A DNA stretch of 64,000 nucleotides, taken from positions 62,001 to 126,000 of the IMG/VR virus record IMGVR_UViG_3300043425_001539; one strand, given 5' to 3'. The notes under the pieces are model-generated. The model ran no database searches. It was not told the DNA's origin and saw only the letters and a list, made by a program, of their open reading frames with translations. How positions within the stretch are numbered: the stretch's first letter is position 1; every line of letters begins with the position of its first letter. This document shows, in pieces, positions 1-64,000 of the stretch. Made by a program: the position numbers and the translations under genes.

Positions 1-1287
1 ATCTTTTGCCCGTTTCATAAATTCATATACTTCCAATTTATCTTCAATAGACATATCACGTGGTTCCATGTGTGGGAGTAATAAACGAATTCTTTCCATC
101 AGAGTTACGTCGTCTGGGTTTACGTCAACCAAAATTGATCTTGAACGAATTGCGCCATCGGGATCCGCTTTATCTTTTGGTAAATTTGATATAAATACAA
201 CTCGTCCTGCAAACTCAAAATAAGCTGGGATCATACCACCTTCAACAGCATTCCATTCTGCCTCAGGATCATTTTCGTAATCTTTAGGATCAAATACTAT
301 AGATGATTTTTTAAGATATGAAATTCTTCTAACCTTTTTAGTGTCAAGCGCAGCTTTTAGGATGTTACGTCCTGTTTCGTCTCTAAACACAGAATCACAA
401 TCATCAAAAACCAAAACTTTATTGCGGTATTGGAACATCTTCTTATACATCATAATTACTGAAACCGCACCGGAAACAATAATGTAATCTTCATCCTCGA
501 CAAGGCCTTCATCTTTTAATGCACGTTCAACACTGAAAGTTTTACCTGTACCTGCTCTACCAGAAATAAACAATGAATTAAATCCACCTGCAGCAAGTCT
601 TCGCGTAATTTCGTAAATGTCTTCAAGAGTTTCGTCCAACAGTTTTACTTTATCTTCCAATAGCATTTCATTACGCTTTACCGCTGGAATTTTTTCTGTG
701 GTTGATGTTACACCCTTTCTTACCTGCAAGATCATTCCGTATGAAATGCCCATACTTTTTGAAATGTCTGCAGCGCTCTCGCCTTGTTCCAATCTTGATT
801 GGATTTCAGATTGTTCATCAGGTGACAAAGGTTTACGTGCTTCATACAAAGAAGATTCAACCAATTTATCAATTGATTTAGCGTAAGATGGATCATTAAT
901 CAATCTTACAAATTCACTTAACAGAGAAACGATTGGAAAATTTTCACTTGATACAGAAAAATCTGCAACTCCAGAATTAGGCTTTGAAAGATATTCCAAA
1001 GTACCTATAATTCCTCTGCGTCCGCCACCATAAATTTTTACGCATGACAAATCCTTATCACTAAACAACATAACAACTGGTGTGTTATGATCATCATATC
1101 CAATAAACGGAAACAAAACGAATGCTTTGCCTGTCTTTTTGTTTAAAAAGGATTTTATAATTTCCGATGCTTGATTTAATTTAGGTTCTATATCAGTCTG
1201 AGACCTTCCTAAATTTTCGTTCATGCTATCAGAAGAATGCAAATCTCCGGAAATAAATTCCTCGAATAGTTGAATGTAATTCTTCAT
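1..1287 (-). CDS. AAA+ ATPase with a putative HTH segment; runs off the window edge (3' end missing)
   Basis: Not in the ORF track; translated by hand from ATG at 1287 (MKNYIQLFEEFISGD...), open to position 1. Walker A SGRAGTGKT, Walker B VLVFDDCD, sensor-like VVFISN. HTH-like GESAADISKSMGISYGMILQV upstream of the ATPase domain. Confidence 0.85.
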   Translation of the reverse strand, partial: MKNYIQLFEEFISGDLHSSDSMNENLGRSQTDIEPKLNQASEIIKSFLNKKTGKAFVLFPFIGYDDHNTPVVMLFSDKDLSCVKIYGGGRRGIIGTLEYLSKPNSGVADFSVSSENFPIVSLLSEFVRLINDPSYAKSIDKLVESSLYEARKPLSPDEQSEIQSRLEQGESAADISKSMGISYGMILQVRKGVTSTTEKIPAVKRNEMLLEDKVKLLDETLEDIYEITRRLAAGGFNSLFISGRAGTGKTFSVERALKDEGLVEDEDYIIVSGAVSVIMMYKKMFQYRNKVLVFDDCDSVFRDETGRNILKAALDTKKVRRISYLKKSSIVFDPKDYENDPEAEWNAVEGGMIPAYFEFAGRVVFISNLPKDKADPDGAIRSRSILVDVNPDDVTLMERIRLLLPHMEPRDMSIEDKLEVYEFMKRAKD

Positions 1288-1307
1288 TTAATTTTTTTTT
1301 ATTTTTA

Positions 1308-1316
1308 TTATATATT
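1308..1316 (-). promoter_or_regulatory. Candidate phage late-promoter motif AATATATAA
   Basis: Intergenic, about 20 nt upstream of the ATG at 1287; one of 12 RATATATA(R) copies upstream of starts. Confidence 0.55.
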
Positions 1317-1335
1317 TTGATTAAAATTTATTTTT

Positions 1336-1659
1336 TTATTTTTTTGGCTTAAACCCCGCGTCTCTTGCCTCTTTTGCTAAATCAGCATCAGCTTTACCCC
1401 AGGTACCTTCACCGCCAGTTAAAAAACTGTTTACTCGTGCATAACCCCATTGCTCCTGTCCTGCTCCAGGTCTATGCCCGCTTTTCCATGCTGCCATGCC
1501 TCTTCGCATAACTGCTCGAATTATTCCGATAGGAGCGCCTGATTCTTCGCTTTTCTTTTTGAGCGCTTTTTCGATATCGGGATTATCAATAGGACTTCTG
1601 TCAGTTGATTGTTGCTTTTCTTCAAGCAGCCAAGATTCATATGTTTTTGTGTATTCCAA
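1336..1659 (-). CDS. Conserved phage protein (DUF5824-like) with CTS-like leader
   Basis: Motif RAVMRRGMAAWKSGHRPGAGQEQWGYARVNSF recalled as typical of this phage family; TTG start, leader MEYTKTYESWLLEE. Confidence 0.7.
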   Translation of the reverse strand: MEYTKTYESWLLEEKQQSTDRSPIDNPDIEKALKKKSEESGAPIGIIRAVMRRGMAAWKSGHRPGAGQEQWGYARVNSFLTGGEGTWGKADADLAKEARDAGFKPKK

Positions 1660-1673
1660 AACAATTATAATTT

Positions 1674-2300
1674 TTATTTGAATTTATGAATTAATCCTAG
1701 AACACCCGAAACGTAATTTGCAGTATCTCTTATTAATTCCTTTTCATCTTCTGTAAATTCGTGAATATCTTTGACAAATTCAACTCCCATTGCCCCGTGT
1801 AATTTGCCAGTTGGGGTTTTTAAAGAAACTATAAATAAAGATTGACAACCCGTTGACTCAGCTGTATCTCTTAATCCAAAGGATTTTTGATTTTCGTCGC
1901 TTATGTCATTTATACATAATTCCTCATTATCATGAATTTCTTTAAGTGCTCGACTAAAAAAACTTGTTGGCACATTTTGAAATTTATCTCTAATAGTAGA
2001 AATACCAATGTTTACTATCTCAAAGAAAAAACTAAATTTTTTAATTGAAACTCCTGATGAATAATAATGTCCTCCATTATGAAACTGCATTATCCATATT
2101 CTGTCACAATCTATTTCACCTAATAAATATGTTAATTGTTCATTGATTAAAATATCCGACTCCATTTCTTCATACATCGGATCTTTTAAAGATTCTTTTC
2201 TTTTAATGTAGGACCTTACATATTCCAAAACCGCTGGGCCGATAACCGCAGTTATCAAGGCAACAATAATTGTAACAATTAATGATGTTTCCATTCTCAA
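1674..2300 (-). CDS. T4 gp t-like holin candidate (one N-terminal TM plus GAF-like domain)
   Basis: TM segment LIVTIIVALITAVIGPAVL, then DRIWIMQFHNGG...SLFIVSL...GAMGVEF, consistent with a GAF fold. Start is TTG 2300 or ATG 2294. Confidence 0.6.
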   Translation of the reverse strand: MRMETSLIVTIIVALITAVIGPAVLEYVRSYIKRKESLKDPMYEEMESDILINEQLTYLLGEIDCDRIWIMQFHNGGHYYSSGVSIKKFSFFFEIVNIGISTIRDKFQNVPTSFFSRALKEIHDNEELCINDISDENQKSFGLRDTAESTGCQSLFIVSLKTPTGKLHGAMGVEFVKDIHEFTEDEKELIRDTANYVSGVLGLIHKFK

Positions 2301-2361
2301 AAACTCTAATAATGTCTAAGACATTATCTCTTTCTTTTTTCATATTTTTATTTTTTCTTAA

Positions 2362-2907
2362 TTAATTATCTTTGGAGTTTAAGTGTTTTTTAAGCCATTT
2401 TTTATAGTCTGAAAATGACATTAACCCAACTTTACGATTTGGATCATCTTCTTCAGGGTTAAATACATCGCCTGATCCTACAGAATCTGCTGACGGCGGT
2501 GCTGCATTTCCCATACCAGGAACATTCGAAGGACTTGCGGATATACCAGTGCCAAAATCTCCTTCATTAACGTCTTTTCCGCTAATATAATCTATAAATT
2601 GTTGAACAACAGGATCTTGTTTATCGCTTGTCATAGAAACCTTTTGAACACCTGCTTGGCTTGCTTGTGTAAACCAAAAGTATGATCCAGTATAATATGA
2701 TCCTAAACTATATTCATCAATTTTTTTAGTTTTTCTTTCAGGCAAATCCTTATGACTTGTTTCAGCAAAATCTTTAAGCTGCTTTAAAGTCATATTGTCA
2801 GCTAAGTCTTTGACTTCTTGACTTGCTTCACTTCTTGGCATGTCTCCTTTTTTAAGAGCGTATGCCATGCCCATTAGTTTTTGTTGTGCTTTTGAAGATG
2901 CCGGCAT
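2362..2907 (-). CDS. DUF3008-like domain protein with low-complexity C-terminal extension
   Basis: N-terminus MPASSKAQQKLMGMAYALKKG...MTLKQLKDFA matches my recollection of the DUF3008 pattern. Confidence 0.65.
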   Translation of the reverse strand: MPASSKAQQKLMGMAYALKKGDMPRSEASQEVKDLADNMTLKQLKDFAETSHKDLPERKTKKIDEYSLGSYYTGSYFWFTQASQAGVQKVSMTSDKQDPVVQQFIDYISGKDVNEGDFGTGISASPSNVPGMGNAAPPSADSVGSGDVFNPEEDDPNRKVGLMSFSDYKKWLKKHLNSKDN

Positions 2908-2909
2908 AA

Positions 2910-3257
2910 TTACGATATTTGATTCATTATAGCTGAATGCACCCGTGAGCCTAAACCAGATAAACGGTAAGTCTTTGATCCATTCTTTTCAGATATTTTA
3001 AAATATCTAGTGTTTTTATTAATCCATTTTCTGCTGGTGGCCCCACCTGTTTCTTCATTCATACCAGCTATAAATTCCATAAGCTCTTCATGTGTCACTT
3101 CACCTGATTCTTTAACAAATGAAAGAATTTTTTCGCGAATAGGCGCAACTGAAGAAATTTCCATTTTAGGATATTTATCAGTATATCTTCTTTTAATTGT
3201 TAACTTTTCCTCATTAATAAATTCATCAAAAGAAAGCGTATGTCTTTCGTTAGTCAT
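2910..3257 (-). CDS. Hypothetical protein, possible winged helix, with CTS-like leader
   Basis: 115 aa; leader TLSFDEFINEE; helix-helix-strand pattern ending in TYRLSGLG. Confidence 0.6.
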   Translation of the reverse strand: MTNERHTLSFDEFINEEKLTIKRRYTDKYPKMEISSVAPIREKILSFVKESGEVTHEELMEFIAGMNEETGGATSRKWINKNTRYFKISEKNGSKTYRLSGLGSRVHSAIMNQIS

Positions 3258-3280
3258 AAATTAATTTTATTTTTATCTTT

Positions 3281-3289
3281 TTATATATC
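3281..3289 (-). promoter_or_regulatory. Candidate late-promoter motif GATATATAA
   Basis: Intergenic, 23 nt upstream of the ATG at 3257. Confidence 0.6.
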
Positions 3290-3291
3290 AA

Positions 3292-5025
3292 TTAATTATA
3301 AAAAAATTTGTCAAAAGACGATTTAATTTGTGTCCAATAAGGATGTACGCATTCCGGTGTTAAATTCTTAAACTCTTTTAAATTATCTTCAGTTAAACAT
3401 TTTTGCAATTTAGATATTGCTTTATTATTTATTTTTTGAATCTGAACAGGTTTGTTTTCTTTAGAAAAATAAATAGTCTTAAGCCCATCTTGTTCGGATT
3501 TTAGATCATTAAAACTTTGTTCTGTTGCAATGATTACGGGTTCATATTTGGGTCTTAATGAATCCAATATTTTTTTAAAGAAAGGACGATCCATTATTTT
3601 ATAATCTATCAGAAGTTCATCGTTATCTTGTAACAATGAATTAACAATCTTTTCTTTATTGTCTTCATCAGATCCATACATTTTTTCAGCCAAAGAATTG
3701 CTATGTATTAACAAAATTTTGTGGCCATTTAATTTTTTAAGTCTATCAGCTTCCTCAATAACATCTTTTGTCAACAAATTAAAATTTGTTATAATAACAT
3801 TTACCGGTGTTTTTCCAACGGTTTCATTCTTTCTAAGACTAAAAAATCTAGTAAGTAAACTTACAGCTTTAACATAATCCGCAGCCGATTCATCGTTTAA
3901 ATTATTTTCTAAGCTTTCAGTTTTTTCTTCTTTAAGTATTGAAGAAAACTCTAAAAATGAAAAATCGCCTCCAGCTAATTTGTTAATTTCTTCAATTTTT
4001 TCGTTAAAAGAATTTGCTACACTTTCGCTAATTAATCCGCTTTTATATTTAGGCTTTTTAAGATTGGTTAAAAATATAGAATATAAATACTCATAATTTT
4101 TATTATTTTCAAGAATCTCTAAAGTTTTGGGATTTTTAATCCATTTTTTGGATAAATTTCCTGACTTACTTAAAAAATCTGGACGTTTTAATCCAGATTC
4201 TAAAAATTCTTGTCCTTTCTGTACAACATATTCATTAAAAATTTCCGAAACTATTTCAATATAAGATTCATCGGGGTTAGCAGATGAAATTTTAATATTA
4301 TTAATAGGGAATGATTCTAAGTGTTCGCAAATGTTTAATAAAACTACATCAAAAAGATGACTACGAGATTCATTTATAATATCTGTATCCTTGCCTAATT
4401 TGATAAGTTCATTTTCAAATTCAAATATTAATGCTTCAACGTTTCTAAGTTTCTTGTTAAGAAACCCTTGTGTATAAATTTCTGATTCTGTTAATAATAA
4501 ACTGTTATTTCCTATTAAAGAATTAATAGTTTCTTCGGATAATTTTCCTTCAAATACAGGTTTTGCGTAATCAACTTTAAAAAGCTGCGACCATCTTTCA
4601 AAAACCGTAGTATCTTTAACTTCATTAATTACATCAAATTTGTTATTTCTTACAGTAATGTCTGTTAATATTAATCCGTTCTTTGGTGTTTTTTCATATT
4701 CTGTAACCAAAGGCATGTTTGAAGGAAACCAAGAAAACCCAAATCTATGTCTAACAGGTATGGATTTTTTTAATTCGTATGGAAGATTTTCAATATAATC
4801 AATAGCAGACTCATATAAATCACTTATTGTACGATCTATGCGTGATAATGGAACTTTTCCATTTTTTCCGTAAAATTGAAACTTATATGTTTTAGGATTT
4901 TTTTCAAATGAAAACCGAAAAGCATCAAATTTTTCAGTCACGCGCACTTCTTGTGAAAGAATTTGCTTTGCTTTATCCTGACCGTATTTATTTACAAAAG
5001 TGTTAAAATTTTTTATTCCTGCCAT
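3292..5025 (-). CDS. Ligase-like nucleotidyltransferase domain fused to a degenerate HIGH/cytidyltransferase-like domain
   Basis: N-terminal VTEKFDA resembles ligase motif I (KxDG). C-terminal LQKCLTEDNLKEFKNLTPECVHPYWTQIK aligns by eye with VRQALRNDDKALFNELMPKELHKYYDELK of ORF 8495-9076. Confidence 0.6.
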   Translation of the reverse strand: MAGIKNFNTFVNKYGQDKAKQILSQEVRVTEKFDAFRFSFEKNPKTYKFQFYGKNGKVPLSRIDRTISDLYESAIDYIENLPYELKKSIPVRHRFGFSWFPSNMPLVTEYEKTPKNGLILTDITVRNNKFDVINEVKDTTVFERWSQLFKVDYAKPVFEGKLSEETINSLIGNNSLLLTESEIYTQGFLNKKLRNVEALIFEFENELIKLGKDTDIINESRSHLFDVVLLNICEHLESFPINNIKISSANPDESYIEIVSEIFNEYVVQKGQEFLESGLKRPDFLSKSGNLSKKWIKNPKTLEILENNKNYEYLYSIFLTNLKKPKYKSGLISESVANSFNEKIEEINKLAGGDFSFLEFSSILKEEKTESLENNLNDESAADYVKAVSLLTRFFSLRKNETVGKTPVNVIITNFNLLTKDVIEEADRLKKLNGHKILLIHSNSLAEKMYGSDEDNKEKIVNSLLQDNDELLIDYKIMDRPFFKKILDSLRPKYEPVIIATEQSFNDLKSEQDGLKTIYFSKENKPVQIQKINNKAISKLQKCLTEDNLKEFKNLTPECVHPYWTQIKSSFDKFFYN

Positions 5026-5063
5026 TTCTTTTTGGGCTTTTGGTTTTTTCTTTTACCTGTTAT

Positions 5064-5072
5064 CTATATATC
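5064..5072 (-). promoter_or_regulatory. Candidate late-promoter motif GATATATAG
   Basis: Intergenic, 38 nt upstream of the ATG at 5025. Confidence 0.6.
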
Positions 5073-5087
5073 ATATTGAGAAATTCA

Positions 5088-6221
5088 TTAAACTACTTGT
5101 CTAAATTCAATAGATTGTAAATCAAACAACAATGATACATCTGTTGCACTAAATCCAGTGTTCCATATTGCTAAACTATTAAATCGAACAGGCACATATG
5201 TTGTAGCATCCATAATAAAACATTCCTCTGTATTTCCTATTTCAATTGTTTGATATGTAGTACTGCTTTGAAAATCTCCACTTACATATAAAGCATATCC
5301 GTATTCCGAACTATTTGTTAAAACAATATTTGCCCAGTTTACTGGAACCGAACCAAGTTCAGCTGATAGATTAACATTGCCCGCTCCGCCAGGGTTTAAA
5401 TTACAAGAAACGCCTACAATACCTGAACCTTCGTCAGCAAGACTGATTGATATAGCATTACCTACATCATCTAAAAAACTAAATAATTTTGCACCAGCAT
5501 TAATAGCTGCAACTCTTACCCATATACTAATTGTAAAACTTGTACTTGTTTTAAGTAAATCAGTAACTCCAGTATCAATATACCCTCTTTCTTGCGCGTC
5601 AGTACCAAAGTCCAAAAACCAAGGTAATTCAGTAGGTGCGGATGGATGCCATCCATAAAGACCGACAGGTGAACCTGATACTGCTTGCACAAAAGACCAT
5701 GCATAATTATTTAAGCTTAAATCTTTTCCACTTCCGTATATTTGATAGTCGGTTGATAAACTTGGAGGAACACATAACCATTGATTAACGTCAAAAAAAT
5801 AAGATAAGTTTCCTATTTTTGGTATGGTTTTAAATCTATTAGAAATAACCGTGTCAGTTACAGCAGTTGTCATATACCACTGAATAGCATTAGGAACAGT
5901 TGAATATGTTGCACCTGCTAAATCCGTCGTTCTTATAGGAAAAATTTCATTAACGCCTGTGCCTCCGCTAAAAACAACAATTGACGGCCCTTCAGATGCT
6001 TTATATGAATAAATAGCGCATCCTGCAGTTGACCCAAATTCACCAGGCCCACTTCCTCCGCTTGACGGCGGATCAAGAACAGAATAATATCCAGTTACCG
6101 GAGTTTCACCATAGTCTCTGTATCCTACTCCAAAATTAAAACTATTAAAACGTAATGCATTTGCATCTGTCCCAGCCGCAGTTTCACCGCCTGCTACGCC
6201 ATGTATAGGTTTGTCTGGCAT
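5088..6221 (-). CDS. LamG/concanavalin A-like domain virion protein
   Basis: C-terminal SFTISIWVR...WANIVLT...YALYVSG...FNSLAIWNTGFSATDVSLLF is a LamG-type pattern. Confidence 0.7.
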   Translation of the reverse strand: MPDKPIHGVAGGETAAGTDANALRFNSFNFGVGYRDYGETPVTGYYSVLDPPSSGGSGPGEFGSTAGCAIYSYKASEGPSIVVFSGGTGVNEIFPIRTTDLAGATYSTVPNAIQWYMTTAVTDTVISNRFKTIPKIGNLSYFFDVNQWLCVPPSLSTDYQIYGSGKDLSLNNYAWSFVQAVSGSPVGLYGWHPSAPTELPWFLDFGTDAQERGYIDTGVTDLLKTSTSFTISIWVRVAAINAGAKLFSFLDDVGNAISISLADEGSGIVGVSCNLNPGGAGNVNLSAELGSVPVNWANIVLTNSSEYGYALYVSGDFQSSTTYQTIEIGNTEECFIMDATTYVPVRFNSLAIWNTGFSATDVSLLFDLQSIEFRQVV

Positions 6222-6236
6222 ATTTTAAAACTATTT

Positions 6237-6374
6237 TTAGTTATAAATGATAGAAATATAAAAATTATAAGCGTCTTCTTCTTTGCCATAATAATTTTTA
6301 TAATATTCACCATTTTCGGAATATTCAACCCACCAGTTTGAACCGTCAAAATCCATATTCACAAATTTTTTCAT
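6237..6374 (-). CDS. Small 45-aa aromatic/acidic protein missed by the ORF track
   Basis: ATG overlaps the TGA of 6371-7384 (ATGA coupling); MKKFVNMDFDGSNWWVEYSENGEYYKNYYGKEEDAYNFYISIIYN fills the gap. Confidence 0.55.
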   Translation of the reverse strand: MKKFVNMDFDGSNWWVEYSENGEYYKNYYGKEEDAYNFYISIIYN

Positions 6375-7384
6375 AGCCCATAACTATTTTTCATTGCTTC
6401 ATATACCGCAGATATTTCAGCATCTGATAACATTCTATTGTAACATAAAACCGCGCCTATTCCTCCATTTGTACATGTGTTGGTATATCCTGTACCTATA
6501 CGAATTTCACCTGCTGGTACTAATGCAGTATTACTTCGGCATAAAAAATCAGCAACCCAAGGTGTACCGTTTTTACTAGAAAAACCTGTTCTACAAGCAG
6601 TAGTTTTTCCCGTTGATAATTTAACAGCCATCATATTCCAAGCATTAGCTGTTGTTTGTGCAATGGCGCCAGTATCGTAGGTAGGAGTCTTTCTGCTATA
6701 ATAACTAAATGCAGAAGTGGTTTCCCATGTTATAGCAAGTTCTTGTTCATATGAAGCATATATAGTTCCAGCTTTTTCAAAAATAGTCTTTCTTACAGCT
6801 CCTTGTGAACCGTACACCCAAAAAATAACTGTACAGTCTCCACCTAAATCAACAAGATTTGAGTTTGTACTACAATTCCAAAAGCCTGAACCATTAAAAG
6901 CAAATCCTGGATAACCTCCCAAAGATTGAAGCGGAGTTAAAGTATTATTGGAATTAAATTTTAATCCTTGTGCTATATCATACCAAGATGTGCTTCCGCT
7001 ATTATAGCTAATTACATTATGAGGCAATAAACACAAAGTTAATCCATCAGTTATAATAGGTTCTATATTAGCGCCTAAAACCATTTTATCATTTTCGGTG
7101 TTAAAATAATTCATACATTCCGAAAAAGTTGTGAATCCCGCACCTGAAATAGAATTTGTTATTCTAATTAGCTCTTCTTCATTAGAAGCAATTCTTATAG
7201 AAGGGCCACCGGATATCCTATTTTGATATACGGCATAACCGCCAGTAGGAGGATCAATTCCATTCCAAAAATTTGTTAAACTAGTCGGGCCTTTTGCTTG
7301 ATCTCCAGTTCCAATATAAAAGTTGCCTTTTTTTAACGCATTTGTTTCAGCAACTTCAGCGCTATATTTAATGGCATTTGGCAT
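6371..7384 (-). CDS. LamG/concanavalin A-like domain virion protein
   Basis: CTVIFWV...WNMMAV...IGAVLCYNRMLSDAEISAVY LamG-type ending. Confidence 0.7.
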   Translation of the reverse strand: MPNAIKYSAEVAETNALKKGNFYIGTGDQAKGPTSLTNFWNGIDPPTGGYAVYQNRISGGPSIRIASNEEELIRITNSISGAGFTTFSECMNYFNTENDKMVLGANIEPIITDGLTLCLLPHNVISYNSGSTSWYDIAQGLKFNSNNTLTPLQSLGGYPGFAFNGSGFWNCSTNSNLVDLGGDCTVIFWVYGSQGAVRKTIFEKAGTIYASYEQELAITWETTSAFSYYSRKTPTYDTGAIAQTTANAWNMMAVKLSTGKTTACRTGFSSKNGTPWVADFLCRSNTALVPAGEIRIGTGYTNTCTNGGIGAVLCYNRMLSDAEISAVYEAMKNSYGL

Positions 7385-8259
7385 TAACTTGGTAAAGGTA
7401 ATTTTGCATCTTCCAATTTATCAAAAAAATCTTGATAAATTTTTTCTCTTGCTTCAGGATATTTAAAAGCTGTAGAATCAATTAAATCTTTAAGCTTTTC
7501 ATATGTATTAATATCATTAGGCGCGTGTTTACCTGTAAATAGCAATTTAACTACTTCTTCGGGAGTATTTGTTATAAATCTATCATAATCTTTTAAAAGT
7601 TGTGCAGTTTTAAGTAATCCTTTTTTACCTTCAAAACTTTTTCTTACTTGCACTATTCCTTGATTTAACCTAACAACATACGATTGAAATTCTGCAGTCT
7701 CTCCGCTTTCAGATTTTTTAGTTACTTCAAAAAAAGATTTTCCAATTGCAGACATTAACAATAAATTTCTGTAAGCTCCTTTATATCTTGATTCAGCAAT
7801 TCTAAAATCAGGTGAATGATATATGAATCTACTCCAGCTTAAATCAGTAGAAAGCATAAAGTCAACTTGTGCGTATCCTTTTGATACAAATCCGCTAACA
7901 GGCGCTGCTATACTTACTTGATTAAAACCAGGCATCAATTTAGTTTGGTACCCAAGTTTTTTAAGTTCGTCATTTAACGCAAAAAGAGCATTTTGCAAAG
8001 GAACTCCAAAAAAACCTGCAATCTTATCAGCCGATACTGCAATGTCAATATCACCGCTTGTCTGATCAGGAAGTTTTTTACCTGCTGAACCTATAAGAGC
8101 AGCATCTTTATCCAAACCTTCTAATCCTATTTTAGGAAATATTTCTTTTGCTATCCATTTTGCAGTTTCAATTACTTCAGTTTGATTAATAGGGCGAACG
8201 TCGTCAACAGCATTTCCACTTTCTTTGATGTATTGCTCAAAAAGTTTAACATATTTCAT
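7384..8259 (-). CDS. DNA Pol-beta-superfamily nucleotidyltransferase with CTS-like leader
   Basis: LIGSAGKK...SGDIDIAV (GS...DxD) and a third Asp in AQVDFML. Start moved to ATG 8259 (MKYVKLFEQYIKE), just after the upstream stop. Confidence 0.8.
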   Translation of the reverse strand: MKYVKLFEQYIKESGNAVDDVRPINQTEVIETAKWIAKEIFPKIGLEGLDKDAALIGSAGKKLPDQTSGDIDIAVSADKIAGFFGVPLQNALFALNDELKKLGYQTKLMPGFNQVSIAAPVSGFVSKGYAQVDFMLSTDLSWSRFIYHSPDFRIAESRYKGAYRNLLLMSAIGKSFFEVTKKSESGETAEFQSYVVRLNQGIVQVRKSFEGKKGLLKTAQLLKDYDRFITNTPEEVVKLLFTGKHAPNDINTYEKLKDLIDSTAFKYPEAREKIYQDFFDKLEDAKLPLPS

Positions 8260-8261
8260 AT

Positions 8262-8498
8262 TTAAGAATTTGTCTTTATCCATGCTTTAATTGCATCTTC
8301 AGCAGCCTTTCGTAATTTTTCTGTGTCTGCAGGACTAAAATCACCAGATTTTATATCCGAGAAAGAATTAGCAACACTTTCCCAAAAAGCATCAAGAGCA
8401 TCTTCGGCTACTTGACTAATTTTTTGCGAGCTGTAATTAATGCCTTCATCTAATGAGTCCTGATTTAAAAAGTTTTTAAATGTTGTAAAATGTTTCAT
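8262..8498 (-). CDS. Small acidic protein with CTS-like leader
   Basis: 78 aa, MKHFTTFKNFLNQDSLDE; overlaps the upstream stop by 4 nt. Confidence 0.65.
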   Translation of the reverse strand: MKHFTTFKNFLNQDSLDEGINYSSQKISQVAEDALDAFWESVANSFSDIKSGDFSPADTEKLRKAAEDAIKAWIKTNS

Positions 8499-9076
8499 TG
8501 TTTTATGTATTTTTTTAGTTCATCATAATATTTATGCAATTCTTTTGGCATTAATTCATTAAACAAAGCTTTGTCATCATTTCTTAACGCCTGCCTAACT
8601 TTTGTTCCACTTGGTCCATCTCCTTCTCTTGCATCAACCAATCTAACAGAAAAATTAGCATCAACTGGTGTATCAGTTTTAGGACCTGTTATGTATTCAA
8701 CCTGTCTCTGATAATCCTTCATGCGGTCAGCGCCTGCGCCTAATCCTAAAGGTTCATATCCCAATTCTCTGATGTATTGAACCATTAAAGGAATCACAGT
8801 TTTTTTACCTGTAGGATATATTTGAAAATCTTTAATAAAAGAATTGTTACGAACAACATCTCTAGCCATTTTTTGAAGTAAAGTATCAGGAAAAGGCGAT
8901 TCTTCTTTTGCCGATAATATTTGTAATGCAACAACAGGTTTTCCGAAAATTTCTGAAGTTCTCTTTAAGGCGGCTAAATGACCCTTATGAAAAGGCTGAA
9001 ATCTACCAGGAAAAAATACTACCTCATTATTTGAGTTTTCGTTTATAAATGATTCAAATGTTTGAACGTGTCTCAT
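8495..9076 (-). CDS. HIGH-motif nucleotidyltransferase (cytidyltransferase-like/NMNAT-like) with CTS-like leader
   Basis: FPGRFQPFHKGH (HxGH), GAGADR and SGTKVR (KMSKS-equivalent). Confidence 0.85.
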   Translation of the reverse strand: MRHVQTFESFINENSNNEVVFFPGRFQPFHKGHLAALKRTSEIFGKPVVALQILSAKEESPFPDTLLQKMARDVVRNNSFIKDFQIYPTGKKTVIPLMVQYIRELGYEPLGLGAGADRMKDYQRQVEYITGPKTDTPVDANFSVRLVDAREGDGPSGTKVRQALRNDDKALFNELMPKELHKYYDELKKYIKQ

Positions 9077-9092
9077 AATATTTTAAATTTTT

Positions 9093-9644
9093 CTATACAG
9101 ATATTTTTTTTGTATCCGTAGATCCTATAAAATCTTTTTTAACCATAACTGTGATAATGACAAAAATCAAATTACCTGAATCATTTTTTAGAGCACCTAT
9201 TATGTTTAAAAAATTTTTATCGTTTCTTATCCAATACTTTTGTCCTATCTCATCAATTCCTTTTAGTTGATTGTTTGCAATTTTAGGTAATGCTTTATTT
9301 ATTTGATCGACTATATCATTATCTTTTATTTCGTTATCATACCCATGTCTAAACTTTCTTATTTCTGCATGTGTCGTGGTATTTAAAATAACTTTCATAG
9401 GAATTGTACTTTTAATTGCTCCGATATTTCTTTCTATCAATTTTTTATTATCTAATCCATCAATAACCGAAAAACTTAACAATTCTTTATACTGATTTTC
9501 CGCTATTAAATTATTATTACATATTGATTTGATGGTTAGCTTTTCATTATTTATTTCAATAAAATCTTCAACTTGATAATTAGAAAAAAATTCAAATGCT
9601 TCTTGATTTTGGATAAATGATTCAAAAGTTTGAACGTACTCCAT
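9093..9644 (-). CDS. Hypothetical protein with CTS-like leader
   Basis: MEYVQTFESFIQNQE; C-terminal HAEIRKFRH...IITVMVKKDF could be a BECR/RelE-like nuclease fold (weak). Confidence 0.6.
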   Translation of the reverse strand: MEYVQTFESFIQNQEAFEFFSNYQVEDFIEINNEKLTIKSICNNNLIAENQYKELLSFSVIDGLDNKKLIERNIGAIKSTIPMKVILNTTTHAEIRKFRHGYDNEIKDNDIVDQINKALPKIANNQLKGIDEIGQKYWIRNDKNFLNIIGALKNDSGNLIFVIITVMVKKDFIGSTDTKKISV

Positions 9645-9906
9645 AATATTTTTTTATTTTAACTTTAAGATCAGTAGATCCTTTGATAACCCGATGAATT
9701 ATACCAGCGGGTATATGTATTTTTTTATTGATAGGAATAGGTAATTCATTATCAAATTGAAAAAACCAATCATTTTCATTCAAAGGTTCAACGTCTCTGT
9801 CTTCTTCATCCCAATGCCATTTAAGTTCGCTTTCATCAACGTTGGCATCAAAATGACGAACTAATTCATTGCTATTCACTTTAGATTCATCAAAAGGTTT
9901 AATCAT
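9622..9906 (-). CDS. Small cupin-like protein
   Basis: KWHWDEEDR...WFFQFDNELP...IPAGIIHRVIKG cupin pattern. Confidence 0.7.
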   Translation of the reverse strand: MIKPFDESKVNSNELVRHFDANVDESELKWHWDEEDRDVEPLNENDWFFQFDNELPIPINKKIHIPAGIIHRVIKGSTDLKVKIKKYYGVRSNF

Positions 9907-9911
9907 ATATT

Positions 9912-9920
9912 TTATATATC
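9912..9920 (-). promoter_or_regulatory. Candidate late-promoter motif GATATATAA
   Basis: Only 5 nt upstream of the ATG at 9906, immediately after a terminator. Confidence 0.55.
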
Positions 9921-9970
9921 AAATAAAAAATCCTGCCTTACAATGCAAAAATACAAAGTAAAGCAGGATT
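9921..9970 (-). terminator. Rho-independent terminator
   Basis: Minus strand AATCCTGCTTTAC / GTAAGGCAGGATT 13-bp stem (one U.G pair) followed by a U-tract, about 20 nt after the stop of 9992-10183. Confidence 0.75.
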
Positions 9971-9991
9971 TGGATTTTTTAATTGATAAAA

Positions 9992-10183
9992 TTAAGCAGG
10001 AGTTTCTTGCTCACTTTTAATTTTAGCAATCACAGACCAAATGCCACCGATAAGTGTAACAAAAGCGCCTGATAGCTCTTCATAAACTCCATTTTCAACG
10101 TAACCTCTCATTACCAAAATACCGCCGGCAAATGTAAGTACGTGTCTAATGACGCCTAATACTTGTTCTCTTGTGAATTTCAT
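9992..10183 (-). CDS. Small two-TM holin candidate (Pam3-gp28-like)
   Basis: 63 aa; EQVLGVIRHVLTFAGGILV and GAFVTLIGGIWSV hydrophobic segments. Confidence 0.6.
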   Translation of the reverse strand: MKFTREQVLGVIRHVLTFAGGILVMRGYVENGVYEELSGAFVTLIGGIWSVIAKIKSEQETPA

Positions 10184-10199
10184 AGTTTAAAATTTTATT

Positions 10200-10208
10200 T
10201 TATATATT
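10200..10208 (-). promoter_or_regulatory. Candidate late-promoter motif AATATATAA
   Basis: Intergenic, 16 nt upstream of the ATG at 10183. Confidence 0.55.
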
Positions 10209-10219
10209 AAGATTAAAAA

Positions 10220-10759
10220 TTACCAAGGCTCATCACTCTGCAAACCCAATTGCTTGCCAAATAATGAGGGAGCATAACAGCTCCAAAACCCAGGTTTGCT
10301 TGGATCCATTCTGGCCTTTGTGTCACATTGCTGTCTTGCCCAAAAACTTGCAGCTGCTTTTGGGTCATCATTTTTTATGCTTAGTCCGCTGGTATCACCC
10401 CATTCAATTTTTGTAGCTAAGATGTTGCCGTCATCATCTTTTTTCCCACTGTTATGATAAACAAAAAATTTCTTGTCTCCGCCTCTTGTAGGAGTATCAA
10501 GTTCAACATCTAATAGTTTGCCATCATCGGATTTAAACTTTGCCTTTTTTCCTACTTCTAAATTTTTTGTCATCCATGCAGCTTTACCTTTCAATATTAT
10601 GTTGCCTTCATCCCAATATTTTTTGGTTTCCTCAAAAAGATTACGATATGCATCACTTCCTAAACGATACACTGAATTAGTTATATCCAAACCGTTTTCC
10701 ATGTGATACCTAAAGCCTTCACTCACAATAAAATCATTAAAATCTTTAACGTATTTCAT
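10220..10759 (-). CDS. Conserved phage protein with SFWARQQC...FWSC motif and CTS-like leader
   Basis: ATG 10759 gives MKYVKDFNDFIVSE. C-terminal DPKAAASFWARQQC...PGFWSC recalls a widespread phage domain of unknown function. Confidence 0.65.
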   Translation of the reverse strand: MKYVKDFNDFIVSEGFRYHMENGLDITNSVYRLGSDAYRNLFEETKKYWDEGNIILKGKAAWMTKNLEVGKKAKFKSDDGKLLDVELDTPTRGGDKKFFVYHNSGKKDDDGNILATKIEWGDTSGLSIKNDDPKAAASFWARQQCDTKARMDPSKPGFWSCYAPSLFGKQLGLQSDEPW

Positions 10760-10790
10760 TTTGTCATCCAAGTTTGTATTTTTATATTCA

Positions 10791-11243
10791 TCACATTCTT
10801 TCTTTTGTAAATTTTACAAGTTTATTTTTTTCAATGTAATCTTCATACAATTTTGCATTCATTAACGGTTCTTCATATACCATAATGTATCCTTCATCTT
10901 CCCAAAATTGTAAAAATTCTGGTATTTTCTTTTCTAATCCACACGTGAGAGAAAAACTGCTGCTAGGAGGGACTACTCCCAAATCTAAAGCAAGCTGTGT
11001 GCGTTTAAATTTGCCTCTTTCTTCAGTAAAAAGTTTAGGGTAATGCAATTCCATTGGCCACGCAATTGATGAATTGTATTTAAGCTCATTATAAAATGTT
11101 ATTGAACAACTTTCAATATTTCGTTTATCACGAGAATAAAGTTTCCACCAGACGTATTTGGCTTTATTATTTTTTCCTTCATTGATTTCAGCATGTTTTC
11201 CGTTTTCTGCTAAATATTTATCAAAATTATATATGTGTTTCAT
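10791..11243 (-). CDS. Hypothetical protein with CTS-like leader
   Basis: Start moved to ATG 11243 (MKHIYNFDKYLAE), 1 nt after the ferritin stop. Confidence 0.6.
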   Translation of the reverse strand: MKHIYNFDKYLAENGKHAEINEGKNNKAKYVWWKLYSRDKRNIESCSITFYNELKYNSSIAWPMELHYPKLFTEERGKFKRTQLALDLGVVPPSSSFSLTCGLEKKIPEFLQFWEDEGYIMVYEEPLMNAKLYEDYIEKNKLVKFTKERM

Positions 11244-11244
11244 A

Positions 11245-11838
11245 TTAGAAGTATGTTTGTTCAAAGAAAAGTAATTCAAACGGATTTGACGGATTGACTA
11301 ACTCAAGCGCGTTTAAATAGTCTGAATATTCTTCAACTTCGCCATTTTGGATATCAACGTATTGTTGTATGAAATTAAAGGTAGCAGGATCTAAGCTAAC
11401 CAAAAACTTTTGATTTTCGGAATACGCATTTAATAAGGTTTCCTCAATCATATAAGCTTTGTTAATAATATCAACTAAACCCGAAAAATTAATTGTGGTA
11501 TGTACTTGCGGAATAACAGGTAAAGCATTCCATTGAGTAATGTAATCTTGTAAACCTTTTGCGTGACCCAATTCGCCTTCCGCTTCTTTGTTAAAAAAAT
11601 CAGCAGCCTTTTTATAATTTGCATTTTTACACCAGTTTGCGGCATTTCTGTAAAAGAAATATGCTGTATATTCATCGCCCAATCTTTCATTTAATAATTG
11701 TTCAACTTCAGGCAAAAGTTTTTTAGGTTTAATAGGTAAAACTGTTGAAGACATACCTATAGAGTGAAAAGATTCGTTAACGCCTGAATCCGCGGGTTTT
11801 TTAGATTTTGAACTTCTAAAAGATGAAAAATTTTCCAT
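11245..11838 (-). CDS. Non-heme ferritin (FtnA-like) with N-terminal extension
   Basis: Ferroxidase-like residues in GDEYTAYFFY, EAEGELGHA, YMIEE and DIQNGEVEEY, spaced as in bacterial ferritins. Confidence 0.85.
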   Translation of the reverse strand: MENFSSFRSSKSKKPADSGVNESFHSIGMSSTVLPIKPKKLLPEVEQLLNERLGDEYTAYFFYRNAANWCKNANYKKAADFFNKEAEGELGHAKGLQDYITQWNALPVIPQVHTTINFSGLVDIINKAYMIEETLLNAYSENQKFLVSLDPATFNFIQQYVDIQNGEVEEYSDYLNALELVNPSNPFELLFFEQTYF

Positions 11839-11878
11839 TTAAAAAAATTATTTTATGTATTCTTTATACTTATTATAT

Positions 11879-12163
11879 TTAATATATTAAGTTTTCCCAG
11901 TTAAACCCTTCACCAAGAAATTCATCATTAAACTTTGTTGAACTTAAAAGATTTCCTTGACTGTCGTATATGTTCCACATAATTACGCCATGTTCATTGG
12001 TGATTTCAATTTTTCTTTCTCCATATTCGGAAACATATGTGGTTGATGCTACATCAGTTGCGTCGTTATATTTCCACCCTAAACTTTTTAGGTCAAGAAC
12101 AAGATCTTGCCATTCAGTATCGGATTCATTAATAAATGTTTTAAAACTATTAATATAATGCAT
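11879..12163 (-). CDS. Hypothetical protein with CTS-like leader
   Basis: Start moved to ATG 12163 (MHYINSFKTFINES), 1 nt after the upstream stop. Confidence 0.6.
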   Translation of the reverse strand: MHYINSFKTFINESDTEWQDLVLDLKSLGWKYNDATDVASTTYVSEYGERKIEITNEHGVIMWNIYDSQGNLLSSTKFNDEFLGEGFNWENLIY

Positions 12164-12164
12164 A

Positions 12165-12638
12165 CTATTTGTATTTTTTAATCCAATTTTCAAATACTGT
12201 AACAGGAGTCCTGTGCGCCATATTTTCGTAATGAAAAACATTGTTACCATTTCCCATTATTTGCAACCATTGCACTGTTTGAAAAGGTTTAATAACTTGA
12301 TCATTTAAACCCAAAATAATAGTATTGGTTACCTTTTTACCTCCTTTGGGATCAGGCGAAATGTTAACATGTATGCTACGATTATGCAAAGCTGGATTAA
12401 ATAATAAAGTAGGAATATTGGTTTTTGTTGAAATGCAATACGATATCCATCCGCCCATTGAAGACCCAATCAAAAGATCAATCTTTTTTTCTTTAATTTC
12501 TGATATAATTTTATCATAATTAATATTACTTTGGTAGTTCATAGGCGGATCATACACATAATCAAAATATTTGCGCAAAATATCATTTTTCTCTGTGTAA
12601 GGATCGGATTCTAATCCGTGAAAATATGCAACTTTCAT
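12165..12638 (-). CDS. YqiA/YcfP-like alpha/beta hydrolase
   Basis: YFHGLES, LLIGSSMGG (GxSxG), LLFNPAL, Asp in LNDQV and His in MAHR. Confidence 0.85.
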   Translation of the reverse strand: MKVAYFHGLESDPYTEKNDILRKYFDYVYDPPMNYQSNINYDKIISEIKEKKIDLLIGSSMGGWISYCISTKTNIPTLLFNPALHNRSIHVNISPDPKGGKKVTNTIILGLNDQVIKPFQTVQWLQIMGNGNNVFHYENMAHRTPVTVFENWIKKYK

Positions 12639-12643
12639 AATAA

Positions 12644-13237
12644 TTATTTTTTTGGTCTGCCTAACATAATTTTATCGTGAACATGCCCTCCAATCGTTCT
12701 GCTATACCATCCATCACCTGAAGCATTATTTTTGGTTCCTATCCAGTTAATTGGTTTACCTAAAATTTTGGCAACCAATTCAGCATCATCAACAACAGGA
12801 ACGTTATATTTATTCATTAAAATTTCCGCAATTTTGCCCGAAACTTCAATGTAATGTCCTAATTTTTTAAGCTCAGTGCCACGCATCTCTAAATACTTTC
12901 TTTTGGATGCGGCATCGCCGTCGTGTCCTACTCCGGAATATTTTATGCCATGCTTTGTCTTTTCTCCAAAAATAATAATATCAAAGTTATTATCATTATG
13001 AATATCAACCCCTTCCCAATAATTCCAATCAGGATCAGAAAAAACATCTTTAGGCGTTTTTACTTTAACGTGTCCTCCTATCTCAGCATATGCAATGGAA
13101 ATTAATTCATAAAATTCATCAGCCAATTCAGGATGTTTTTTAGGATCAAATGTTATAGCTTTATTTCTAACAGGATTAAAAATTTCTCCTGAAGATTTTT
13201 CATTTAAAAAGCTTTCAAATGTTTGAACATATCTCAT
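12644..13237 (-). CDS. Conserved hypothetical protein with CTS-like leader
   Basis: MRYVQTFESFLNEK leader; 197 aa alpha/beta; no firm family assignment. Confidence 0.6.
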   Translation of the reverse strand: MRYVQTFESFLNEKSSGEIFNPVRNKAITFDPKKHPELADEFYELISIAYAEIGGHVKVKTPKDVFSDPDWNYWEGVDIHNDNNFDIIIFGEKTKHGIKYSGVGHDGDAASKRKYLEMRGTELKKLGHYIEVSGKIAEILMNKYNVPVVDDAELVAKILGKPINWIGTKNNASGDGWYSRTIGGHVHDKIMLGRPKK

Positions 13238-13248
13238 TTTTTTAACAT

Positions 13249-14988
13249 TTATTTATTATATACAAGAATAGAACGAATTTGATGAAGAGCCGCAAAAATT
13301 CCTGTAAATTTATATAATTTTCCTTTGTATAAAAAAGTTATACCTTCGGTAGGCACAATTGATTCTAATCCGCCGGCCGCCGCAACTCTTTCCAATTCAT
13401 ATTCCATTTTTTTAATTGCGTCTTCTCCGCCTTCCTTGCGGATTTTAGCAATAACACTATCAATTTCTTTTTTCATTTCTTCAGCTGCTTTAGTTGGATT
13501 TGCTGATAGAAACGAAGAAACATTTTTCATTACTTCGGTGCCTAATTCCAAAAATATTGATTCAAGCGGAAGATATACTCTTTTTTTTAATTCTTTTTCG
13601 CGAGTCTTTTCTAAATTAATAAACCATTCGGAAACGTTTACTGCTAAATTCTTTTTAATATTAGCAACTGTAAATGACTTATCTATGCCTGCTATCCTCT
13701 TTCCAAGCGCATCTAAATATTCATCAGGTATATCAATATTATCTCTTTTAGCAAGATCCTGTAGCATCCTTTTTGCATTGCCTAAAGCGTATTCTTCAAC
13801 GCTCGAAGAAAGATTAGTACCGCTTTCTTTCATTATTTTATTTAATAAAGAATAGTAGTATGCTTCCCTTGATTTGGTATTAGGCAAAGGTTGTAATGAA
13901 ATATCTTGAGGTCCTCTTACATAAAACATTTCTTGCGCAGCAGCATTTGCATCAGCAATTAATTTACCTAAATCTCTGCCAGCCTGTTTATCTTCGCCAA
14001 TAGGGTTTCCATTTTCATCATATTCAATAACTCCATGAAATACCAACATATTTTGTCCATAAGGTACAGTATTTTGTGTAACTGGAGTTATAATTTCAAC
14101 GCTTGCAAATTTTCTTCCGTTTGCAAAATATTTTTCTTTGATGGCATTGCTTAACGATCCTACAGAAGAATTCAAGTCTTTCATTGCGGCAACAAACGCA
14201 ATTTCTATGTCGCCTCTTCCCGCAAACATATTGGCAATTCCTTTTATTGTCAAAGAATCTTGCCCAAAATTTTTAATATGACTTTTATTACGAGCTGCTC
14301 TAATTTCTCCGTCCTTCCATGATATTGATAGCTGCTGGCCGTCTGTGTTATGAACCAATATGCCATTAGCAAAATATCTATGATTATTACCTACTGTTAA
14401 ATCATAACATTTTTCGGTAGATACAATTTTACGAATTGATTTTACTTTTGATCTTTTGCTTAAATTTTCGGTATCCCGCAAATCTTTTTTCCAGACAGTT
14501 AAAACTTCATCACCTTCTTTTATTTCGTCAGCTCTTAGGTCAAACCCGTTAACATAAATTCTATGATTCGGCGTAGTTCTAATAATTTGTCCGTCTTCGG
14601 TTTCTATTTCAATCCATTCTGTTGCTTCTTCATTTTCAACCCAATCCATAATTGGTTGATATGAAATTTCTCCTAATTCATTGGATGTTAAAATATCATC
14701 TTCAATTTTTGATTCTACTAAATCTTTAATTGAAATTAATCCTTTTGATTTTAAAGAAACGATAGTATCTCCGGACAAACATTTCTCTTGTGTAAAATTT
14801 TCAGGTCCAAAAGAGCCATTCACCGCAGCACTTATCATATCCTTTATATCCTGCATTGATAAATCAATATCCTCAAAAGGATGCGAGAGGTGCCCGTAAG
14901 CACCTCCTTCATTTATTTTATCATTAACATTAAAGTTTGCTATACGGCTTTCTTGAATAAGAAATTCTTTATATTTTAAAAAAGTCAT
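13249..14988 (-). CDS. Ligase-like (KxDG) nucleotidyltransferase-fold protein containing a mini-intein; CTS-like leader
   Basis: After intein removal it reads GGAYGHLSHPFED...FTQEK-TDGQQLSISWKDGEIRAARNK, with ASVEII and LVFHG as further ligase-like motifs; 434 aa when spliced. Confidence 0.75.
   Translation of the reverse strand: MTFLKYKEFLIQESRIANFNVNDKINEGGAYGHLSHPFEDIDLSMQDIKDMISAAVNGSFGPENFTQEKCLSGDTIVSLKSKGLISIKDLVESKIEDDILTSNELGEISYQPIMDWVENEEATEWIEIETEDGQIIRTTPNHRIYVNGFDLRADEIKEGDEVLTVWKKDLRDTENLSKRSKVKSIRKIVSTEKCYDLTVGNNHRYFANGILVHNTDGQQLSISWKDGEIRAARNKSHIKNFGQDSLTIKGIANMFAGRGDIEIAFVAAMKDLNSSVGSLSNAIKEKYFANGRKFASVEIITPVTQNTVPYGQNMLVFHGVIEYDENGNPIGEDKQAGRDLGKLIADANAAAQEMFYVRGPQDISLQPLPNTKSREAYYYSLLNKIMKESGTNLSSSVEEYALGNAKRMLQDLAKRDNIDIPDEYLDALGKRIAGIDKSFTVANIKKNLAVNVSEWFINLEKTREKELKKRVYLPLESIFLELGTEVMKNVSSFLSANPTKAAEEMKKEIDSVIAKIRKEGGEDAIKKMEYELERVAAAGGLESIVPTEGITFLYKGKLYKFTGIFAALHQIRSILVYNK
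14347..14781 (-). mobile_element. Mini-intein, 145 aa, no homing endonuclease
   Basis: Block A CLSGDT, block B TTPNH, block F CYDLTV, block G YFANGILVHN followed by Thr as the +1 nucleophile. Confidence 0.92.
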
Positions 14989-15002
14989 TAGATTTTGTTT
15001 TT

Positions 15003-15686
15003 TTATCCAAGTCCTGCTGTCAAAATTCCTACTGCAGCGCCTAAATCGCCTTTAGCTTTTTTAAGAATACCATCAATTGTTTTTTCAGCTTTATTTTCAT
15101 CATAATCATTTTTATGCGCCTTCTTTAGAAGGTTTTGTGCATATTCTTTAAATTCTTCCTCGGTTTTAATTTTTGCTTCATTCAAGAATAAACCATACAA
15201 AAATTCAGCTTCGTCTATTACTAACTCTAAGTCTCTATCTTTATTTGCAATTAATTTGTTTAACTCTTTTTCAAGTTCTTTTTTCTTGGCGGTAAGAGCT
15301 TTTAATGTATTAAGTACTTTATCTTTTTCAGCGCCTGTTGCAGTTTTCCAAACTTTAGCAAGTTCAGCCATTTCTTTAGTTACTTTGCCCCATTCGTCAT
15401 GCACCTTTTCGATTGATTTAGCCTCATACATTTTAGCAGATTCTTTAACGCCGTGTTTTTCAATATCTTTTTCCCCCGCTTCGGTTGCTCCTTTGCCTTT
15501 ATCCCAATCGGTTTTTAAATCATTAAAAAACTCTTTTTTCTTTGCGTCGTCCAAATCAGCTGGTGATTTTGCTCCATATTTTGCTAATTTAGCGCCAAAA
15601 TAATCACGCCAATTTTTTTGCAAATCTGACAAAGCTTTTTCCTCTGCTTCGCGTATAAGTGGTGTATAAACCGATAGTTTTTTCAT
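15003..15686 (-). CDS. Lys/Glu-rich helical protein, probable prohead core/internal protein
   Basis: Highly charged; three helical modules separated by hydrophobic-x-E sites. Confidence 0.55.
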   Translation of the reverse strand: MKKLSVYTPLIREAEEKALSDLQKNWRDYFGAKLAKYGAKSPADLDDAKKKEFFNDLKTDWDKGKGATEAGEKDIEKHGVKESAKMYEAKSIEKVHDEWGKVTKEMAELAKVWKTATGAEKDKVLNTLKALTAKKKELEKELNKLIANKDRDLELVIDEAEFLYGLFLNEAKIKTEEEFKEYAQNLLKKAHKNDYDENKAEKTIDGILKKAKGDLGAAVGILTAGLG

Positions 15687-15704
15687 TCTTTTGGATTTTA
15701 TTTT

Positions 15705-16073
15705 TTATGCAGTTGTTCCGTAATGATTATCTTCATTTCCGAAATATTTTTTGGTTTCTTCTGTTAATGTTTTAATTGTTTCCTTAACTGTTTCGCCGAC
15801 AGAATCAGCAAGCATTTCAACAATATCTGAACTTATTCGCAATTTTTTATCAAGAGCATACACATACGTGGAAATACATTTATTAATTGTATTTCTTGCT
15901 TGTTTGTCATCGGTTTTGGCAAAATATACATCAAGTAATTTCCGCCTAAACCCTTCAACCGTTTCATCAGAATGGTTAACCGAAACTTCTTGTGGGCTAT
16001 TAGTTTTCATAACCCGACCAGACAAGTTTGTGCCTTTTTTTCCTTCAGCCAAAAAATCTTTATATAGTAACAT
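15705..16073 (-). CDS. Hypothetical protein with CTS-like leader
   Basis: MLLYKDFLAEG, very close to the T4 IPII/IPIII leader MKTYQEFIAE. Confidence 0.65.
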   Translation of the reverse strand: MLLYKDFLAEGKKGTNLSGRVMKTNSPQEVSVNHSDETVEGFRRKLLDVYFAKTDDKQARNTINKCISTYVYALDKKLRISSDIVEMLADSVGETVKETIKTLTEETKKYFGNEDNHYGTTA

Positions 16074-16076
16074 AAT

Positions 16077-16085
16077 TTATATATC
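16077..16085 (-). promoter_or_regulatory. Candidate late-promoter motif GATATATAA
   Basis: 3 nt upstream of the ATG at 16073, at the boundary between replication genes and the leader-bearing block. Confidence 0.55.
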
Positions 16086-16101
16086 ATATGCGTTTATGAT
16101 A

Positions 16102-17619
16102 TTAAATGTTAATTCTGTATTCTTTATATGGAAATCCTTGCTGTTTGTATATCTTCATTCTTTCTTCACCATGCTTTAATAAATAATTCTTATTTCCTCC
16201 GTTCATTGAAAAGTCATCTACAAAATCTATAATGTTAACTCTTTCCTTGCCGTCTTTTAAACGCATACCTCGCCCAATAGATTGCCTAACAATTTTTTCG
16301 GATTTATAGGATTCCACAAAAAACACATTATGAATATTATTAATACTAATTCCTGTTGAAAAAGTACCAAAACTTGCAATTAGTATTTTATCATCGCCTT
16401 CTTCCATTCGATTAATATAATCATCTCGCAAATTAATAGGAGTGTTGCCGTCTACATAAAATATCGTCTTATCACTTGTATATTCTCGCAAATAGTCATA
16501 AATTTGTTTTCCATATTGGTCTTTAACATTTTGAAATAATACTAAGCTATTTTTTGTTGATTTGGAAATAAAATCACACACAAATAAAAATCTAGGGCGA
16601 TTTTCAACAACCAATCTCTTTTCTATTTCTAATAGTTTGCTACCGTCAATTTCCGCTTTTCTGCTTCTTAGCTCTTCTAATTTTTCCCTGGAATCGGCAT
16701 CTAAATAATTGAGCTTTATTACTTTAATAAAAATTTTTGTGGCATAAGAATTTGCTTGCAAAAATGCGGCAGATATATTGTTTACCTGCGGACCTAAATA
16801 TGCTTGAATTGTTAATGCTTCGGTGCTACCATTTTGCAACATAGTACCCGACAACCCAAATGCATATTTGGTATTTAAACAATTTCCAATAATTTTTTTG
16901 ATGGAACTTGCTTGAGTGTGATGCGCTTCATCAACACAAATAGTAAAAATATCATCAAACCATTCTTTTTCACGTTTAACTAAAGTTTGATATGTTCCTA
17001 TAATAACATCAACGTCTTTTTTAGTTTTATCTGTTCCTCCGTGAACCATTTGTAATAAATAACGTAATTTACCATTATTATAAACTTCCCAATCCTCGTT
17101 GGTTTGAATAATTAGATTGGTGTTAGGAACAACCATTAAAAACTTTCCAGCTTTTTTACGGTCATATAAATAGGCAAAAATCATAAAAATGATTAGAGTT
17201 TTACCAGCCGAAGTGGCAATTTCAGATATGCTTCTACGGTATTTTAAAATTGGAATGCAAGCATCTATCTGATAATCTCTGGGTTTAATTTTTGGATGAT
17301 CGGAAAAAAACTCGTTTACCCAGCTTCTAAAATCTTCTTCATCAAAATTATAATCAATAACTTCTTCAATTCCTTCGATATCAAGTTTAAATTCGTATGT
17401 TTTACAAACATTACTTAATTCATTCCACAATCCAATAGGTATTCTTTGATATTTATCAATAAATGTTATGTACCCATCCCAAAGTTTTTTCTTTACGAGT
17501 GGGTGAAACCTCCAATTAGTGATTCTTTTTTTGAAAGAATATTGTATTTGTTCTAACTCTGTACTATTGCCTTCAATAATCTGTATAAATCTTCCATCAG
17601 GAGTTACTCGTGCTTTCAT
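16102..17619 (-). CDS. uvsW: UvsW-like SF2 DNA helicase
   Basis: PRDYQ, ATSAGKT, VDEAH, GLSGT, ASFGTFSTGISI, RQSIGRGMR motifs in T4 UvsW arrangement. Confidence 0.92.
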   Translation of the reverse strand: MKARVTPDGRFIQIIEGNSTELEQIQYSFKKRITNWRFHPLVKKKLWDGYITFIDKYQRIPIGLWNELSNVCKTYEFKLDIEGIEEVIDYNFDEEDFRSWVNEFFSDHPKIKPRDYQIDACIPILKYRRSISEIATSAGKTLIIFMIFAYLYDRKKAGKFLMVVPNTNLIIQTNEDWEVYNNGKLRYLLQMVHGGTDKTKKDVDVIIGTYQTLVKREKEWFDDIFTICVDEAHHTQASSIKKIIGNCLNTKYAFGLSGTMLQNGSTEALTIQAYLGPQVNNISAAFLQANSYATKIFIKVIKLNYLDADSREKLEELRSRKAEIDGSKLLEIEKRLVVENRPRFLFVCDFISKSTKNSLVLFQNVKDQYGKQIYDYLREYTSDKTIFYVDGNTPINLRDDYINRMEEGDDKILIASFGTFSTGISINNIHNVFFVESYKSEKIVRQSIGRGMRLKDGKERVNIIDFVDDFSMNGGNKNYLLKHGEERMKIYKQQGFPYKEYRINI

Positions 17620-18388
17620 TATCTTTATTTATTTCATAATAATATTCTTTAAACGGTAAAGAGTTCCAATTTGCATGAAAATCTTTACTTAATTCAATAA
17701 ATTCTTTTTTCTTTTTGTCCAATTCTTCGCCTGCAAGAACTTCAAGTTGCATTCCTCCTGGGTGTGATATCCAAACTTGAACTTCATCAATAGGTTTTTT
17801 AAAAAGTTCTTCAAAAGAAAGGGCATATGCAGCACCTTGTTTTTTATATTTATTCATCACATCAATCCCACGTATTCCTGAAGCACTTTTAAAATCTGTG
17901 ATAATTCTTTTGCCGTTAATATGTTCAAATCCAAAATCGGCTGTTCCAGCAAATAAATTTTGCAAAGACCACAAAAACTTTTCAGTAAAAATTACTCTTT
18001 TGATGTTGTCAAATACATTTTCATGTATAAAATTATAAAATAAATCTCTGCCGTAAGAAATTTTATCTTCAGCCATCCCATCTTCTCTTAAATCAGCAGG
18101 TGTCTTCTTTTGCGTGTATAATAAACACATATCAGAATTACCTCCATTTTTGATACATATCATATAATTCTCCAAAAACCGATGCATAGCCGTACCTCTG
18201 CCTGCTGCACGTTCTCCTATTTCTTGAAGCTTTTCTTTTCCGATTGCATCTTCTAAATCTTGAAGATACTTTGAAGGTTCATATGAAAGAATAGTGGTAA
18301 CAGAAGGCATAAATATCGGCTCTGCATCATTTTCTTTATAAACATAAACTCTCCCGTGTGGTGTTTCAAATCTTTTAACTTTTGACAT
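17597..18388 (-). CDS. PD-(D/E)xK exonuclease (phage type)
   Basis: PSVTTIL, RGTAMH, FAGTAD, ITDFKS and Q-x-x-AY motifs. Confidence 0.85.
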   Translation of the reverse strand: MSKVKRFETPHGRVYVYKENDAEPIFMPSVTTILSYEPSKYLQDLEDAIGKEKLQEIGERAAGRGTAMHRFLENYMICIKNGGNSDMCLLYTQKKTPADLREDGMAEDKISYGRDLFYNFIHENVFDNIKRVIFTEKFLWSLQNLFAGTADFGFEHINGKRIITDFKSASGIRGIDVMNKYKKQGAAYALSFEELFKKPIDEVQVWISHPGGMQLEVLAGEELDKKKKEFIELSKDFHANWNSLPFKEYYYEINKDNESTSNS

Positions 18389-18389
18389 A

Positions 18390-18860
18390 TTATCCTCTTC
18401 TATATTCTTCTAATTGAATTCTGTGTTTAATACCGAAAGAAATTGTATCAATTGTTTTAACAGTTTCTTTCATATAATCTAAGTGATTTTGTAATAATTC
18501 TTTTCTTTCGTTAATATCAGCAATATCTACATATATATGTAATTCCTTTGGCTCTTTATCCATTCGTAAATCATAATTTCTGGTATAATGTTCCCACTTT
18601 TCAATTTTCTTTGCTCTAAAAATTTGATTTACTTTAGATAAATGAACCATTAAAGTATGACAATATTCAACAGCAATTTGCCTATACGAATAAATGTCAA
18701 CCTGCAAATCAGCAATTTTGTAAATATCCCTTAATCTTTCGGACATATCTTTAATCCTATCCGTCCACTCGTTTCTTTCAGTTTTAAATCTTGCAATTAA
18801 TTGCTCATTAATTTCACTAGAAGAGGTTTGAGGATTTGTGTTTGTGTTTTCTTGTGTCAC
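18390..18860 (-). CDS. uvsY: UvsY-like recombination mediator
   Basis: Helical 156 aa ending ETVKTIDTISFGIKHRIQLEEYRRG, next to uvsW; GTG start. Confidence 0.65.
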   Translation of the reverse strand: MTQENTNTNPQTSSSEINEQLIARFKTERNEWTDRIKDMSERLRDIYKIADLQVDIYSYRQIAVEYCHTLMVHLSKVNQIFRAKKIEKWEHYTRNYDLRMDKEPKELHIYVDIADINERKELLQNHLDYMKETVKTIDTISFGIKHRIQLEEYRRG

Positions 18861-19008
18861 GTATTTCAGATTTAATAATTAACTTTTTCTTGACAGATGA
18901 TACTTGAATTTCAGAAAAATCAGGTTTTTCAAAATTAAAAGAAAACTCGACATTTCCTTTAAACCTCACTTCTTCGTCTAAACCTATTTCATTAGATCCA
19001 GTATGCAT
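18817..19008 (-). CDS. Possible small 63-aa protein bridging primase and uvsY
   Basis: ATG 19008 (MHTGSNEIGLDEEVRFKGNVEFSFNFEKPDFSE...) fills a 130-nt gap and overlaps both neighbours. Confidence 0.4.
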   Translation of the reverse strand: MHTGSNEIGLDEEVRFKGNVEFSFNFEKPDFSEIQVSSVKKKLIIKSEIRDTRKHKHKSSNLF

Positions 19009-20113
19009 CGTATTTATCGTTGGAAAAATAGTTTGCCAATCTTGGTATTGAGATGTTTTTTCTTTTTGCCAAGACGACAAGGTCTGTGAGGTCCATTTTT
19101 TTATTTGTCGGTTCATCGATATTTGCTTCTTTAAAAAATTTCTTCCATAAAAATACAGGCTTGCCTTCTTTTAGGCGTTTAATTGAGGCTTCTTTACCCG
19201 CTTTATCAAAATCATACAAATATCTTAAAGATGATAAATCAATCGGAACATCAATATTTGACGAACAAGTAGCTATCGAATTTTTATATAAAAAAGAATC
19301 TAAAGGTCCTTCAAACACCGTAATAGGCAATGATAAATCCACATTAAGTAAACCAAAAATAGTTGACATTGGATCAACTTCTTCTACTTCATGTGTTACA
19401 GTTTTTCCAAAAATTTCGTATATTTTGCTTAATCTAAATGTCATATACTTAGGATATGTTTTAAAATTTCTAATCTGAAAACCTAAAACTTGATTGGTAT
19501 TAGGAATCAGATTAAAAATGTAAAGTTGTTCTTTTTCTTTACTCCAAGAAAAAATATCCATGTTTGGCTGCAACCTTTTAATTAAATAAGTTGCTATTGG
19601 AGATTTATCAATTCTTTTTAATTTAAACTTGTCCTCAATTATATTCCTATCAACAGCTAAAGTTTTTAATTTTTCTATGTCAAATAAGTAAGAAGGGTCT
19701 AATTGAATAATTTCCTTTTTTGTACTTTCCTCAGCATCTTTGATGTAAAGCATCTCATCAACGCTAAACACATCTTTTTTGAAGTCCTTTAAGAATTTAT
19801 AAACATCAGTGTATTTTCCACAATTATAACACTTAAAATATAATTTATCAATATAAATATTTCCGCGTTTTTTATGTGTATCAACGCTACTGTCTCCACA
19901 ATAAGGACATGCAAAATTTAAACGCCCAGCTTTATTATAAATTATTCTCTTTTCACTGTGTGCATGGTTGCTGTTTAAAATTTCCTGTAAAGAAACTTTA
20001 ATCTTTTCAATAATTTGTTGAGGATTAACAGCAACTGAATCTTTATCATAAGAAAAAGAGAATGAGGTTTTACCCCCATTCTCTCCGTTTTCATTTGAAT
20101 TAAAGTGATGCAT
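18992..20113 (-). CDS. gp61: DNA primase (T4 gp61-like)
   Basis: Zn finger CPYCGDS...CYNCG, Toprim VFEGPLDS and YDFD. Start moved to ATG 20113 because the longer ORF lies inside gp32. Confidence 0.88.
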   Translation of the reverse strand: MHHFNSNENGENGGKTSFSFSYDKDSVAVNPQQIIEKIKVSLQEILNSNHAHSEKRIIYNKAGRLNFACPYCGDSSVDTHKKRGNIYIDKLYFKCYNCGKYTDVYKFLKDFKKDVFSVDEMLYIKDAEESTKKEIIQLDPSYLFDIEKLKTLAVDRNIIEDKFKLKRIDKSPIATYLIKRLQPNMDIFSWSKEKEQLYIFNLIPNTNQVLGFQIRNFKTYPKYMTFRLSKIYEIFGKTVTHEVEEVDPMSTIFGLLNVDLSLPITVFEGPLDSFLYKNSIATCSSNIDVPIDLSSLRYLYDFDKAGKEASIKRLKEGKPVFLWKKFFKEANIDEPTNKKMDLTDLVVLAKRKNISIPRLANYFSNDKYDAYWI

Positions 20114-21035
20114 AAAGGTCATCATCAAAAGAATTTGGGTCAAAATCATCAGAATCATCGAGTATTGATGATGTTTCAACAGCCGCAGGTTTTGGTTTAG
20201 TCGGCGCGGACGGCAAAACAAAATCATCATTGCTTTCAGAGATTGCTGATGTAGTTTTTCGATTGTTTTTTTCCACGGATTCAATCATACGGCCACCTGG
20301 GACAGTGTTTCTGATAACTTGATTGACAAAATCTTCGGTTGCTTGATCCCAATCTTGATAATCATAAGCACTTAGATCAGGAGATTCGTCAAGATATGAT
20401 TTAATTTTATTAAAGCATTCTTGAGTTTTTTCCATTTTTTCTCCATCTATGGTAAGCGGCATTTTTTCATCCAAAAAACGACAATTATCATAGTTATTAT
20501 AACCTGCTACTTGCGTAATGTGAACAAGAAATGGCTTTCCTTCAAAAAGATCAAAAGGAATGTGTGGTTTTCCAAATTCTGGCTTCATTTCAGCCTGTAA
20601 TTTGTTGTAAATTTTGACTCCATAAGGCCACACCATAATTTTACCAACCATTTCAGGATTGTTGTCATCTTTGATGATTTGAACCAATGAAGCAAATCGT
20701 TGCCTGCGAGAAAAATTTTCGGCTAATTTTTGTTCAGCAACAGAATCAGACTTTTTAAATTTCCAATAAAAATCTTGGATAATTGACTTTTTACCAACAG
20801 TGGAAGGGCAGTCAACCATTTTTCCTTCATTATTAGCTGGATCAACCAACCAACATGACCATTTTTTCATTACCGATTTTTTTGCATCCTTATGCCAAGG
20901 AATAAATCGAACTACTGCTTTGTAAACTCCATCTTTACCAGATTTTGAATCAGGTTTAAAAATTAAAGATTGTTTACGTTCGGGCTCTTTGAAGTCATCG
21001 AGCGAAAGATTAAAGATGTCATTAAGATTCTCCAT
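20100..21035 (-). CDS. gp32: Single-stranded DNA-binding protein (T4 gp32-like)
   Basis: YKAVVRFIP, IIKDDNNPEMVGKIMVWPYGVKIY, FDLFEGKPF, GYNNYD and an acidic C-tail. Confidence 0.9.
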   Translation of the reverse strand: MENLNDIFNLSLDDFKEPERKQSLIFKPDSKSGKDGVYKAVVRFIPWHKDAKKSVMKKWSCWLVDPANNEGKMVDCPSTVGKKSIIQDFYWKFKKSDSVAEQKLAENFSRRQRFASLVQIIKDDNNPEMVGKIMVWPYGVKIYNKLQAEMKPEFGKPHIPFDLFEGKPFLVHITQVAGYNNYDNCRFLDEKMPLTIDGEKMEKTQECFNKIKSYLDESPDLSAYDYQDWDQATEDFVNQVIRNTVPGGRMIESVEKNNRKTTSAISESNDDFVLPSAPTKPKPAAVETSSILDDSDDFDPNSFDDDLYASL

Positions 21036-21098
21036 TTTACTTTAGATTTATTTTAGTTTGTTTTAAGTTTACATTAAGACGCCTTAAGTGAATTCAAT

Positions 21099-21107
21099 TT
21101 ATATATT
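21099..21107 (-). promoter_or_regulatory. Candidate promoter motif AATATATAA
   Basis: Intergenic, 63 nt upstream of the gp32 ATG. Confidence 0.5.
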
Positions 21108-21120
21108 CACGAACAAAACA

Positions 21121-21441
21121 TTAGTTTTGTACTTCATTAATATTTTTTTGTACTTCTTCTAAGACTAAATTTTTTGCTTCCTCTAAAGAGATATTTAAAC
21201 GTTCACTTAAGTCTTTATAAAAATTATTTTCTTGCTGTGTTACATATTGCATTTTTGCAACAATGATATTCATATCATCTTCGGCATTTCTAATTTGAGC
21301 ACCTACTTTACTTGCCTCGGCATAAATTTTTCTTAGTTGCTCAAGTAATTCGGATATTTTTTGAATTTCATCCTGCGACAGCTTAGAAGATTTGTAATTT
21401 ATCATTGGCTCAGGTGTAATTAAATCTTTATTAGTTTCCAT
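21121..21441 (-). CDS. Coiled-coil hypothetical protein
   Basis: Start moved to ATG 21441 (METNKDL) to avoid overlap; heptad pattern. Confidence 0.6.
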   Translation of the reverse strand: METNKDLITPEPMINYKSSKLSQDEIQKISELLEQLRKIYAEASKVGAQIRNAEDDMNIIVAKMQYVTQQENNFYKDLSERLNISLEEAKNLVLEEVQKNINEVQN

Positions 21442-21467
21442 ATTATACTTATTATATACAAATTGTT

Positions 21468-22106
21468 TTAAATAGTTTTGTGATGCGCTTCGATTGTTTT
21501 TAATACCCAATATGAATCAACGATATCATCAAGAGGTTTAAGCCAGGCACCTTTTTTATTTTGAAATTTTTCAGGATTTTCTTTTAAAGATTTATGTAAA
21601 GATGTATTAATCAAGAATGCATCGGTAGAATTAATAAATGCTTCTATCATATTTTCTTTTTTAAAGTTTCCTTTGCCAGCTGTTGATTTAACGGTCATAG
21701 GCGAATATACATTAAAATTCTCAATATCCAAACCATTTTTAATTAACTCCCATCGCAAAACCCATTGATATCCACTTATTTGTGCAAGACGGTTTCCAGT
21801 GGATGCAAAAGAGAATCCTTCTATACCCCATTCTTTAATAGGTATTCCTGCAAAACAATTTGTTATTTGTGGAATTAATAATAAAGCATCTTTTACAGAT
21901 GTTCGTTCTCTTTCACCTATTGAAGCTTTTTTATGCGGAGCAGCTTCTTCGTCTGATTCAAATAATAAAACCTCCGCATCTAAAAATGCTTGTTTATCTT
22001 TTTCTTTAATTATGCCATTTCTTGCATAAGAATAAAAATTATAAGAATTTTCGGTTTTGAGAGTTGCGGCTGCTGATTTGATTGAAAAGTCAATCCCTAA
22101 AATCAT
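21468..22106 (-). CDS. RuvC-like (RNase H fold) Holliday junction resolvase
   Basis: MILGIDFS, WGIEGFSF, K-x-x-AGKGN-x-K and DDIVDSY acidic motifs. Confidence 0.8.
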   Translation of the reverse strand: MILGIDFSIKSAAATLKTENSYNFYSYARNGIIKEKDKQAFLDAEVLLFESDEEAAPHKKASIGERERTSVKDALLLIPQITNCFAGIPIKEWGIEGFSFASTGNRLAQISGYQWVLRWELIKNGLDIENFNVYSPMTVKSTAGKGNFKKENMIEAFINSTDAFLINTSLHKSLKENPEKFQNKKGAWLKPLDDIVDSYWVLKTIEAHHKTI

Positions 22107-22435
22107 TTATTCATATTGTTTTGTATAGCATTGCCTAATGCGGCTGATACCAAGCGTGATGTAAACATATCATATAAAATTCCTTTTTCAATACCTAGTG
22201 CTCTTGCAACAACCCTACCTATTGAAGGCCCTACTAAATACCCTAACGCTGCACCAAAAATACCTTCACTTATTGCTTTCTCTAATCCGGGTATTCCTTC
22301 TTTGTCAACAATTTCATTTAATTTTTTTTCAAAATTGCCAACCTCTATGATTTGATCTTCATCAAGTTCATAAATTTCGATTTGTTCAATCTTTGGAGGG
22401 TTTCTAAATTCTTTAAAACTTTTCATTTTAATCAA
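22103..22435 (-). CDS. Hypothetical protein with CTS-like leader and Gly-rich hydrophobic helices
   Basis: MKSFKEF start; GIFGAALGYLVGPSIG segment. Confidence 0.6.
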   Translation of the reverse strand: MIKMKSFKEFRNPPKIEQIEIYELDEDQIIEVGNFEKKLNEIVDKEGIPGLEKAISEGIFGAALGYLVGPSIGRVVARALGIEKGILYDMFTSRLVSAALGNAIQNNMNK

Positions 22436-22973
22436 ATCTTTTCTTAATGTTTACGTAGTTATACTTAAAATTAGCAGTAAAATTCTTAAAATCCGCTGTG
22501 TTTGATGAATAATCAAGTTCAAGTTCAGATAAACTAGTATATACTATTTGTGAAAGTTCAACTGCAACAAATTCAAATCCTGATTGGTCCAAAAAGGAAA
22601 TGGTTACATCTCCTAAATATTTATTTTTTTGGTCCAAATCATAATATTCAAAAAACATATCAAACATTACCCAATAATTTATATATCCTTCATAAGATTT
22701 AAAAGTTATAGTAAAATTGCGGTCCAACCAATATATAGGTCGCAAGCCAGCCTTTGCAGTTACAGGATCTTCATATAATGTCTGTTCAACCGTTTCTGCG
22801 GTTAATGAAGGAAATGAGATTGATTGTATGCCCGCTGTCATATAATCATGCAAATTTTCATATGGCAGAGGTAATCTTTTAATGTACGTTTCGTATTTAT
22901 TAACAATTTCTGGGTAGAAAAAGTTTTTTTGAAGCCGTACAATAAAATTGGTATTTTTGCTATTTAAAATCAT
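22428..22973 (-). CDS. Tail completion/tube-fold protein (T4 gp3/gp19-like)
   Basis: QSISFPSL...FTITF...NYW...VTISFLD...SLSELELDY...FTANFKY pattern. Confidence 0.6.
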   Translation of the reverse strand: MILNSKNTNFIVRLQKNFFYPEIVNKYETYIKRLPLPYENLHDYMTAGIQSISFPSLTAETVEQTLYEDPVTAKAGLRPIYWLDRNFTITFKSYEGYINYWVMFDMFFEYYDLDQKNKYLGDVTISFLDQSGFEFVAVELSQIVYTSLSELELDYSSNTADFKNFTANFKYNYVNIKKRFD

Positions 22974-22978
22974 AAAGT

Positions 22979-25123
22979 TTATCTAAATTCAAAATTTGTT
23001 GTGCCATCAGCATTAACACTTGAAACAATTCCTTCTTCGCGTTTTTCGTTATTAATAGGAATCGTTTGTCCAGATGGATTTTTAACAACAGGTGCTGTTG
23101 CTGCCCAATTGTTTGATTCCATATTGGGAGTTAACCCAGGAATTTCAGGTATGTTTAATGTACTTGCTGTGCTATTATTTGCATTTGCTAATGCATAATT
23201 CACTGCGGCGGATTGTGATGTTGCAGTAACTATTCCTTTGGTTGTGCTAACAGCATTATTGGCAATTTGCGCTTGTGCTATTGAATTAGCGGGGGATGAA
23301 GATGTGCTTGTTACGCCTGAAGTTGCAACAGCTGTGCCTGTTCCTGTAGTTACATTTAATGTTAATGCTTTAAGTTTTTGTTTAAGTTGAGTAATTTCCT
23401 CGTCTTTTTGCAATAAGGCAGCAGATATCGAAGTCTTAAATTCAATATTTTCAAATTCTCCTGTGTATATTAAAACGTCATCACCTTCTACATTTTTATT
23501 AACCAAATAATAATTTCTTGTTGTCCCTCCTAAAAGTTTAACCGCGGTTTCACTGTCTATTTTAAATAAAATTTCACCTGCCCCAGGATTTGCTGCTTCA
23601 ATATTTTGAACAGGATCTATAAATATTTGTGAATTATCACTGAACACAAAACTTAATTTTACATTCATCCCGTTACTTGCAAGATCCAATGTAACATTTT
23701 GTTTTTTATCCTTTGATTTTGTAAAAATTTTGAATTTTACAAAATTATCAAACGGATTCATATAAAAAATATTTGTTCCTTGTGGATATACAACTTGTCC
23801 TAAATCAGCCGAATCTATTTCGGTTGTTGAGGCAACAGAAATAAAATTAACATCATAATAATTATTAACATAGCTGTATTGAGTTATTATTCTAGGTGTT
23901 CCAAATGAAACACTTGGAGCAGGAGTATCATCGGTTTTAACAATTTTATTGTAAACTTTAATTGGTCTAAATCCTTCTAAAGCATTAATCTTTTCTAATT
24001 GATAACCGTATTTTTTTGCGTCTGTTGAAGAAAACGTTGATCTTCTAACTATTTCTTTGTTACTTACTTTATTTACTAAACGCATAATATATTCAATATT
24101 ATAAGAATATATTGCAGCAGCATTTCTTAATACTGGCCTATAAATTGACGGCTGGTCAAAATTATCTTCTTGCAAAATTGTCACATCAGACGTTTTAATA
24201 AAGTTGGTTCCTATTTGTTCGTATACCGTTAATTGGTTGATAACAACCCATTGACCTGATTCGTTCAATAGATTAATGTAATCTTCAATAAACCCTCCTT
24301 GAAAAGTAGGGTAATATTCTATAAAATCAAATTCTGCATTTTCTTTAATCACTGCGCCAACAAAAGAGTACTCATCTTGCTGATTGACAGAGCTATTCCA
24401 TGTAGTTCCAATATTAAGATATCTATTTCCATTGGTTTCTGTAATTGAATTTATTTCATACAGATTAATGCTTATTTGTGAAGACTGTGAAAAACCTACA
24501 TTACCAAAAGTGTATTGATATCCTACTGAATTTGTTGCCGCAGGAGAAGTCCAGAAATCTAAATTTACATTATATAAAGAAGGAACTTTAAATTCTATGT
24601 ATCTATCAAAATATCTATCAGCAATAAAAATAGGATCGGGAGAAAATGTTACATCAGGTTCACTTCTTAAATAAACATTAGCAGCAGCGGTAAAAGGACG
24701 TTGATTTGTCCCGTTTGCAGTCCATTCATTAAATGCTATTTCTGTGATTACACCATCTAATCCAGGAAATGTGAATCCAGCTAAAAAATGAACACGAACA
24801 GTATCATATTTTTGATTTGATAATAAACTTGCGGTAACATCAGTTAAAACAAAATTATTATCTCGTTGGATAATAGGAACAGGTGTATCTATGTCATGAT
24901 ATGCCCAAACTTTTGAATCTAATCCTAGTTTGCTAGCTGATTTATCAAGAATGTTGCCAGTTCTTTTGTATGCCTGAGCATTATTTAAAAACTGATACGT
25001 ATTAGTGTATCTATTCTGCAAACGTAAACATCTTGCTTGTGATGTTGTAATTGTTTCATTAGAATAGATGTATTCTACTAATGCATAATTTGTTATTTGT
25101 ATGTACTGTGAAGTAGCAGACAT
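22979..25123 (-). CDS. Virion structural protein with Ala/Thr/Ser-rich C-terminus
   Basis: 714 aa, beta-rich, within the structural block. Confidence 0.55.
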   Translation of the reverse strand: MSATSQYIQITNYALVEYIYSNETITTSQARCLRLQNRYTNTYQFLNNAQAYKRTGNILDKSASKLGLDSKVWAYHDIDTPVPIIQRDNNFVLTDVTASLLSNQKYDTVRVHFLAGFTFPGLDGVITEIAFNEWTANGTNQRPFTAAANVYLRSEPDVTFSPDPIFIADRYFDRYIEFKVPSLYNVNLDFWTSPAATNSVGYQYTFGNVGFSQSSQISINLYEINSITETNGNRYLNIGTTWNSSVNQQDEYSFVGAVIKENAEFDFIEYYPTFQGGFIEDYINLLNESGQWVVINQLTVYEQIGTNFIKTSDVTILQEDNFDQPSIYRPVLRNAAAIYSYNIEYIMRLVNKVSNKEIVRRSTFSSTDAKKYGYQLEKINALEGFRPIKVYNKIVKTDDTPAPSVSFGTPRIITQYSYVNNYYDVNFISVASTTEIDSADLGQVVYPQGTNIFYMNPFDNFVKFKIFTKSKDKKQNVTLDLASNGMNVKLSFVFSDNSQIFIDPVQNIEAANPGAGEILFKIDSETAVKLLGGTTRNYYLVNKNVEGDDVLIYTGEFENIEFKTSISAALLQKDEEITQLKQKLKALTLNVTTGTGTAVATSGVTSTSSSPANSIAQAQIANNAVSTTKGIVTATSQSAAVNYALANANNSTASTLNIPEIPGLTPNMESNNWAATAPVVKNPSGQTIPINNEKREEGIVSSVNADGTTNFEFR

Positions 25124-25133
25124 TTTAAAAAAT

Positions 25134-25634
25134 TTATTTTATTGCTATTATTCCCAAGATTAAACCAATTAAGGATATGCCGCTGATTGAACCGCCTACT
25201 AGCATTTTAGTTTTTAAACTATGTATTTCTTTTTGATAGATATCTTCAATTTCTTTAGACTTATCTAATTGTGATTCCAATGTTACAATTGCTTCCTCCC
25301 TGTTTATTATCATTTCTTTAAGTTCAGAAATTTGTGTATTTTTATAATCCACAGCTTCTTTTAGGATATTTATTTGAACATACTGTTCCATGATTAATTT
25401 ATCTTTTGATGATATTATCTTTAAACAAATACTATCATATTCGGCTACTTCTAAATTTAATTTTTCAAACCAAAAAAGTAGGTCAGTTAAATTATCAAGT
25501 TTTTGAGCTTGTTCAACCGTCATTATAATTACATCATTGCCCGAAGAATCTTTTTCAAAAATAGGATAATTTGTCTGACCTAACAAAGAAAAAGAAAAAG
25601 AAATACATAATATTAATAGAATACTTTTAATCAT
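25134..25634 (-). CDS. Signal peptide plus coiled coil plus C-terminal TM protein (spanin-like?)
   Basis: MIKSILLILCISFSFSLLG; heptads; C-terminal GGSISGISLIGLILGIIAIK. Confidence 0.5.
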   Translation of the reverse strand: MIKSILLILCISFSFSLLGQTNYPIFEKDSSGNDVIIMTVEQAQKLDNLTDLLFWFEKLNLEVAEYDSICLKIISSKDKLIMEQYVQINILKEAVDYKNTQISELKEMIINREEAIVTLESQLDKSKEIEDIYQKEIHSLKTKMLVGGSISGISLIGLILGIIAIK

Positions 25635-26041
25635 ATCTCCAACTTAATTTTTAAAGAGTTAAGTAAATCTTCATTTGTTCTATTATTGGGATTTCTTTTT
25701 AACTCGTCAATCTTTTTTTGGGTTTCAGCTAATTCTTTTTTAATTAAAAATAACTCTCTTTGTGATCTATACAAGTTTCTTTGTAAAATTTCAATTTCTT
25801 TATCAGAATTTTTAATTTTGTCAACAAGAGTTAATTCTTTTTTTTCCAAAACTTGATAATCATATTTTAGGCGACGAAATTCTTCATTTAGAATTTCATA
25901 TTCTTTGTATAATTCCTGTTTCTTTGCCTCAAGTGTTGCTATCTTTTCTTTATATCCACTATTACTTGTATACCACATTGATCCCAATACACCGCAACAT
26001 ATAAGTAAGATAATAATTATAATATTTCTACTGTCTTTCAT
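25631..26041 (-). CDS. N-terminal TM plus coiled-coil protein (i-spanin-like?)
   Basis: IIIIILLICCGVLGSMWY then a long Lys/Glu heptad; 4-nt overlap with the downstream gene. Confidence 0.5.
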   Translation of the reverse strand: MKDSRNIIIIILLICCGVLGSMWYTSNSGYKEKIATLEAKKQELYKEYEILNEEFRRLKYDYQVLEKKELTLVDKIKNSDKEIEILQRNLYRSQRELFLIKKELAETQKKIDELKRNPNNRTNEDLLNSLKIKLEI

Positions 26042-26053
26042 ATTTGTGATTTT

Positions 26054-29000
26054 TTATTCATCTTCAGCAGGAAATTCGGGAGGAGTTGTCCAACTGCGAG
26101 TGTAATTGTTAGAATACCTAATAATTGACTGTCCGCTTACGGTCAAGTATTTATAATATGTACCTGTGCCTGTGCCTGTTATCGATGATTCGTTAAACAT
26201 TGCATCTCTTAACGGTATATCATGGTGCATAATCGGATCGTCAAACATAATTTCTAATGCAAATGAATTACGGTTAACTGAACCTGATTCTGTAGGAACA
26301 ATACCTCCATTATCCGCATAATAATTACCAAATTGAGGAACAATTCTCCAAGCACAAGAACGGTTTCTGCTAAATGCACGGTTGCCCATAAGTTGGAATG
26401 TTGCACCTAAATAAGTTTGAAAATATGCTTGACGTAAATCAGCAGCACCATCTATTTCATTTACCATATTAACGGACTGGGAATACACAAATTTGTTTGA
26501 TGCCTTTTTTGTGTCAATCCATGTGTAAGTTTTTGCAGTTCCTTCGATCCCTAATGATGTTGAGGCAGATTGTCTAGGCTGCCATAATATTGATGATTGG
26601 TCATTTGCAAAATAATAACTCATACCGTAATTGATAACATTGCCATTCCAACGGTTGAAATAATTTGAAGCTGTTGCGCCTGACGATTGATTTAACATAT
26701 AAAACGAATCGCCAGTATTAGATGTTGATAAAGTGCCTGCGGAAGTATCATCGCCAACAACAGCCCATCCAGAGTTCCAATTTTTATAAGAACTCCAATT
26801 TGCAAAACCTAAACCATTTCCAAATAAATCATATAAAAACAAATTGCGCTGATAGTGATCATCGGTCAAATCGGTAGCAGATGGGAAGTATTTTAATCTG
26901 ATAAATTGTGTCCATCTTGGTGAACCTCTGTCAATTAATTCAGATTGGTTACCTGATACCGAAGAATCACCAACTTCACCGGGCGCAATTCCAGTGTTTA
27001 GGTTGGGATTTCTAACAGCAACCGTAACATTAAAATCAATTAAAGCAAACTCACTGTTAATACGTTTGAATCTAAATTCGGATGCTTTATTTTCATAGTT
27101 TGGATCACCCCATCCTCCATCATAATTGCCTGTTGAGCCATCAAAAATATTATAAAATTTATCAATATTTCGTATCATGGTGGATGCTGTTCCACCACCT
27201 GTCATTCCCGTAGTATCATTACCATCTGGCCAACTAATATAACTTCTTCCATTGGGCATCGACGGTCCAATTGCATACATTTTAGCATATTGGTCACTTG
27301 TAAACAATTCTTTATAATCGCTTGCAAGAGGACCGGTATAACCTGCTGTAGGCCACACATCATCAAGCATTCTGCGATTTGTGTATATTACATGCGAAGG
27401 CCAATATCCTGTGCCTCCATTATTTCCTATTACGTCTGTTCCGCCTGAAACCACGCCGTACGTGGTAGTTCCATAATTTGATGTTGCACCTGTTACCGCA
27501 GCAACTCCTACAACTCCAGCTGTTGCAGTATATCCATAAATAAATTCCAATGTAACAACTTCCTCTAATAAGAAATTGTCCATATTTACCGTAACATTAT
27601 CAAACCCGCTATTCTTTTCTTTTTGCCCATAATGATCGGTAAATACCATAAACGTTCCGCCTGTATTATCCGTTTTAGGAATCCAATATTCGCGCAAAGA
27701 AGATTCATTTTGCGCTGATGCAACAACAGTATTGACTTTGCGATAAGCTGATGATGAAGTTATTGGTCTTGATGTTGAAGTATCACCCGGGATTTTTGTT
27801 GCGTCAGCCTCAAGGAATGTAAATACCAATTTTGGTGATTGCTGTCTTGCTTCTTTAACAGCAACAGCATCGCCCGAATTTTCATTCGCACCTGATAATC
27901 CAAGTCCTTCACCGGCAACAAAATTGTTTAGTCTTATGTTTCCTAATATCAAAGGGTCTTGTTCAAATGTAAGACGGAATCCCATTCCTGAACCTATGGT
28001 GCCGTTCCATGTAACATTTTCGCCATCCCAAGCTGCGGCAACTGCGCCTACGGGTGCTTCATATGATCCAACATAAGAATCAAGTGGAGCACCACTTTCA
28101 AATTCTGTTGGGTGAGGAATCATTATTGCTTCCAACCAAGTAGAAGGAGGAGTACCGCCGGTTATTCCAAAGCCGCCAGTTTGTCCAGCAAAAAATATAG
28201 TACAAGATGTTACTCTTCCTTCCCAATCAGTTTGTAAATTTAATGCATTAACATATGACGTATTTGGCGCTTGATTATACGGACTTTTTAATACTATATA
28301 CTTTAATGCATCAGCATTGGTAATGTTTATTGTTGAAGAAGGCGGATATCCCCAACCTCCGTTCTGTAAAGTACGTCCTGGTCTACCGTGTAATTTTTCT
28401 GCGGCAAATTCTGCTCTGAAAGTATCAGAAATGGTTGCGTTTGAATTTATTAATGCTGCATTACTTGTGGAAGAATTTTCAATAAAGCTTCCTGAAACAC
28501 CTGTATATAATACTAATCCATAAGCGCCAGACGCGCTATAATATGCTATGTTGTGATTGGGCGATGCGCCAGCCGTTGAAGGCGAAGCAGTTAATCCGTT
28601 TGCAACCGCTGGTCTTGGAACATAGTTTAAGAAGCCAGTTGTGATATTTCTTTCGGTTGAAGCATATGCATTTTCATCAAAACCAGCGGCGTTACCAAAT
28701 CCAACACTGCCATCTTTTTTGACTATAAGCTTGATATTGTTTAGTACATCTCGCGTACTCAATCGTTGTTCCCAAAATCTATAAGATTTTCCGCCATTAC
28801 GTCCAGACTTTATTGATGATATTGCAAGATCACCATCACCGTTTGTTAAAATTACTGAGCCTCCATTTTCAGTGCCTCCATTTGTGCCAGATATCCAAGT
28901 AATTGTTTCATCTTTAACATCTCCTTTATTCATCAAGTCTCTAAACAGATTAAATCCTTGATAATGAACAGGTTTAAATAAAGCATTCTCTATTCCTCCG

Positions 29001-31774
29001 TGTCTGAATGCATTATTAAATGCTCCGGTAGAAGCAGTAATACCAGACATATCATCTTTGTAAAAAGCTGCATACAAAGAACCGCTGTCTCCTGTATTAC
29101 CGTAAGGTATAATATGTCTAGTTGGTGATAGAATTTCTTTGAAAGGAAAGTTTGCGGCATTTGTTGAATATGCACCTAAACTTCCTGTACCTACTCCTGC
29201 CGTTGGTGATCCTCCTAATGTTGTATATGGATATTCCAAAATACCCGTTGGATATAAATATGAATCTCCTATAAAATCGGTAATTACTTGCGTATTTGAA
29301 CGATAATTTGGCTGATAATAAGGATACGTTGATGATAAACTTCCTTGCGCGGCATAAGCATATCCAGCATATACTGCATCATTATCAGTTATTCCTCTAT
29401 CAGTTTCATTATACTTATTTTTCCCGTAAATATGAAAACGCGTTCTTGGCCACAAATTATGAACACCAAATCCTGTAATTGCTGTTCCCGTATTGCTGAC
29501 TTCAGTTGCATTTGCATTTAATGGATGTAAAGCAACTTGAAACTCATTTCGATAATTATCAAGAATTTCACCGATATTTGTTCCTGTTGCTGCTGGCTGA
29601 ACGCCTAATCTAAATGAATCAAATCCTTCATTTGCATACCATCCTTCTCTTCTAAAACCTATTCTAAAATTACCTGTTGCCGAAGTAATAGGAGATGTTC
29701 CAGATCCGTAAGGGTTTGCACTTTCATATGAACTTTCAACAGTTCTTCCCAAATAAAAATCAATAAAACCTTGATTATTTGCAGAAGACGTTGATGAAGT
29801 AAATGCTGCAACTTTGCTGAGTTGTGTATTAATGTCTAACTTATTTGCAATATTGCCAAATTGCATCCACACGTTTGTAGGATCATTTCCATCATTAGAA
29901 AGAACGGATGGATTGATATGTATATGCATTTTAGCAAGAGGCTCCCAGACGCCGTTGTCGTCACTTGTAAATGTACCTATACCTATATTTCTAAAAGGAG
30001 ATACATATAATGAAGGCAAACTTCTTTGTTCATTTATAGAAGCGTCAATATCTTGACTTGACACGGCATGATCAGCACCCGCAACCGAACCGTCTAATTT
30101 ATACTGTGAAGTATAGAATATAAGTTCACTTAAAAAATAAGTATCATCATTTGTTGTGTTCCAAGTACGCTTTCCTCTTTCAGCCATACCTGCAAGACGA
30201 GCGTATCCTTCTGATAAAGGATCCGATGAATTAGTTGACCAAGAAGAAACATCATCAAATCTAAATCCTGAACCATACCAAGAACGTCTTGTTTGGTTGC
30301 CTAATAAAGGTGTATCATTGAATAGACCGCTGCTTGCAATTCCTGCGCCGTAGTCTATAAAATTTGCAAGAGAAACTTGCCCACCTACATTTTTGCCGTT
30401 TGCTGCGGATATAAATCCTTGAAACACTCTATAAGCGTATGGGCTTGAACTTTCGCGATATGTTTCATCACCAGAATTAACATAATCTGATGATAAAACT
30501 AAATCTTGAGGCAAAGCACATATTATTTGATTTGAAGTTGTTAATGATTTAACATCAAGAACTAGTTCAGCCAAATTTATTGTTCTTGCATTGGAAATTC
30601 CAGCGCCAGCAGACATTGCATCGTAATCTTCAGGAGACGGAGCCAATCTTGTTGACAATAAAAACATTGATTTTGTTTCCTTTGGAAAGATTGAACCTGC
30701 TGTTGAACCTGCGGTTATACCAGCGCCACCACCGTACGGAGTTGCTAATGTAGCGGTATATTGATAAAGTCCTAATGTACTAAAACGTTCTTCGCCAATT
30801 CCGCTATCTGGCCTTAATTCTGACCAAAAGAAAAGAGGAGTATAATCATCAAGAGGTGTGTCATACATCGGTTTAACCCAATATCCATCACCTGACAAAG
30901 GAACGATTCCTACTCTTGGGTAGGACGTGTCCTCTGCATTTGCAGGTTGATCCAATAAAGTGGTAGACCTTGCATTAATTATACTATGATATGGTAAAGA
31001 ATCTAAACTAAATTTAAACAGTAAACGATCAACCCCTGCATTCCATCTACCAGGTTGAGGAAACGGCAATGCAGCATCTCCGTAATCTTGCCCCCAACTT
31101 TCAATCGATGGTGTATTATAATCTTGAGATCCTGTTGCTCCTGAATTGCCTGCACTTACCCAAATTGTTCCATATTTGCTGTTAAAACGTGCATTTGGTA
31201 TCTTAAGAGGAGAAGAAGATGTATCAAATGGTCCTGTTGCATAAGGAGGGTTTGTAAAATATGTAGAATAATCATATGTCCAAACATTACTCAAATCTTG
31301 TGTTTCAGGTTGAGGGTAAAAATACCACCCAGGCCCTCCGTAATATCCTGTGCCAGTTGGCGGATATGTTGGTCCAATATTTGCATATTGCCCTTCCGAA
31401 TCAGCGGATGTTAAATACATCCAATAACCACGATTATAGTGATCTATATAAATATCTCCTTGTCCACCTGTTCCTATAGTTATGTCTAAATAATCAAGAG
31501 ATGCAATAGGCCAAGGACCTGCTATTGATGATGGACCAGTTGTTCCGCTAACTCCATCAGCAAAAGGAATCATATATGCACTTAATCCAGTAGGTCCAAC
31601 TGGACCTTGCGCCCCCGTTTCTCCTTTTCTACCCGGTAAACCCGGTAATCCTTGATTACCTCGGATTCCTTGAGGCCCTCCACCCGCGAGTGATATTACT
31701 TGAAAGTTATTATTAAGTTTAGCAATTATTGTTGATAAACTGTCGCTTTCAAGAAGATTTTGTAATGTTATCAT
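26054..31774 (-). CDS. Giant fibre/baseplate-attached virion protein with a short collagen-like segment
   Basis: 1906 aa, Gly/Ser/Thr-rich; (Gxy)n run GPQGIRGNQGLPGLPGRKGETGAQGPVGPTG near the N-terminus. Confidence 0.7.
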   Translation of the reverse strand: MITLQNLLESDSLSTIIAKLNNNFQVISLAGGGPQGIRGNQGLPGLPGRKGETGAQGPVGPTGLSAYMIPFADGVSGTTGPSSIAGPWPIASLDYLDITIGTGGQGDIYIDHYNRGYWMYLTSADSEGQYANIGPTYPPTGTGYYGGPGWYFYPQPETQDLSNVWTYDYSTYFTNPPYATGPFDTSSSPLKIPNARFNSKYGTIWVSAGNSGATGSQDYNTPSIESWGQDYGDAALPFPQPGRWNAGVDRLLFKFSLDSLPYHSIINARSTTLLDQPANAEDTSYPRVGIVPLSGDGYWVKPMYDTPLDDYTPLFFWSELRPDSGIGEERFSTLGLYQYTATLATPYGGGAGITAGSTAGSIFPKETKSMFLLSTRLAPSPEDYDAMSAGAGISNARTINLAELVLDVKSLTTSNQIICALPQDLVLSSDYVNSGDETYRESSSPYAYRVFQGFISAANGKNVGGQVSLANFIDYGAGIASSGLFNDTPLLGNQTRRSWYGSGFRFDDVSSWSTNSSDPLSEGYARLAGMAERGKRTWNTTNDDTYFLSELIFYTSQYKLDGSVAGADHAVSSQDIDASINEQRSLPSLYVSPFRNIGIGTFTSDDNGVWEPLAKMHIHINPSVLSNDGNDPTNVWMQFGNIANKLDINTQLSKVAAFTSSTSSANNQGFIDFYLGRTVESSYESANPYGSGTSPITSATGNFRIGFRREGWYANEGFDSFRLGVQPAATGTNIGEILDNYRNEFQVALHPLNANATEVSNTGTAITGFGVHNLWPRTRFHIYGKNKYNETDRGITDNDAVYAGYAYAAQGSLSSTYPYYQPNYRSNTQVITDFIGDSYLYPTGILEYPYTTLGGSPTAGVGTGSLGAYSTNAANFPFKEILSPTRHIIPYGNTGDSGSLYAAFYKDDMSGITASTGAFNNAFRHGGIENALFKPVHYQGFNLFRDLMNKGDVKDETITWISGTNGGTENGGSVILTNGDGDLAISSIKSGRNGGKSYRFWEQRLSTRDVLNNIKLIVKKDGSVGFGNAAGFDENAYASTERNITTGFLNYVPRPAVANGLTASPSTAGASPNHNIAYYSASGAYGLVLYTGVSGSFIENSSTSNAALINSNATISDTFRAEFAAEKLHGRPGRTLQNGGWGYPPSSTINITNADALKYIVLKSPYNQAPNTSYVNALNLQTDWEGRVTSCTIFFAGQTGGFGITGGTPPSTWLEAIMIPHPTEFESGAPLDSYVGSYEAPVGAVAAAWDGENVTWNGTIGSGMGFRLTFEQDPLILGNIRLNNFVAGEGLGLSGANENSGDAVAVKEARQQSPKLVFTFLEADATKIPGDTSTSRPITSSSAYRKVNTVVASAQNESSLREYWIPKTDNTGGTFMVFTDHYGQKEKNSGFDNVTVNMDNFLLEEVVTLEFIYGYTATAGVVGVAAVTGATSNYGTTTYGVVSGGTDVIGNNGGTGYWPSHVIYTNRRMLDDVWPTAGYTGPLASDYKELFTSDQYAKMYAIGPSMPNGRSYISWPDGNDTTGMTGGGTASTMIRNIDKFYNIFDGSTGNYDGGWGDPNYENKASEFRFKRINSEFALIDFNVTVAVRNPNLNTGIAPGEVGDSSVSGNQSELIDRGSPRWTQFIRLKYFPSATDLTDDHYQRNLFLYDLFGNGLGFANWSSYKNWNSGWAVVGDDTSAGTLSTSNTGDSFYMLNQSSGATASNYFNRWNGNVINYGMSYYFANDQSSILWQPRQSASTSLGIEGTAKTYTWIDTKKASNKFVYSQSVNMVNEIDGAADLRQAYFQTYLGATFQLMGNRAFSRNRSCAWRIVPQFGNYYADNGGIVPTESGSVNRNSFALEIMFDDPIMHHDIPLRDAMFNESSITGTGTGTYYKYLTVSGQSIIRYSNNYTRSWTTPPEFPAEDE

Positions 31775-31798
31775 TTTTGATCTTTTTCTTCCTTTTTT

Positions 31799-31807
31799 CT
31801 ATATATC
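31799..31807 (-). promoter_or_regulatory. Candidate late-promoter motif GATATATAG
   Basis: Intergenic, 24 nt upstream of the ATG at 31774. Confidence 0.6.
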
Positions 31808-34800
31808 TTAGACTCTTTTGAGAGTGACTGACACAGTATATCCATAAGATTTTTTGGTATCTAAAGTTTTGGTGACTGTGTAATTAAATTTGGATAATTG
31901 GGAAACTTGACAATCTTTATCAACTCTATATCCATTTGTTGTTTTTTCAGACTCAGATAAATTGCTCACAAAAACAGGAACATCATCTCTTTGAACAGAA
32001 TATAAAAATATGTTATTTACTTCATATAATGCAAGCAAATTTTCCCTTATGTAAATATCTTTAAGTGTATCTAATTCGCTTTCAGTAAGATTTAATCCTA
32101 AATTTGTGTTTAACCAATTAAATTCATCAAAATTACTATAACTTATATTTTCCTTAATAAATCTTATTAATCTTTCTTGTAGTGCTAATTCAATAAATAA
32201 TCTAGGCCTAGATACATTAATTTGTGCAGTTAAACCATTACTAATTGCAGGCTGTAATACAGTAAAAGTAATTTCATTAGGCAAAAATGTTTGAACATCT
32301 AAGCTTTTTGGTATTATCATAGCCTTAGATGCCATAAATGTTTTAAATTCTTTCATTTCATTATATCCGTCAATATCTACATAATTGTTTAAATCTATAT
32401 ACTTTCTAAAATATTTTGCATCCCAAGAACTGTTTAAAACATTAATATTTTTACGGTCAACCGCAACTTCATGTATAAATTCATAAACACTTTTATATGC
32501 AGAGTTAACAGGTATTTTTAAAATTTCTTCATCAGCTACTTTATTTATTCCATAGTTTCTAATTACACCAGAATATGTAGGTAAACTACTAATTCGGGTA
32601 TTTGCCAATAAGAAATCTTTTTCAAAATGATTTGTAACCGATTCATCTTCGCGAACCCAAAAAGATATAATATCCATTGATTTAGGCTCATAATATCCTC
32701 TGTGCCTAATAACAACTTCGTTTTGATTTGTATTAACAATATTATATCCAATTACATTTACGTTTGCGTATTGCGGCGGCCTGTCTTGATCTACTATATA
32801 ATTTAAAACACCTTTTTTAATTATCTGATCTGCTGCAATAATTGTAAGTTTAAAATCTTGTGCTTCTACTTTGCCATTATCTGTTACTTTGTAATATTTA
32901 ACAAGAGGGCTGGAATCATTAATATTTTTTTTAATATTAGCAAATGTAAATAAATTTTTTGTATTTTGATAAAAACCTATTCCACCTCCTATATTAAATG
33001 TTTCAAGTGTTAAAAAAGGATAAGAATTGTTTGGGTAAGTAAAAGTATTTAAACCTTCGCTGTTTCCAAATGATGTGATTGAATTTTTAAAATATTGATA
33101 TCTTAAAGGCGAAGATATTCCTAAGCTGTTTATTAAAATTGTATCTGAAGACTTTCTTGTATCAGTAAAGTCATATGTAAAATATGTGGATGTACTGTCA
33201 GAAAAGCCAGTTGATATAAATTTATTTAAAAACCCTTCAAATGAAAAACTATTTGGCACAATTCTTGTTGAAGCTATATCATAAATAAAAGGATATGATG
33301 AGTCTAAACTAATTGGGTATTTATTAATAAAAGGATTTACTTCATCAGATACCGAAAAAGGATAATATGTATCTGAAGAATTTAAAAAGAATGTTAAATA
33401 ATCGGATGTAGAATTATATGATGGCAAAACATTTGAAGTATCAATGACCCCACTTAATTTAGGATCACCTTCTTGTATGTACCCTCCACCAAAAAATAAT
33501 TGTCTTGGCCTATATGCTGCTTGCGCATCATAGCTGCTTCCTGTTACGCCGTAAGGAGCAACAGTCGAAATATTGGAACCAATTGCAGACGATATATTAA
33601 ATTGCTGTTGATTATTATTTTTTAAATTATCCAACGCAGAATAATTAAATACATAATCTTGCAACCCTGATTGTGTTCTATAGTCGTGTGTTCTTTTGGT
33701 AATAATAATTAAAATTGACTTAAATTTATCATTTTTAATTATTTCTATTTCTAAAGGAGACTGTGTTTCATAAAAATTATATGGAACGGTTCTTTGTATT
33801 GCAGCAAATTTATATTCATTATATTTAACAGAATTAGCTATTTCGGGCAAATCTATTTTGGAATCATCTATGTCAATAACCTGTATTTTGGCGCCTCTAA
33901 ACAAAGTTTGTGGTCTTGGTATGCCTGGGTTAAGGGTTAAAAATGTAAATCTTTCTTCCCTGGGTTTAGGAATTAAATTGCCATAATAATCCTGTTCAGA
34001 CGGATAACCCACTGAAAAATATTTCAAAAACCAATCATTGCTATTATCCGTCATAATTAAATCATACCAAGACTTGTTATCATAAGCAATGTCGGACAAC
34101 TTCGCAAACATATACGACCTTGAAGATCCTAAAGATTCTTCTGGATAATCTTTAGGAACAGTGTCCAAATAAGGAAATTCATGTGATAATATGATGGGTT
34201 CAGCAAAATCCACGCTGTCATCAGGAGAAAAATTTGTTCTTCCAAATGCTCTTGACGTATTTAATCGATAATAATTATCTCTTGCATCCGTGCCTTCTTG
34301 CACCCATTTATTTATAAAAGGCACAACTCTTGACAATGTAGCAAAATCTTTGTTATAATTTTCTCTTAAACGATCATATTCACTTAATAATTGTTGACGC
34401 AAAAATGCTTCTACATATTTTCCTTCATCTTTTAATCTTGTTATTTCTTGTTGGTCATTAATATTTAAAATGTCAGTTATGCCGACAAATCCTCCAAATT
34501 CTTTGATATCATTATCCTTTGAATAATCAGATTTTTGAATATTAAGATACGGTAAACCAGCTCCACCTAAATATCTAATTCTAAATTTTTTAACATCAAT
34601 AGTAGTTATACTGTTATCAGGATTTTTATTTGAAACTAATGACCTTTCAAAATTTCTATAACCCGATCCTCTTATTAAATACTCACTACCATCATCATAT
34701 TTTTGCGGATGCTCATATGTGTCATAGTGATAAAAAGGTGTATAAGTATTAATTAAAAAGCCTGTTTCGGATGAAACCGAAGTAACTGAAACGGTTGATA

Positions 34801-37800
34801 AGTTATCCCATGTAGATGTTATTTCATTAAAACCTTCAAAAGAAAATTGATATGAACCAAATGATGGCATTTTTTTAATTCCACCAGGATCTGACGGATC
34901 AATGATTTGAGGTAAAAGAACATAATTTTCATCCGAAGATAACTCTAAATATTCATTTTCACCAATTGATTCATTCAAAAAATATCTAAAAGTTTCAAGA
35001 ATAGGTGAATATGAATAATCTGATAAAAAGAAGTCAAAATCAAATTCTTTAATAGGAAACATCGAAAATAAACCTATTGTAGGTCTATACATTTCATATG
35101 CCACTATTCTTTTTTCATCCGATAGATAAAATTCTTGTGATGCGTCATTTATCTCTATTATAGAATAAGTGTTTTTTTCATTAAATGCACTTATTAAATT
35201 TTTATTATCAAATATAGGCTCGTCTAAATACGGTAATGAATAAACGTATTTTCCTTGAACGTTCCAAGGTAATAAACGTGAATACTGACTTTTTGCTGTT
35301 TGGAACCATTGTTGCAAAAATAATTCATTATTTAATATAGAAAGGTTCCCAAATGATAAATTAAAGTTTCCAGTTTCTGTTGCTGTATTATTTATTGTTA
35401 CAGACTTCGTATTTTGATTAATTTGTAAAACATAGCTATTTACAGGTATGCCTGTTCCTGAAACTGCTCCTCCTACATATATTCCTTCTGTTGTACTAAC
35501 ATTAATTATATTGCTACCAAGTGAAATTCCTGTTAAAATTTCACTTTTATTGTTTTGAAAATATCTTTCCCCATCCAATTTTGCAATTCTTGCTCTAGAC
35601 CTCCTTCTTTGTGCACCTCCAATAAATAATTGCGAAGCATTGGTGTCAACTGTTAATTTAATAACAAAATTTTGATACGAGCCTAAAGAAATGTTACTCG
35701 TATCTATTGAAAACGGAATTGTGGTATCGGAAAAATTACTATTAGTTGTAAAGAAAGAATAGTAAGTACCTGTATTTTGTATTGTGCTGACATTAAGAGC
35801 ATTAACATCTGATCTTATAATTATATTTGCTCCTGATGAAGTTTTTAATATTTTAACAAAATAAAAAGTATCGCCTGCAATGTTAGGATTATTAACAATA
35901 TTTAATCCTATACTTTCATTAGACGTTAATCCAGCATAAGATACTGTGGAAATATTAGTTGCTACTTTTACGTTTCCATTTTCATAAAAACCTAAATTAT
36001 TTATATAGCTTTTTCCGCTAATCATATGCCTTTTAAACTCTATGGTATTGCCATCTAATGGTTTAAGTTTAGATTTTAAAATTATTTTATTGTCTTCAGC
36101 TAATGCATATGCAGGTGAATTATCAAATGAATTTATACAATTAGATATTGCTTTTGCAATGTCATTAACATTTCCATCATTGCTGAAGTTTGATATCCAA
36201 TCATATCCGTTTGGATCTTGTACAGGAAATGCCCAAGATTTACCTTTTTGCAATCCCGTAGGATTTGCAAACATTTTCCATCTAAACTGTTTAAACTGTT
36301 CCTTTATTATTACGTTAAGTCCTGATGATCCATTTAAAACTGATAATGTGTATTTAGGGTATTCTATTATAATTTCGTAAGAATCCAATAAAGCATAATT
36401 TGAGCTATTTCCTGAATATCCTTGTTCTAAATCTAAAGATATGTTTGTATCAATATCCAATTTATAGCTTAAAGCAGTGTATGCATACGTTGCAATTCCA
36501 GTAGGATAAGAACCTACTAACGCATTTGCATTAATGGTTGTTCCTTGTGCAGAATTTTCAGGATTACCTAAATTTTTAATTTCAGCTGATGTAGAAGAAA
36601 TTAAATTAACTATTTTATAAAAACCTCCTGATACAATAAAAATTGTTTCATTTTCAACTAAATCTTGTGTGCTATCAAATGAAGCTGTTACGTTTTCACC
36701 AACATTTGGTTGAACAAACGAAGATGATAATGAAGTTACAGATTGATCTTGGAAAAAAGTAAATGAAGTTGCCGTTCCTCCTACAGCAGAAACTTGAAAA
36801 TAATATTGTGAATTTTTGTCTGTGTTATTATAATTCTTAACATTTATTTCTAAACATTCGTCATCAGCAATTATACTTCCATTATTTCCTTGATCTATCA
36901 GATTAATAATCAATTGTGACTGTCCTTCGTTTAGCAACAAGGCATCATTTTGTGAGATCATTTGTATAGGTCCTCCATATTTACTGATGTCTTCTTGTGT
37001 GTCAAAGAGTTTGACTTGTGTTACTCTTTTATAATCGGTAGTCCCAGTAAAACCGTAATCAACTTCAGACAAAGAAATTGCTCTTTTAAAAACATCATCT
37101 CTATCTTTAATATAAAAGATCCTTAAAGGATCATCAACCATTGCAGGTAAAGGAAACTTTCCTATTACATTTCCTTGATAAAAAGGAATTGATGATGTAT
37201 TGTTATTAAAAGAAGTGTTATGGTAATATTCAATAGGTAATTGTATTCCGTTTGGATTAGATTGAACAAAACTTCTTGTTGAATATGGCTCACCGTCAAC
37301 ACCAGGTTTTGGTGGTGGAGACTGATTAGGTATTTTTCCTAACACTGACGAAGCTAATTCAAATTCAGCTAATTGAATTTCAGATACATATAATCCAAAA
37401 TATCTATTAATTGAATAAATATTTGCCTCAGGATCATCAAATAAAAATTCTAAATTAATTAAATTTGTGCTAATTATGCCATTTCGTTCAAATCCGTTGG
37501 TGATAAAATTTTCAAATTCTTTAATCGGTTTATCCGTTGTCCAAAAATCATTTAACAATTCTCCTTTTCCAGCAATAGTTCCGCTTTTATAAACTATACC
37601 ATTCCATACAGTTGAAGCGTCTTCATCAAAACTTACTTCGATAGGACGTTCGATAAATCTTGGATCATTAACAATTTTTCTAATGTATTTACCTAATTTA
37701 GAGGTATCTCGCATATCAAATGTTTTAATTATACGAGCATCTTTAAATACATCTTTAAACAAATCATCAACGCTACCTTCATTATACGTTACTAAAGATA

Positions 37801-39280
37801 GCGGATGTTCTACTCTAAAAATTACAAAATAATCAGGCAAAACTTTTCTCATCCACAAAGGAGCTAAGAAAGACAAATCTTCGTCATAAAATTTACTTCC
37901 TAATTGTTCTACGCCATAATTATAAAAATTATCATATTGCTGAAATAAAGATGTTTTTGTACTTTGATAATCTTCATCAGCTTGAAATAAATCAAAAACA
38001 ACCTCTTCAGGTGTGTCTTTAAAAAATGTATATAAATCTTTTTGATATGTAGATTCAGGACTAATAGTGAATCTTTTATATCGGCTATCTGATAATTGAG
38101 AGTTTGCATCAAACGAATTTAATGAAAGTTCTCCTTTAGAATCAACTGTCAGTTTAACATTTCCTGATAATTTAGGATTTGACTTTAATAAAGCATAAGA
38201 GCTTCTATCATCATATACGGTATTGGATGTATTTTTATTATTTTGATATGTTGTTCTTGAAGTTCTTACAGTAGTTTCGGCATATCCAAATATATGGAGT
38301 TCTTGATAATCAATGTTATCAGAGAACTCAGTAGGAATCATAGAAACATTTCCAGATTTTAATCCTAAAAATTCTGAAGCAAAACTATTAGGGTTATTTG
38401 GTCCTGTTATACTTTCAGGCATTATCACAGGAAATGCTTGTGATAACGGGCCAAAACTAGGATTATACCTAAAAATAAGAATATTTAATTTAAGATGACT
38501 GTCATTATTGCCTTCATAATCTATTCTTACAGTAATACCTCTATTTTTATCAAGTTCGGGTGATGATGAAATAATTTTTGATGAGCTGAAGCCCAATAAA
38601 TCCCTGGAAACAAAGCCTGTTCCAGTAAATCCACCAACAGAACTTCCTGTTGGATTATATGCTGTGCCATCAAACGGATTTATAACTGAACTATAATCAA
38701 TAGCTGTACCTGTTGCTGGAACACTATACACTAAATTTTCAAGTTCGCCTAATGAAACTGTGTTAAATTTCCAATTTTCTTTATCAACTTCAGAATAAAA
38801 TCCTACATTAATGTTTTTACTTGACAAAGATCCAGTTGCACCAACAAATGGTTCAGAACCACCAGTTGGTCCTGTCAAAGAAACTTTTGTTACAATACCG
38901 GATAATGTATTTAGGTATTCAACTTTTTCAATTATAACAGGCCCTTCGCTATTAGGTAAAAAATCTTGAGTATTTTTAACATATAATCCAGGGCCTATAT
39001 TATTAAAACCAAGAGTATTAACAGTTGATAAATCTTGATCAATAAAACCTTGTGATGTTAGGTTGCATTGCCCTCCTATTGCAGAAGTTTGAGAAATTTC
39101 AAATGTTCCTACACTTTCAAATGTACGAGTATTTGGATAAAAAAGGACATAAAGTGTTTCATCTTGTGCAAGTACGTCATCATTTCTATTAATAGTTAAA
39201 AATGTTGACGATTTTCCTTGCATTACAACTTCACGTTCAAAATCTATGTTGTAAAAATTAGGACCGTTTATATTACTCAT
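31808..39280 (-). CDS. Giant virion structural protein
   Basis: 2490 aa uninterrupted, Asn/Ser/Tyr/Phe-rich, in the structural block. Confidence 0.65.
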   Translation of the reverse strand: MSNINGPNFYNIDFEREVVMQGKSSTFLTINRNDDVLAQDETLYVLFYPNTRTFESVGTFEISQTSAIGGQCNLTSQGFIDQDLSTVNTLGFNNIGPGLYVKNTQDFLPNSEGPVIIEKVEYLNTLSGIVTKVSLTGPTGGSEPFVGATGSLSSKNINVGFYSEVDKENWKFNTVSLGELENLVYSVPATGTAIDYSSVINPFDGTAYNPTGSSVGGFTGTGFVSRDLLGFSSSKIISSSPELDKNRGITVRIDYEGNNDSHLKLNILIFRYNPSFGPLSQAFPVIMPESITGPNNPNSFASEFLGLKSGNVSMIPTEFSDNIDYQELHIFGYAETTVRTSRTTYQNNKNTSNTVYDDRSSYALLKSNPKLSGNVKLTVDSKGELSLNSFDANSQLSDSRYKRFTISPESTYQKDLYTFFKDTPEEVVFDLFQADEDYQSTKTSLFQQYDNFYNYGVEQLGSKFYDEDLSFLAPLWMRKVLPDYFVIFRVEHPLSLVTYNEGSVDDLFKDVFKDARIIKTFDMRDTSKLGKYIRKIVNDPRFIERPIEVSFDEDASTVWNGIVYKSGTIAGKGELLNDFWTTDKPIKEFENFITNGFERNGIISTNLINLEFLFDDPEANIYSINRYFGLYVSEIQLAEFELASSVLGKIPNQSPPPKPGVDGEPYSTRSFVQSNPNGIQLPIEYYHNTSFNNNTSSIPFYQGNVIGKFPLPAMVDDPLRIFYIKDRDDVFKRAISLSEVDYGFTGTTDYKRVTQVKLFDTQEDISKYGGPIQMISQNDALLLNEGQSQLIINLIDQGNNGSIIADDECLEINVKNYNNTDKNSQYYFQVSAVGGTATSFTFFQDQSVTSLSSSFVQPNVGENVTASFDSTQDLVENETIFIVSGGFYKIVNLISSTSAEIKNLGNPENSAQGTTINANALVGSYPTGIATYAYTALSYKLDIDTNISLDLEQGYSGNSSNYALLDSYEIIIEYPKYTLSVLNGSSGLNVIIKEQFKQFRWKMFANPTGLQKGKSWAFPVQDPNGYDWISNFSNDGNVNDIAKAISNCINSFDNSPAYALAEDNKIILKSKLKPLDGNTIEFKRHMISGKSYINNLGFYENGNVKVATNISTVSYAGLTSNESIGLNIVNNPNIAGDTFYFVKILKTSSGANIIIRSDVNALNVSTIQNTGTYYSFFTTNSNFSDTTIPFSIDTSNISLGSYQNFVIKLTVDTNASQLFIGGAQRRRSRARIAKLDGERYFQNNKSEILTGISLGSNIINVSTTEGIYVGGAVSGTGIPVNSYVLQINQNTKSVTINNTATETGNFNLSFGNLSILNNELFLQQWFQTAKSQYSRLLPWNVQGKYVYSLPYLDEPIFDNKNLISAFNEKNTYSIIEINDASQEFYLSDEKRIVAYEMYRPTIGLFSMFPIKEFDFDFFLSDYSYSPILETFRYFLNESIGENEYLELSSDENYVLLPQIIDPSDPGGIKKMPSFGSYQFSFEGFNEITSTWDNLSTVSVTSVSSETGFLINTYTPFYHYDTYEHPQKYDDGSEYLIRGSGYRNFERSLVSNKNPDNSITTIDVKKFRIRYLGGAGLPYLNIQKSDYSKDNDIKEFGGFVGITDILNINDQQEITRLKDEGKYVEAFLRQQLLSEYDRLRENYNKDFATLSRVVPFINKWVQEGTDARDNYYRLNTSRAFGRTNFSPDDSVDFAEPIILSHEFPYLDTVPKDYPEESLGSSRSYMFAKLSDIAYDNKSWYDLIMTDNSNDWFLKYFSVGYPSEQDYYGNLIPKPREERFTFLTLNPGIPRPQTLFRGAKIQVIDIDDSKIDLPEIANSVKYNEYKFAAIQRTVPYNFYETQSPLEIEIIKNDKFKSILIIITKRTHDYRTQSGLQDYVFNYSALDNLKNNNQQQFNISSAIGSNISTVAPYGVTGSSYDAQAAYRPRQLFFGGGYIQEGDPKLSGVIDTSNVLPSYNSTSDYLTFFLNSSDTYYPFSVSDEVNPFINKYPISLDSSYPFIYDIASTRIVPNSFSFEGFLNKFISTGFSDSTSTYFTYDFTDTRKSSDTILINSLGISSPLRYQYFKNSITSFGNSEGLNTFTYPNNSYPFLTLETFNIGGGIGFYQNTKNLFTFANIKKNINDSSPLVKYYKVTDNGKVEAQDFKLTIIAADQIIKKGVLNYIVDQDRPPQYANVNVIGYNIVNTNQNEVVIRHRGYYEPKSMDIISFWVREDESVTNHFEKDFLLANTRISSLPTYSGVIRNYGINKVADEEILKIPVNSAYKSVYEFIHEVAVDRKNINVLNSSWDAKYFRKYIDLNNYVDIDGYNEMKEFKTFMASKAMIIPKSLDVQTFLPNEITFTVLQPAISNGLTAQINVSRPRLFIELALQERLIRFIKENISYSNFDEFNWLNTNLGLNLTESELDTLKDIYIRENLLALYEVNNIFLYSVQRDDVPVFVSNLSESEKTTNGYRVDKDCQVSQLSKFNYTVTKTLDTKKSYGYTVSVTLKRV

Positions 39281-39293
39281 TATACATTAATTT

Positions 39294-42200
39294 TTATACA
39301 TTTGAGCGGAAAAGCGATTGAACACTTTCTTTTGTAAATGATATGTTTTCGACCACTTGTGCCACTTCAGGAACTGATTGTGCATCAACAAGAGCAATGC
39401 TGTCTTTTTTGTATGTTGAAGTCACTTGAACATCAAACGAAAATACAGGTTCATCTTGCTGGTAAATGTCAATACCTATTTTCTTAGTGTATGATAAATT
39501 TCGCAATGTTCCAACCCTTTGAGGATCATATCCTCCAAGTATTCCTAAACCGCCAGCAATTACACTTGTAACTGTTGAAGATATCCAAGGTCCAAAATAA
39601 TCAGTCATTCTGTATTGAAACACAATCGGAACAACTATTGCATTATCTGACCCAGGCTGAACGCTCTTATATGATCTTGCATCAACTCCATTAACCAACA
39701 ATTGATTAAATTGTGCAGGTCCTACAAAAAGATATGCTCCTACTGTTTGTGAACCTATTAAATATCTATCGTTATCAATAAATCCAAATTTGTTAGGCAA
39801 TTCATCAACAGATGATGGTGTGTAGGTTGATGGGAAAGGCGCTGATCCTGTTATATTAAGATTATTATCTTTGTAGCTAAGCTGTAAAGGCAAATATGAT
39901 GATAATCTTGCTGGTGCAGGTTCGTTAAAATAATTTGAATGTATAAACTCTGAAACAATCTCAGGCGCCTGCGGTAAACCAGTATTTGTGTTTAGATTAA
40001 CAGTAGGTAATTGGAGATTACTCATTGCTACTGTTGTGCCAACATTGTTAATAGCAGGATGCTGAATATGTACACAAAAATTTGTTAAATACCCATTTCC
40101 TGCTGCAGTATTTCCAGGAGTTACAGGAGAAACAACGTCCCACACCCACGGAGCGGTTGTTCCAAAAATACCCGATGCGGTTGTTCCAGGAATAGCAGTA
40201 ATTCCCGTGTCACCAAGATCGGGAATGAAACTTCTTGTTGCTGTTTGTCCATAAATAGGATTAGTTAAACCTACATCGGTATATCTACTATATAAAAATT
40301 GACCTAATAATTGTCCACTTTGATAAAATGAAGCAGATAATGTATTATCATTATTTGTATCTGTTGTATTTATACCTAAATTAACAATAGGAACATAATC
40401 ATATTTTCTATAATTATTATAATCTTGATCATTTACAGTAAATGATCCTCCTGTTGCTCCTGTTCCGCTGTAAGGAACCATTTGCCCAAATCCTCCTGGG
40501 AATCTTGATATTAATTTAAGAGGAGAAGCACTATCATTTTGCAGATATAAATAATATGTTTTAGTTAATATTGCGCCTCTTTGCTGCGCTGTTGGCAAAG
40601 AAGCAACTTGGTCTGCATAATATCCTGCAAATAAATTAACAGTAGAACCGTTTTGTACAGGTAATTTAGTATTGCTTTGATCATCAACCAAAAATATAGA
40701 TATTGGAGTAACCACTTCGTTTAAGCGATTTTCAAGATCTTGTATACGCAACTGCATTTCCTGTAACTTTTGATACAAAGATATAACGTTGCCGTCGGGT
40801 GTATAAAAATTTGAAGCAATTACATCCGCACTGTGAGCAAAATATTGTTCATTTGCTGTAAAAGAGGATGATAGGTGTTGATCCAAACCTTGTGCAGCTA
40901 AATCAGATTCAATGTCAACTTTTACCTTTTCTTGTGCCGCCTGCTGTAATGCAATTGTAGCTTCGTCTTCGGTAACCAAATCATTAGGAAATTCAAACGA
41001 TATTGTATTTGACGGCGAAGACAGAATTGGATTATTTGGCCATCCTGCCTCAGACACAGACACTACATAAAATTCAACTTTTTCTCCTTTAGATATAGGA
41101 ATATCTATTTGATTAATATTGATAACATCAGGATTAGTTATATCCTCATTTGCCCAAACGTATTTTCCTGTATTGCCATCATATATTTTTTTACGAACCG
41201 GTGATTTATACTCGTTTAAAGCTGAAAATGATGCTCTTTGTTTTGATCCATTAGGATCGGTATAATCGAATTGCTTAATATCAGTTGCACTGCCGTCAGG
41301 CCTAACATATCTATAATAAGTTATAAATTGAATTACATTCTGCGCACCTGTTTTTTGACTGATAACAGGATTTGGTATTTGAAAAAATCCACGTAATCTA
41401 TATTTAGGCGTATCTAATGCAGCTGGTGCATTTTGTGCAGCAGAATTTAGATCAGCAACAATGGACGCATATAAAGATGATTGTGAAGTTTTTTGCTTAA
41501 TTGCTCTGTCTAACTTATTTATATCAGACTTTCTTTCATTCTCATTTGCATATTTTTTGGAATTAATTTTAGATTTTAGAAAATCAATCGATTTTTCCAA
41601 TTCATTAATTGTTTGCTGAACTTGTATTTTATCAGATTGTTTTTTTCTGATTGCTTCAATTTCTGCTTGATCTAACTTATGATCATTTATTTGAACAACT
41701 TGAAAATTATTAATGTCAAGCACAGGAGCATTTGGAACTAATCCATCAAACGTAGAAATTGATCCATCTCTTGCGCTTGTTAATAAATAATTACCAAAAT
41801 CTAAAACAGAAGACTGATAAAAATCTTTGAGATTTGTGGTTCCAGTTGTTAATGAAATGTTTAAATCATTTGTAAAAAATCCAATGCCTGGTGACCAAGT
41901 TGTTGATAATAAATTTGCTTCATCGTTAATTGTTCTAAAAAATACAACAGTGTACTCATTATATCCTATCCCAACATTAATTAATTTAGGCGAAAATGTT
42001 TCTGAATAAAATTGAACATTTTCGCCAATAACTATCGGTTCGTATCCGCTTATTCTTGTCACTCTCACGTATCTTGTTGAGCTATCAATTTCAGCTATTT
42101 CATAAATAGTTTCGCCTTTAATTAATTTATCGCCGACCTTTAAAGTCATAGAATCTACAGATAATGATAAATTATCAGTATAAGTTAATTTATCAAACAG

Positions 42201-42911
42201 ATAAAATCTTTTTGTTGAAGTGGTGCCATCGGAATTAGTGTATGTTCTATCTTCATAATTAACAGGCAAAAAAGATCCTGTATAACGAACAACTGATAAC
42301 GGCAAATCATTTACGCCTTCATCTAAAAAATATGTTATACCTTGTTTTTGTAAGTCAACCAATAAGTTAACATAATTTATATTATTTTTTCCTTGGATGT
42401 TATTTTGAAAATACTCAAGTTGTGTTTGATTGCTAATGTTTAGAATCATCCTTTTCACAAACACCTTGGATTCTTCTTGCGGAATATAACGTGTTACATC
42501 AAAACTTACTTTTAACGCAGGACTCATCAGGTTTTCAAAAAACCAATTATTCTCTGAAATAAAAGTTGATGGAACAGCAACTTCTCCGATTGGAGAAGGA
42601 TTAACAGGAGTTTTTGCTTGATAGATTTTTTTATAAGTGCCATCAGGTTGTCTTATAAAAGCATCACTGCCGTCAAACCCCAACATTTTTGATATCGTGT
42701 TGTCAATCCTGTCTATGCTGGATTTAAGATATCCAAAAGAAGGTATTGAGTACGTTGATGTTGTTCCGTCATTTTCTTTGACCGAAATTTGAACTGTTTC
42801 AGAAACAGAAACAGTTGCTTGTTGCAACTGTTGCAATGTTTCTAATGAATTATTTTGCAGTCTAACAAAATCAGCAAGAACTGAGGATAAACTATTATTT
42901 GTGTCAGCCAT
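39294..42911 (-). CDS. Large virion structural protein with coiled-coil segments
   Basis: 1205 aa; heptads at IQVQQTINELEKSIDFLKSKI and LYQKLQEMQLRIQDLENRL. Confidence 0.6.
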   Translation of the reverse strand: MADTNNSLSSVLADFVRLQNNSLETLQQLQQATVSVSETVQISVKENDGTTSTYSIPSFGYLKSSIDRIDNTISKMLGFDGSDAFIRQPDGTYKKIYQAKTPVNPSPIGEVAVPSTFISENNWFFENLMSPALKVSFDVTRYIPQEESKVFVKRMILNISNQTQLEYFQNNIQGKNNINYVNLLVDLQKQGITYFLDEGVNDLPLSVVRYTGSFLPVNYEDRTYTNSDGTTSTKRFYLFDKLTYTDNLSLSVDSMTLKVGDKLIKGETIYEIAEIDSSTRYVRVTRISGYEPIVIGENVQFYSETFSPKLINVGIGYNEYTVVFFRTINDEANLLSTTWSPGIGFFTNDLNISLTTGTTNLKDFYQSSVLDFGNYLLTSARDGSISTFDGLVPNAPVLDINNFQVVQINDHKLDQAEIEAIRKKQSDKIQVQQTINELEKSIDFLKSKINSKKYANENERKSDINKLDRAIKQKTSQSSLYASIVADLNSAAQNAPAALDTPKYRLRGFFQIPNPVISQKTGAQNVIQFITYYRYVRPDGSATDIKQFDYTDPNGSKQRASFSALNEYKSPVRKKIYDGNTGKYVWANEDITNPDVININQIDIPISKGEKVEFYVVSVSEAGWPNNPILSSPSNTISFEFPNDLVTEDEATIALQQAAQEKVKVDIESDLAAQGLDQHLSSSFTANEQYFAHSADVIASNFYTPDGNVISLYQKLQEMQLRIQDLENRLNEVVTPISIFLVDDQSNTKLPVQNGSTVNLFAGYYADQVASLPTAQQRGAILTKTYYLYLQNDSASPLKLISRFPGGFGQMVPYSGTGATGGSFTVNDQDYNNYRKYDYVPIVNLGINTTDTNNDNTLSASFYQSGQLLGQFLYSRYTDVGLTNPIYGQTATRSFIPDLGDTGITAIPGTTASGIFGTTAPWVWDVVSPVTPGNTAAGNGYLTNFCVHIQHPAINNVGTTVAMSNLQLPTVNLNTNTGLPQAPEIVSEFIHSNYFNEPAPARLSSYLPLQLSYKDNNLNITGSAPFPSTYTPSSVDELPNKFGFIDNDRYLIGSQTVGAYLFVGPAQFNQLLVNGVDARSYKSVQPGSDNAIVVPIVFQYRMTDYFGPWISSTVTSVIAGGLGILGGYDPQRVGTLRNLSYTKKIGIDIYQQDEPVFSFDVQVTSTYKKDSIALVDAQSVPEVAQVVENISFTKESVQSLFRSNV

Positions 42912-42930
42912 TTTTTAAATTTTTATTCTT

Positions 42931-45084
42931 TTAGAATATGTCGTATGTAAATACATAATTTACAGGGTCCAAGCATACAATTTCAATAATTGGCTTATCA
43001 CCTTTTTCAGCAAATTCAAGATATGTTATAAATGCAGCTTCAGCTTCATAAGCAAATCCTGTATTTAATCTGTCTATAGCATCAGTGTAAACAATCAGAT
43101 TAAAATTACCGTTATTATTTGACATATCTATGCCATTTTTAAATGATATTCTATATGTCTGACCTTTTTTCCAAACTTGATCCGTATCATCTATTCTAAT
43201 AACAATGTCTCTATCTATTACATAAGGAACGCCTAATGTCCCATCTGTAATTTTTAAATAATTGGAAAAAGGCAACAATTTATCCGTGTATTGATATGTA
43301 TTTGGAAAAATTGTAAAATCATTTGTAATTGAAACTAAAGGTTTCGGGCCTAAATTAAATTCTTGATTGGAATTAACAATTTTTATTTGGTTTTCTTGTG
43401 TCTTATCCAAAAATATTCCTTCTCCGCTTGATATAACATCTAAATTATAAGAAACTTGAATTGACGAAGTATTGTTATATATGTTGACAATATCTTCATA
43501 ATTCTTTTGGATTAAAGCAAGTAAACTATTATTATTGGCAAATATTGCTTTATTATCATTTACAAGTTGTTCTAACGAATTTATTCTTTGAGATAATACT
43601 TCAGAATTTTGTGAATCTACAATTAAATTAACTAAAGAATTTACTTGATTTTGTAAATTATTGACTAATTGATTATTTTTATTCATTAGAGTAACAGATG
43701 CCATCATTTCGTTTAGGACATCCATATAAAGCTCAAGAGAATAAGGATTATAATCATTTATTGAAGTTTCAACTGCCGTATCTTCTGTGTTGACATCAAA
43801 CTTTAAGTTGATTCTGAAAGAATATGAATTGCCATTAACACCTGTAATGCTATTTGGCTTATATTTGGTTAACCGTGGAATATAGCCTCCGCCTGATGGA
43901 AGAGGATCAACGTTATCAAGAAAGAGAACACCAAATAAATTTGAGGTTGAATTTTCAAGAGTTGCAGGATCATATAAGTCATAATAAATAAGAATTGCAT
44001 TAAATTCAAACGTCTGAGCGGCTGCTGTTTCATTAAACTTGCCAAAATCAGTTATTCCTACATTGCCCATACCGCTATATGTAGCCGTGTCAAATTCAAG
44101 AGTTATACCGTCAAGGCGACTTCTTTTAAATTCAACAGATTTATTAACACTCTCAATTTTAAAAGTATCATTTGTTGGATCCAAAAATGTAGCAGGTTCA
44201 GTAAAAAACGTATTTGGCACAGGATTGGCAAACCACCATTGAAACCCTGGATTTCCTTGCTGAATATAAGATGCCGTTAACGCATCATAATAATAAAAAT
44301 CCGCTGTTGCTCCAAAAGGATCGGGAGTTGTAAATGTAAATGTATCACTGTCAAAAAATGCACGTGTGCTTAATCCTGCAGGATGCGCTGATATTGCCGA
44401 TCTTCCATAAATATATTCAGCATTTAATGGATCAGCTGGATCATTTGTGAAAACCATACCTGGTGAATAATTTACATCATCCACACATTTAAACATTACG
44501 GTAGGTGTATTGCCATGTGATGTTGGTATATAAACATAAACTTCGGTAAAAGCATTTGCATTATTTTTTACCGTATTTAAAATTCCAATATCTCCAATGT
44601 ATTTAATTACCTTTTCATATGATAAGCTGTTGTCTTCTTCAACATAATGTATACCAAACGAAGAATTAGATTGTTCTGTTCCAACAACTGCTTCTCTAAA
44701 TCGTATTGCACCTAATTCTTTTAGCCATTTGAAGAAAACCCTCTCAGAAACTGTTCTAAAAACGTTTTGGTCATAATCTTGTGATGAAGAAATCATTGAT
44801 TCAAGATTAAGACAATAATTTTGAAAAGATTCCGCTAAATAATCATTTTGAGTTTTACTTCCGTCAATCTCCTCATAAGCTCCAGGCGAATTTGAAAGTC
44901 CGATATAGTTTTCAAAATTAGTACTTGGATTTTCGATATTTGGTATATTTAGTAACGCAAATTTAGAAAATCTAAATTTTTTATCTGAACTATTGAATGA
45001 AAGACCTAAATCTTCAGAAGCTGAAGAAAAGGTGTAAAAGGTACCTCCCGCTAATCGAATAGGCCTAATTAATGGTGCTATCAT
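42931..45084 (-). CDS. Virion structural protein (probably tail/baseplate)
   Basis: 717 aa with an internal coiled coil; in the structural block. Confidence 0.55.
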   Translation of the reverse strand: MIAPLIRPIRLAGGTFYTFSSASEDLGLSFNSSDKKFRFSKFALLNIPNIENPSTNFENYIGLSNSPGAYEEIDGSKTQNDYLAESFQNYCLNLESMISSSQDYDQNVFRTVSERVFFKWLKELGAIRFREAVVGTEQSNSSFGIHYVEEDNSLSYEKVIKYIGDIGILNTVKNNANAFTEVYVYIPTSHGNTPTVMFKCVDDVNYSPGMVFTNDPADPLNAEYIYGRSAISAHPAGLSTRAFFDSDTFTFTTPDPFGATADFYYYDALTASYIQQGNPGFQWWFANPVPNTFFTEPATFLDPTNDTFKIESVNKSVEFKRSRLDGITLEFDTATYSGMGNVGITDFGKFNETAAAQTFEFNAILIYYDLYDPATLENSTSNLFGVLFLDNVDPLPSGGGYIPRLTKYKPNSITGVNGNSYSFRINLKFDVNTEDTAVETSINDYNPYSLELYMDVLNEMMASVTLMNKNNQLVNNLQNQVNSLVNLIVDSQNSEVLSQRINSLEQLVNDNKAIFANNNSLLALIQKNYEDIVNIYNNTSSIQVSYNLDVISSGEGIFLDKTQENQIKIVNSNQEFNLGPKPLVSITNDFTIFPNTYQYTDKLLPFSNYLKITDGTLGVPYVIDRDIVIRIDDTDQVWKKGQTYRISFKNGIDMSNNNGNFNLIVYTDAIDRLNTGFAYEAEAAFITYLEFAEKGDKPIIEIVCLDPVNYVFTYDIF

Positions 45085-45100
45085 TTAATTATTTTTTTTA

Positions 45101-45958
45101 TTAATATGCAACATACGGAGTGCTATTAAGTACTCTCCAACCGTTTCCTACTTGAGTATCAGCATAAAGAGTTATTGCCGCTTTTCTCAATTCATAGCTA
45201 TCACTATCAACAAAAGTTGCAGTAATTCCACTCATTAAAATGTCTTGATTGTATCCTGATGCAAGATTAACACTGCTAATACCAAATTGTGCACCAGTTG
45301 TTCCTGTTGCTGCAGGCTGATCTATAATAACCGTTATAATTTGTCCAGGAGTTACGTTTGCTGAAGATACGGCGGGCAATTGTATTTTAGTGCAACTTGT
45401 TGCCGCTAACGCAGGATCATACGTTGAATAATTTAAACGAATAACACTAATCTTAGGAAAATTTGAACCTGCTGTAATTTCTCTTACGGAAGAAGACGGA
45501 GTTTGTGCAAGGGTTTGTGGGTTTAGCAAATAAGCATTAGAAGCGCTTTGACCATCCAATTGCGGTGAAGAAAGAGCTGCATCAAGGTCAAATGGCAATT
45601 CACTCACAAAACTACTTCCATTAGTTGCAGTATCATCAAACACAACATTTCCACTAACCAATAAATCTAATCCAACATTTAATGCTTCAGTTATTGAAGT
45701 AGTTTTGGAAACGTTTAAATTTCCTTGAAATAAAGCTGATGCCTCACATGTAAAAATTTGTGAAGTGACTGGATTGGTATATCTTTTGATTAAAGCATTT
45801 CCTACATTTAAAGATCCGCCAGGTGTAAATGATGTATCTAAACGGGTCTCTATGTTATTAATAGCTGTTGCTAATGTAGAAAAATTTGAATTGATTGTAA
45901 TTCTTGAGCCTGCTATATTATCGCTGCCTAGAATTTCTGTAATTGATACGGTTGCCAT
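45101..45958 (-). CDS. Virion structural protein with gp9/gp10-like N-terminal motif
   Basis: MATVSITEILGSDNIAGSRITINSNFSTL resembles the N-terminus of ORF 26054-31774. Confidence 0.55.
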   Translation of the reverse strand: MATVSITEILGSDNIAGSRITINSNFSTLATAINNIETRLDTSFTPGGSLNVGNALIKRYTNPVTSQIFTCEASALFQGNLNVSKTTSITEALNVGLDLLVSGNVVFDDTATNGSSFVSELPFDLDAALSSPQLDGQSASNAYLLNPQTLAQTPSSSVREITAGSNFPKISVIRLNYSTYDPALAATSCTKIQLPAVSSANVTPGQIITVIIDQPAATGTTGAQFGISSVNLASGYNQDILMSGITATFVDSDSYELRKAAITLYADTQVGNGWRVLNSTPYVAY

Positions 45959-45962
45959 ATTT

Positions 45963-46014
45963 AATGTATTTTTTCTGCCTTTTTTCTATATATCAAAGGC
46001 AGAAAAAATACATT
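45963..46014. repeat. Perfect 20-bp inverted repeat with a 12-nt loop
   Basis: aatgtattttttctgccttt (45963-45982) and aaaggcagaaaaaatacatt (45995-46014) are exact reverse complements. Confidence 0.95.
45986..45994 (-). promoter_or_regulatory. Candidate late-promoter motif GATATATAG in the hairpin loop
   Basis: 27 nt upstream of the ATG at 45958. Confidence 0.65.
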
Positions 46015-46019
46015 GTGTT

Positions 46020-46859
46020 TTAACTATTTTTAATATAATTGGCTGGTAAATACTTTTCCCATTGCGGATCATACCAAAATCTTCTACCTGTTTTATCAAC
46101 AATTGATGCGCCTTTATTGTAGCATAGCATCCATTCTTTGAAAGTTTTTCCTTCAGTACCGTTTGGGTTAACCCAATCTTTAAGTTCACCTCCTCCTAAT
46201 TTGTAAGCATCTCTACAGCACAAATGAATGAATTTAATTAATGAATCCACTTCCAGTTGTGTCAACTTATTTGCTGGTTGAAAAGGATTAATATTCATTC
46301 TATAAAGAATTTCAGCTCTTAAATAATTGCCAACGCCATTAAATAGTGATTGATTCATAAGAATCTCGTTAAGCGGAGTATTAAAAACTTTTTGTTTATA
46401 CCAATTATGTCTTAAGTATTCCGAAAATTCATTAAATTCTGTAAGCGGGCAATAACCTCTATTTTTCGCCCACCCGTCAACCCATTTCCATTTAGCAAAT
46501 CTTCTAACGTCGTGCAAAAATAAATAATTTCCTTCTATTGTTTTGAATCTCAAATGAGCATGCTTCATAATTTTATCAAAATGCTCTGAGTTCTTTTTAA
46601 TATAAGCAAAATTCCCACTCATACCTAAAGTAACTGATAAACTCTTTTTAGGTAAACCATCACCTAACGGTATTAAATCAATAATCATTTCCTTGCCTCG
46701 AGTTTTTGCTTGCATTTTAAACACAACATCATCAAAACTGTCTAACGGAGTTTTAACTTTTGAAACTTCTGACTTTTCAACTTTATTAAAAAATGTTTCT
46801 TTGGATGAAACATAATTAATAAAATCTCCCATGATTTTAACTTCAGCTATTTCAGGCAT
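46020..46859 (-). CDS. nei: Fpg/Nei family DNA glycosylase (NEIL1-like, no four-Cys zinc finger)
   Basis: N-terminal MPE, RGKEM, LGMSG, DVRRFAKW, H2TH LMNQSLFNGVGNYLRAEILY, C-terminal GRRFWY. Confidence 0.88.
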   Translation of the reverse strand: MPEIAEVKIMGDFINYVSSKETFFNKVEKSEVSKVKTPLDSFDDVVFKMQAKTRGKEMIIDLIPLGDGLPKKSLSVTLGMSGNFAYIKKNSEHFDKIMKHAHLRFKTIEGNYLFLHDVRRFAKWKWVDGWAKNRGYCPLTEFNEFSEYLRHNWYKQKVFNTPLNEILMNQSLFNGVGNYLRAEILYRMNINPFQPANKLTQLEVDSLIKFIHLCCRDAYKLGGGELKDWVNPNGTEGKTFKEWMLCYNKGASIVDKTGRRFWYDPQWEKYLPANYIKNS

Positions 46860-46865
46860 AATATT

Positions 46866-47549
46866 TTAAATAGATTTGTTTGAATTTTTATATACAGCCT
46901 CACACATTTTAATCATAGCCGTTACATCTTTTTCGCAATATGTAATAATACGGTCAATTTCTCCATTCCAATACGTTGTATGAACCATTGAGCCGTCAAT
47001 GTCGTCTTTGGGTGATGGAATACCCATTTCATATACTGCTTCTTCAAATGAAACATCTAAACTTGAAAATGCCTTCCACCAATCTTTCATATCAAAAATT
47101 GAAATTTCCCAAGGTTTTTTATCAAAAGTATTTAAACATTCAGGAACATTATACCCATAAGACATAAGTTTACGATAAATCCATGCAATATCAAAATTTT
47201 TAATATTCCATCCAGTAGGCGTCATACCGTTTGCGCTTGCTTTTACAAAGAGCGCGTATACCGATTTTATTAGTTCAGCTTCGTTTTCATTTGAAATAGT
47301 ATTAACTTTAATTTCACCTTCTTTCCAAACACCAAAAGATAAACATGCAATTTTTCCAAATTCAGGAAATAATGAAACTTTATCTAAGTATGCTTGGTTA
47401 ACATCACCTAAGCTAAGGCGTTCAGCTTTTTTCTTGAAAATAGCTGCGCCAACTGGGTCTTTACTTTTAAATTCTTCATAGTTGCGGTATTCTCCGCAGG
47501 TTTCAATGTCAAAAAATAAAAAGCGGGAAAATTTTTCTTTAGAAAACAT
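46866..47549 (-). CDS. Stand-alone PolB-type DEDD 3'-5' exonuclease
   Basis: FFDIET, GWNIKNFDIAW and YCEKDV Exo I-III motifs; KPWE motif. Confidence 0.85.
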   Translation of the reverse strand: MFSKEKFSRFLFFDIETCGEYRNYEEFKSKDPVGAAIFKKKAERLSLGDVNQAYLDKVSLFPEFGKIACLSFGVWKEGEIKVNTISNENEAELIKSVYALFVKASANGMTPTGWNIKNFDIAWIYRKLMSYGYNVPECLNTFDKKPWEISIFDMKDWWKAFSSLDVSFEEAVYEMGIPSPKDDIDGSMVHTTYWNGEIDRIITYCEKDVTAMIKMCEAVYKNSNKSI

Positions 47550-47564
47550 AATTTTTTTATGGTT

Positions 47565-47593
47565 TATATACCAAGTCTAATTAATAGTTTCAA
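47565..47593 (-). promoter_or_regulatory. Possible sigma70-like promoter TTGAAA-N17-TATATA with TGn extension
   Basis: Read directly in the divergent intergenic region upstream of 47549; could be chance in AT-rich DNA. Confidence 0.3.
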
Positions 47594-47624
47594 GAACTTT
47601 TTTTAAAAGTGTTATATAATTTAT

Positions 47625-47885
47625 ATGGAAAACCAACAAAGAATGAAGATAGATATCTCAGATGCCCCTTGGGCTGAGTGCTGTGGAGAACCTCAACTGT
47701 TTGAGACAGCTTTTATGTTTAAAAGAATTTCTCCTATAGTGAGTCCTTCAGGAAAAGAGGAACATGTTCCTATAGAAATTGTTATTTGTAAAAAATGTGG
47801 TAAAGTTCCACAATTCATACTTAAAAATTATCCTGACTTACCTGATTCACTTAAAGCTAATTCATCAAAATTAATCAATGAATAA
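47625..47885 (+). CDS. Small zinc-ribbon-like protein
   Basis: ECCG and CKKCG Cys clusters; 86 aa. Confidence 0.7.
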   Translation: MENQQRMKIDISDAPWAECCGEPQLFETAFMFKRISPIVSPSGKEEHVPIEIVICKKCGKVPQFILKNYPDLPDSLKANSSKLINE

Positions 47886-48306
47886 TTCCCCGTTTATACT
47901 ATCATCTTTGTATATTGATTGGGTTAATGAAATTAATGGATGGGGCATTTTTACCAAAGAGGATATCAAAGAAAAAACTGTTGTTGAGGTGTCACCTGTC
48001 ATTGTTTACCCTGAAGAAATATTAAAAATTGCTTCTTGGCAAACACAAGGTGATAAAAATGCGTATGCATCATTAGGTTTTACTCTGTATAGCCTTAACT
48101 GGAATGAAAACTATGCCGCCATACCTTTAGGATATGGCGGCATTTATAATCATAGTGACAATAATAATTGTCAATTTATGAATGATATGGATAACGGTTT
48201 ACTTTATATCATCACATTAAAAAATATTAATGCTGGTGAGCAATTATTGGTTAATTACGGAAATGACTGGTTTGATAGCAAGCCATTTCCAAAAATTGAT
48301 TTATAG
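47878..48306 (+). CDS. SET-domain protein (putative lysine methyltransferase)
   Basis: GWGIFTKEDI, YNHS and AGEQLLVNYG...WF SET motifs. Confidence 0.88.
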   Translation: MNNSPFILSSLYIDWVNEINGWGIFTKEDIKEKTVVEVSPVIVYPEEILKIASWQTQGDKNAYASLGFTLYSLNWNENYAAIPLGYGGIYNHSDNNNCQFMNDMDNGLLYIITLKNINAGEQLLVNYGNDWFDSKPFPKIDL

Positions 48307-49020
48307 CTATGTGTTTTGTATATGATCCAAAAATTTAGTTATTAGAGGATTTCTAACGATATCTGACCGTTCAAAACGCATAGTTCCAAATTCTTCTAAA
48401 TCTGTTACCGAATTAAAAAACCAACTTAAACCACTGGATTCTTTTTTCTTTAAATCAATTTGGTCTTCATCGGCTAAAAATATCATTTTGGAATTTTCTC
48501 CTATACGTGTAACAGTACTTATTAGGTGATGTTTAGGCATATTTTGTGCCTCGTCAACTATAATTATTGCATTATCTATACTTCTTCCTCGGATGTAGGC
48601 AAGAGGCATTATTTCTATCAATTCTTGCGCCTCTAAATTTTTGGATAATTCTTTACCAATTAATTTATAAAAATTATCCATAAAGGAAATCATATAAGGA
48701 TCCATTTTTTCTTTCATAGTACCTTTAAGAAAACCTATTTCCTCTCCTTCCAATACTGTAACCGATTTTACAATGATTATTTTTTTGTAAATATCTGATT
48801 TTTTTGCTAATAATTTTAATGCTTCAGCACAAGCAACATAAGTTTTTCCTGTTCCAGCTGGTCCCGCGCAGATTACTATGTCTTTAGAATCAATTAATCT
48901 TACAAATTGTTTTTGTCTTTCATTTTTGCATTTTAAATCAAAATTAACTTTTGTCAATGCAAGCTGTGCTGGTGATAACCATTTTTCTATGTTTTCTTCC
49001 TGTACGTACTTTCTTCTCAT
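48307..49020 (-). CDS. phoH: PhoH-like ATPase
   Basis: GPAGTGKT, LAYIRGRSID, IVDEAQN, DEDQID, DIVRNPL. Confidence 0.92.
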   Translation of the reverse strand: MRRKYVQEENIEKWLSPAQLALTKVNFDLKCKNERQKQFVRLIDSKDIVICAGPAGTGKTYVACAEALKLLAKKSDIYKKIIIVKSVTVLEGEEIGFLKGTMKEKMDPYMISFMDNFYKLIGKELSKNLEAQELIEIMPLAYIRGRSIDNAIIIVDEAQNMPKHHLISTVTRIGENSKMIFLADEDQIDLKKKESSGLSWFFNSVTDLEEFGTMRFERSDIVRNPLITKFLDHIQNT

Positions 49021-49047
49021 ATATAGTTTTTTTGTGAATTGTTAAAG

Positions 49048-49602
49048 CTAAACTTTAACCGTTTTAACTGTCACCCCTTTTTCTTTTTCGACTTCTTTTG
49101 CTAATTTTAAGTTATCATCATTATCATCAAAAAATATAAAATTTTTATACCCAGTTTCAACTAAACGATGCAATGCTTCTTTTTTTCTTTCGGCGATGCT
49201 ACCTTTAAAGCCATGTTTAGGATCGTTAACAGCAATTACTAAATCCTGATGTATATCTATGCCATTATGTAAGAAAAATTCGCGTATCATTGCAGAATTT
49301 GATCTTGCAGTCACAATTGCAACGTGAGTGCCTGATTTATAAAAATTCTTTAATTCGTCAAGAATGTGTGAAATGAATGTAGATTGTTTTAAAATATCAA
49401 AATCTTCAAATTCAGAAAAAGATAACGTGTGATTTTTATTGGGTTTAAAAAAATTAAATTCAGTAGGAGATAAAGTTTTTATTATCTTATGTGTTTTTGA
49501 ATCTAGTACATGTATTTTTGCTGTTGATAAAATTAACGTCTCGTCCAAGTCGAATACGGCAAGTGTGCTGGATATTTTTCCTTTTATATTTACTTCATTC
49601 AT
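49048..49602 (-). CDS. HAD-superfamily phosphatase (phage type)
   Basis: VFDLDETL (DxD), IVTARS, K in ERKK, FFDDNDDN. Confidence 0.85.
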   Translation of the reverse strand: MNEVNIKGKISSTLAVFDLDETLILSTAKIHVLDSKTHKIIKTLSPTEFNFFKPNKNHTLSFSEFEDFDILKQSTFISHILDELKNFYKSGTHVAIVTARSNSAMIREFFLHNGIDIHQDLVIAVNDPKHGFKGSIAERKKEALHRLVETGYKNFIFFDDNDDNLKLAKEVEKEKGVTVKTVKV

Positions 49603-50210
49603 TTTTGTTTCATTAAAGTATTTTTTCGTATTTCTCTACTTCTTTTTCTTTTTTCTTCTAAAAAAAATTCTTTTGTATAAGTTTCTTTGTTTTTGTATAA
49701 TATCCAATTTTTGTGCCGATTGCGTCTTCCGTTAATAACCGCATTTATATGACATGAAAGTGAACCTATTTTATTTGCAAGATCAAACTTAGTTCCTACA
49801 TATTCTTCAAAAGTTTCTATATTAAAAAAATGATAAATTGTTTTATCATACCTTGGATTTTTTTCACCTTTTCTTGCGGTGGGATTTTCTTTTAAAAATT
49901 TTTTTAATGTTTCTGACTTTTTTTTATTTGCATATTCACCAAGATTTCCGCCCTGTCCACCGTCTACTAAATTATAACCTATATCAGGATTTGTTGAATT
50001 AAGTTCTTTTATCCAAAATTTTTCTTTGCTATTAAGCTCTTCTTTTGAAGAACAAGATTCTAAAATATCTTTTTTAAAATTTTCTGAACCATATTTTTTA
50101 ATAGCCCTGCGTAATTTGAAACCCGAACCTAAATATTTAGGATTGTTAAATTTATCTTGTCCAACATAAATTTTTCCATTAATAAGATTTGTGATTTTGT
50201 ATATGACCAT
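49599..50210 (-). mobile_element. Free-standing GIY-YIG homing endonuclease (Seg-like)
   Basis: VIYKITNLINGKIYVGQ, YLGSG, EKFWIKELNS, GYNLVDGG, then a basic DNA-binding region. Confidence 0.9.
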
Positions 50211-50222
50211 AAAAGTTTTTTA

Positions 50223-50231
50223 ATATATATC
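50223..50231 (-). promoter_or_regulatory. Candidate late-promoter motif GATATATAT
   Basis: 12 nt upstream of the endonuclease ATG. Confidence 0.5.
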
Positions 50232-50266
50232 ATTAAAAAAAACTTATTAATGTATCATCTAAGATA

Positions 50267-50311
50267 TTAGATTGTGTTGGATATTTTACCTTTAATTTTT
50301 GCTTCGTTCAT
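50267..50311 (-). pseudogene. Orphaned 14-codon duplicate of the HAD gene 5' end
   Basis: MNEAKIKGKISNTI* versus HAD MNEVNIKGKISSTL: 10/14 aa and 34/42 nt identical by hand count. Confidence 0.85.
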
Positions 50312-50312
50312 A

Positions 50313-51665
50313 TTATTCTATTTTGATATATGTTTCAGGTGTCCATTCAGAATAAATTTTATCATTAAGATTAAAAATGCTACATACCGACCAAAAATAT
50401 TCTCCATCAGATAATGTACCCGAAGGTATAACATATATATCTTCATTTGAATACATTTTAATTTCCGTGTATGCTATTTTTCTGTAATTATTGCCACCTG
50501 ACAAAACATTAACGCCTGAGTGAACAATAATATTTTTATCTATAATAGAATCTGCAAATGAAGAAGAAAATGTAAAATCTGCGCCGTTAAATTGCGCTAA
50601 TGTTATTTCCCAATTTCTATTTCCTAAATCAGTTTTTGATTTAATAAAAAGATCCTTTGATATATTTTCAACATAAGAGGAAATTTCAGGCACAAATGTA
50701 TGATTTTTAGCCTGTATTCTTAAAATTCCTGATGTATAATCAGCATAATAAATTCGATACAAATCTTTTTGCAATGATCCATCATTTCCAAGCAAGCAAG
50801 ATACGTTTGCGCCTGTTCCAGTGCCTACAACATTTACAAGTGGATTAACTGAATAGCTGCTCCCTGCATTTTCAATTTTTACCGTGGTAATTTTTCTTTC
50901 ATATGCGCCTGTGGTACCTATAAAAGGTTTTAAAAGAATATCATTATTTCCATTTGCTCTTGTCCCAGTTACGTCAAAATAATTAATATTACCGCCGTCA
51001 GAAACATTTTTTTCTCTAACTCTTAAATTATACTTAAATACATTATTTGTAGGATCTTCCCATCTAAAATATATTCCATCGTTTCTTATGGTTGATAATA
51101 AATTAATAGGATACTCTTTAATTTTTTCATTTGTTATGTCTGTATAAATTTTTCTTTTCCAAACAAAATTATCATTTATTTCCATTAATAAAGGATCCCC
51201 GTCATTAATATTACATAATAAATTATATTCATATGTATATATGTCGGCAAAAGGACCGCTGACTGCCACATCCAATATATCTATGACGGCACCTTTTATA
51301 TAGCTATGATTATCATTTATTGAAGTTACAGTAAAAAAATCTCCTTTTTTAATTAAATTTGACCCATACAATCCTGGAGTGTTTGCGGTGGGCGCTTCTT
51401 TTACTGTGTATTCAACTACAATTTCATATACAAAACCTACATTAGTTTGAGTTCTTCTTGAATTAAATGAAAGAATCGGAGAAGAATATTCAGTATCATA
51501 ATAATCATTATCTATACTTTCAGAAGTATAGATATACCCTTGATTTAATGCATTAGAAGGCGTATTACCATCTTCTATTGGAGGTACCGATATAAATCTG
51601 TTCAAATCATTTGTTGATAAAAAAACAGATTTTTCTTTAATTTGTCTGCGATCCAAAGTTTTCAT
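50313..51665 (-). CDS. Virion structural protein
   Basis: 450 aa, beta-rich; the ENAGSSYSVNPLVNVVGTGTGA motif is shared with the adjacent baseplate protein. Confidence 0.55.
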   Translation of the reverse strand: MKTLDRRQIKEKSVFLSTNDLNRFISVPPIEDGNTPSNALNQGYIYTSESIDNDYYDTEYSSPILSFNSRRTQTNVGFVYEIVVEYTVKEAPTANTPGLYGSNLIKKGDFFTVTSINDNHSYIKGAVIDILDVAVSGPFADIYTYEYNLLCNINDGDPLLMEINDNFVWKRKIYTDITNEKIKEYPINLLSTIRNDGIYFRWEDPTNNVFKYNLRVREKNVSDGGNINYFDVTGTRANGNNDILLKPFIGTTGAYERKITTVKIENAGSSYSVNPLVNVVGTGTGANVSCLLGNDGSLQKDLYRIYYADYTSGILRIQAKNHTFVPEISSYVENISKDLFIKSKTDLGNRNWEITLAQFNGADFTFSSSFADSIIDKNIIVHSGVNVLSGGNNYRKIAYTEIKMYSNEDIYVIPSGTLSDGEYFWSVCSIFNLNDKIYSEWTPETYIKIE

Positions 51666-54600
51666 CTATTTCAATAAAAGTATTCTTTTTAATTGTTGCA
51701 GAATTTCCGTTTGTGTCCTCTATTAAAAGTTCAACTCCAAATATTCCTGGGTAAGTAAATGTCCACATTATTTTCGAATCAGATGTTTCTACTAAAGTTT
51801 CTTCATTTTCTTTAATCTTCCATAAATATTTAGATTTACCTGATATTTTAGAAGTATCTGATGTAAATAATATAGAAACACCTATTGGAAATTTTCCATT
51901 TTTATTGTTGGCCCAAGTTTCCTCCCATGTTAATGCTCCGCCGATTGATCTTTCATAAGGTAATCTTTGTGAATCAGATTCAGCCAGGCTAGAATTACTA
52001 AAATAAGGCGATGATATGTATGAATATGTAGAAGGTAAATCACTTGCTGGGTACCAACCTTTATATCCAAAAGGACTTAATCCTTCAAATAAATATGTTT
52101 GAATGTTTCTGTAATTTATAACAAAATCATTTAACCCAGTCAAAAAACTTCCTACTTTATTTTCACCAAATCCCAGCCAAGAATAATAATTGCCAACAGG
52201 AAACGAGTGGGATAGCGAAGAAATATTACCATCGGGTGCTTCAAATGTTAACCCACCTTCACCTGTAAGATACCCTAAACAGTCTACGCTTGGTGTTTTT
52301 GCCTGCGCAATTATTTTAAAGTTGGCAGCAATATCACCGGATAAAACCTGTGTTGAAATAACTCCAGTATTCCATTCAGCATAAAAGGATAAAGAATTTC
52401 CACTTCCGGTGAAAGGAGAAGATAAAGTTATTTCACGAATAACACCTTGCTGTACAAAAATATTTGTAACTGTTGCAGGCGCTGTTGGGTACAATGGCAA
52501 GTAGTCTGATGTCAGAATATCACCAGGAGCTATCTGATTTTCTAATAGACCTGCAACATTTTTAATTTTATAGTCACCTACTATACAGTCACCTATAAAA
52601 GTAGCTTTCTTTTTGATATCTTTATCTAATGTTACAGTAGTTCCTGTAATTCCCAATACGGTTGAAACTTTTTCAAAAGGTTCGCCATATATTACATCTC
52701 CCACATTAATAGCTGAAGAAGTAAAAAATGAATTGGGATCAGAATAAGTGTTAATGTTTATAAAGATTGGAGATACATATTGTTCTGATATTGGATAATA
52801 ATAAAATTTGTTTAATCCTTGAGATGTTAAGTTATTTAATTCATAAAGAGCTTGAGCATAAATTTGCGCCGTACTCATTCCTCCTACAATTCCAGTAAAA
52901 TTATAAGTATCGTCTTCATTAAAAGTTAATCCACTATTTTGTACCAAATCATTAATGATAAAATTACACCAATATGAATTTGAAAAGTCTAATGTATTCC
53001 AAGATAATGCACAAGATTCTTGCCAAATTACATCTTTGTAATTTTGCCATGTAATAATATTAGAACCTAATTTTCTTTCAGCGCTATCTTCATCAAAATT
53101 TCTTTGACACACCTGAAATGAAGAAGAAATTTTAAGTAAATCATTTTCTTGATCAGATACAGATAAAATTGTGCCTACACCATTTTTCCAATTACCTATT
53201 TGTGTAACTTGCAAAGAAAAATCTCCGTACAAAATTCCGTTATCAAAGTACCAATTTGTATGATTAGCTATTGCGGTAGAATCAAATTCAGATGAAGGCG
53301 CATTATTAAAATCTCCTGACGAAGGATACATATTAAAATCAAAATAAATATTTGCAGCACCTCCTACATTTTCTCCATAGTAAATTCTTGTAGGAAATTC
53401 TTGATATTCGTATTCTAAATAAACATTTTCAATTCCTTCTGCTGCTAAATTAATTAAATAAGAATTTAATTCATCAATAGGTCCACCGTTTATTCCTGCA
53501 ATATCTATTACATATATTTCAGATTCAGACCAAATATCATAAATGGATCCAACATTACTTGTGTCCAAGTAAACGTGCGTTGTTCTAAAATCTTGCGTGT
53601 ATTTTAGTTCATTATCTAAATATGCATACAGTTTAATTTGCGTAAATCCTGGCCGTATTTCATCAAGAGGATTACATGTGACGGCGGATTTTTTAATATA
53701 AATTTTACCTAAATGATCACGCTTTTCAGGGATATTTGAATTTACTGATTCAATTACCCAAGCAGAAGATGAAATTATAGGATTCCAATTCAAATCACCA
53801 TTCAAAGGTTCACCGTCTCTAACTTTATAGATTTTTCCAATTTCTCCTTTTTTAAGTAAAGATAAATCATTGCCTTCTCCATTAAGTATTATATTTGAAG
53901 GTTGTCCGCTATACGTATTTTTTCCATTAATAGGTATACGTTTTCTTATTGGCGAATTGTTTCTTTGTACCGCTTTTATAAACTTTCCTACACTTATGCC
54001 TGATGGATTAGTATCTTCATTGTAAATTTTATTTCCGTTTAAGGTAATAGTTCCACCTATTTCACGCAAAACTTCCCATGTTGCAGGAGAAGCCTTAAAA
54101 GCTTCAGGCGGTTCAGAAAAAAGCTCAATATATGTATATTCAGGATTTGAATAATCCGAACCTAATACATTAAGTTGATACACAGTTTCATCTCTTCTTA
54201 TAAATATCCATTCGTCATCAGGATTATATAACGGGTCTATCGGCGGATAAAGTCTTTGCCCTTGAACAATAATTGTAGGATTAACCGCTGGCGGATTTGT
54301 GGTAGAATCTTGATACCCAATAACAGGTCCTTCTAAATTATCTTCAGGCGATATTTCAACAATCGGAAATTCTTCACAATAAGGAAAGCTATAATTATTA
54401 ATATCAGAAATATCTGAAATATCAAGATTATCCCATCTAAAATCAAAAGATTCCCAAATAGAATTATTAAATATGGGATTTATCCATCTACCGGTAGAAT
54501 TATCCCAATTAAAATCTATGTATCTATTATTTTCAATTTCTTGCTGCGTTTGATTTTGCTGTGTATTAGGTAATTGCTTTAATGAATCCCATGTATTAAC

Positions 54601-57600
54601 ACAGCCATTTAAAAATTTTGCAATATAAGAAAAATCAGACTCTGCCATATAAACTTCTATGCAGTTCTTTTTTATTAAATTTGCAAAATTATTATCTGTA
54701 TTATAAACAATTAATTCAACCGTGTATTTTCCAACATAAGGAAGAACGACTGTGTGATCTATAAGTAAATCTATGGGTTGAACTCCGCTATCATAATTAA
54801 ATTGATTTGTTGGTTTTTCAGGTTCTGATAAAACCACTTTCCATTGCATTTGATAAAATTCGCCTCTTCCTAAATCATTCCATGTAAATATTGATCTAGT
54901 GTGTCCACTATTCACATTAACTTCTGGCGTGGATATGTATCCTGTACCTGCATTAGTAACTTCCACTCCTTGATGGACAAAGATTTTATCACCAGATTGA
55001 ACAGTTGTTGATGCTGGCGTTAAATCATAATTTTCTACCGTAATGGTTGATGTTCCAAGACCTACTGTTACATTTGATGTTAGTACAATATTTGATATAT
55101 TGTCTCCTGTAACAAGTCTGTTAGAAGTAACATTAAATGACCCTGCGGGCGCAATTTCAGGGCTAACGTTAAAAACATTATTTGTGCCACCTCCTGTTGA
55201 ACCAACAGAAACAACAGTATATTCAAGTAAATTAAGTTGTCCTTTTCTTAAAGAAGCTGATAATGTAGCATTTGCGCCTTCTTGACTTACAACCTTTAAT
55301 GTTGGTGTAAATTTATATTCGGTGCCTGGATTAATAATTTCAGCGGCTATAACTTCACCTGTTCCGTTTGGAAGAGGATCTACGTGAACAATAACATTGG
55401 CATTTGTACTTCCTCCTAATTCATACCAAGTATATGGAACTTCATCCCAAGTAATCGGAAATTCAGTTGACAAAGAAGCAACAGCTCCTACAGGTATATT
55501 AGGTGCATCATTCCACGCGGGAGTTCTAGTTCCGTTATTAATATTTCCTACTGGGGTGCCGTCATAAATTTTTAAATTTAATTCTGTAACCGTACCTAAA
55601 TTAGGTGTAAAATTTGCAACTGGGTATGTTGAGTACCCTAATCCTTTATTTAAAAACCAAACATCTTCAACTTCAAATCCTAAATCTGACGGTGCTGCAG
55701 TAAATCCTGATCTATTTACAACTTCATATTGTGTTCCAACAGGAGAAACTACCAAAGATTGGCCAAAAGCTTGAGGAAACGAAGAATATCCTGAACCTTG
55801 TAAAGACCCTTCTTGAATTATTACATCAGTTACCACACCCAATCCTGTAACACCTGATACTATCAATCTTAACGGAGATTCATATGTTCCGCCATTAAGA
55901 GTTATTATATCCCCCACAATAAAATCTGTACCAGCAGGATTTGCTAATGAATATGATCCAGTATACCCTTTCATTTTAACATATCCTGTTGCTTGTTGAT
56001 TTGAAGTTCCTGGAAATGTTACATTAGGTATACTTGTATATGGGCCGCCTGGCGAAGTTATTGAAATATCTAAAATATCATACCTATTCATAAAAGACTG
56101 TAAAGTCTTTTCTAAAGTAGGACTTAAATATGCATCTGATGTATATGGACGTAAATCCTGAATAATTGCTCTGTCTTCACATGTAAAATTAATAGGGCGC
56201 GTTAATTCTAAAACTCTTCGTTCATCAACATTTCGCCAAGAATTAATTGCATATCTTTCATAATAAACGCCTTCACCTGTTATATCAGTTATTTGACTGT
56301 TAAGAGGCAGAAATTTTTCTTTAAGATATTTTTTAAGAGCAAAGAATTTAATTAAGGCTTCCTCATTTGTAAATTCAAATGCATCAGTTGTTATAGGTAT
56401 GCCATTTTCATCAAAATTCCCTGAATCTTTAACCAAATCATAAAAAAGCCCAAACATACTGGTTTTTTTATAGTGCTTGCTTGGAACTAAATTTAATGAT
56501 TCTCCACTTTGTTTTTTGTCTTTTAACTGAAAAGCAATAGGTACTTGTCTATACGTTCCAAATTCGGTATCTAAGCTATTTACATTTAAAAAGTATTCTT
56601 TAAGTCTGATATCATAATAACCAAACCAATTTATAATATTAACCAATCCTTTATATGATCCAACGTAAGGCCAGATTTGATCTCCTTGTAGGAGCATTTC
56701 ACGTCTTTTTTGGTTTAATAAAATATAGTCAACATTAGATTCATCTACATCTGAATCTCTAAGTATTAATTCCTGTTCAAGATCAACATCTCTACCTATA
56801 TTTGATAATAATATTCCTAGTCTTTCATCTTCAGCTTCAGTTTCAGCTCTATAAACTCCGTACATTAATAATCCAGGATTTGATGCAAATGTTATATCAA
56901 GAATCCTAAAAATCGTTATAAATACTCCTTCTACATTTGACTGATGTCCTATGTTTATCGTTAAAGGAGTTTTTTGAATATTTTCATAAACTGTTCTTTG
57001 ATATAACTGATTATTTGCAGGTCCTCCAATTGGCGACGACGGTATGGTGTCGGATGATGCAGCTTGTGTAAATTCAAATTCCAATGAAGCCGATTTGGTA
57101 ATTGTAGGATAATCTTCATTGTAATTTACATCAAATAAAAAGAAAGAATCATCGCCTTCTACATAAGCTTTAAATTTAGGAACTACTTGATATGTTATTC
57201 CCGCACCCGGTGTAGTGCCAACGGTTAAAGACGTATCAAAATATAAGTTAAAAGTATCAACTTTAGTTAAAACATACGGCCCTCCATCAAGAGCACCTCC
57301 GTCTATAAATATTTTTGATCCAGCCTGTAAATCATGTGGAAAATATGCAGTAAAATTTATTTCTCCTAAAGATGTACCGGGTATTGGATTAGTTAAAGTA
57401 ATTGATTGTGAACTTGTGTTAATATCAAAAATAAAAGTGTTTTCAGGTATGCCTGTACCACTAATATTCATTCCTACAACAAGATTTGCAATTGTAGCTG
57501 CTGGTATTCTTGCAACAACATTTGCATCATACTCTCTAACAAGTCCCGTAAAGGTAAATGATTCAATTTCAATTTTAGCACTACTGCCGTTTGCTGAAAA

Positions 57601-58101
57601 AGAATTTATATTAAACGGTCCATAATTTTCAATTCTTGGAAATGTATATGTACTTTTTCCATTGGAATCAAAAATATTTTCCAATATGTAAATTTGGTCA
57701 ACTGATATTAAGTCAGTAGATACACGTTCTAAACTATAATCTATTATGTAATCTGTCGACGGAGTAGGAAAATCATTATTATTAATTGAGTTGGGAATAA
57801 TGATTGATTGAAAAGAACCGTTAGAATCAAAAGTTATATTAGAATTTGGTATAGTGAAAACAATATTGTCATTATCTATACTTCTTATTTCAATATAAGT
57901 ATTAGGCCCGTAATTTGTTCCTCCATCTAAAATTTCAATGTATATTACCTGGCCGCTAAAATTTGTATATGCATTAATAATTGCACCTATCCCAGGAAAT
58001 TGGGCATCATCAATTATTGAGACATATGTGGCATATCTCTTTTGAGGGTTTAAATTATCACCTTTTTTATTAAAAAACGCAAATCTATTAGTTAATAACA
58101 T
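51637..58101 (-). CDS. Large baseplate wedge protein (gp7-like) with PKD-like domains
   Basis: 2154 aa; YVGSYKGLVNIINWFGY wedge-type motif; C-terminal WTFTYPGIFGVELLIEDTNGN; downstream of gp25/gp6 homologues. Confidence 0.65.
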   Translation of the reverse strand: MLLTNRFAFFNKKGDNLNPQKRYATYVSIIDDAQFPGIGAIINAYTNFSGQVIYIEILDGGTNYGPNTYIEIRSIDNDNIVFTIPNSNITFDSNGSFQSIIIPNSINNNDFPTPSTDYIIDYSLERVSTDLISVDQIYILENIFDSNGKSTYTFPRIENYGPFNINSFSANGSSAKIEIESFTFTGLVREYDANVVARIPAATIANLVVGMNISGTGIPENTFIFDINTSSQSITLTNPIPGTSLGEINFTAYFPHDLQAGSKIFIDGGALDGGPYVLTKVDTFNLYFDTSLTVGTTPGAGITYQVVPKFKAYVEGDDSFFLFDVNYNEDYPTITKSASLEFEFTQAASSDTIPSSPIGGPANNQLYQRTVYENIQKTPLTINIGHQSNVEGVFITIFRILDITFASNPGLLMYGVYRAETEAEDERLGILLSNIGRDVDLEQELILRDSDVDESNVDYILLNQKRREMLLQGDQIWPYVGSYKGLVNIINWFGYYDIRLKEYFLNVNSLDTEFGTYRQVPIAFQLKDKKQSGESLNLVPSKHYKKTSMFGLFYDLVKDSGNFDENGIPITTDAFEFTNEEALIKFFALKKYLKEKFLPLNSQITDITGEGVYYERYAINSWRNVDERRVLELTRPINFTCEDRAIIQDLRPYTSDAYLSPTLEKTLQSFMNRYDILDISITSPGGPYTSIPNVTFPGTSNQQATGYVKMKGYTGSYSLANPAGTDFIVGDIITLNGGTYESPLRLIVSGVTGLGVVTDVIIQEGSLQGSGYSSFPQAFGQSLVVSPVGTQYEVVNRSGFTAAPSDLGFEVEDVWFLNKGLGYSTYPVANFTPNLGTVTELNLKIYDGTPVGNINNGTRTPAWNDAPNIPVGAVASLSTEFPITWDEVPYTWYELGGSTNANVIVHVDPLPNGTGEVIAAEIINPGTEYKFTPTLKVVSQEGANATLSASLRKGQLNLLEYTVVSVGSTGGGTNNVFNVSPEIAPAGSFNVTSNRLVTGDNISNIVLTSNVTVGLGTSTITVENYDLTPASTTVQSGDKIFVHQGVEVTNAGTGYISTPEVNVNSGHTRSIFTWNDLGRGEFYQMQWKVVLSEPEKPTNQFNYDSGVQPIDLLIDHTVVLPYVGKYTVELIVYNTDNNFANLIKKNCIEVYMAESDFSYIAKFLNGCVNTWDSLKQLPNTQQNQTQQEIENNRYIDFNWDNSTGRWINPIFNNSIWESFDFRWDNLDISDISDINNYSFPYCEEFPIVEISPEDNLEGPVIGYQDSTTNPPAVNPTIIVQGQRLYPPIDPLYNPDDEWIFIRRDETVYQLNVLGSDYSNPEYTYIELFSEPPEAFKASPATWEVLREIGGTITLNGNKIYNEDTNPSGISVGKFIKAVQRNNSPIRKRIPINGKNTYSGQPSNIILNGEGNDLSLLKKGEIGKIYKVRDGEPLNGDLNWNPIISSSAWVIESVNSNIPEKRDHLGKIYIKKSAVTCNPLDEIRPGFTQIKLYAYLDNELKYTQDFRTTHVYLDTSNVGSIYDIWSESEIYVIDIAGINGGPIDELNSYLINLAAEGIENVYLEYEYQEFPTRIYYGENVGGAANIYFDFNMYPSSGDFNNAPSSEFDSTAIANHTNWYFDNGILYGDFSLQVTQIGNWKNGVGTILSVSDQENDLLKISSSFQVCQRNFDEDSAERKLGSNIITWQNYKDVIWQESCALSWNTLDFSNSYWCNFIINDLVQNSGLTFNEDDTYNFTGIVGGMSTAQIYAQALYELNNLTSQGLNKFYYYPISEQYVSPIFININTYSDPNSFFTSSAINVGDVIYGEPFEKVSTVLGITGTTVTLDKDIKKKATFIGDCIVGDYKIKNVAGLLENQIAPGDILTSDYLPLYPTAPATVTNIFVQQGVIREITLSSPFTGSGNSLSFYAEWNTGVISTQVLSGDIAANFKIIAQAKTPSVDCLGYLTGEGGLTFEAPDGNISSLSHSFPVGNYYSWLGFGENKVGSFLTGLNDFVINYRNIQTYLFEGLSPFGYKGWYPASDLPSTYSYISSPYFSNSSLAESDSQRLPYERSIGGALTWEETWANNKNGKFPIGVSILFTSDTSKISGKSKYLWKIKENEETLVETSDSKIMWTFTYPGIFGVELLIEDTNGNSATIKKNTFIEIDENFGSQTN

Positions 58102-58418
58102 TAAGATATGTATTTGTATTTTTTATCTACTGCATAATTAATCGATTTTCTGATTTGCTGAATTGTATCAACTATATAAGTTAAAAGTTTATTATATTGA
58201 GTCACTACCGCATCAACATCTTCATTTGCAAGAATATAATTAGACAAAGATTTTTTCATAAGATTAGGTCTCCAGTCATACCCTACATTTTTTAAATCAT
58301 CTTGACGATGGATCATTGCTTCATAAAAGCTTTGTCTTGTTAAATACGCACCCATTTTTATTTCTTCATTGGGATCTTCGTAAGTTTTTTCAATTATATT
58401 TACTTCTCTATTAGCCAT
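58101..58418 (-). CDS. Small baseplate-associated protein
   Basis: 105 aa, translationally coupled between gp6-like and gp7-like genes. Confidence 0.55.
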   Translation of the reverse strand: MANREVNIIEKTYEDPNEEIKMGAYLTRQSFYEAMIHRQDDLKNVGYDWRPNLMKKSLSNYILANEDVDAVVTQYNKLLTYIVDTIQQIRKSINYAVDKKYKYIS

Positions 58419-60111
58419 TTTTTATACTATCTATATTAATGCGATGTAAATCTATGTTTAAAGATTTTATGGTATCTTTACCAAAAGAGATATTAATTGT
58501 ACTTGGTTTTGATTGGCTTGTGCTGTCTTCAATAAAAACTCCGTTTCTATCGGGCCAACCTCCTCTTATTAATGCAAGTTCGCCTCTTCCTATAACAATA
58601 TCGCCAAATTCGTCTAATCCTATTTCTAAGGTGGAATCAGCATTTTCAGGTATTGCATGAAACGCTTCATTTTCTTCAGACATAAACCAAATATTTACAC
58701 TATCTACGCCTTCAACAGATTCAACGATTGAAACCAAATCCGAAGTAGGAATTTTGTCTCTTCTTCTATTTTTTAAGAAATAGTCTGAAGTTTTTGATAT
58801 AATGTTTTGGCGTATAATATCTTTGCTATACCCTTCAAAAGCCCTAACATTTAAGTTGATAACGTATTTTTTAACTATCGGATCAACTATCTTGACAATT
58901 GTATTAAGAGTTTTTTGACCGCTCTCTTCTATAACATCATAAATCTTTTGTTTTTCATTGTCAGATAACAAAAATAAATTTTCTGGGATTGTATAATAAT
59001 TTGAATTACTTGGTTTTCTCTTGTTAACGTCAGGAATTAAAAATAAATAAACCACATTATCATCAGATACATCATTATCGTCAAAAGTGCTAAATGCATC
59101 AACTACAGCAAAAAAATTATATTTTTCCAAAAAGTAAACATAAGAATTGGCATTTGCCAATACATACGATCTTGAAGTTTTTGGCGCTAAAATGCGAGTT
59201 AAAAATATCGGCTCAGCATCTGATCCAAATATAATAGGTTTTCCTACACCGATATTTATAATTGCATTTAGATCAACGCTATTTCCTGCTAGATCAAATC
59301 CATCATCTTCCCATTGAAAATTAGGCATTTCATCCATCAATATATTGCCAGCATCGCCTGCGCTAATTAAATACTCTACTCTTATAACAGAACCAGCGGG
59401 CGGAATTTTTCCAAAATACAAGTTGCCAAAAAAGATATCTATACCTGTGTCTAAACCTGTTTTAACAATTACGCCAGGTGCATCATAAGGTATATCATAT
59501 AAAGAATCATAATTTTTCCACAATTCATTATTTACATATATTCTATAAATAAAATTATCAATCTGAGTACCTTTTCTTGGTTTAATGTTGTACGATTGCA
59601 ATGGATATCCTGTACCCGTGATTGTTTGCACCTCAAAGCTTCCTTGCGTAACTTTAACTTCAACTACTTGCTTTCCCGATAAATTAATTCTTACTTCCTC
59701 GGTATTTGTTGTTATTACGTAAGAAAGACCAGTTGCTTGGTCAACTAATTTTGAATAATTAGGAATAATCACGGTGTTTCCATACATATCCACCGTAGAT
59801 CCATTATATCCAAGCAAAACAGTACCAGAAGCTGAAATTGCTCTTGTGGGATTATGTCCCGCTAATCTTGCAAGACCAATTATTGATTGGTCTCTACCAG
59901 CGGTCATTATATTAAGTTCAGTAATGCTGTCTTCAATGTAATAAAACATCAAGCGAGCTAAATCCAATATAACATAGAGTAATTGTCCGTATGCACTTGC
60001 CGGAGAAAAAACTTCTCCTACCTGTAAGAATTTTGTTGTCATAAAATTTCTTACATCTCCGTACAGCTGGTCAAATCTAATTCTATTGTATTTGAATATT
60101 TGAAGAGCCAT
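58411..60111 (-). CDS. Baseplate wedge protein (T4 gp6-like)
   Basis: SAYGQLLYVIL, IGLARLAGHNPTRAISASG, VTQG, IFFGNLYFGKIP, VEYLISAGDAGN, GSDAE. Confidence 0.82.
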   Translation of the reverse strand: MALQIFKYNRIRFDQLYGDVRNFMTTKFLQVGEVFSPASAYGQLLYVILDLARLMFYYIEDSITELNIMTAGRDQSIIGLARLAGHNPTRAISASGTVLLGYNGSTVDMYGNTVIIPNYSKLVDQATGLSYVITTNTEEVRINLSGKQVVEVKVTQGSFEVQTITGTGYPLQSYNIKPRKGTQIDNFIYRIYVNNELWKNYDSLYDIPYDAPGVIVKTGLDTGIDIFFGNLYFGKIPPAGSVIRVEYLISAGDAGNILMDEMPNFQWEDDGFDLAGNSVDLNAIINIGVGKPIIFGSDAEPIFLTRILAPKTSRSYVLANANSYVYFLEKYNFFAVVDAFSTFDDNDVSDDNVVYLFLIPDVNKRKPSNSNYYTIPENLFLLSDNEKQKIYDVIEESGQKTLNTIVKIVDPIVKKYVINLNVRAFEGYSKDIIRQNIISKTSDYFLKNRRRDKIPTSDLVSIVESVEGVDSVNIWFMSEENEAFHAIPENADSTLEIGLDEFGDIVIGRGELALIRGGWPDRNGVFIEDSTSQSKPSTINISFGKDTIKSLNIDLHRINIDSIKNG

Positions 60112-60126
60112 TAAGGTAAAAATTAT

Positions 60127-60489
60127 TTAAGTTGCCTCGACACCAAGATATTTTTTGCCGTCTATGTATATATCAATATAGCAAATATCTCTTACCGTTC
60201 CTTGGGTAAAAGATACTTTAATTTCGATTGGCATGTTTGCTGTATCAGGTACATAAAAACCTAATTGTCCGTAAAAGCTTTCAGAAATCTGTCTTTCATT
60301 TGCATTTATTTCAAATAACATTTGTTCTAAACTCAATCCAAAGTTGGGATCGCCTAAAACCTCTCCTTTATTTGTAAAAATAATCATTCTTATTTTTGTT
60401 AAAAGAGCTTCGTAAGGCGATCCTGTCTCAAGTATTCCAGGTAAATAACCTGGATCAGATTCATTTCTACAATATATTTCTTTAAGCAT
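60127..60489 (-). CDS. Baseplate protein, gp25-like
   Basis: IIFTNKGEVLGDPNFGLSLEQMLFE motif; start moved to ATG 60489. Confidence 0.85.
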   Translation of the reverse strand: MLKEIYCRNESDPGYLPGILETGSPYEALLTKIRMIIFTNKGEVLGDPNFGLSLEQMLFEINANERQISESFYGQLGFYVPDTANMPIEIKVSFTQGTVRDICYIDIYIDGKKYLGVEAT

Positions 60490-60514
60490 GTTTAAAATAT
60501 TGATTTTCAACAAT

Positions 60515-60523
60515 TTATATATT
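60515..60523 (-). promoter_or_regulatory. Candidate late-promoter motif AATATATAA
   Basis: 25 nt upstream of the gp25-like ATG. Confidence 0.55.
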
Positions 60524-61253
60524 AATGAAATAGCATGAACCAATCTGGGCTGTTCTCATCATCAATTTTTTGCAATATTGAATTGAGCTCTTCTTGTCCT
60601 TCGTCTTTAATTGCGCTCGCGTCAACTTGTATGCCACCAGGCAAATTAAATGTAAAAGTTCCTAAAAGTCTACCTAATGATATTTTTGCTTGTGCCGTAA
60701 TATATCTTTGAAAAAACCAATCATCATACAACTTGTAGTCTTCAATCTTGGTATAAGTTAAAATATAAACGTTCTTTTTTGGATCTCTACCTAAAATTTT
60801 CAATCTTTTTGTGTTTCTGTTAAAATCAAACGCATATCTTTCAAGCATAAAACTTTTAGTTAAATCCCAATAAGAATATTGGGCTGTTCTTAATACCAAA
60901 TCGTCAGATTGAAAAGGTGATAAAAATAACTCAGCTGCTATTAAACGATTATCTGCAAAATCCTGGTCAACTGTTCCTAATATACCTCCTCCTGTAAAAT
61001 CCCTAACATCTTGTATAGAAATTACACAATCAGGAAGTAAAACACTTCTTGTTGCTTTCCATTCACTTTGTGCAAAAAGTTTTCTGGGCAATACATAATA
61101 TGTAGTCTCAACAGCAGGACCGTAGTTTACGTAAAACCAATTTTCAGCTTGACCTATAATTCTTTCCATTTCTTTTTGCGGAATAGAATAAGGTAAAGAA
61201 CCAGATACAGTAATCTCGTCGTTAACAAGCTGTATTAATTCGTCTTTCGTCAT
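60522..61253 (-). CDS. Neck/head-completion protein (T4 gp13-like)
   Basis: WFFQRYITAQAKISLGRLLGTFTFNLPGGIQVD...GQEE motif. Confidence 0.8.
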   Translation of the reverse strand: MTKDELIQLVNDEITVSGSLPYSIPQKEMERIIGQAENWFYVNYGPAVETTYYVLPRKLFAQSEWKATRSVLLPDCVISIQDVRDFTGGGILGTVDQDFADNRLIAAELFLSPFQSDDLVLRTAQYSYWDLTKSFMLERYAFDFNRNTKRLKILGRDPKKNVYILTYTKIEDYKLYDDWFFQRYITAQAKISLGRLLGTFTFNLPGGIQVDASAIKDEGQEELNSILQKIDDENSPDWFMLFH

Positions 61254-61284
61254 TTTATTACTTTAATTTTTGAAAACAAATTAT

Positions 61285-62688
61285 TTATTTGTTTTTCTTT
61301 TTATCGGCATTTTTTGCACCTTTATTTGGATCTTTATAGCTGCCGGGAGATTCAGCAGGTTCAATAAGTTCAACAATTAAAGTTTCTTTTGAAATATTTG
61401 CAAGCTTTCCTATTTCTCCGTTTCTAATGACTCCGCCTACAACTTTACAATTAATAGGAAATCTTTTGTTTTCAATAAAGCAATCTTCGCAAGAATTTGA
61501 AATATGTAAAGGCGATTCAGCAACTTTACAAGAAATGAAACTATTTTCTTTGACTGGTTTGCATTCAGCAACTCTTGAATTTTTAATTTCACACCCATAA
61601 AATGTACATCTGTTAAAAACACCTTCCAATTCACAATTAACAAATTCAATATCATGCGCTACACAATTTTTAATTTTTGTGTCCTTTACTTGTAAAACCG
61701 ATAAATCTGTATCAAAATTAAATATGCCTTTAGTAATACCACTAGACAACAATAACTTAAATAGAGGTTCTTTAATTACATGCCAATATGATTCCAATAT
61801 CTGATCATCATTTCGCATATCTATTCCTACCTCTATTTTAGGAAAGTTTTTCTTGAACGTAGAATATTTAACAAACCCTTCATAAAGTTTGGTTTGTTTT
61901 TCCATTAACTTTTTAAAATAGGCACGGTCACTTTGGCTGAAATTGCCATCAAAATTTAATACTTCATATAAATTTAATATGTAATAATTTATAAGATCTA
62001 AAATTTTACGAGTTTTTCTTTCATAATCAGCCCCGCCCATATAACGGTATTCAAGATAACCTTTTTCAGCTTTTAAGAAATTCACCCCATAATATTTTTC
62101 TGACGGAACTTTAAGAACATTTTTGCTAATATCAGTTTCCGTCGTATAAAATAATATTGCATTGGGGTGAATTTCTTTGATGCTTCTTGCATAAACTGAA
62201 TCCCTTCTTTTTGGGAATATATCATAAACTTTTTCTTCATCAAATCCCAAAATGAATTTTACAATATTCATTTGCGGAATTTCAACTCTTGTTGGAATCT
62301 TATTTGGGTCTATACTGATGTTTGCGTGAATTGAACATCTTTCATTTGTGTATCCGTTTGACTGAATCCATTCAAATACTTTAATGATAACGTTTCTTGC
62401 TTCTGAATAATTTAAAGGCCCAGTAACCAATTCACACATTTTTTTGCCGCCTGAATAATCAGGCTCCAACTTAAAAACAGATGATGATGGCTGTACTGGC
62501 GAGTGATACAAAGGCTTAGGTTCTTGAATATTACTTAATGCCATTGGAACTACCACTCTTTTTTTCAGAAATGCAGAAAGAGAACGTGCTGTTTCAATAA
62601 TATCCATTGATGAATAAAATTCAAATTCCACCCCGATCCTGCTACCTGCAAGAATTTCATCTTCAGTATAAACCTTTTTGGTTTTCAT
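61285..62688 (-). CDS. Amidoligase (COOH-NH2 ligase type) with C-terminal beta-helix-like repeats
   Basis: IGVEFEF, EPD, CELVTGP, CSIHANIS, KYYGVNF, LEYRYMGG; C-terminal Cys-rich short repeats. Confidence 0.78.
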   Translation of the reverse strand: MKTKKVYTEDEILAGSRIGVEFEFYSSMDIIETARSLSAFLKKRVVVPMALSNIQEPKPLYHSPVQPSSSVFKLEPDYSGGKKMCELVTGPLNYSEARNVIIKVFEWIQSNGYTNERCSIHANISIDPNKIPTRVEIPQMNIVKFILGFDEEKVYDIFPKRRDSVYARSIKEIHPNAILFYTTETDISKNVLKVPSEKYYGVNFLKAEKGYLEYRYMGGADYERKTRKILDLINYYILNLYEVLNFDGNFSQSDRAYFKKLMEKQTKLYEGFVKYSTFKKNFPKIEVGIDMRNDDQILESYWHVIKEPLFKLLLSSGITKGIFNFDTDLSVLQVKDTKIKNCVAHDIEFVNCELEGVFNRCTFYGCEIKNSRVAECKPVKENSFISCKVAESPLHISNSCEDCFIENKRFPINCKVVGGVIRNGEIGKLANISKETLIVELIEPAESPGSYKDPNKGAKNADKKKNK

Positions 62689-62703
62689 TTTTTTAAGGTA
62701 TTT

Positions 62704-63900
62704 TTATGCTTCATTTGGTATAGTCAAGTAGATTTTATCATTAATCACTTTATCTACTGTAACCATAATTTTTTCACCAACGTTATATTTCTTTTTCTTA
62801 GTCTTGACTTCTTTTTGAGATATCATTCCTATAATATCTTTTTGCAATTTAACTAATACTCCAAAAGATTGAATTGAAATAATTTCCCCTGTTTTAACGG
62901 TTCCCAAATTAGCATTTTTAAATTCTGTAATTTCTTTTAATCTAATTGCAGGATCTTCGTCAGTCAATATAATTTTTTTGTCATTGGTCACCTCTTTAAT
63001 CCAAAAAGAAATTTTATCACCTGGCCTAACTCGCCCTTCTTTAAATTTCTCTTTTAATTCGGGTGTCATTTTACTTGCGTGTATAAGTCCAGTAAATATA
63101 TCGTCAAACTCAATAAATATGCCATATTTTGCCGCACCTGTAATTGTTCCAGAATATTTCTTTTCTCTATCTAATTCATCAATTTTTTGCGGCAATATTT
63201 TAGAAATGTATTTTTTATATGAAAAAACAAATGTTGAACTTTCTTCTAAATAATCTTCAACCATAACTGGTACCTCTTTGCCTATCATTTCATCAAAATC
63301 TCTAACAATATTTGCTGCAGCAAGCGAACCTGGCAAAAAACCATCTACTCCTTGAACGTTAATAATAAATCCGCCATGATTTTTTCCAATTATTTTTCCA
63401 TAATAAGCGGTTTCATTTGCGGATATTTGTTCCATAAATTCATTCCGCGTCTTTTCGGTTTGCCCTGCATATAATGATGCTCGAGTATACGGATTAATAC
63501 CTTCAATTTTTACATGATAACCTTGATTTAAAAAAGATCTTTTCCAAGATTCATTTTTTGCATTTTCAATAAATTCTTCCTGCGTTAAACCAAGCATAGA
63601 GAAAAACTTACGTTCGCTATCCAGCTTAATTGTTGCGTCGATCATTCCTTCTAATGTAATTGCCATCTCTTTTTCGGAAACTCCGTAGATGTCAACCATT
63701 TTCATAATCATACCTTCATTAATTTCTTTACTGACTACATCAGATGCTACCATTAATTTACATAACTCTTCGGCATAAGGCTCGTGACAAAAAACTTTTC
63801 CTCCATATTTTTTGGATAGTTTTTTGTTTACAACTCGTCTTTCTGTAAGACTTAAAATTTCCCAATCAAATGCTGGGGACTGTTTTTTTTCTAAATTCAT
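62704..63900 (-). CDS. rpsA: Phage-encoded ribosomal protein S1 homologue (three clear plus one degenerate S1 domains)
   Basis: GKIIGKNHGGFIINVQGVDGFLPGS, GTITGAAKYGIFIEFDDIFTGLIHASKM, GEIISIQSFGVLVKL...GMI. Confidence 0.85.
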   Translation of the reverse strand: MNLEKKQSPAFDWEILSLTERRVVNKKLSKKYGGKVFCHEPYAEELCKLMVASDVVSKEINEGMIMKMVDIYGVSEKEMAITLEGMIDATIKLDSERKFFSMLGLTQEEFIENAKNESWKRSFLNQGYHVKIEGINPYTRASLYAGQTEKTRNEFMEQISANETAYYGKIIGKNHGGFIINVQGVDGFLPGSLAAANIVRDFDEMIGKEVPVMVEDYLEESSTFVFSYKKYISKILPQKIDELDREKKYSGTITGAAKYGIFIEFDDIFTGLIHASKMTPELKEKFKEGRVRPGDKISFWIKEVTNDKKIILTDEDPAIRLKEITEFKNANLGTVKTGEIISIQSFGVLVKLQKDIIGMISQKEVKTKKKKYNVGEKIMVTVDKVINDKIYLTIPNEA

Positions 63901-63922
63901 ATTTTTTTAATTGGTCTATAAG

Positions 63923-63931
63923 TTATATATC
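63923..63931 (-). promoter_or_regulatory. Candidate promoter motif GATATATAA
   Basis: 22 nt upstream of the S1 ATG. Confidence 0.55.
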
Positions 63932-63950
63932 TGTATTTGAAATGAATATG

Positions 63951-64000
63951 TTATGATATTATAGCAGCAGGTGAAGGAGCAACGGTTGCGCCTGTTTGAG
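63951..64000 (-). CDS. Probable 3' end of an upstream gene, truncated by the window
   Basis: Open frame ...QTGATVAPSPAAIIS* ending at TAA 63951. Confidence 0.35.
   Translation of the reverse strand, partial: QTGATVAPSPAAIIS

Follow-up and report, generated by a model that had tools for sequence, protein, structure and literature searches.

A shared N-terminal leader resembling the T4 capsid-targeting signal on unrelated proteins of a huge uncultured phage

In bacteriophage T4, a capsid targeting sequence is carried by the internal proteins IPI, IPII and IPIII (and by the propeptides of Alt and gp24). These are short N-terminal propeptides which direct otherwise unrelated proteins into the prohead and are removed by the gp21 prohead protease, and in T4 both packaging and cleavage have been shown experimentally. 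The gp21 protease cuts at I/LxE sites (PMC12991175), as in the signal MKTYQEFIAE/A of T4 (NC_000866; here and below a slash follows the Glu of a known or inferred site). In giant phages of the phiKZ type (phiKZ, 201phi2-1, SPN3US), large heads are loaded with many different inner-body and ejection proteins, and a gp21-related protease cuts after Glu, and multiple sites occur in propeptides (PMC5694885). Most of those propeptides, however, are long (79 to more than 160 residues, although one is 20), the site is S/A/G-x-E, and paralogue families dominate. Encapsulin cargo-loading peptides may offer an analogy in how such a system works, in that short terminal peptides direct diverse enzymes into an HK97-fold shell, but they are usually C-terminal, appear to bind the shell protein directly without being cut off, act in cellular compartments and seem to have no sequence similarity to the leader described here.

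Here we examine a leader shared by proteins in a 64,000-nucleotide stretch of DNA (the window), which is 100% identical to parts of the 238-kb IMG/VR contig IMGVR_UViG_3300043425_001539. The contig belongs to a huge phage related to LR756500, Lak, Mahaphage and Tenacibaculum PTm1, that is, to a clade whose cultured members mostly infect Bacteroidota, and not to the Straboviridae. A first-pass annotation had proposed that about 15 unrelated proteins carry a T4-like capsid-targeting leader, and that the phage loads enzymes (an ATPase and nucleotidyltransferases) into its head for delivery at infection. We determine whether the leader is real, how widely it occurs, and whether the phage encodes the head proteins that such a system would require.

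All 15 N-termini were confirmed (Table 1). Thirteen of them fit one pattern, M-[KR]-[HY]-[VI]-x-x-F-[ENK]-x-[FY]-[IL]-x-E, or the shorter T4-like form at 16073, and two, at 5025 and 22426, are weak, the latter having only the first half of the motif. Five of the starts (8259, 10759, 11243, 12163 and 22426) are internal ATGs of longer open reading frames. Orthologues on other contigs start exactly at the leader, which supports the chosen starts for the first four, but no orthologue of 22426 was found.

Table 1. Leader-bearing and related features on the minus strand of the window, with the protease domain found in L179, the head module of the same contig outside the window.
Position	Strand	Leader or motif	Length (aa)	Description and support
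1..1287	-	MKNYIQLFEEFISG		Leader protein (leader codons 1249-1287); P-loop/AAA-like with an HTH (AAA_16 and HTH_38, both below the Pfam cut-off; phrog_1250); runs off the left end of the window
1336..1659	-	xEYTKTYESWLLEE		Leader protein, TTG start; DUF5824 family; DUF5824 orthologues on other contigs carry clear leaders
2910..3257	-	MTNERHTLSFDEFINEE	115	Leader protein, leader shifted by 4 residues; orthologues read MSHVKSYNEFLNEALVVVKRKYTE and similar; 16.7 bits with a profile built from nine other leaders of the window
3292..5025	-	MAGIKNFNTFVNKY	577	Weak member, no Glu at the end of the motif; 9.4 bits with the window leader profile; no PDB relative
7384..8259	-	MKYVKLFEQYIKE	291	Leader protein; Pol-beta-type nucleotidyltransferase motif (GS...DIDIAV) read by eye only; no family or PDB hit; orthologues start at the leader
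8262..8498	-	MKHFTTFKNFLNQ	78	Leader protein
8495..9076	-	MRHVQTFESFINE/N		Leader protein, cytidylyltransferase-like enzyme (PF01467, 31.8 bits against a cut-off of 21, domain from residue 21); leader precedes the first strand of the Rossmann fold
9093..9644	-	MEYVQTFESFIQNQE	183	Leader protein
10220..10759	-	MKYVKDFNDFIVSE	179	Leader protein; orthologues at two other loci
10791..11243	-	MKHIYNFDKYLAE/N	150	Leader protein
11245..11838	-	MENFSSF...GVNE/SF		Possible extra member; ferritin-like protein with a 46-residue N-terminal extension (Ferritin domain from residue 47); leader assignment inferred
11879..12163	-	MHYINSFKTFINE/S	94	Leader protein
12644..13237	-	MRYVQTFESFLNE/K	197	Leader protein; homologues in Mahaphage and pT24 align only from residue 23 or 37 onward
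13249..14988	-	MTFLKYKEFLIQE/S	579	Leader protein, interrupted by a mini-intein at residues about 66-215 (Intein_splicing, Hint; PDB inteins); extein junction K-T-D-G by our reading
15705..16073	-	MLLYKDFLAE/G	122	Leader protein, 10-residue form closest to the T4 signal
22103..22426	-	MKSFKEFRNPP	107	Weak member, next to the structural genes; resembles T4 IPI (MKTFKEFTST)
L179 3577-5445	-			Peptidase_S77 (PF03420), 47.1 bits against a cut-off of 27

Chance is excluded as the source of this pattern. A loose 5-residue core lies within the first 12 positions in 15 of 53 genes, against 1.6 expected from its internal frequency (Poisson P=2e-10), and it is present in 14 of 31 genes at 1-22.4 kb against 1 of 22 elsewhere (Fisher P=0.0015). 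The one case elsewhere (47549) lacks the Glu and looks like chance. As the first-pass annotation noted for replication, repair and tail genes, the helicase, nuclease, primase, SSB-like, RuvC, PhoH, PNK and exonuclease genes and every tail or baseplate gene lack the leader. Conservation is in the protein and not in the DNA: the upstream DNA is not conserved, and identical residues share a codon in 63-77% of pairs, close to the roughly 63% expected from codon bias. Selection therefore acts on the peptide.

The leader is not confined to this phage. A pattern search of IMG/VR found it on 209 distinct proteins at 59 loci from about 45 contigs, with up to 13 per 14 kb, and the four positions left free in the search pattern came back as K-H/Y-I/V/L-Q/K/H. 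The overall consensus is MKHIxTFESFLNE, and an alignment of 142 leader proteins gives MKHIKTFExFLNE and then nothing, with 5% mean column identity. [ILVMF]-x-E/D formed part of the pattern used to select 179 leaders; among these, the acidic residue is at residue 13 in 158 of 179, the next residue is S, A or G in 114 of 179, and a second [LIVM]NE follows within 10 residues in 23 of 179. Among 185,579 cellular genomes, none has the leader at an N-terminus. In the case of the cytidylyltransferase-like protein, 100 of 120 homologues match the leader pattern and most of the rest are shifted variants. An AF2 model of this protein predicts a confident enzyme fold (pLDDT above 90) preceded by a leader of low confidence (residues 1-10, pLDDT 54) with a helix at residues 7-15.

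The head genes of this phage lie on the same contig, outside the window. L179 encodes a Gp23-family capsid protein (E=3e-38) and a T4 gp21-type (S77) prohead protease, in which the equivalents of the catalytic His85 and Ser140 of T4 gp21 are invariant in the protease alignment and the protease domain is followed by [KR][IV]NE/[SA]. The protease is fused to a scaffold which holds nine repeats of Y-x-x-Y-[LIV]-x-E, the pattern of the leader, at exact 14-residue spacing. The capsid protein has MNLLNE/S and HSLNE/G within its first 43 residues, against a background of 0.58 such sites per 1000 residues, although these LNE sites do not align with the gp23 cleavage site of T4. Relatives of this group are reported to carry the gp20 portal and the S77 protease (PMC7824862), and in head modules of the clade leader genes sit between the scaffold and capsid genes or just after the capsid gene.

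To compare the leader with the T4 signal directly, we built a profile only from the metagenomic leaders. With this profile the T4 IPII/IPIII signal TYQEFIAEA scores 16.6 bits, above all 19,079 internal 9-mers of the window proteome (maximum 15.5). The T4 gp23 cleavage site scores 8.2 bits (top 0.016%) and the scaffold repeats fall in the top 0.04-0.6%. Leader and scaffold repeat share a pattern but not a sequence, however (F/F/N against Y/Y/A), and the residue after the scaffold Glu is mostly Lys rather than a small residue. Across loci, the link between repeat number and leader density is weak and confounded by relatedness (Spearman 0.36).

Every test that could be run favoured a leader of the T4 type, as the first-pass annotation had proposed. 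Like the T4 signal, it is a short N-terminal peptide on otherwise unrelated proteins, with the core aromatic-x-x-aromatic-aliphatic-x-Glu (YQEFIAE/A in T4, FESF[IL]NE/[SAG] here) and an [IL]-x-E ending. It differs from T4 in that at least 30 tagged genes occur in the sampled 110 kb or so, far more than the three internal proteins of T4, in that protease and scaffold are fused and the scaffold carries tandem copies of the motif, and in that the cargo includes recognisable enzymes. No leader protein gave an internal-protein family in the Pfam or PHROGs scans, and so we do not regard the cargo as homologues of the T4 internal proteins. Of the enzymes named in the first-pass annotation, only the cytidylyltransferase-like protein passes the Pfam threshold. 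The leader also does not fit the phiKZ type of propeptide, as it is 13 residues long, has I, L or V where those sites have S, A or G, and sits on unrelated carriers.

Our preferred explanation, to which we would give a probability of about 0.6 in the absence of a virion proteome, N-terminal sequence or expression-timing data for any leader-bearing phage, is that the 13-residue leader is a capsid-targeting propeptide. Because its amphipathic core has the pattern of the scaffold repeat, leader-bearing proteins would be taken into the scaffold core while the prohead assembles. The S77 protease would then cut after the Glu, at [LIV]-x-E followed by a small residue, at the same time as it cuts the scaffold at its nine repeats and trims the capsid protein, and the mature proteins would stay in the head with the DNA and enter the host at infection. 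The cargo is a varied, fast-evolving set of small proteins and enzymes, which suggests a pre-loaded counter-defence and take-over kit, and some of it fits entry or counter-defence roles (a 2H/Acb1-like phosphoesterase, cREC_REC, DHH, GH108, SLT and Tlde1/YkuD). Some cargo, however, would be expected to act in the cytoplasm, namely RNA-repair-type or nucleotidyl-transfer enzymes and a ferritin-like protein. The cultured relatives which we scanned, PTm1 (100 kb), MaF61 (43 kb) and pT24 (12 kb), have no leaders, and the PTm1 scaffold also has no repeats.

It is possible, but unlikely, that the leader is a short amphipathic helix that sends proteins elsewhere, to the membrane, a replication compartment, or a phage chaperone or protease that controls their stability, and that its likeness to the T4 signal and scaffold repeats is convergence of simple amphipathic peptides. 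The leader is indeed predicted as a short helix detached from the domain, many cargo proteins look like cytoplasmic enzymes, and cultured relatives with the same S77 protease have no leaders. This reading does not explain the fixed length with Glu at residue 13, the small residue after it, the duplicated LNE, the nine matching repeats in the scaffold, the leader genes inside head modules, or the top-ranking score of the T4 signal.

Slightly less likely still is that the leader proteins enter the prohead and are cut, but that most act as accessory core or scaffold components, setting head size or filling volume, and are then degraded or expelled like the scaffold. The T4 core proteins gp67 and gp68 behave in this way (PMC5694885), the motif is shared with the scaffold repeats, and charged, helical leader proteins sit in head modules. 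Many leader proteins are, however, folded enzymes with a single N-terminal site and no further strong sites, and their gene sets differ widely between related phages, which is unexpected for assembly parts. A role in expression (an A/U-rich, unstructured start region or favourable nascent peptide in a host group lacking Shine-Dalgarno sites) or in cassette shuffling by recombination is the most doubtful, since although the codons are A/T-rich, no Shine-Dalgarno sequence is visible upstream, the genes lie in arrays of small variable open reading frames, and signal-coding DNA may help to swap internal-protein genes in T-even phages, the upstream DNA is not conserved, synonymous codons vary about as much as codon bias predicts, the retention of F7, F10 and E13 is not explained by base composition, and the capsid protein and other structural genes, which should be highly expressed, lack the leader.

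More tentatively, the tag may work by mimicking the scaffold, each cargo protein carrying one copy of the scaffold's own repeat unit and co-assembling with the nine-repeat scaffold, so that one protease specificity frees the cargo and dismantles the scaffold together. This would let a huge uncultured phage clade load dozens of interchangeable enzymes and anti-defence proteins into the head as a pre-made proteome, and would provide a portable address tag for HK97-type shells beyond T4. The scaffold-repeat match suggests how the T4 signal is recognised, which appears to be still unresolved, and it yields a simple sequence rule for predicting ejected proteins and a candidate packaging tag for engineering.

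If the preferred explanation is correct, capsid-targeting tags are not a T4 peculiarity but would be an old feature of gp21/gp23-type heads, expanded in one huge-phage clade into a general loading system for dozens of proteins. Hundreds of unannotated metagenomic open reading frames would then become predicted virion-delivered proteins, some of them likely counter-defence enzymes that act before any phage gene is expressed.

Nearly all genes in the window lie on the minus strand, GC content is about 31%, and no Shine-Dalgarno sequences are visible. A 1205-aa structural protein from the window and the phage's capsid protein each match the same 31 phage records, which comprise the Lak phages, the 462-735 kb uncultured phages LR756500-LR756504 and LR745206, Tenacibaculum PTm1, PTm5 and pT24, Sphingomonas PAU, Chryseobacterium MA9V and Flavobacterium MaF61. 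At the nucleotide level, a megablast search of positions 1-22.5 kb against phage records found nothing. Three loci from IMG/VR are 100% identical to the window, and the window is therefore part of IMGVR_UViG_3300043425_001539 (238,475 bp), which is also represented by a 136-kb contig. A 4.7-kb piece of this phage is binned in a public genome assembly (NCBI GCA_046046115.1, JBJOKM010000063.1), which might hint at the host or might be a binning artefact.

All 15 N-termini are where the first-pass annotation placed them. Thirteen fit the pattern M-[KR]-[HY]-[VI]-x-x-F-x-x-[FY]-[IL]-x-E or a shorter T4-like form, while the genes at 5025 and 22426 are partial matches. A loose 5-residue core is N-terminal in 15 of 53 genes against 1.6 expected (P=2e-10), and it occurs in 14 of 31 genes to the left of 22.4 kb but in 1 of 22 to the right. 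Replication, repair and tail genes lack it. A DNA-level cassette was rejected, as the upstream DNA is unrelated between genes and identical leader residues use the same codon in 63-77% of pairs, about what codon bias alone gives; the conservation is in the peptide. A TATATAA motif, with 23 copies on the coding strand against 12 on the other, is a candidate promoter element, but it is found upstream of genes with and without the leader and says nothing about timing. The regions of the window and the individual features discussed here are collected in the table.

Coordinates of window regions and of individual features in the window and in related loci
Sequence	Position	Strand	Feature
Window	1-16 kb		Small and medium genes of mostly unknown function
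Window	16-22 kb		Helicase, PD-(D/E)XK-like nuclease, primase-like and SSB-like genes and a RuvC-like gene, assigned by reading their translations and not by a family search
Window	22.4-64 kb		Tail, baseplate and neck genes plus PhoH, PNK, an exonuclease and a homing endonuclease
Window	5088-6221 and 6371-7384	-	Two Laminin_G_3 / ConA-like lectin-fold proteins without a leader, in the middle of the leader gene cluster
Window	13249-14988	-	Leader protein interrupted by a mini-intein (about residues 66-215)
Window	18817-20284	-	Primase-like ORF (18992-20284) overlapping its neighbours on both sides; its listed TTG start lies inside the 20100-21035 gene and its 3' end overlaps ORF 18817-19116, leaving the real start, or a frameshift, unresolved
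Window	26054-31774	-	1906-aa tail-fibre-like protein starting with collagen-like G-x-y repeats (GGGPQGIRGNQGLPGLPGRKGETG...)
Window	e.g. 1314, 3287, 13262, 16083, 46894, 47570, 63929	-	TATATAA, 10-35 nt upstream of many start codons
L179 (head-module locus, same 238-kb contig, outside the window)	3577-5445	-	Prohead protease and scaffold as one ORF
L179	11175-11774	-	2H-phosphoesterase with a sub-threshold Acb1 (anti-CBASS) Pfam hit and a leader-like KLFEEFIALFE near its start
L023 (same phage, outside the window)	927-3823 and 7719-8330	-	Five paralogous proteins, each carrying the leader
L034 (related contig)	7967-10399		Large terminase with a second intein
L001 (LR756501, 735-kb phage)	852, 3545, 6528		Diverged leader-like N-termini (MPLFDFKTYVNEAK, MGVINYQQYLIKEAD, ...YKIFEADE)

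To determine how widely the leader occurs, we searched IMG/VR with a degenerate DNA pattern for M-x4-TFESF-[ILFM]-NE, which returned 59 loci from about 45 contigs; a tblastn search with a 20-residue leader had been too insensitive to be useful. The four free positions came back almost always as K-H/Y-I/V/L-Q/K/H. A relaxed pattern finds 209 distinct leader proteins in those loci, up to 13 in 14 kb, and an alignment of 142 of them has the consensus MKHIKTFExFLNE and then no conservation. Glu falls at residue 13 in 158 of 179 leaders, the next residue is S, A or G in 114 of 179, and a second [LIVM]NE follows within ten residues in 23 of 179. In contrast, the same DNA pattern finds only two places in 185,579 species genomes, both of which lie inside a bacterial protein and not at an N-terminus. 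Among the papers searched, none contains the leader strings, and a search for capsid-targeting literature beyond T4, P1 and SPN3US found no prior description.

Extending outward from the window gave baseplate and small genes, including three more leader genes, but no head genes. The head module was reached instead with a degenerate DNA pattern for a conserved capsid-protein block, which retrieved the locus L179 from the 238-kb contig. Two head genes lie on its minus strand. The first encodes a Gp23-family capsid protein (E=3e-38), and the second a 623-aa protein whose N-terminal part is Peptidase_S77, the T4 gp21 family (47.1 bits against a cut-off of 27). The catalytic His and Ser of T4 gp21 are invariant in the alignment (residue numbers from PMC12991175). 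The C-terminal scaffold part of the second protein holds nine repeats at exact 14-residue spacing, each of which reads Y-x-x-Y-[LIV]-x-E, for example IKYSEYVAEK. In relatives, an internal Met (MADKGIQYSNYVAEN...) could give a separate scaffold product, as in nested protease/scaffold genes. Right after the protease domain the clade conserves [KR][IV]NE|[SA]. The capsid protein starts MNLLNE|S and has HSLNE|G at residues 39-44, and related capsid proteins conserve QLINE|[AS] and LNE|[SN] at the same places, against a background rate of 0.58 such sites per 1000 residues.

Further leader genes flank the head module, including those for a LicD-family protein and a 2H/Acb1-like phosphoesterase, the latter a candidate pre-loaded counter-defence enzyme. 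In relatives, leader genes sit between the scaffold and capsid genes or directly after the capsid gene; the leader-like gene just after the capsid gene is not a capsid paralogue like T4 gp24. Counting the window, L179, L023 and L089 (a further sampled locus), this phage has at least 30 leader genes in about 110 kb sampled.

For comparison, the T4 sequences were read from NC_000866. IPII and IPIII start MKTYQEFIAE|A, IPI starts MKTFKEFTST, and the gp23 sequence around residue 65 reads AFGSFLTE|AE, where cleavage probably falls after Glu65. With a profile built only from IMG/VR leaders of other phages, the T4 signal scored 16.6 bits, above all 19,079 internal 9-mers of the window proteome (maximum 15.5), the gp23 site scored 8.2 bits (top 0.016%), and the nine scaffold repeats fell in the top 0.04-0.6%. 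T4 gp21 cuts after Glu in I/LxE (PMC12991175), and the T4 signal directs proteins into the scaffold core and is then removed (PMC5694885). Jumbo phages of the group containing Lak and PTm1 are reported to carry the gp20 portal and the S77 protease (PMC7824862).

Most leader proteins have no known family, and PDB and PHROGs searches did not identify the 291-aa, the 577-aa and most of the small leader proteins. In the window, the recognisable ones are a cytidylyltransferase-like enzyme, DUF5824, a P-loop plus HTH protein (weak hits), and the protein interrupted by a mini-intein, in which the flanking residues would join to read K-T-D-G, resembling the motif I of ligases and nucleotidyltransferases. 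Across the contigs, the families seen are DUF285 repeat proteins, PAP2, ATP-grasp, GNAT, cREC_REC, DHH, GH108, SLT and Tlde1/YkuD. Pfam found five DUF285 members among the scanned leader proteins (best E=4e-108), which we take to be the five paralogues of L023. Of the 120 homologues found for the cytidylyltransferase-like protein, 100 match the leader pattern and most of the other 20 carry shifted variants. The AF2 model of this protein is confident from residue 21 on, and it shows the leader as a low-confidence short helix in front of the first strand.

The simplest account is a T4-type targeting propeptide that is cut by the S77 protease, with the scaffold repeats as the likely partner or fellow substrate, although nothing here shows packaging, cleavage or ejection. 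The proposal of the first-pass annotation, that these leaders resemble the T4 capsid-targeting sequence and mark a candidate enzyme payload packaged in the virion and injected, is supported by independent indirect evidence. Some observations do not favour this account. The cultured relatives scanned, PTm1 (100 kb), pT24 (12 kb) and MaF61 (43 kb), lack clear leaders, and the PTm1 scaffold also has no repeats. Leader and scaffold repeat share a pattern rather than a sequence, and the capsid-protein sites do not align with the cleavage site of T4. Scaffold repeat number against leader density across 69 loci gave only a weak, phylogeny-confounded correlation (Spearman 0.36), on which we do not rely. 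Three other explanations are less probable but remain open, namely that the helix has another destination, that the leader proteins are core proteins acting only in assembly, and, least likely, that the leader has a role in expression or recombination.

On this account, the logic of the T4 targeting signal, which is already known, is found in a different, uncultured clade of huge phages, where it operates at a much larger scale, with enzyme cargo, and with a scaffold built from the same motif. The Mahaphage relative LR756501 has diverged leader-like N-termini, and the system may reach beyond the LR756500-like subclade.

What the first reader, a model, noticed from the sequence alone, without database searches (positions are those of the whole stretch)
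3292..14988. Cluster of four nucleotidyltransferase-fold proteins from three superfamilies, all leader-tagged: candidate undescribed RNA-repair or counter-defence system
Seen: ligase-like KxDG protein with intein (13249), ligase-like plus HIGH fusion (3292), Pol-beta GS..DxD enzyme (7384) and stand-alone HIGH enzyme (8495) within 12 kb, each with the CTS-like leader. Known: phages use RNA ligases and Pol-beta/CCA-type enzymes to repair tRNAs cut by anticodon nucleases; Pol-beta enzymes also make cyclic-nucleotide signals or AMPylate proteins; HIGH enzymes make NAD/CDP-type activated metabolites. Inference: a multi-component adenylyl/cytidylyl transfer pathway injected before phage gene expression, for example tRNA end-healing or neutralising nucleotide-depleting defences. 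The substrate cannot be read from sequence.
Basis: partly seen in the sequence, partly recalled or inferred. Interest (0 to 1): 0.85.

Follow-up and report, generated by a model that had tools for sequence, protein, structure and literature searches.

The report
Leader-tagged phage nucleotidyltransferase repair module
An uncultured marine jumbo phage encodes a conserved trio of enzymes (a new ligase-like protein split by an intein, a polymerase-beta-type enzyme and a HIGH-motif enzyme), plus a fourth RNA-ligase-2-like protein; the trio probably mends broken RNA ends, and its T4-like N-terminal tags suggest it travels inside the phage head.

Summary
The four genes exist as described, all on the minus strand. 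A (3292-5025) folds like T4 RNA ligase 2 plus an NMNAT/PPAT-like domain. That domain's HIGH motif is degenerate, and A's N-terminus (MAGIK...) is part of the ligase fold, not a leader. B (7384-8259) is a polymerase-beta-superfamily enzyme of an unnamed family; it is not RlaP. C (8495-9076) is a catalytically intact HIGH nucleotidyltransferase. D (13249-14988) carries a 145-residue mini-intein exactly inside motif I (EK|TDG). It belongs to a very conserved ligase-like family with invariant K, D, G, E-G and K motif residues.

B, C and D are functionally linked. Metagenomic proteins fuse them in several orders (HIGH-B-D, HIGH-D-B, HIGH-B-DUF6267). Some fusions add CCA-adding enzyme, P-loop kinase, HD or Nudix domains. 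This favours RNA-end repair, a known phage theme (RNA ligase plus RlaP).

B, C, D and at least nine neighbours carry a leader resembling the T4 capsid targeting sequence. It ends in the T4 prohead-protease motif (hydrophobic-x-Glu) directly before the conserved core. Packaging and injection are inferred, not shown.

Verdict: a real feature, a new variant of a known kind.

The parts
13249..14988 (-). D: precursor of a ligase-like covalent nucleotidyltransferase (579 aa) with leader, intein and a large helical insertion
   Evidence: ORF. 439 homologues, about 64% identical and mostly intein-free at about 430 aa. Invariant H33, H36, K69, D71, G72, E153, E403, G404 and K415. The same invariant residues are shared with DUF6267 domains. 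The top PDB fold hit is T4 Rnl2 but is not significant (E 0.88). BFVD RNA-ligase domain hit at prob 0.97, E 0.016.
14347..14781 (-). Mini-intein (145 aa, no homing endonuclease) inserted between K69 and T of motif I (EK|TDG)
   Evidence: Pfam Intein_splicing 1e-12, Hint 3e-8, PT-HINT 3e-7. Boundaries C70...HN214|T215. At least 12 other family members carry an intein at the same site.
14908..14988 (-). Predicted propeptide of D: leader helix plus variable linker, ending I-N-E just before GGAYGH
   Evidence: 95 of 97 family members have hydrophobic-x-E directly before the conserved GGAYGH. The extension is 14-56 aa long. The leader is modelled as a helix followed by a disordered linker.
8495..9076 (-). 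C: stand-alone HIGH-motif (HUP class) nucleotidyltransferase, 193 aa, leader MRHVQTFESFINE (9038-9076)
   Evidence: PF01467 1.9e-7. TIGR00125 36.1 bits against a cut-off of 27.7. Best PDB match is MJ0541 NMNAT, confined to the motif regions. 111 of 120 family members carry the leader.
8262..8498 (-). 78-aa leader-tagged ORF between C and B, function unknown
   Evidence: No family hit.
7384..8259 (-). B: Pol-beta-superfamily nucleotidyltransferase (291 aa from the ATG at 8259; the longest ORF starts at 8283), leader MKYVKLFEQYIKE (8221-8259)
   Evidence: GS(65-66), D78xD80 and D141 are nearly invariant. 700 representative clusters. Atlas structural neighbours NTP_transf_2, TM 0.78, and Pol X palm/thumb, about 0.5. 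Relatives either carry a leader ending x-E before GGNA or start directly at MGGNA.
3976..5025 (-). A, N-terminal about 350 aa: RNA-ligase-2-like adenylyltransferase plus helical domain. Motif I is EKFDA, motif IV EALIF, motif V LIKLGK. No leader.
   Evidence: Foldseek hits: T4 Rnl2 E 1.8e-8, Trl1, Rnl3, REL1, Rnl5. The distant homologue P0091 hits Pfam RNA_ligase at 1.2e-7. Motif table. N-terminus conserved as MAGIK.
3292..3828 (-). A, C-terminal about 180 aa: NMNAT/PPAT-like Rossmann domain with a degenerate HIGH motif
   Evidence: Foldseek hits to NadD, NMNAT and PPAT, TM by target 0.56-0.63, prob 1.0. C aligns to the equivalent domain of the LR756500 homologue at 1.5e-16. HxGH is lost in the marine clade but kept in P0091 (HPGH) and L002 (TLGH).
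15705..16073 (-). Leader-tagged ORF (122 aa), conserved next to UvsW in relatives
12644..13237 (-). Leader-tagged ORF (197 aa), unknown
   Evidence: No Pfam, NCBIfam or Atlas lead.
11879..12163 (-). Leader-tagged ORF (94 aa), unknown
10791..11243 (-). Leader-tagged ORF (150 aa), unknown
10220..10759 (-). Leader-tagged ORF (179 aa), 68-76% identical in relatives, unknown
9093..9644 (-). Leader-tagged ORF (183 aa), unknown
2910..3257 (-). Leader-like ORF (115 aa), unknown
1336..1659 (-). DUF5824 protein with a leader-like N-terminus (TTG start)
1..1287 (-). Leader-tagged ORF running off the window start (at least 428 aa), weak AAA_16/HTH_38 hits
16102..17619 (-). UvsW-like helicase; synteny anchor that marks the upstream edge of the leader-gene block

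Best explanation
B, C and D are the separate-gene form of a widespread, uncharacterised phage three-enzyme module. C is a HIGH-motif nucleotidyltransferase, B a Pol-beta-type nucleotidyltransferase, and D a divergent lysine-nucleotidyl ligase-like enzyme. A is a fourth, RNA-ligase-2-like protein whose attached HIGH-like domain has lost its motif.

Most likely mechanism, all steps inferred:
- The module repairs broken RNA ends, probably tRNA.
- B adds back missing 3' nucleotides, as RlaP and CCA enzymes do.
- D, and possibly A, seals 3'-OH/5'-phosphate ends through a Lys-AMP intermediate, once the intein has spliced out of motif I.
- C supplies an adenylyl-transfer step. Its acceptor is unknown. 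One candidate is direct adenylylation of a 5'-phosphate, chemically like NMN to NAD.

In this phage clade B, C and D, like many neighbours, begin with a T4-type capsid targeting leader that ends in a hydrophobic-x-Glu site. They are therefore probably loaded into the prohead, trimmed by a T4-like prohead protease and delivered with the DNA.

What is shown: the fold and motif assignments, the intein, the fusions, the synteny and the leader pattern. What is inferred: the substrate, the order of steps, packaging and injection.
For: Functional linkage:
- P0225 = HIGH-B-D family. P0335 = HIGH-D family-B. P0254, P0262 and P0284 = HIGH-B-DUF6267. Many more are B-HIGH or HIGH-B.
- Microcystis phage Mel-JY01 has a HIGH-D-like fusion.
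- A itself is a ligase plus HIGH-like fusion.

Co-occurrence:
- A, C and D families share the same long contigs, for example those of 317744, 88435 and 21871 bases.
- Syntenic blocks exist in L004 (UvsW..D..C..B) and L002 (UvsW..D, A).

RNA-repair context:
- P0289 = HIGH + PolyA_pol/CCA head + RNA-binding + AAA_33 kinase + HD + B. P0301 = HIGH + PolyA_pol + B.
- A matches RNA ligases far better than DNA ligases.
- RNA ligase plus a Pol-beta NTase is a documented phage repair pairing (PMC7824862; bioRxiv 10.64898/2025.12.29.696909).

Catalytic competence:
- D has invariant K69/D71/G72/E403/G404/K415.
- An intein sits in that motif, recurring at the same site in at least 12 other family members.
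- C keeps HxGH and SGTKVR.
- B keeps its carboxylate triad.

Leader:
- T4 IPII/IPIII start MKTYQEFIAE. The window has M[KR]x[VI]xTFESF[IL]NE.
- T4 targeting depends on residues 4 and 7, and processing on residues 8 and 10 (PMC9026906).
- 95 of 97 D and 70 of 75 extended B proteins have hydrophobic-x-E immediately before the conserved core. 20 B relatives start exactly at that core.
- In the 317-kb relative, at least 22 of the 27 genes after UvsW carry the leader.
Against: - No kinase, phosphatase, 2H or RtcB end-healing gene was found in the window. There is also no tRNA gene.
- D's ligase fold is not statistically established: PDB E 0.88, no Pfam or PDB profile hit, and hhalign to A's ligase domain only P about 0.004-0.006.
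- B is not RlaP by HMM or by hhalign to T4 NrdC.11. Its motif looks as much like Pol X as like RNA-specific enzymes.
- The role of C is unexplained.
- Nudix fusions fit NAD/ADP-ribose chemistry equally well.
- D sits next to replication genes, and inteins favour replication proteins, which fits a DNA role.
- Three A orthologues have Met instead of the motif I Lys.
- No prohead protease or head gene lies in the window, and no proteomic evidence for packaging exists.
Confidence: 0.4

Rival explanations
1. This is a DNA-end or gap repair/replication module. B acts as a minimal Pol X-like gap-filling polymerase. D is the phage's DNA ligase, working on the phage genome during replication, packaging or after entry.
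For: - B's GSxxKK...SGDIDI pattern and its Atlas neighbours include Pol X palm/thumb proteins. Seven relatives weakly hit DNA_pol_B_palm.
- D lies beside UvsW, an exonuclease, a primase and a gp32-like SSB.
- D is unusually conserved (about 64%) and carries an intein, as replication proteins often do.
- One B relative is fused to a PD-(D/E)XK nuclease.
Against: - D has no OB domain and no DNA-ligase HMM or PDB hit.
- Its nearest annotated fold neighbours are RNA ligases.
- Fusions with a CCA-adding enzyme head, its RNA-binding domain, an AAA_33 kinase and an HD domain point to RNA.
- A replication ligase has no obvious need for a cleavable N-terminal leader.
Confidence: 0.2
2. This is a nucleotide-cofactor or counter-defence metabolism module. 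C is an NMNAT-like enzyme that rebuilds NAD or makes another dinucleotide. The partners use or process that product, to offset NAD- or nucleotide-depleting defences.
For: - C's HIGH motif is identical to that of archaeal NMNAT MJ0541, and its best family names are NMNAT/PPAT.
- Some B-family fusions carry Nudix domains, as bifunctional NMNAT-Nudix enzymes do.
- Jumbo phages are reported to carry several NAD-synthesis enzymes (PMC7824862).
Against: - C scores 30 bits against NMNAT equivalog cut-offs of 127-181, and the match is confined to the motif.
- No NAMPT, PRPP-synthetase-like or ADP-ribose enzyme was seen in the cluster.
- This reading does not explain the repeated fusion to ligase-like and Pol-beta domains or to a CCA-adding enzyme.
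Confidence: 0.12
3. The leader is not a capsid-targeting propeptide. It is a shared N-terminal module spread by recombination among genes of a hyperplastic region, or a tag for some other localisation or turnover. The enzymes act in the cytoplasm after ordinary expression.
For: - No head gene or prohead protease is in the window, and no proteomics exists.
- Three leaders are nearly identical at the DNA level, as recombination would give.
- Homologues without a leader exist.
- T4's own RNA-repair enzymes are not packaged (established knowledge of T4).
Against: - The pattern is kept at the amino-acid level despite different codons.
- It matches the T4 CTS in length, aromatic spacing and the I/L-x-E end.
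- The hydrophobic-x-E sits precisely at the border of the conserved cores in two unrelated enzyme families.
- The phage has T4-type replication and baseplate genes.
Confidence: 0.3
4. A, and possibly other members, is a pseudo-enzyme with a structural or assembly role. The precedent is T4 RNA ligase 1, which doubles as the tail-fibre attachment factor.
For: - A's HIGH motif is lost. Motifs I and IV have Gly replaced by Ala. Three orthologues have Lys replaced by Met.
- A follows two LamG-domain proteins that match virion structural PHROGs.
Against: - Lys, Asp (motif I), Glu (motif IV) and Lys (motif V) are kept in 47 of 50 family members.
- D, B and C keep all their catalytic residues.
Confidence: 0.12

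Closest known systems
T4 RNA ligase 2 (RnlB) and the Rnl2/REL1/Trl1 adenylyltransferase clade
   Same: A's model superposes on full-length T4 Rnl2, covering both the nucleotidyltransferase and helical domains (E 1.8e-8). D shares the motif I, IV and V residues. D lies a few genes from uvsW, as rnlB does in T4.
   Different: A has Ala for Gly in motifs I and IV and carries an extra NMNAT-like domain. D has an HxxH motif upstream of motif I and a helical insertion of about 210 residues between the N- and C-terminal halves of the core. D has no significant sequence or fold score to any solved ligase.
RlaP (PF10127) plus RNA ligase repair systems of phages and bacteria
   Same: A Pol-beta nucleotidyltransferase is genomically coupled to RNA ligases. 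RlaP adds one or two nucleotides to damaged RNA 3' ends before ligation.
   Different: B does not match PF10127 or T4 NrdC.11. The module also contains a HIGH nucleotidyltransferase and a different ligase family. No RtcB, RtcA or Pnkp is adjacent.
T4 internal proteins IPI-III, their capsid targeting sequence, and the packaged enzyme Alt
   Same: A short N-terminal leader with aromatic residues three apart, ending in I/L-x-E. It sits on many unrelated proteins clustered in a variable region. Packaged, injected enzymes are known (Alt; PMC5512222).
   Different: The leader is 13 rather than 10 residues. It is followed in D by a variable linker and a second hydrophobic-x-E site. The cargo would be nucleic-acid enzymes rather than small basic proteins or an ADP-ribosyltransferase. 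Packaging is untested.
Pfam DUF6267 (PF19782)
   Same: Same layout and the same invariant residues as D: H..H, K-x-D-G, N..Y, E-G and K. Same fusion partners, HIGH and B.
   Different: No member of the D family reaches the DUF6267 model even at E 0.1. Identity is 14-17%. No paper in the searchable library mentions DUF6267.
Archaeal NMNAT / PPAT (HIGH, HUP-class nucleotidyltransferases)
   Same: C has GRFQPFHKGH and an SGT-x-x-R signature, and a size of about 180 residues. A's C-terminal domain has the same fold.
   Different: C falls far below every equivalog cut-off. Its acceptor is unknown. It is a fusion partner of nucleic-acid enzymes rather than of cofactor-pathway enzymes.
Polyvalent proteins of phages (Iyer et al. 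2017)
   Same: The giant relatives (P0227, P0289, P0301; 1600-1800 aa) string several catalytic domains together. This resembles polyvalent proteins, which are predicted to be packaged and injected.
   Different: In the window the domains are separate genes, each with its own leader. No MuF, portal or MPTase domain is attached.

Membership tests
Covalent nucleotidyltransferase (RNA ligase, Rnl2-like): protein A | Adenylyltransferase fold similar to solved RNA ligases | tested here: met
   Foldseek against PDB: T4 Rnl2 E 1.8e-8, Trl1, Rnl3, REL1, Rnl5, all prob 1.0.
Covalent nucleotidyltransferase (RNA ligase, Rnl2-like): protein A | Motif I KxDG lysine, motif IV EG, motif V K | tested here: inconclusive
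   K32, D34, E197 and K209 are present. Gly is replaced by Ala in motifs I and IV. Three orthologues have Met for Lys.
Covalent nucleotidyltransferase (RNA ligase, Rnl2-like): protein A | Match to the Pfam RNA_ligase (PF09414) model | tested here: not met
   A has no Pfam hit. Only the distant homologue P0091 hits PF09414, at 1.2e-7.
Covalent nucleotidyltransferase (ligase-like): protein D | Motif I KxDG plus motifs IV and V conserved | tested here: met
   K69, D71, G72, E403, G404 and K415 are invariant in 97 sequences and across DUF6267 domains.
Covalent nucleotidyltransferase (ligase-like): protein D | Significant fold or profile similarity to a solved ligase | tested here: inconclusive
   PDB top hit is T4 Rnl2 but at E 0.88. 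BFVD RNA-ligase domain at prob 0.97, E 0.016. Atlas TM 0.38-0.40. hhalign to A's ligase domain P 0.004-0.006. PDB profile searches found nothing.
Covalent nucleotidyltransferase (ligase-like): protein D | Formation of a Lys-NMP adduct and strand sealing | not testable with these tools
   Needs purified spliced protein and labelled NTP.
DUF6267 (PF19782): protein D | Match to the family model | tested here: not met
   None of 97 D-family members matched at E up to 0.1. The shared layout and invariant residues suggest a distant relationship only.
Pol-beta nucleotidyltransferase superfamily: protein B | hG[GS] x9-13 D-h-[DE]-h plus a third carboxylate | tested here: met
   G65, S66, D78, D80 and D141 are invariant or nearly so in 74 sequences.
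Pol-beta nucleotidyltransferase superfamily: protein B | Profile or structural match to superfamily members | tested here: inconclusive
   B has no Pfam or PDB hit. Relatives hit DNA_pol_B_palm (7 members, best 0.009) and NTP_transf_2 (3 members, best 9e-5). Atlas predicted-structure neighbours are NTP_transf_2 proteins at TM 0.78.
RlaP (PF10127): protein B | Match to PF10127 or to T4 NrdC.11 | tested here: not met
   No PF10127 hit among 74 members. hhalign to T4 NrdC.11 gave prob 0.15.
RlaP (PF10127): protein B | Genomic association with RNA ligases | tested here: met
   Fusions and synteny with the D, DUF6267 and A families.
HIGH (HUP-class) nucleotidyltransferase: protein C | PF01467/TIGR00125 match with HxGH and ISxTxxR-type motifs | tested here: met
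   PF01467 31.8 bits (cut-off 21). TIGR00125 36.1 bits (cut-off 27.7). HKGH and SGTKVR are present.
NMN adenylyltransferase equivalogs: protein C | Score above the curated cut-off of an NMNAT model | tested here: not met
   29.8-31.4 bits against cut-offs of 127-181, with only about 30 residues aligned.
HIGH nucleotidyltransferase: C-terminal domain of A | HxGH signature | tested here: not met
   The fold matches NadD/NMNAT/PPAT, but the motif reads T-K-D-V and is degenerate in all close relatives.
Intein (HINT) | HINT domain with Cys1, TxxH block, terminal HN and a +1 nucleophile, interrupting a conserved host motif | tested here: met
   Pfam hits. C70, TPNH and VHN|T215. The exteins rejoin to the EKTDG seen in intein-free orthologues. 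Splicing activity itself is not testable here.
T4-type capsid targeting sequence | N-terminal leader of about 10 residues with key aromatic positions, ending in (L/I)-x-E | tested here: met
   Compared with T4 ipII/ipIII read from the T4 record. Residue roles from PMC9026906. Consensus.
T4-type capsid targeting sequence | T4-type prohead protease and scaffold encoded by the same phage | not tested
   No head module lies in the 64-kb window, and the rest of the 238-kb contig was not available.
T4-type capsid targeting sequence | Cargo found in virions with the leader removed | not testable with these tools
   Needs virion proteomics of a cultured relative.

The most novel reading that the evidence does not exclude
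An uncultured clade of marine jumbo phages loads its capsid with dozens of protease-matured cargo proteins addressed by one T4-like leader. Among them is a complete, previously unrecognised nucleic-acid repair kit:
- a new ligase family (D/DUF6267-like);
- a Pol X-like tailing enzyme;
- a HIGH nucleotidyltransferase that adenylylates RNA 5'-phosphates directly, giving a lysine-independent route to ligation. This would explain why ligase domains lacking the lysine (L002, three A orthologues) persist beside HIGH domains.

The kit would be active from the moment of DNA entry, before any phage gene is expressed.
Probability: 0.15. Interest if true: 0.85.

Novelty: new variant of a known kind. Interest (0 to 1): 0.62.

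Why it matters
- It defines a three-enzyme module that recurs in hundreds of phage lineages. B alone has 700 representative clusters at E of 0.001 or better in a library clustered at 50% identity. Databases annotate these proteins only as hypothetical or 'cytidyltransferase-like'.
- The fusion network gives a testable hypothesis for DUF6267-type proteins and for a phage HIGH enzyme with no known acceptor.
- If the leader is a true capsid targeting signal, T4-style protein delivery extends from small anti-restriction proteins to nucleic-acid enzymes. It would then also be a portable tag for loading cargo into marine jumbo-phage capsids.
- The intein placed inside the ligase motif is a natural marker of the catalytic site.

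Tried and rejected
- Megablast of the whole region against phage records found nothing.
- BLASTP between A and D, and between A and C, showed no pairwise similarity.
- Sequence and profile searches of PDB with B, the D family, the A family, a D+DUF6267 alignment and the B family gave nothing significant.
- hhalign of the full D family against the A family gave prob 0.24. With the helical insertion removed, it gave only P 0.004-0.006, aligned on motif I.
- hhalign of the D family against the DUF6267 domain of P0254 and against the N-terminus of P0236 found nothing.
- hhalign of the A and D families against the single sequence of T4 Rnl2 was in register on motifs but not significant.
- B against T4 RlaP (NrdC.11) found nothing.
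- The D family was not matched by Pfam DUF6267.
- NMNAT equivalog membership for C was rejected on score.
- The sigma-70 promoter and terminator scan was no better than shuffled sequence.
- No tRNA genes or Rfam families are in the window.
- The Atlas and PDB gave no lead for the leader proteins at 12644-13237 and 1-1287.
- The literature search for DUF6267 returned no papers. Burroughs and Aravind 2016 (PMC5062991) is not held.
- Considered and dropped: CD-NTase/cyclic-nucleotide signalling and protein AMPylation for B. No supporting hit or context was found.

Full report
SETTING
The window is AT-rich (about 31% G+C), and every gene in the first 20 kb is on the minus strand. It has no close DNA relative among deposited phages.

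Neighbouring genes mark it as a large myovirus with T4-type modules:
- a UvsW-like helicase, a PD-(D/E)XK exonuclease, a primase and a gp32-like SSB;
- further along, a gp6-like baseplate wedge and several giant ORFs.

Its proteins recur on metagenomic contigs of 90-326 kb, some from Tara samples. The window's own D protein is recorded on a 238-kb contig. I call the four proteins of the finding A (3292-5025), B (7384-8283), C (8495-9076) and D (13249-14988).

PROTEIN D
- Pfam finds a HINT/intein domain at residues 78-214. The intein runs from C70 to N214, window 14347-14781. It has a TxxH block, a terminal HN and Thr at +1. At 145 residues it has no room for a homing endonuclease.
- It splits the string EK|TDG. 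About 100 intein-free orthologues of about 430 aa have the uninterrupted EKTDG. At least a dozen others carry an intein at the same point.
- The family is strikingly conserved, about 64% identity across 439 hits. H33, H36, K69, D71, G72, E153, E403, G404 and K415 are invariant.
- In the AlphaFold model of the orthologue P0098 (pLDDT 80.8), the strands around motif I pack with two C-terminal strands carrying E-G-I-T-F and K-G-K-L-Y-K. These are the expected motifs IV and V. A helical insertion of about 210 residues lies between them.
- That insertion probably explains why whole-chain fold search is weak. T4 RNA ligase 2 is the top PDB hit, but at E 0.88. A phage RNA-ligase domain scores prob 0.97, E 0.016 in BFVD. 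The Atlas lists RNA_lig_T4_1 clusters at TM 0.38-0.40.
- Profile searches of PDB and Pfam find nothing. With the insertion removed, hhalign aligns D's motif I region to A's at P about 0.004-0.006.
- An alignment with DUF6267 domains shows the same invariant residues: H..H, KxDG, N..Y, EG and K. The DUF6267 model itself does not detect D.
- I conclude that D is very probably a lysine-nucleotidyl (ligase-type) enzyme of a new, DUF6267-like family. This rests on motifs and several weak, concordant signals, not on one significant match.

PROTEIN A
- The model (pLDDT 85.8) matches T4 Rnl2 over its full length at E 1.8e-8. Next come fungal Trl1, archaeal Rnl3, trypanosome REL1 and Naegleria Rnl5. 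Its last 180 residues or so match NadD, NMNAT and PPAT, with TM by target 0.56-0.63.
- A distant homologue, P0091, hits Pfam RNA_ligase and CTP_transf_like directly.
- C aligns to the C-terminal domain of the A homologue of huge phage LR756500 at 1.5e-16.
- In A and all its close relatives the HxGH signature is gone. P0091 keeps HPGH and LR756500 keeps TLGH.
- Motif I reads EKFDA and motif IV reads EA-L-I-F. Three orthologues have Met in place of the lysine.
- The N-terminus MAGIK... is conserved across the family and modelled as part of the domain. It is not the leader.

PROTEINS B AND C
- B has no hit of its own in Pfam, NCBIfam or PDB. An exhaustive search finds 700 representative clusters.
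- In 74 aligned relatives, G65, S66, D78, D80 and D141 are invariant or nearly so. Some relatives weakly hit DNA_pol_B_palm, NTP_transf_2 and Polbeta.
- Atlas structural neighbours are NTP_transf_2 proteins (TM 0.78) and Pol X palm/thumb proteins (about 0.5). B is not RlaP.
- C passes the Pfam and TIGR00125 cut-offs and keeps both catalytic signatures. It resembles NMNAT only at those motifs.

ARE THEY ONE SYSTEM?
Yes, for B, C and D. A local domain census of the long B-family proteins, with Pfam checks, gave these architectures:
- HIGH-B-D family (P0225);
- HIGH-D family-B (P0335);
- HIGH-B-DUF6267 (P0254, P0262, P0284);
- B-DUF6267-HIGH (P0359);
- DUF6267-B, many B-HIGH and HIGH-B forms, and multi-B proteins.

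Microcystis phage Mel-JY01 has a HIGH-D-like fusion annotated 'cytidylyltransferase like protein'. BFVD's best matches to D are 'cytidyltransferase-like domain-containing' phage proteins of 825-915 aa.

Synteny and co-occurrence agree:
- In the window C, a 78-aa ORF and B are consecutive, in the same order as in the fusions.
- In a 317-kb relative the order is UvsW..D..ferritin..C..B within 9 kb.
- In LR756500, D and A are adjacent, downstream of UvsW.
- The A, C and D family tables share many longest-contig lengths, for example 317744, 88435 and 21871.

WHAT DOES IT ACT ON?
Evidence for RNA:
- Two giant relatives join HIGH and B to a class II CCA-adding/poly(A) polymerase head with its RNA-binding domain. 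One of them also carries an AAA_33 P-loop kinase and an HD domain (P0289, P0301). These are the classic partners of tRNA end healing.
- A's fold neighbours are RNA ligases, not DNA ligases.
- The literature describes jumbo-phage RNA repair built from Rnl1/Rnl2 ligases with the Pol-beta enzyme RlaP. RlaP adds one or two nucleotides to damaged RNA 3' ends (PMC7824862; bioRxiv 10.64898/2025.12.29.696909).

The most economical reading is an analogous pathway built from non-orthologous parts.

Evidence against, or left open:
- The window has no kinase/phosphatase and no tRNA genes.
- B's motif is Pol X-like.
- D sits among replication genes.
- Nudix fusions would also suit NAD or ADP-ribose chemistry.
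- C's role is open. Because HIGH enzymes adenylylate phosphate acceptors, direct adenylylation of a 5'-phosphate end is a chemically plausible but untested idea.

THE LEADER
- Read from the T4 record, IPII and IPIII begin MKTYQEFIAE. In T4, targeting depends on residues 4 and 7, and processing on residues 8 and 10 (PMC9026906).
- In the window, 12-13 minus-strand ORFs begin M-[KR]-x-[VI]-x-[TS]-F-[EKN]-x-[FY]-[IL]-x-E. All lie within 1-16.1 kb, and none are in the other 48 kb.
- In the 317-kb relative, at least 22 of the 27 genes after UvsW carry it. So do 111 of 120 C-family proteins, with consensus MKY[VI]KTFESF[IL]xE|A.
- The codons differ between paralogues while the residue classes are kept.
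- Most telling, 95 of 97 D proteins have hydrophobic-x-Glu immediately before the invariant GGAYGH, after an extension of variable length (14-56 residues). Likewise 70 of 75 extended B proteins have it immediately before GGNA. Twenty B relatives start exactly at M-GGNA.
- That is the specificity of the T4 prohead protease, placed at a domain boundary. I therefore regard a cleavable targeting propeptide as the best reading.
- No head gene or protease is in the window and no virion data exist, so packaging and injection remain inference.

VERDICT
There is a multi-enzyme nucleotidyl-transfer pathway, most likely RNA-end repair, and it is plausibly capsid-delivered.
- It is a new variant of a known kind (phage RNA repair; T4-style internal proteins). 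The novel parts are a DUF6267-like ligase family, a distinct Pol-beta family and a HIGH enzyme acting as the fusion hub.

Noticed in passing
window 1-16073 (minus strand); L004:8500-20700: A whole block of unrelated small genes shares the same 13-residue leader: 12-13 in the window, and at least 22 of 27 in the 317-kb relative. It looks like a hyperplastic region of putative capsid cargo, most of it without any family assignment.
   Followed up: partly
window 3280, 9911, 10199, 16076, 21098, 22678, 60514 (minus strand): ATATATAAA occurs seven times, always on the coding strand and always in an intergenic gap just upstream of a start codon. The total count is not above chance. The orientation and placement suggest a phage promoter, possibly T4-late-like.
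   Followed up: partly
window 9929-9970: An inverted repeat (AATCCTGC ... GCAGGATT) is followed by a T-run and then by the ATATATAAA motif. The terminator-then-promoter arrangement recalls the T4-like PeSL elements.
   Followed up: no
window 11245-11838: A ferritin-like protein (Pfam Ferritin 3e-20) sits inside the block and is conserved beside D in the 317-kb relative. It has no canonical leader.
   Followed up: no
window 5088-6221 and 6371-7384: Two paralogous LamG/concanavalin-like proteins lie between B and A. One matches PHROGs of virion structural proteins.
   Followed up: no
window 12165-12638, 1674-2300, 2362-2907, 1336-1659: UPF0227 (YqiA-like) esterase, a GAF-domain protein with an N-terminal hydrophobic segment, a DUF3008 protein and a DUF5824 protein.
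   Followed up: no
window 26000-32000: G+C rises to 0.38 against about 0.30 elsewhere, across the 1906-aa ORF 26054-31774.
   Followed up: no
L009:7788-9840 (Sinorhizobium phage Phosso genes 446-447): A 412-aa protein beginning with a ligase motif-I-like SEKLDG overlaps the start of the B homologue, which begins MGGAAF without a leader. hhalign to the A family gives only E 0.012.
   Followed up: partly
P0191 (D-family homologue, 693 aa): It carries a ROS/MUCR zinc-finger insertion directly after GGAYG, a second kind of insertion in this gene family.
   Followed up: no
P0218, P0252 (B-family relatives): The B domain is fused to a DruA-like region (Druantia) and to a PD-(D/E)XK nuclease respectively.
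   Followed up: no
L010 (T4 108636-114440) compared with window 13249-17619: In T4, rnlB (RNA ligase 2) lies about 3 kb from uvsW. In the window and its relatives, the ligase-like D lies two small genes from the UvsW homologue. This may be a remnant of synteny or a coincidence.
   Followed up: no
window 62704-63900: A 398-aa protein with S1 RNA-binding domains (Pfam S1 8.6e-21) lies next to the baseplate genes.
   Followed up: no

Follow-up and report, generated by a model that had tools for sequence, protein, structure and literature searches.

The window, a 64,000-nucleotide stretch of a 238-kb IMG/VR phage record, carries on its minus strand an open reading frame encoding a 579-aa precursor (13249..14988), which the ORF translations divide into an N-extein, a class-1 mini-intein and a C-extein of a predicted RNA-ligase-like nucleotidyltransferase. 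The N-extein (14782..14988, minus strand; 69 aa) bears a EGGAYGHLSHPFED motif that is conserved across homologues, and its last residues are E68-K69, the latter being the motif I lysine. The C-extein (13249..14346, minus strand; 365 aa plus stop, codons 13252-14346) starts with T+1, Asp and Gly and, judging from invariant residues and the predicted fold, contains the other ligase-like motifs together with an inserted helical domain. Between the two, a stop-free translation of 145 residues runs from CLSGD to ILVHN (14347..14781, minus strand; precursor residues 70-214), preceded by ...FTQEK and followed by TDGQQLS.... The KxDG motif is thus split directly after K69, all within one open frame, and T+1 doubles as the splicing nucleophile and as the x of KxDG. 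Intein-free homologues are collinear proteins of ~430 aa (434 aa in P0008, 421 aa in the L003 ORF) with an uninterrupted EKTDG or EKLDG. Because such natural insert-free homologues exist, the intein boundaries and the motif interruption proposed by an earlier sequence-only reading are, by sequence comparison, exact to the codon and not a product of chance. GC3 is 0.17 in the intein and 0.22-0.25 in the exteins. A second IMG/VR contig (L015) carries the identical intein allele, and the insertion is therefore not an assembly artefact.

Profile searches clearly identified the inserted domain. Intein residues 9-145 matched positions 2-155 of the 155-position Pfam Intein_splicing profile (PF14890; E 2.3e-15, 57.2 bits, cut-off 35.8), the Hint and PT-HINT profiles matched as well, and both NCBIfam models exceeded their cut-offs (intein_Nterm, TIGR01445, E 1.4e-13; intein_Cterm, TIGR01443, E 3.2e-6). 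Translation and alignment revealed a complete class-1 catalytic set, namely C1, T70/H73, D127, H144, N145 and T+1. Block B (14563..14574, minus strand) reads T70-P-N-H73, a TxxH aligned with TPDH in NrdJ-1 and TKDH in Npu DnaE, and blocks F and G (14347..14409, minus strand) read C125-Y-D127-LTV ... H134 ... FANGILV-H144-N145. An endonuclease domain is absent between blocks B and F, where just a 9-residue linker, KKDLRDTEN, occupies the usual endonuclease site (intein residues 98-106; 14464..14490, minus strand). This linker is also the point at which the inteins of relatives are split, as judged from an IntN ending ...ELVVFS* (P0125) and an IntC beginning MNKSYKLSKIK... (P0019). Since 145 residues with full profile coverage leave no space for an endonuclease, the element is a mini-intein, in agreement with the earlier reading. 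We also considered a Hint domain of bacterial intein-like or Hedgehog type and rejected it based on C1, the terminal HN, T+1 and the collinear intein-free homologues.

By sequence, the nearest solved inteins are NrdJ-1 (8ubs, E 1.8e-9) and Npu DnaE. With Npu/Ssp DnaE and other class-1 mini-inteins the element shares blocks A, B, F and G, a length of ~137-150 aa, Cys1 and the terminal His-Asn, whereas it differs from the DnaE inteins in host and insertion site, and in having Thr+1 where DnaE has Cys+1. Inteins in general tolerate both Lys-1 and Thr+1.

The host enzyme family and its predicted fold

The host protein belongs to a phage family of 1,691 representatives at 50% identity. Neither extein, nor the intein-free homologues, belonged to any Pfam, NCBIfam or PHROG family, and curated ligase families, including RNA_ligase (PF09414), matched neither the window exteins nor P0008. 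PDB sequence searches with a single sequence and with a 40-sequence profile returned nothing real, megablast of window positions 12000-18000 against phage records gave no match, and tblastn with the C-extein against phage records gave three distant matches only. DUF6267 (PF19782) is found in 21-24% of members of the nearest ESM-Atlas clusters (score 0.97); with hmmscan, neither the window protein nor P0008 nor any of 40 homologues gave a DUF6267 match at E up to 1, and a literature search found no paper on this domain. Weak RNA_ligase Pfam matches, all below the gathering threshold, were detected in 5 of 40 homologues (best E 0.0064), and in P0148, the one of the five examined, profile positions 2-33 align over motif I (E 0.045).

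Across 40 diverse homologues, K69, D71, G72, R88, E153, H173, E403, G404 and K415 (P0008 numbering) are invariant in every sequence. To place these residues on a fold we modelled P0008 with AlphaFold2 (pLDDT 90.1, pTM 0.83); this intein-free homologue shares 81% identity with the window protein over the C-extein and stood in for the joined window exteins. In this model, E153, H173, E403-G404 and K415 sit on beta-strands, and the invariant set can be matched to motifs I, Ia, III, IV and V of ligases, the assignment of motifs III, IIIa, IV and V being drawn from residue order and fold ranges rather than from residue-level superposition. K69 is the putative catalytic lysine, based on its invariance, the fold and its position in the motif.

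Structure comparison of the model consistently pointed to RNA ligases. The top Foldseek matches were all RNA ligases (2vug, E 2.3e-4; T4 Rnl1 9do4, E 6.1e-4; probability up to 0.99), and the best VIA-align match was the Trl1 ligase domain (6n0v; Z 9.4, 223 aligned residues, rmsd 5.3), with Naegleria RNA ligase at Z 8.8, T4 Rnl1 at Z 8.6 (186 aligned, rmsd 4.0) and T4 Rnl2 at Z 8.2. The highest Z was 6.9 among DNA ligases and 5.5 among capping enzymes, and each of the 50 VIA-align matches listed belongs to the covalent nucleotidyltransferase superfamily of ligases and capping enzymes. We infer that the host enzyme is an RNA-ligase-like lysine nucleotidyltransferase with putative ligase activity, for which ATP, NAD+ or GTP could be the nucleotide. 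With no curated threshold reached and no PDB match by sequence, this assignment rests on the predicted fold, middling Z-scores and motif logic. The ligase-like nature of the host, suggested by the earlier reading, thus gains support from fold and motifs, and so does its description as an unusual host protein, since the family is uncharacterised and without family match.

The resemblance to known enzymes is partial. The predicted nucleotidyltransferase fold is shared with T4 Rnl1, Trl1, Naegleria and Deinococcus Rnl5 and T4 Rnl2 (Z 8.2-9.4). Common to this family and ATP-dependent RNA ligases are the invariant K-x-D-G, the Arg following motif I, the Glu of motif III, the E-G of motif IV and the Lys of motif V, as well as links to domains for RNA end-healing and CCA addition; an extra all-helical domain is shared with Rnl1 and Trl1. 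However, the family has no significant sequence match to any of these ligases, carries its own N-terminal motif (EGGxYGHxxHPxED) and has a HIGH-type nucleotidyltransferase as a constant partner. The placement of the helical domain also differs: in the P0008 model it comprises 167 residues (226-392) between H173 (motif IIIa) and E403-G404/K415 (motifs IV/V), and not after motif V, a placement seen in no characterised RNA ligase. The model thus departs from the Rnl1/Trl1-type layout, in which contiguous motifs I-V precede a C-terminal helical domain, and it has no OB domain.

Genome neighbourhood and a probable role in RNA repair

The HIGH-type partner is encoded 4 kb downstream of the ligase-like gene by a cytidylyltransferase-like gene (8495..9076, minus strand; 193 aa; Pfam CTP_transf_like, E 1.9e-7; PHROG cytidyltransferase). 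The two genes are linked in the window and in relatives and fused in many phages, and on these sequence grounds the HIGH-type nucleotidyltransferase is a probable functional partner of the ligase-like enzyme. Giant proteins of the family combine the ligase-like module with domains of the types CTP_transf_like, AAA_33/Zeta_toxin kinase, HD and PolyA_pol (CCA-adding type). These domain fusions point to a role in RNA repair: the host enzyme probably works with the HIGH-type nucleotidyltransferase on a putative RNA (tRNA) substrate, and this repair is probably directed against host anticodon nucleases.

The same-strand block around the host gene includes a helicase, a primase-like gene and a gp32-like SSB gene. 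A packaged enzyme, as the sequence-only reading had envisaged, finds no support in this setting, since nothing ties the gene to the virion; none of the giant ORFs of the window received a PHROG function by which to locate a virion module with respect to the host gene. A ferritin-like gene lies 1.4 kb downstream of the host gene.

Instead of an RNA ligase, the host could be another covalent nucleotidyltransferase. Candidates are DNA ligases, capping-like guanylyltransferases and enzymes that, with the HIGH-type partner, pass NMP to an acceptor other than a nucleic acid. KTDG is the usual motif I of capping enzymes, and the missing OB domain and the unusual topology, in which a helical domain interrupts the nucleotidyltransferase domain, fit such a reading. 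So do the nature of the constant partner, which is cytidylyltransferase-like and not a Pnkp-type end-healing enzyme, and the absence of matches reaching a curated RNA-ligase threshold. Yet in both structure comparisons RNA ligases came out ahead of DNA ligases and capping enzymes. The domains found fused to the module are of the polynucleotide-kinase-like P-loop, HD and CCA-adding types, and the sole weak Pfam matches common to several members are to RNA_ligase. We therefore regard a different nucleotidyltransferase as unlikely, albeit a reading that retains some weight.

The sole RNA ligases listed as intein hosts in PMC4760082 and bioRxiv 10.1101/2025.01.02.630785 are intein-bearing RtcB proteins of bacteria, archaea and actinobacteriophages. 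These likewise represent an RNA-repair ligase interrupted by an intein, but RtcB is unrelated in fold and mechanism (GTP, His-GMP, 3'-phosphate ends), whereas the host here is a predicted lysine nucleotidyltransferase. Our literature search found no description of an intein that interrupts KxDG or resides in an ATP-dependent RNA ligase. We judge both the intein allele and its host family to be new, although the type of element is already known, and the uncharacterised ligase-like family is more interesting than the intein itself. The larger value lies in this host, a very abundant unannotated phage family that now has a testable assignment.

Intein-free, contiguous and split alleles

Among 275 family proteins compared, 213 are intact at the motif, while 12 start with an IntC and 3 contain a contiguous intein, all ending in HN directly before TDG. 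The 119 close relatives comprise 106 intein-free proteins, 11 split at the same site and 2 with a contiguous intein. The earlier reading had raised the possibility of a common known allele, which holds in part: the site recurs in metagenomes, but no description of it was found in the literature searched.

In three independent sources (L004, L005 and L006) and on the contig of P0095, the gene is fractured at the same codon, in the order N-extein with IntN, free-standing ORF, and IntC with C-extein. The N-extein and IntN of these relatives together span 167-172 aa with a Hint/Intein_splicing match, the middle ORF spans 275-280 aa, and IntN and IntC have 99 aa and ~40 aa, respectively. On L004, the IntN and IntC genes occupy 4663-5166 and 6001-7221, and the middle ORF 5214-6041. 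The window's own copy is one ORF, and fractured genes with split inteins are found at this site in its relatives only.

The middle ORF is a putative homing endonuclease, as suggested by its position, its kinship to DUF7487 ORFs (this genome has one that matches a PHROG 'homing endonuclease') and an EINGDYWH motif resembling that of Vsr-like nucleases. Its Pfam matches are weak (DUF7487, E 0.0045; REase_MTES_1575, E 0.064), P0126 as its representative had no PDB match by sequence, and a single-sequence AlphaFold2 model of P0126 was unusable (pLDDT 34.9).

Intein presence is scattered across the extein phylogeny. On a tree of the 119 close relatives, 12 changes of intein state are needed, compared to an average of 12.5 with shuffled labels, and at least 9 of the 12 are forced by well-supported branches. 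The closest extein relatives, at 81% identity, lack the intein, and exteins with 76-83% identity to one another include intein-free, contiguous and split alleles. Inteins also interrupt conserved motifs in three other genes of this 238-kb record. A ribonucleotide reductase gene is fractured, a RecA/UvsX-like gene contains two inteins, of which one is contiguous and one split, and a mini-intein sits in an SbcC-like gene. This scattered presence and the multiple inteins per phage fit a selfish mobile element, a reading supported by the intein-free close relatives, the random-like tree distribution and the three other intein-bearing genes.

Split inteins of fractured genes, including NrdJ-1, gp41-1 and IMPDH-1, were described from marine and freshwater phage metagenomes by Dassa et al. 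2009 (PMC2677866). The present locus resembles that set in its nearest solved intein (NrdJ-1), in relatives fractured at the same codon, and in its phage context with other fractured genes in the same genome, and differs from it in that the window copy is contiguous and would splice in cis, lacks a nearby endonuclease gene and has Thr+1. The host protein falls outside the eight enzyme types of that paper, which also has a locus of 'unknown function' upstream of nrdB. The alleles described here bear on the idea from the same paper that fractured genes are intermediates in the combination of endonuclease and intein, and are a possible source of a new orthogonal split intein accepting Thr at +1.

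We consider the chances about even that the exteins represent a large undescribed clade of phage RNA-ligase-like enzymes characterised by an inserted helical domain, a GHxxHP motif, an obligatory HIGH-type partner, giant kinase-HD-CCA-adding repair polyproteins and a recurrent homing site in motif I. If true, this would provide a new class of RNA-repair enzyme, a natural series for how inteins become split, and a new Lys-1/Thr+1 split-intein pair.

Predicted splicing and probable mobility of the window intein

Taken together, these observations make it probable that the locus encodes a canonical selfish class-1 mini-intein lodged in motif I of a phage enzyme with the predicted fold of ATP-dependent RNA ligases and a likely role in RNA repair, and that its splicing is constitutive. 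After translation, the HINT domain would excise itself through an N-S acyl shift at Cys1, transesterification onto the Thr+1 hydroxyl, His144-assisted Asn145 cyclisation and, lastly, an O-N shift, joining ...QEK to TDGQ... with a contiguous KTDG in a 434-aa enzyme. Because a 145-residue domain parts the motif I lysine from the Asp-Gly, the unspliced precursor is most probably inactive. The motif I position would reflect homing into a site highly conserved in DNA and protein, not regulation, and splicing would most probably be constitutive. In terms of intein biology, the element is one more mobile mini-intein in the catalytic motif of a phage nucleic-acid enzyme, a known pattern.

Alternatively, the intein may have decayed and lost splicing, leaving the gene functionally dead or giving cleavage products only. 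Mini-inteins lacking an endonuclease represent a late stage of the homing cycle, and the intein GC3 is below that of the exteins. We nonetheless judge decay to be improbable, as no catalytic residue is lost from blocks A, B, F and G or at position +1, the frame is open over 579 codons, the identical allele is retained on a second contig, and the exteins retain every family-invariant residue.

Weaker still, to the point that we give it hardly any credence, is a conditional switch, in which splicing would await a redox or metal signal and the ligase-like enzyme would stay inactive until then, as in mycobacterial DnaB intein 1 and as the sequence-only reading had proposed. Cys1 inteins of any kind are oxidant- and Zn-sensitive in vitro. 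The intein has Cys1 and Cys125 as its only cysteines, the latter in block F, which lies near the active centre in HINT folds, and a sporadic distribution would be compatible with splicing speed modulated by conditions; the neighbouring ferritin-like gene is a coincidence at best. Evidence against redox or metal gating comes from C125, which is not conserved, being Arg in the closest same-site inteins (P0006, P0012, P0014, P0072 and P0102), whereas P0019, P0090 and P0104 have Cys. Further evidence against it comes from the intein-free state of the nearest exteins, the random-like tree distribution, the same-site split forms with a nuclease-like gene, which represent a homing signature, and the three other intein-bearing genes of the phage. 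A conserved redox cysteine pair was likewise rejected, since C125 is not conserved. In Mycobacterium smegmatis DnaBi1, splicing is reversibly blocked by a C48-C118 disulfide and by Zn bound to the nucleophile (PMC7360933). Both inteins occupy the catalytic region of a nucleic-acid enzyme and have a Cys nucleophile that oxidants or Zn could in principle block, whereas DnaBi1 is a class 3 intein with C118 as nucleophile and C48 as required partner, and the window intein is class 1 with an unconserved second cysteine.

A mini-intein within the lysine motif of the host gene

The intein-bearing gene is a single 579-codon open frame on the minus strand (window 13249-14988), in which residues 1-69 form the N-terminal host part, or N-extein (14782-14988, minus strand, ending ...GPENFTQEK), residues 70-214 the 145-aa intein (14347-14781, minus strand, CLSGDTIVSL...FANGILVHN), and residues 215-579 the C-terminal host part, or C-extein (13252-14346, minus strand, beginning TDGQQLSISWKDGEIRAARNK). 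Translation of 14347-14781 and its flanks showed that the intein boundaries proposed in a sequence-only reading were exact to the codon. Residues 70-214 matched the full Pfam Intein_splicing profile (E 2.3e-15) along with Hint and PT-HINT, and scored over the cut-offs for both the N- and C-terminal intein splicing regions of NCBIfam. The class-1 catalytic set is complete, with Cys1, block B T70-P-N-H73, block F D127, H144-N145, and Thr at position +1. Since the domain spans 145 residues, with only a nine-residue linker (KKDLRDTEN) at the usual endonuclease position, its initial designation as a mini-intein was upheld. The N-extein, intein, and C-extein are all identical on a second, 136-kb IMG/VR contig (IMGVR_UViG_3300043429_001189), which represents this phage, or one almost identical to it, in a separate assembly.

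The N- and C-exteins were searched separately, and a word search with the C-extein yielded 373 relatives, nearly all 420-450 aa long and collinear with the joined exteins. One of these, the 81% identical, 434-aa homologue P0008, carries a contiguous motif (...FVQEKTDGQQLSITWKDGEIRAARNK) and served as a natural proxy for the spliced protein, while a 421-aa ORF from an uncultured 462-kb phage reads SEKLDGYALS without interruption. Because these intein-free homologues are collinear, excision of the 145 residues restores a conserved EK-x-DG motif. Across an alignment of 40 homologues (34-77% identity to P0008), x is Thr in 28 sequences and Leu, Val or Ile in the others; it is Thr in all intein-bearing alleles, Thr being the required nucleophile. 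In the P0008 fold model, the insertion point maps to the hairpin that joins strand 67-69 to strand 73-80. Given that a 145-residue domain parts K69 from D71-G72 (P0008 numbering), the precursor would be inactive before splicing, which is expected to be autocatalytic and constitutive.

Predicted fold and conserved motifs of the host family

Pfam, NCBIfam, and PHROGs scans assigned neither the exteins nor their intein-free homologues to any curated family, and PDB sequence searches with them, including one with the 40-sequence profile, returned no match. An exhaustive representative search showed the family to be very large, with 1,691 representatives at an E-value cut-off of 1e-3 and 497 at 1e-30. 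In many cases, the family's ~410-aa module makes up the C-terminus of a longer protein (600-1,900 aa). The 40-sequence alignment includes a nearly invariant N-terminal EGGxYGHxxHPxED and the invariant residues K69, D71, G72, R88, F143, G146, E153, Y165, H173, G182, G338, E403, G404, F407, K415, G418, and F420. Their order fits that of a ligase, i.e. motif I (K-x-D-G), Ia (R88), III (E153), IIIa (the H173 strand), IV (E403-G404), and V (K415). Weak Pfam RNA_ligase matches were also obtained for five of the 40 homologues, and in P0148, the one examined of these five, the start of the profile aligns over motif I.

An AlphaFold2 model built from this alignment, for P0008 rather than for the window's own spliced product, was confident (pLDDT 90.1, pTM 0.83). 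RNA ligases ranked first in a Foldseek comparison to the PDB (Pab1020-type 2vug, E 2.3e-4; T4 Rnl1 9do4, E 6.1e-4). They also led with VIA-align, namely the fungal Trl1 ligase domain (6n0v, Z 9.4, 223 aligned, rmsd 5.3), Naegleria RNA ligase (Z 8.8), T4 Rnl1 (2c5u, Z 8.6, 186 aligned, rmsd 4.0), trypanosome REL1 (Z 8.4), and T4 Rnl2 (Z 8.2-8.3), against at most 6.9 for DNA ligases and 5.5 for capping enzymes. Every one of the 50 listed VIA-align entries is a member of the covalent nucleotidyltransferase superfamily. These Z-scores are middling, and the case for a ligase lies in their consistency together with the motifs. Fold matches, motif order, and weak RNA_ligase matches therefore support the original description of the host as ligase-like, with RNA ligase as the most plausible assignment. 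In Rnl1 and Trl1, a helical domain comes after motif V, whereas in the P0008 model the 167-residue helical domain (226-392) interrupts the chain after motif IIIa and ahead of motifs IV/V. VIA-align pairs model residues 29-425 with 3-233 in the Rnl2 nucleotidyltransferase domain, itself 233 residues long, in agreement with an inserted helical domain.

Split and contiguous alleles, mobility, and the proposed control of splicing

We classified 119 close relatives at the motif, of 120 listed from the C-extein search. Eleven (P0012, P0014, P0016, P0019, P0045, P0055, P0072, P0090, P0095, P0102, and P0104) are split forms of 404-408 aa, in which Met and ~40 residues of the C-terminal half-intein (IntC) precede HN|TDG; the more distant representative P0211 has the same IntC-first form. 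On fractured contigs from three independent sources, a 167-172-aa ORF (N-extein plus a 99-aa N-terminal half-intein, IntN, matching Hint/Intein_splicing) is followed by a free-standing ORF of 275-280 aa and, overlapping the latter by 41 bases, the IntC and C-extein ORF. This order matches the fractured genes of Dassa et al. 2009 (PMC2677866), and NrdJ-1, the closest solved intein by sequence, likewise comes from a fractured gene. The window intein corresponds to the IntN and IntC of these split relatives joined by the nine-residue linker. For the middle ORF (P0126), weak matches to DUF7487 and to an REase family, together with an EINGDYWH motif, point to a putative endonuclease role; among ESM-Atlas clusters, those of viral DUF7487 proteins were nearest to it (score 0.95-0.96), and lower-scoring ones (0.87-0.88), taken as leads only, contain NUMOD3 and DUF559. 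Other contiguous inteins at the site are those of P0006 (134 aa) and P0188 (139 aa, within a 1,245-aa fusion protein).

Intein state, mapped on a maximum-likelihood tree of the 119 C-exteins (106 without an intein, 11 with a split and 2 with a contiguous one), required 12 changes, at least 9 of them forced by well-supported branches, compared to 12.5 on average for shuffled labels. Near-identical exteins may bear or lack the intein (e.g. P0055/P0040 and P0045/P0047). The 238,475-base virus record, of which the window is bases 62001-126000, encodes further inteins outside the window. The window intein thus behaves as one selfish intein among several within an intein-rich lineage of phages.

Elsewhere in the record, the ribonucleotide reductase large subunit (55406-58891), just downstream of an NrdB-like ORF, is a fractured gene comprising a 376-aa ORF with a terminal IntN, a 473-aa free-standing ORF, and an IntC-first ORF (MLKIKKTTKREPVYDITVAENKNFYANDILVHN|CSEIV...). 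A RecA/UvsX-like ATPase (36521-40913) carries a contiguous intein in the P-loop GKT (...SSHN|TGKTF) and, further along, a split intein whose halves flank a 345-aa ORF matching DUF7487 (E 2.6e-15) and a PHROG "homing endonuclease"; a Vsr/DUF559-like ORF (weak Vsr match, E 0.0023) lies upstream. A mini-intein (...NNIVSHN|STLSD) interrupts an SbcC/Rad50-like ORF (31897-35133) close to the N-terminus, and an SbcD-like phosphoesterase ORF lies alongside this gene.

Redox- or metal-gated splicing had also been proposed, and oxidants or Zn can slow any Cys1 intein in vitro. Of the two cysteines in the window intein (C1 and C125), the second is not conserved, being Arg in P0006, the closest contiguous relative, and in several split relatives. 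In M. smegmatis DnaBi1, the documented case, conditional splicing relies on a required cysteine pair and Zn on the nucleophile (PMC7360933), and the window intein has no comparable conserved feature. Gating is an unlikely reading, for which nothing specific speaks.

Mini-inteins, fractured genes, and phage nucleic-acid enzymes with inteins are all known already. The literature searched does not describe an Rnl-type lysine nucleotidyltransferase with an intein, or an intein placed right after the motif I lysine. The more novel element is the uncharacterised host family rather than the intein.

Functional context of the host gene

In giant family members, the module is fused to a HIGH-type nucleotidyltransferase (CTP_transf_like), an AAA_33/Zeta_toxin-type P-loop kinase, an HD phosphohydrolase, and a PolyA_pol head with an RNA-binding domain (CCA-adding type). 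A direct CTP_transf_like fusion occurs in Microcystis phage Mel-JY01 and a 484-kb uncultured phage; uncultured jumbo phages and many giant metagenomic proteins also combine the two. Within the window, a separate 193-aa CTP_transf_like gene (8495-9076, minus strand) lies on the same strand as the host gene, and this linkage recurs in relatives. Once spliced, the 434-aa enzyme would form lysyl-AMP at K69 and seal RNA ends, possibly working with the HIGH-type nucleotidyltransferase. Kinase, phosphoesterase, CCA-adding enzyme, and ligase together constitute the known toolkit for cleaved-tRNA repair (reviewed for jumbo phages, PMC7824862). The 1,930-aa P0222 comprises CTP_transf_like, DUF5661, AAA_33 kinase, HD, PolyA_pol head with RNA-binding domain, and a C-terminal ligase-like module; P0136, P0153, and P0170 are likewise giant multidomain proteins ending in the module, and all four look like all-in-one RNA-repair polyproteins.

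The idea of a packaged enzyme found no backing in the neighbouring genes, which showed no sign of a virion protein and encode an SF2 helicase (16102-17619), a primase-like ORF with a CHC2 zinc-finger match (18992-20284, minus strand, listed with a TTG start), and a gp32-like SSB (20100-21035, minus strand). The latter two ORFs overlap by 185 bases, and the listed primase-like start is probably too far upstream. Four giant minus-strand window ORFs (26054-31774, 31808-39280, 39294-42911, and 51637-58101; 1,906, 2,490, 1,205, and 2,154 aa) had no functional match in a PHROG scan, three matching solely PHROGs of unknown function. Just downstream of the ligase-like gene are a UPF0227 alpha/beta-hydrolase-like gene (12165-12638, minus strand) and a ferritin-like gene (11245-11838, minus strand; Pfam Ferritin, E 3.2e-20). 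On the contig of the split relative P0095, too, the homologous ligase-like gene is followed by a ferritin gene.
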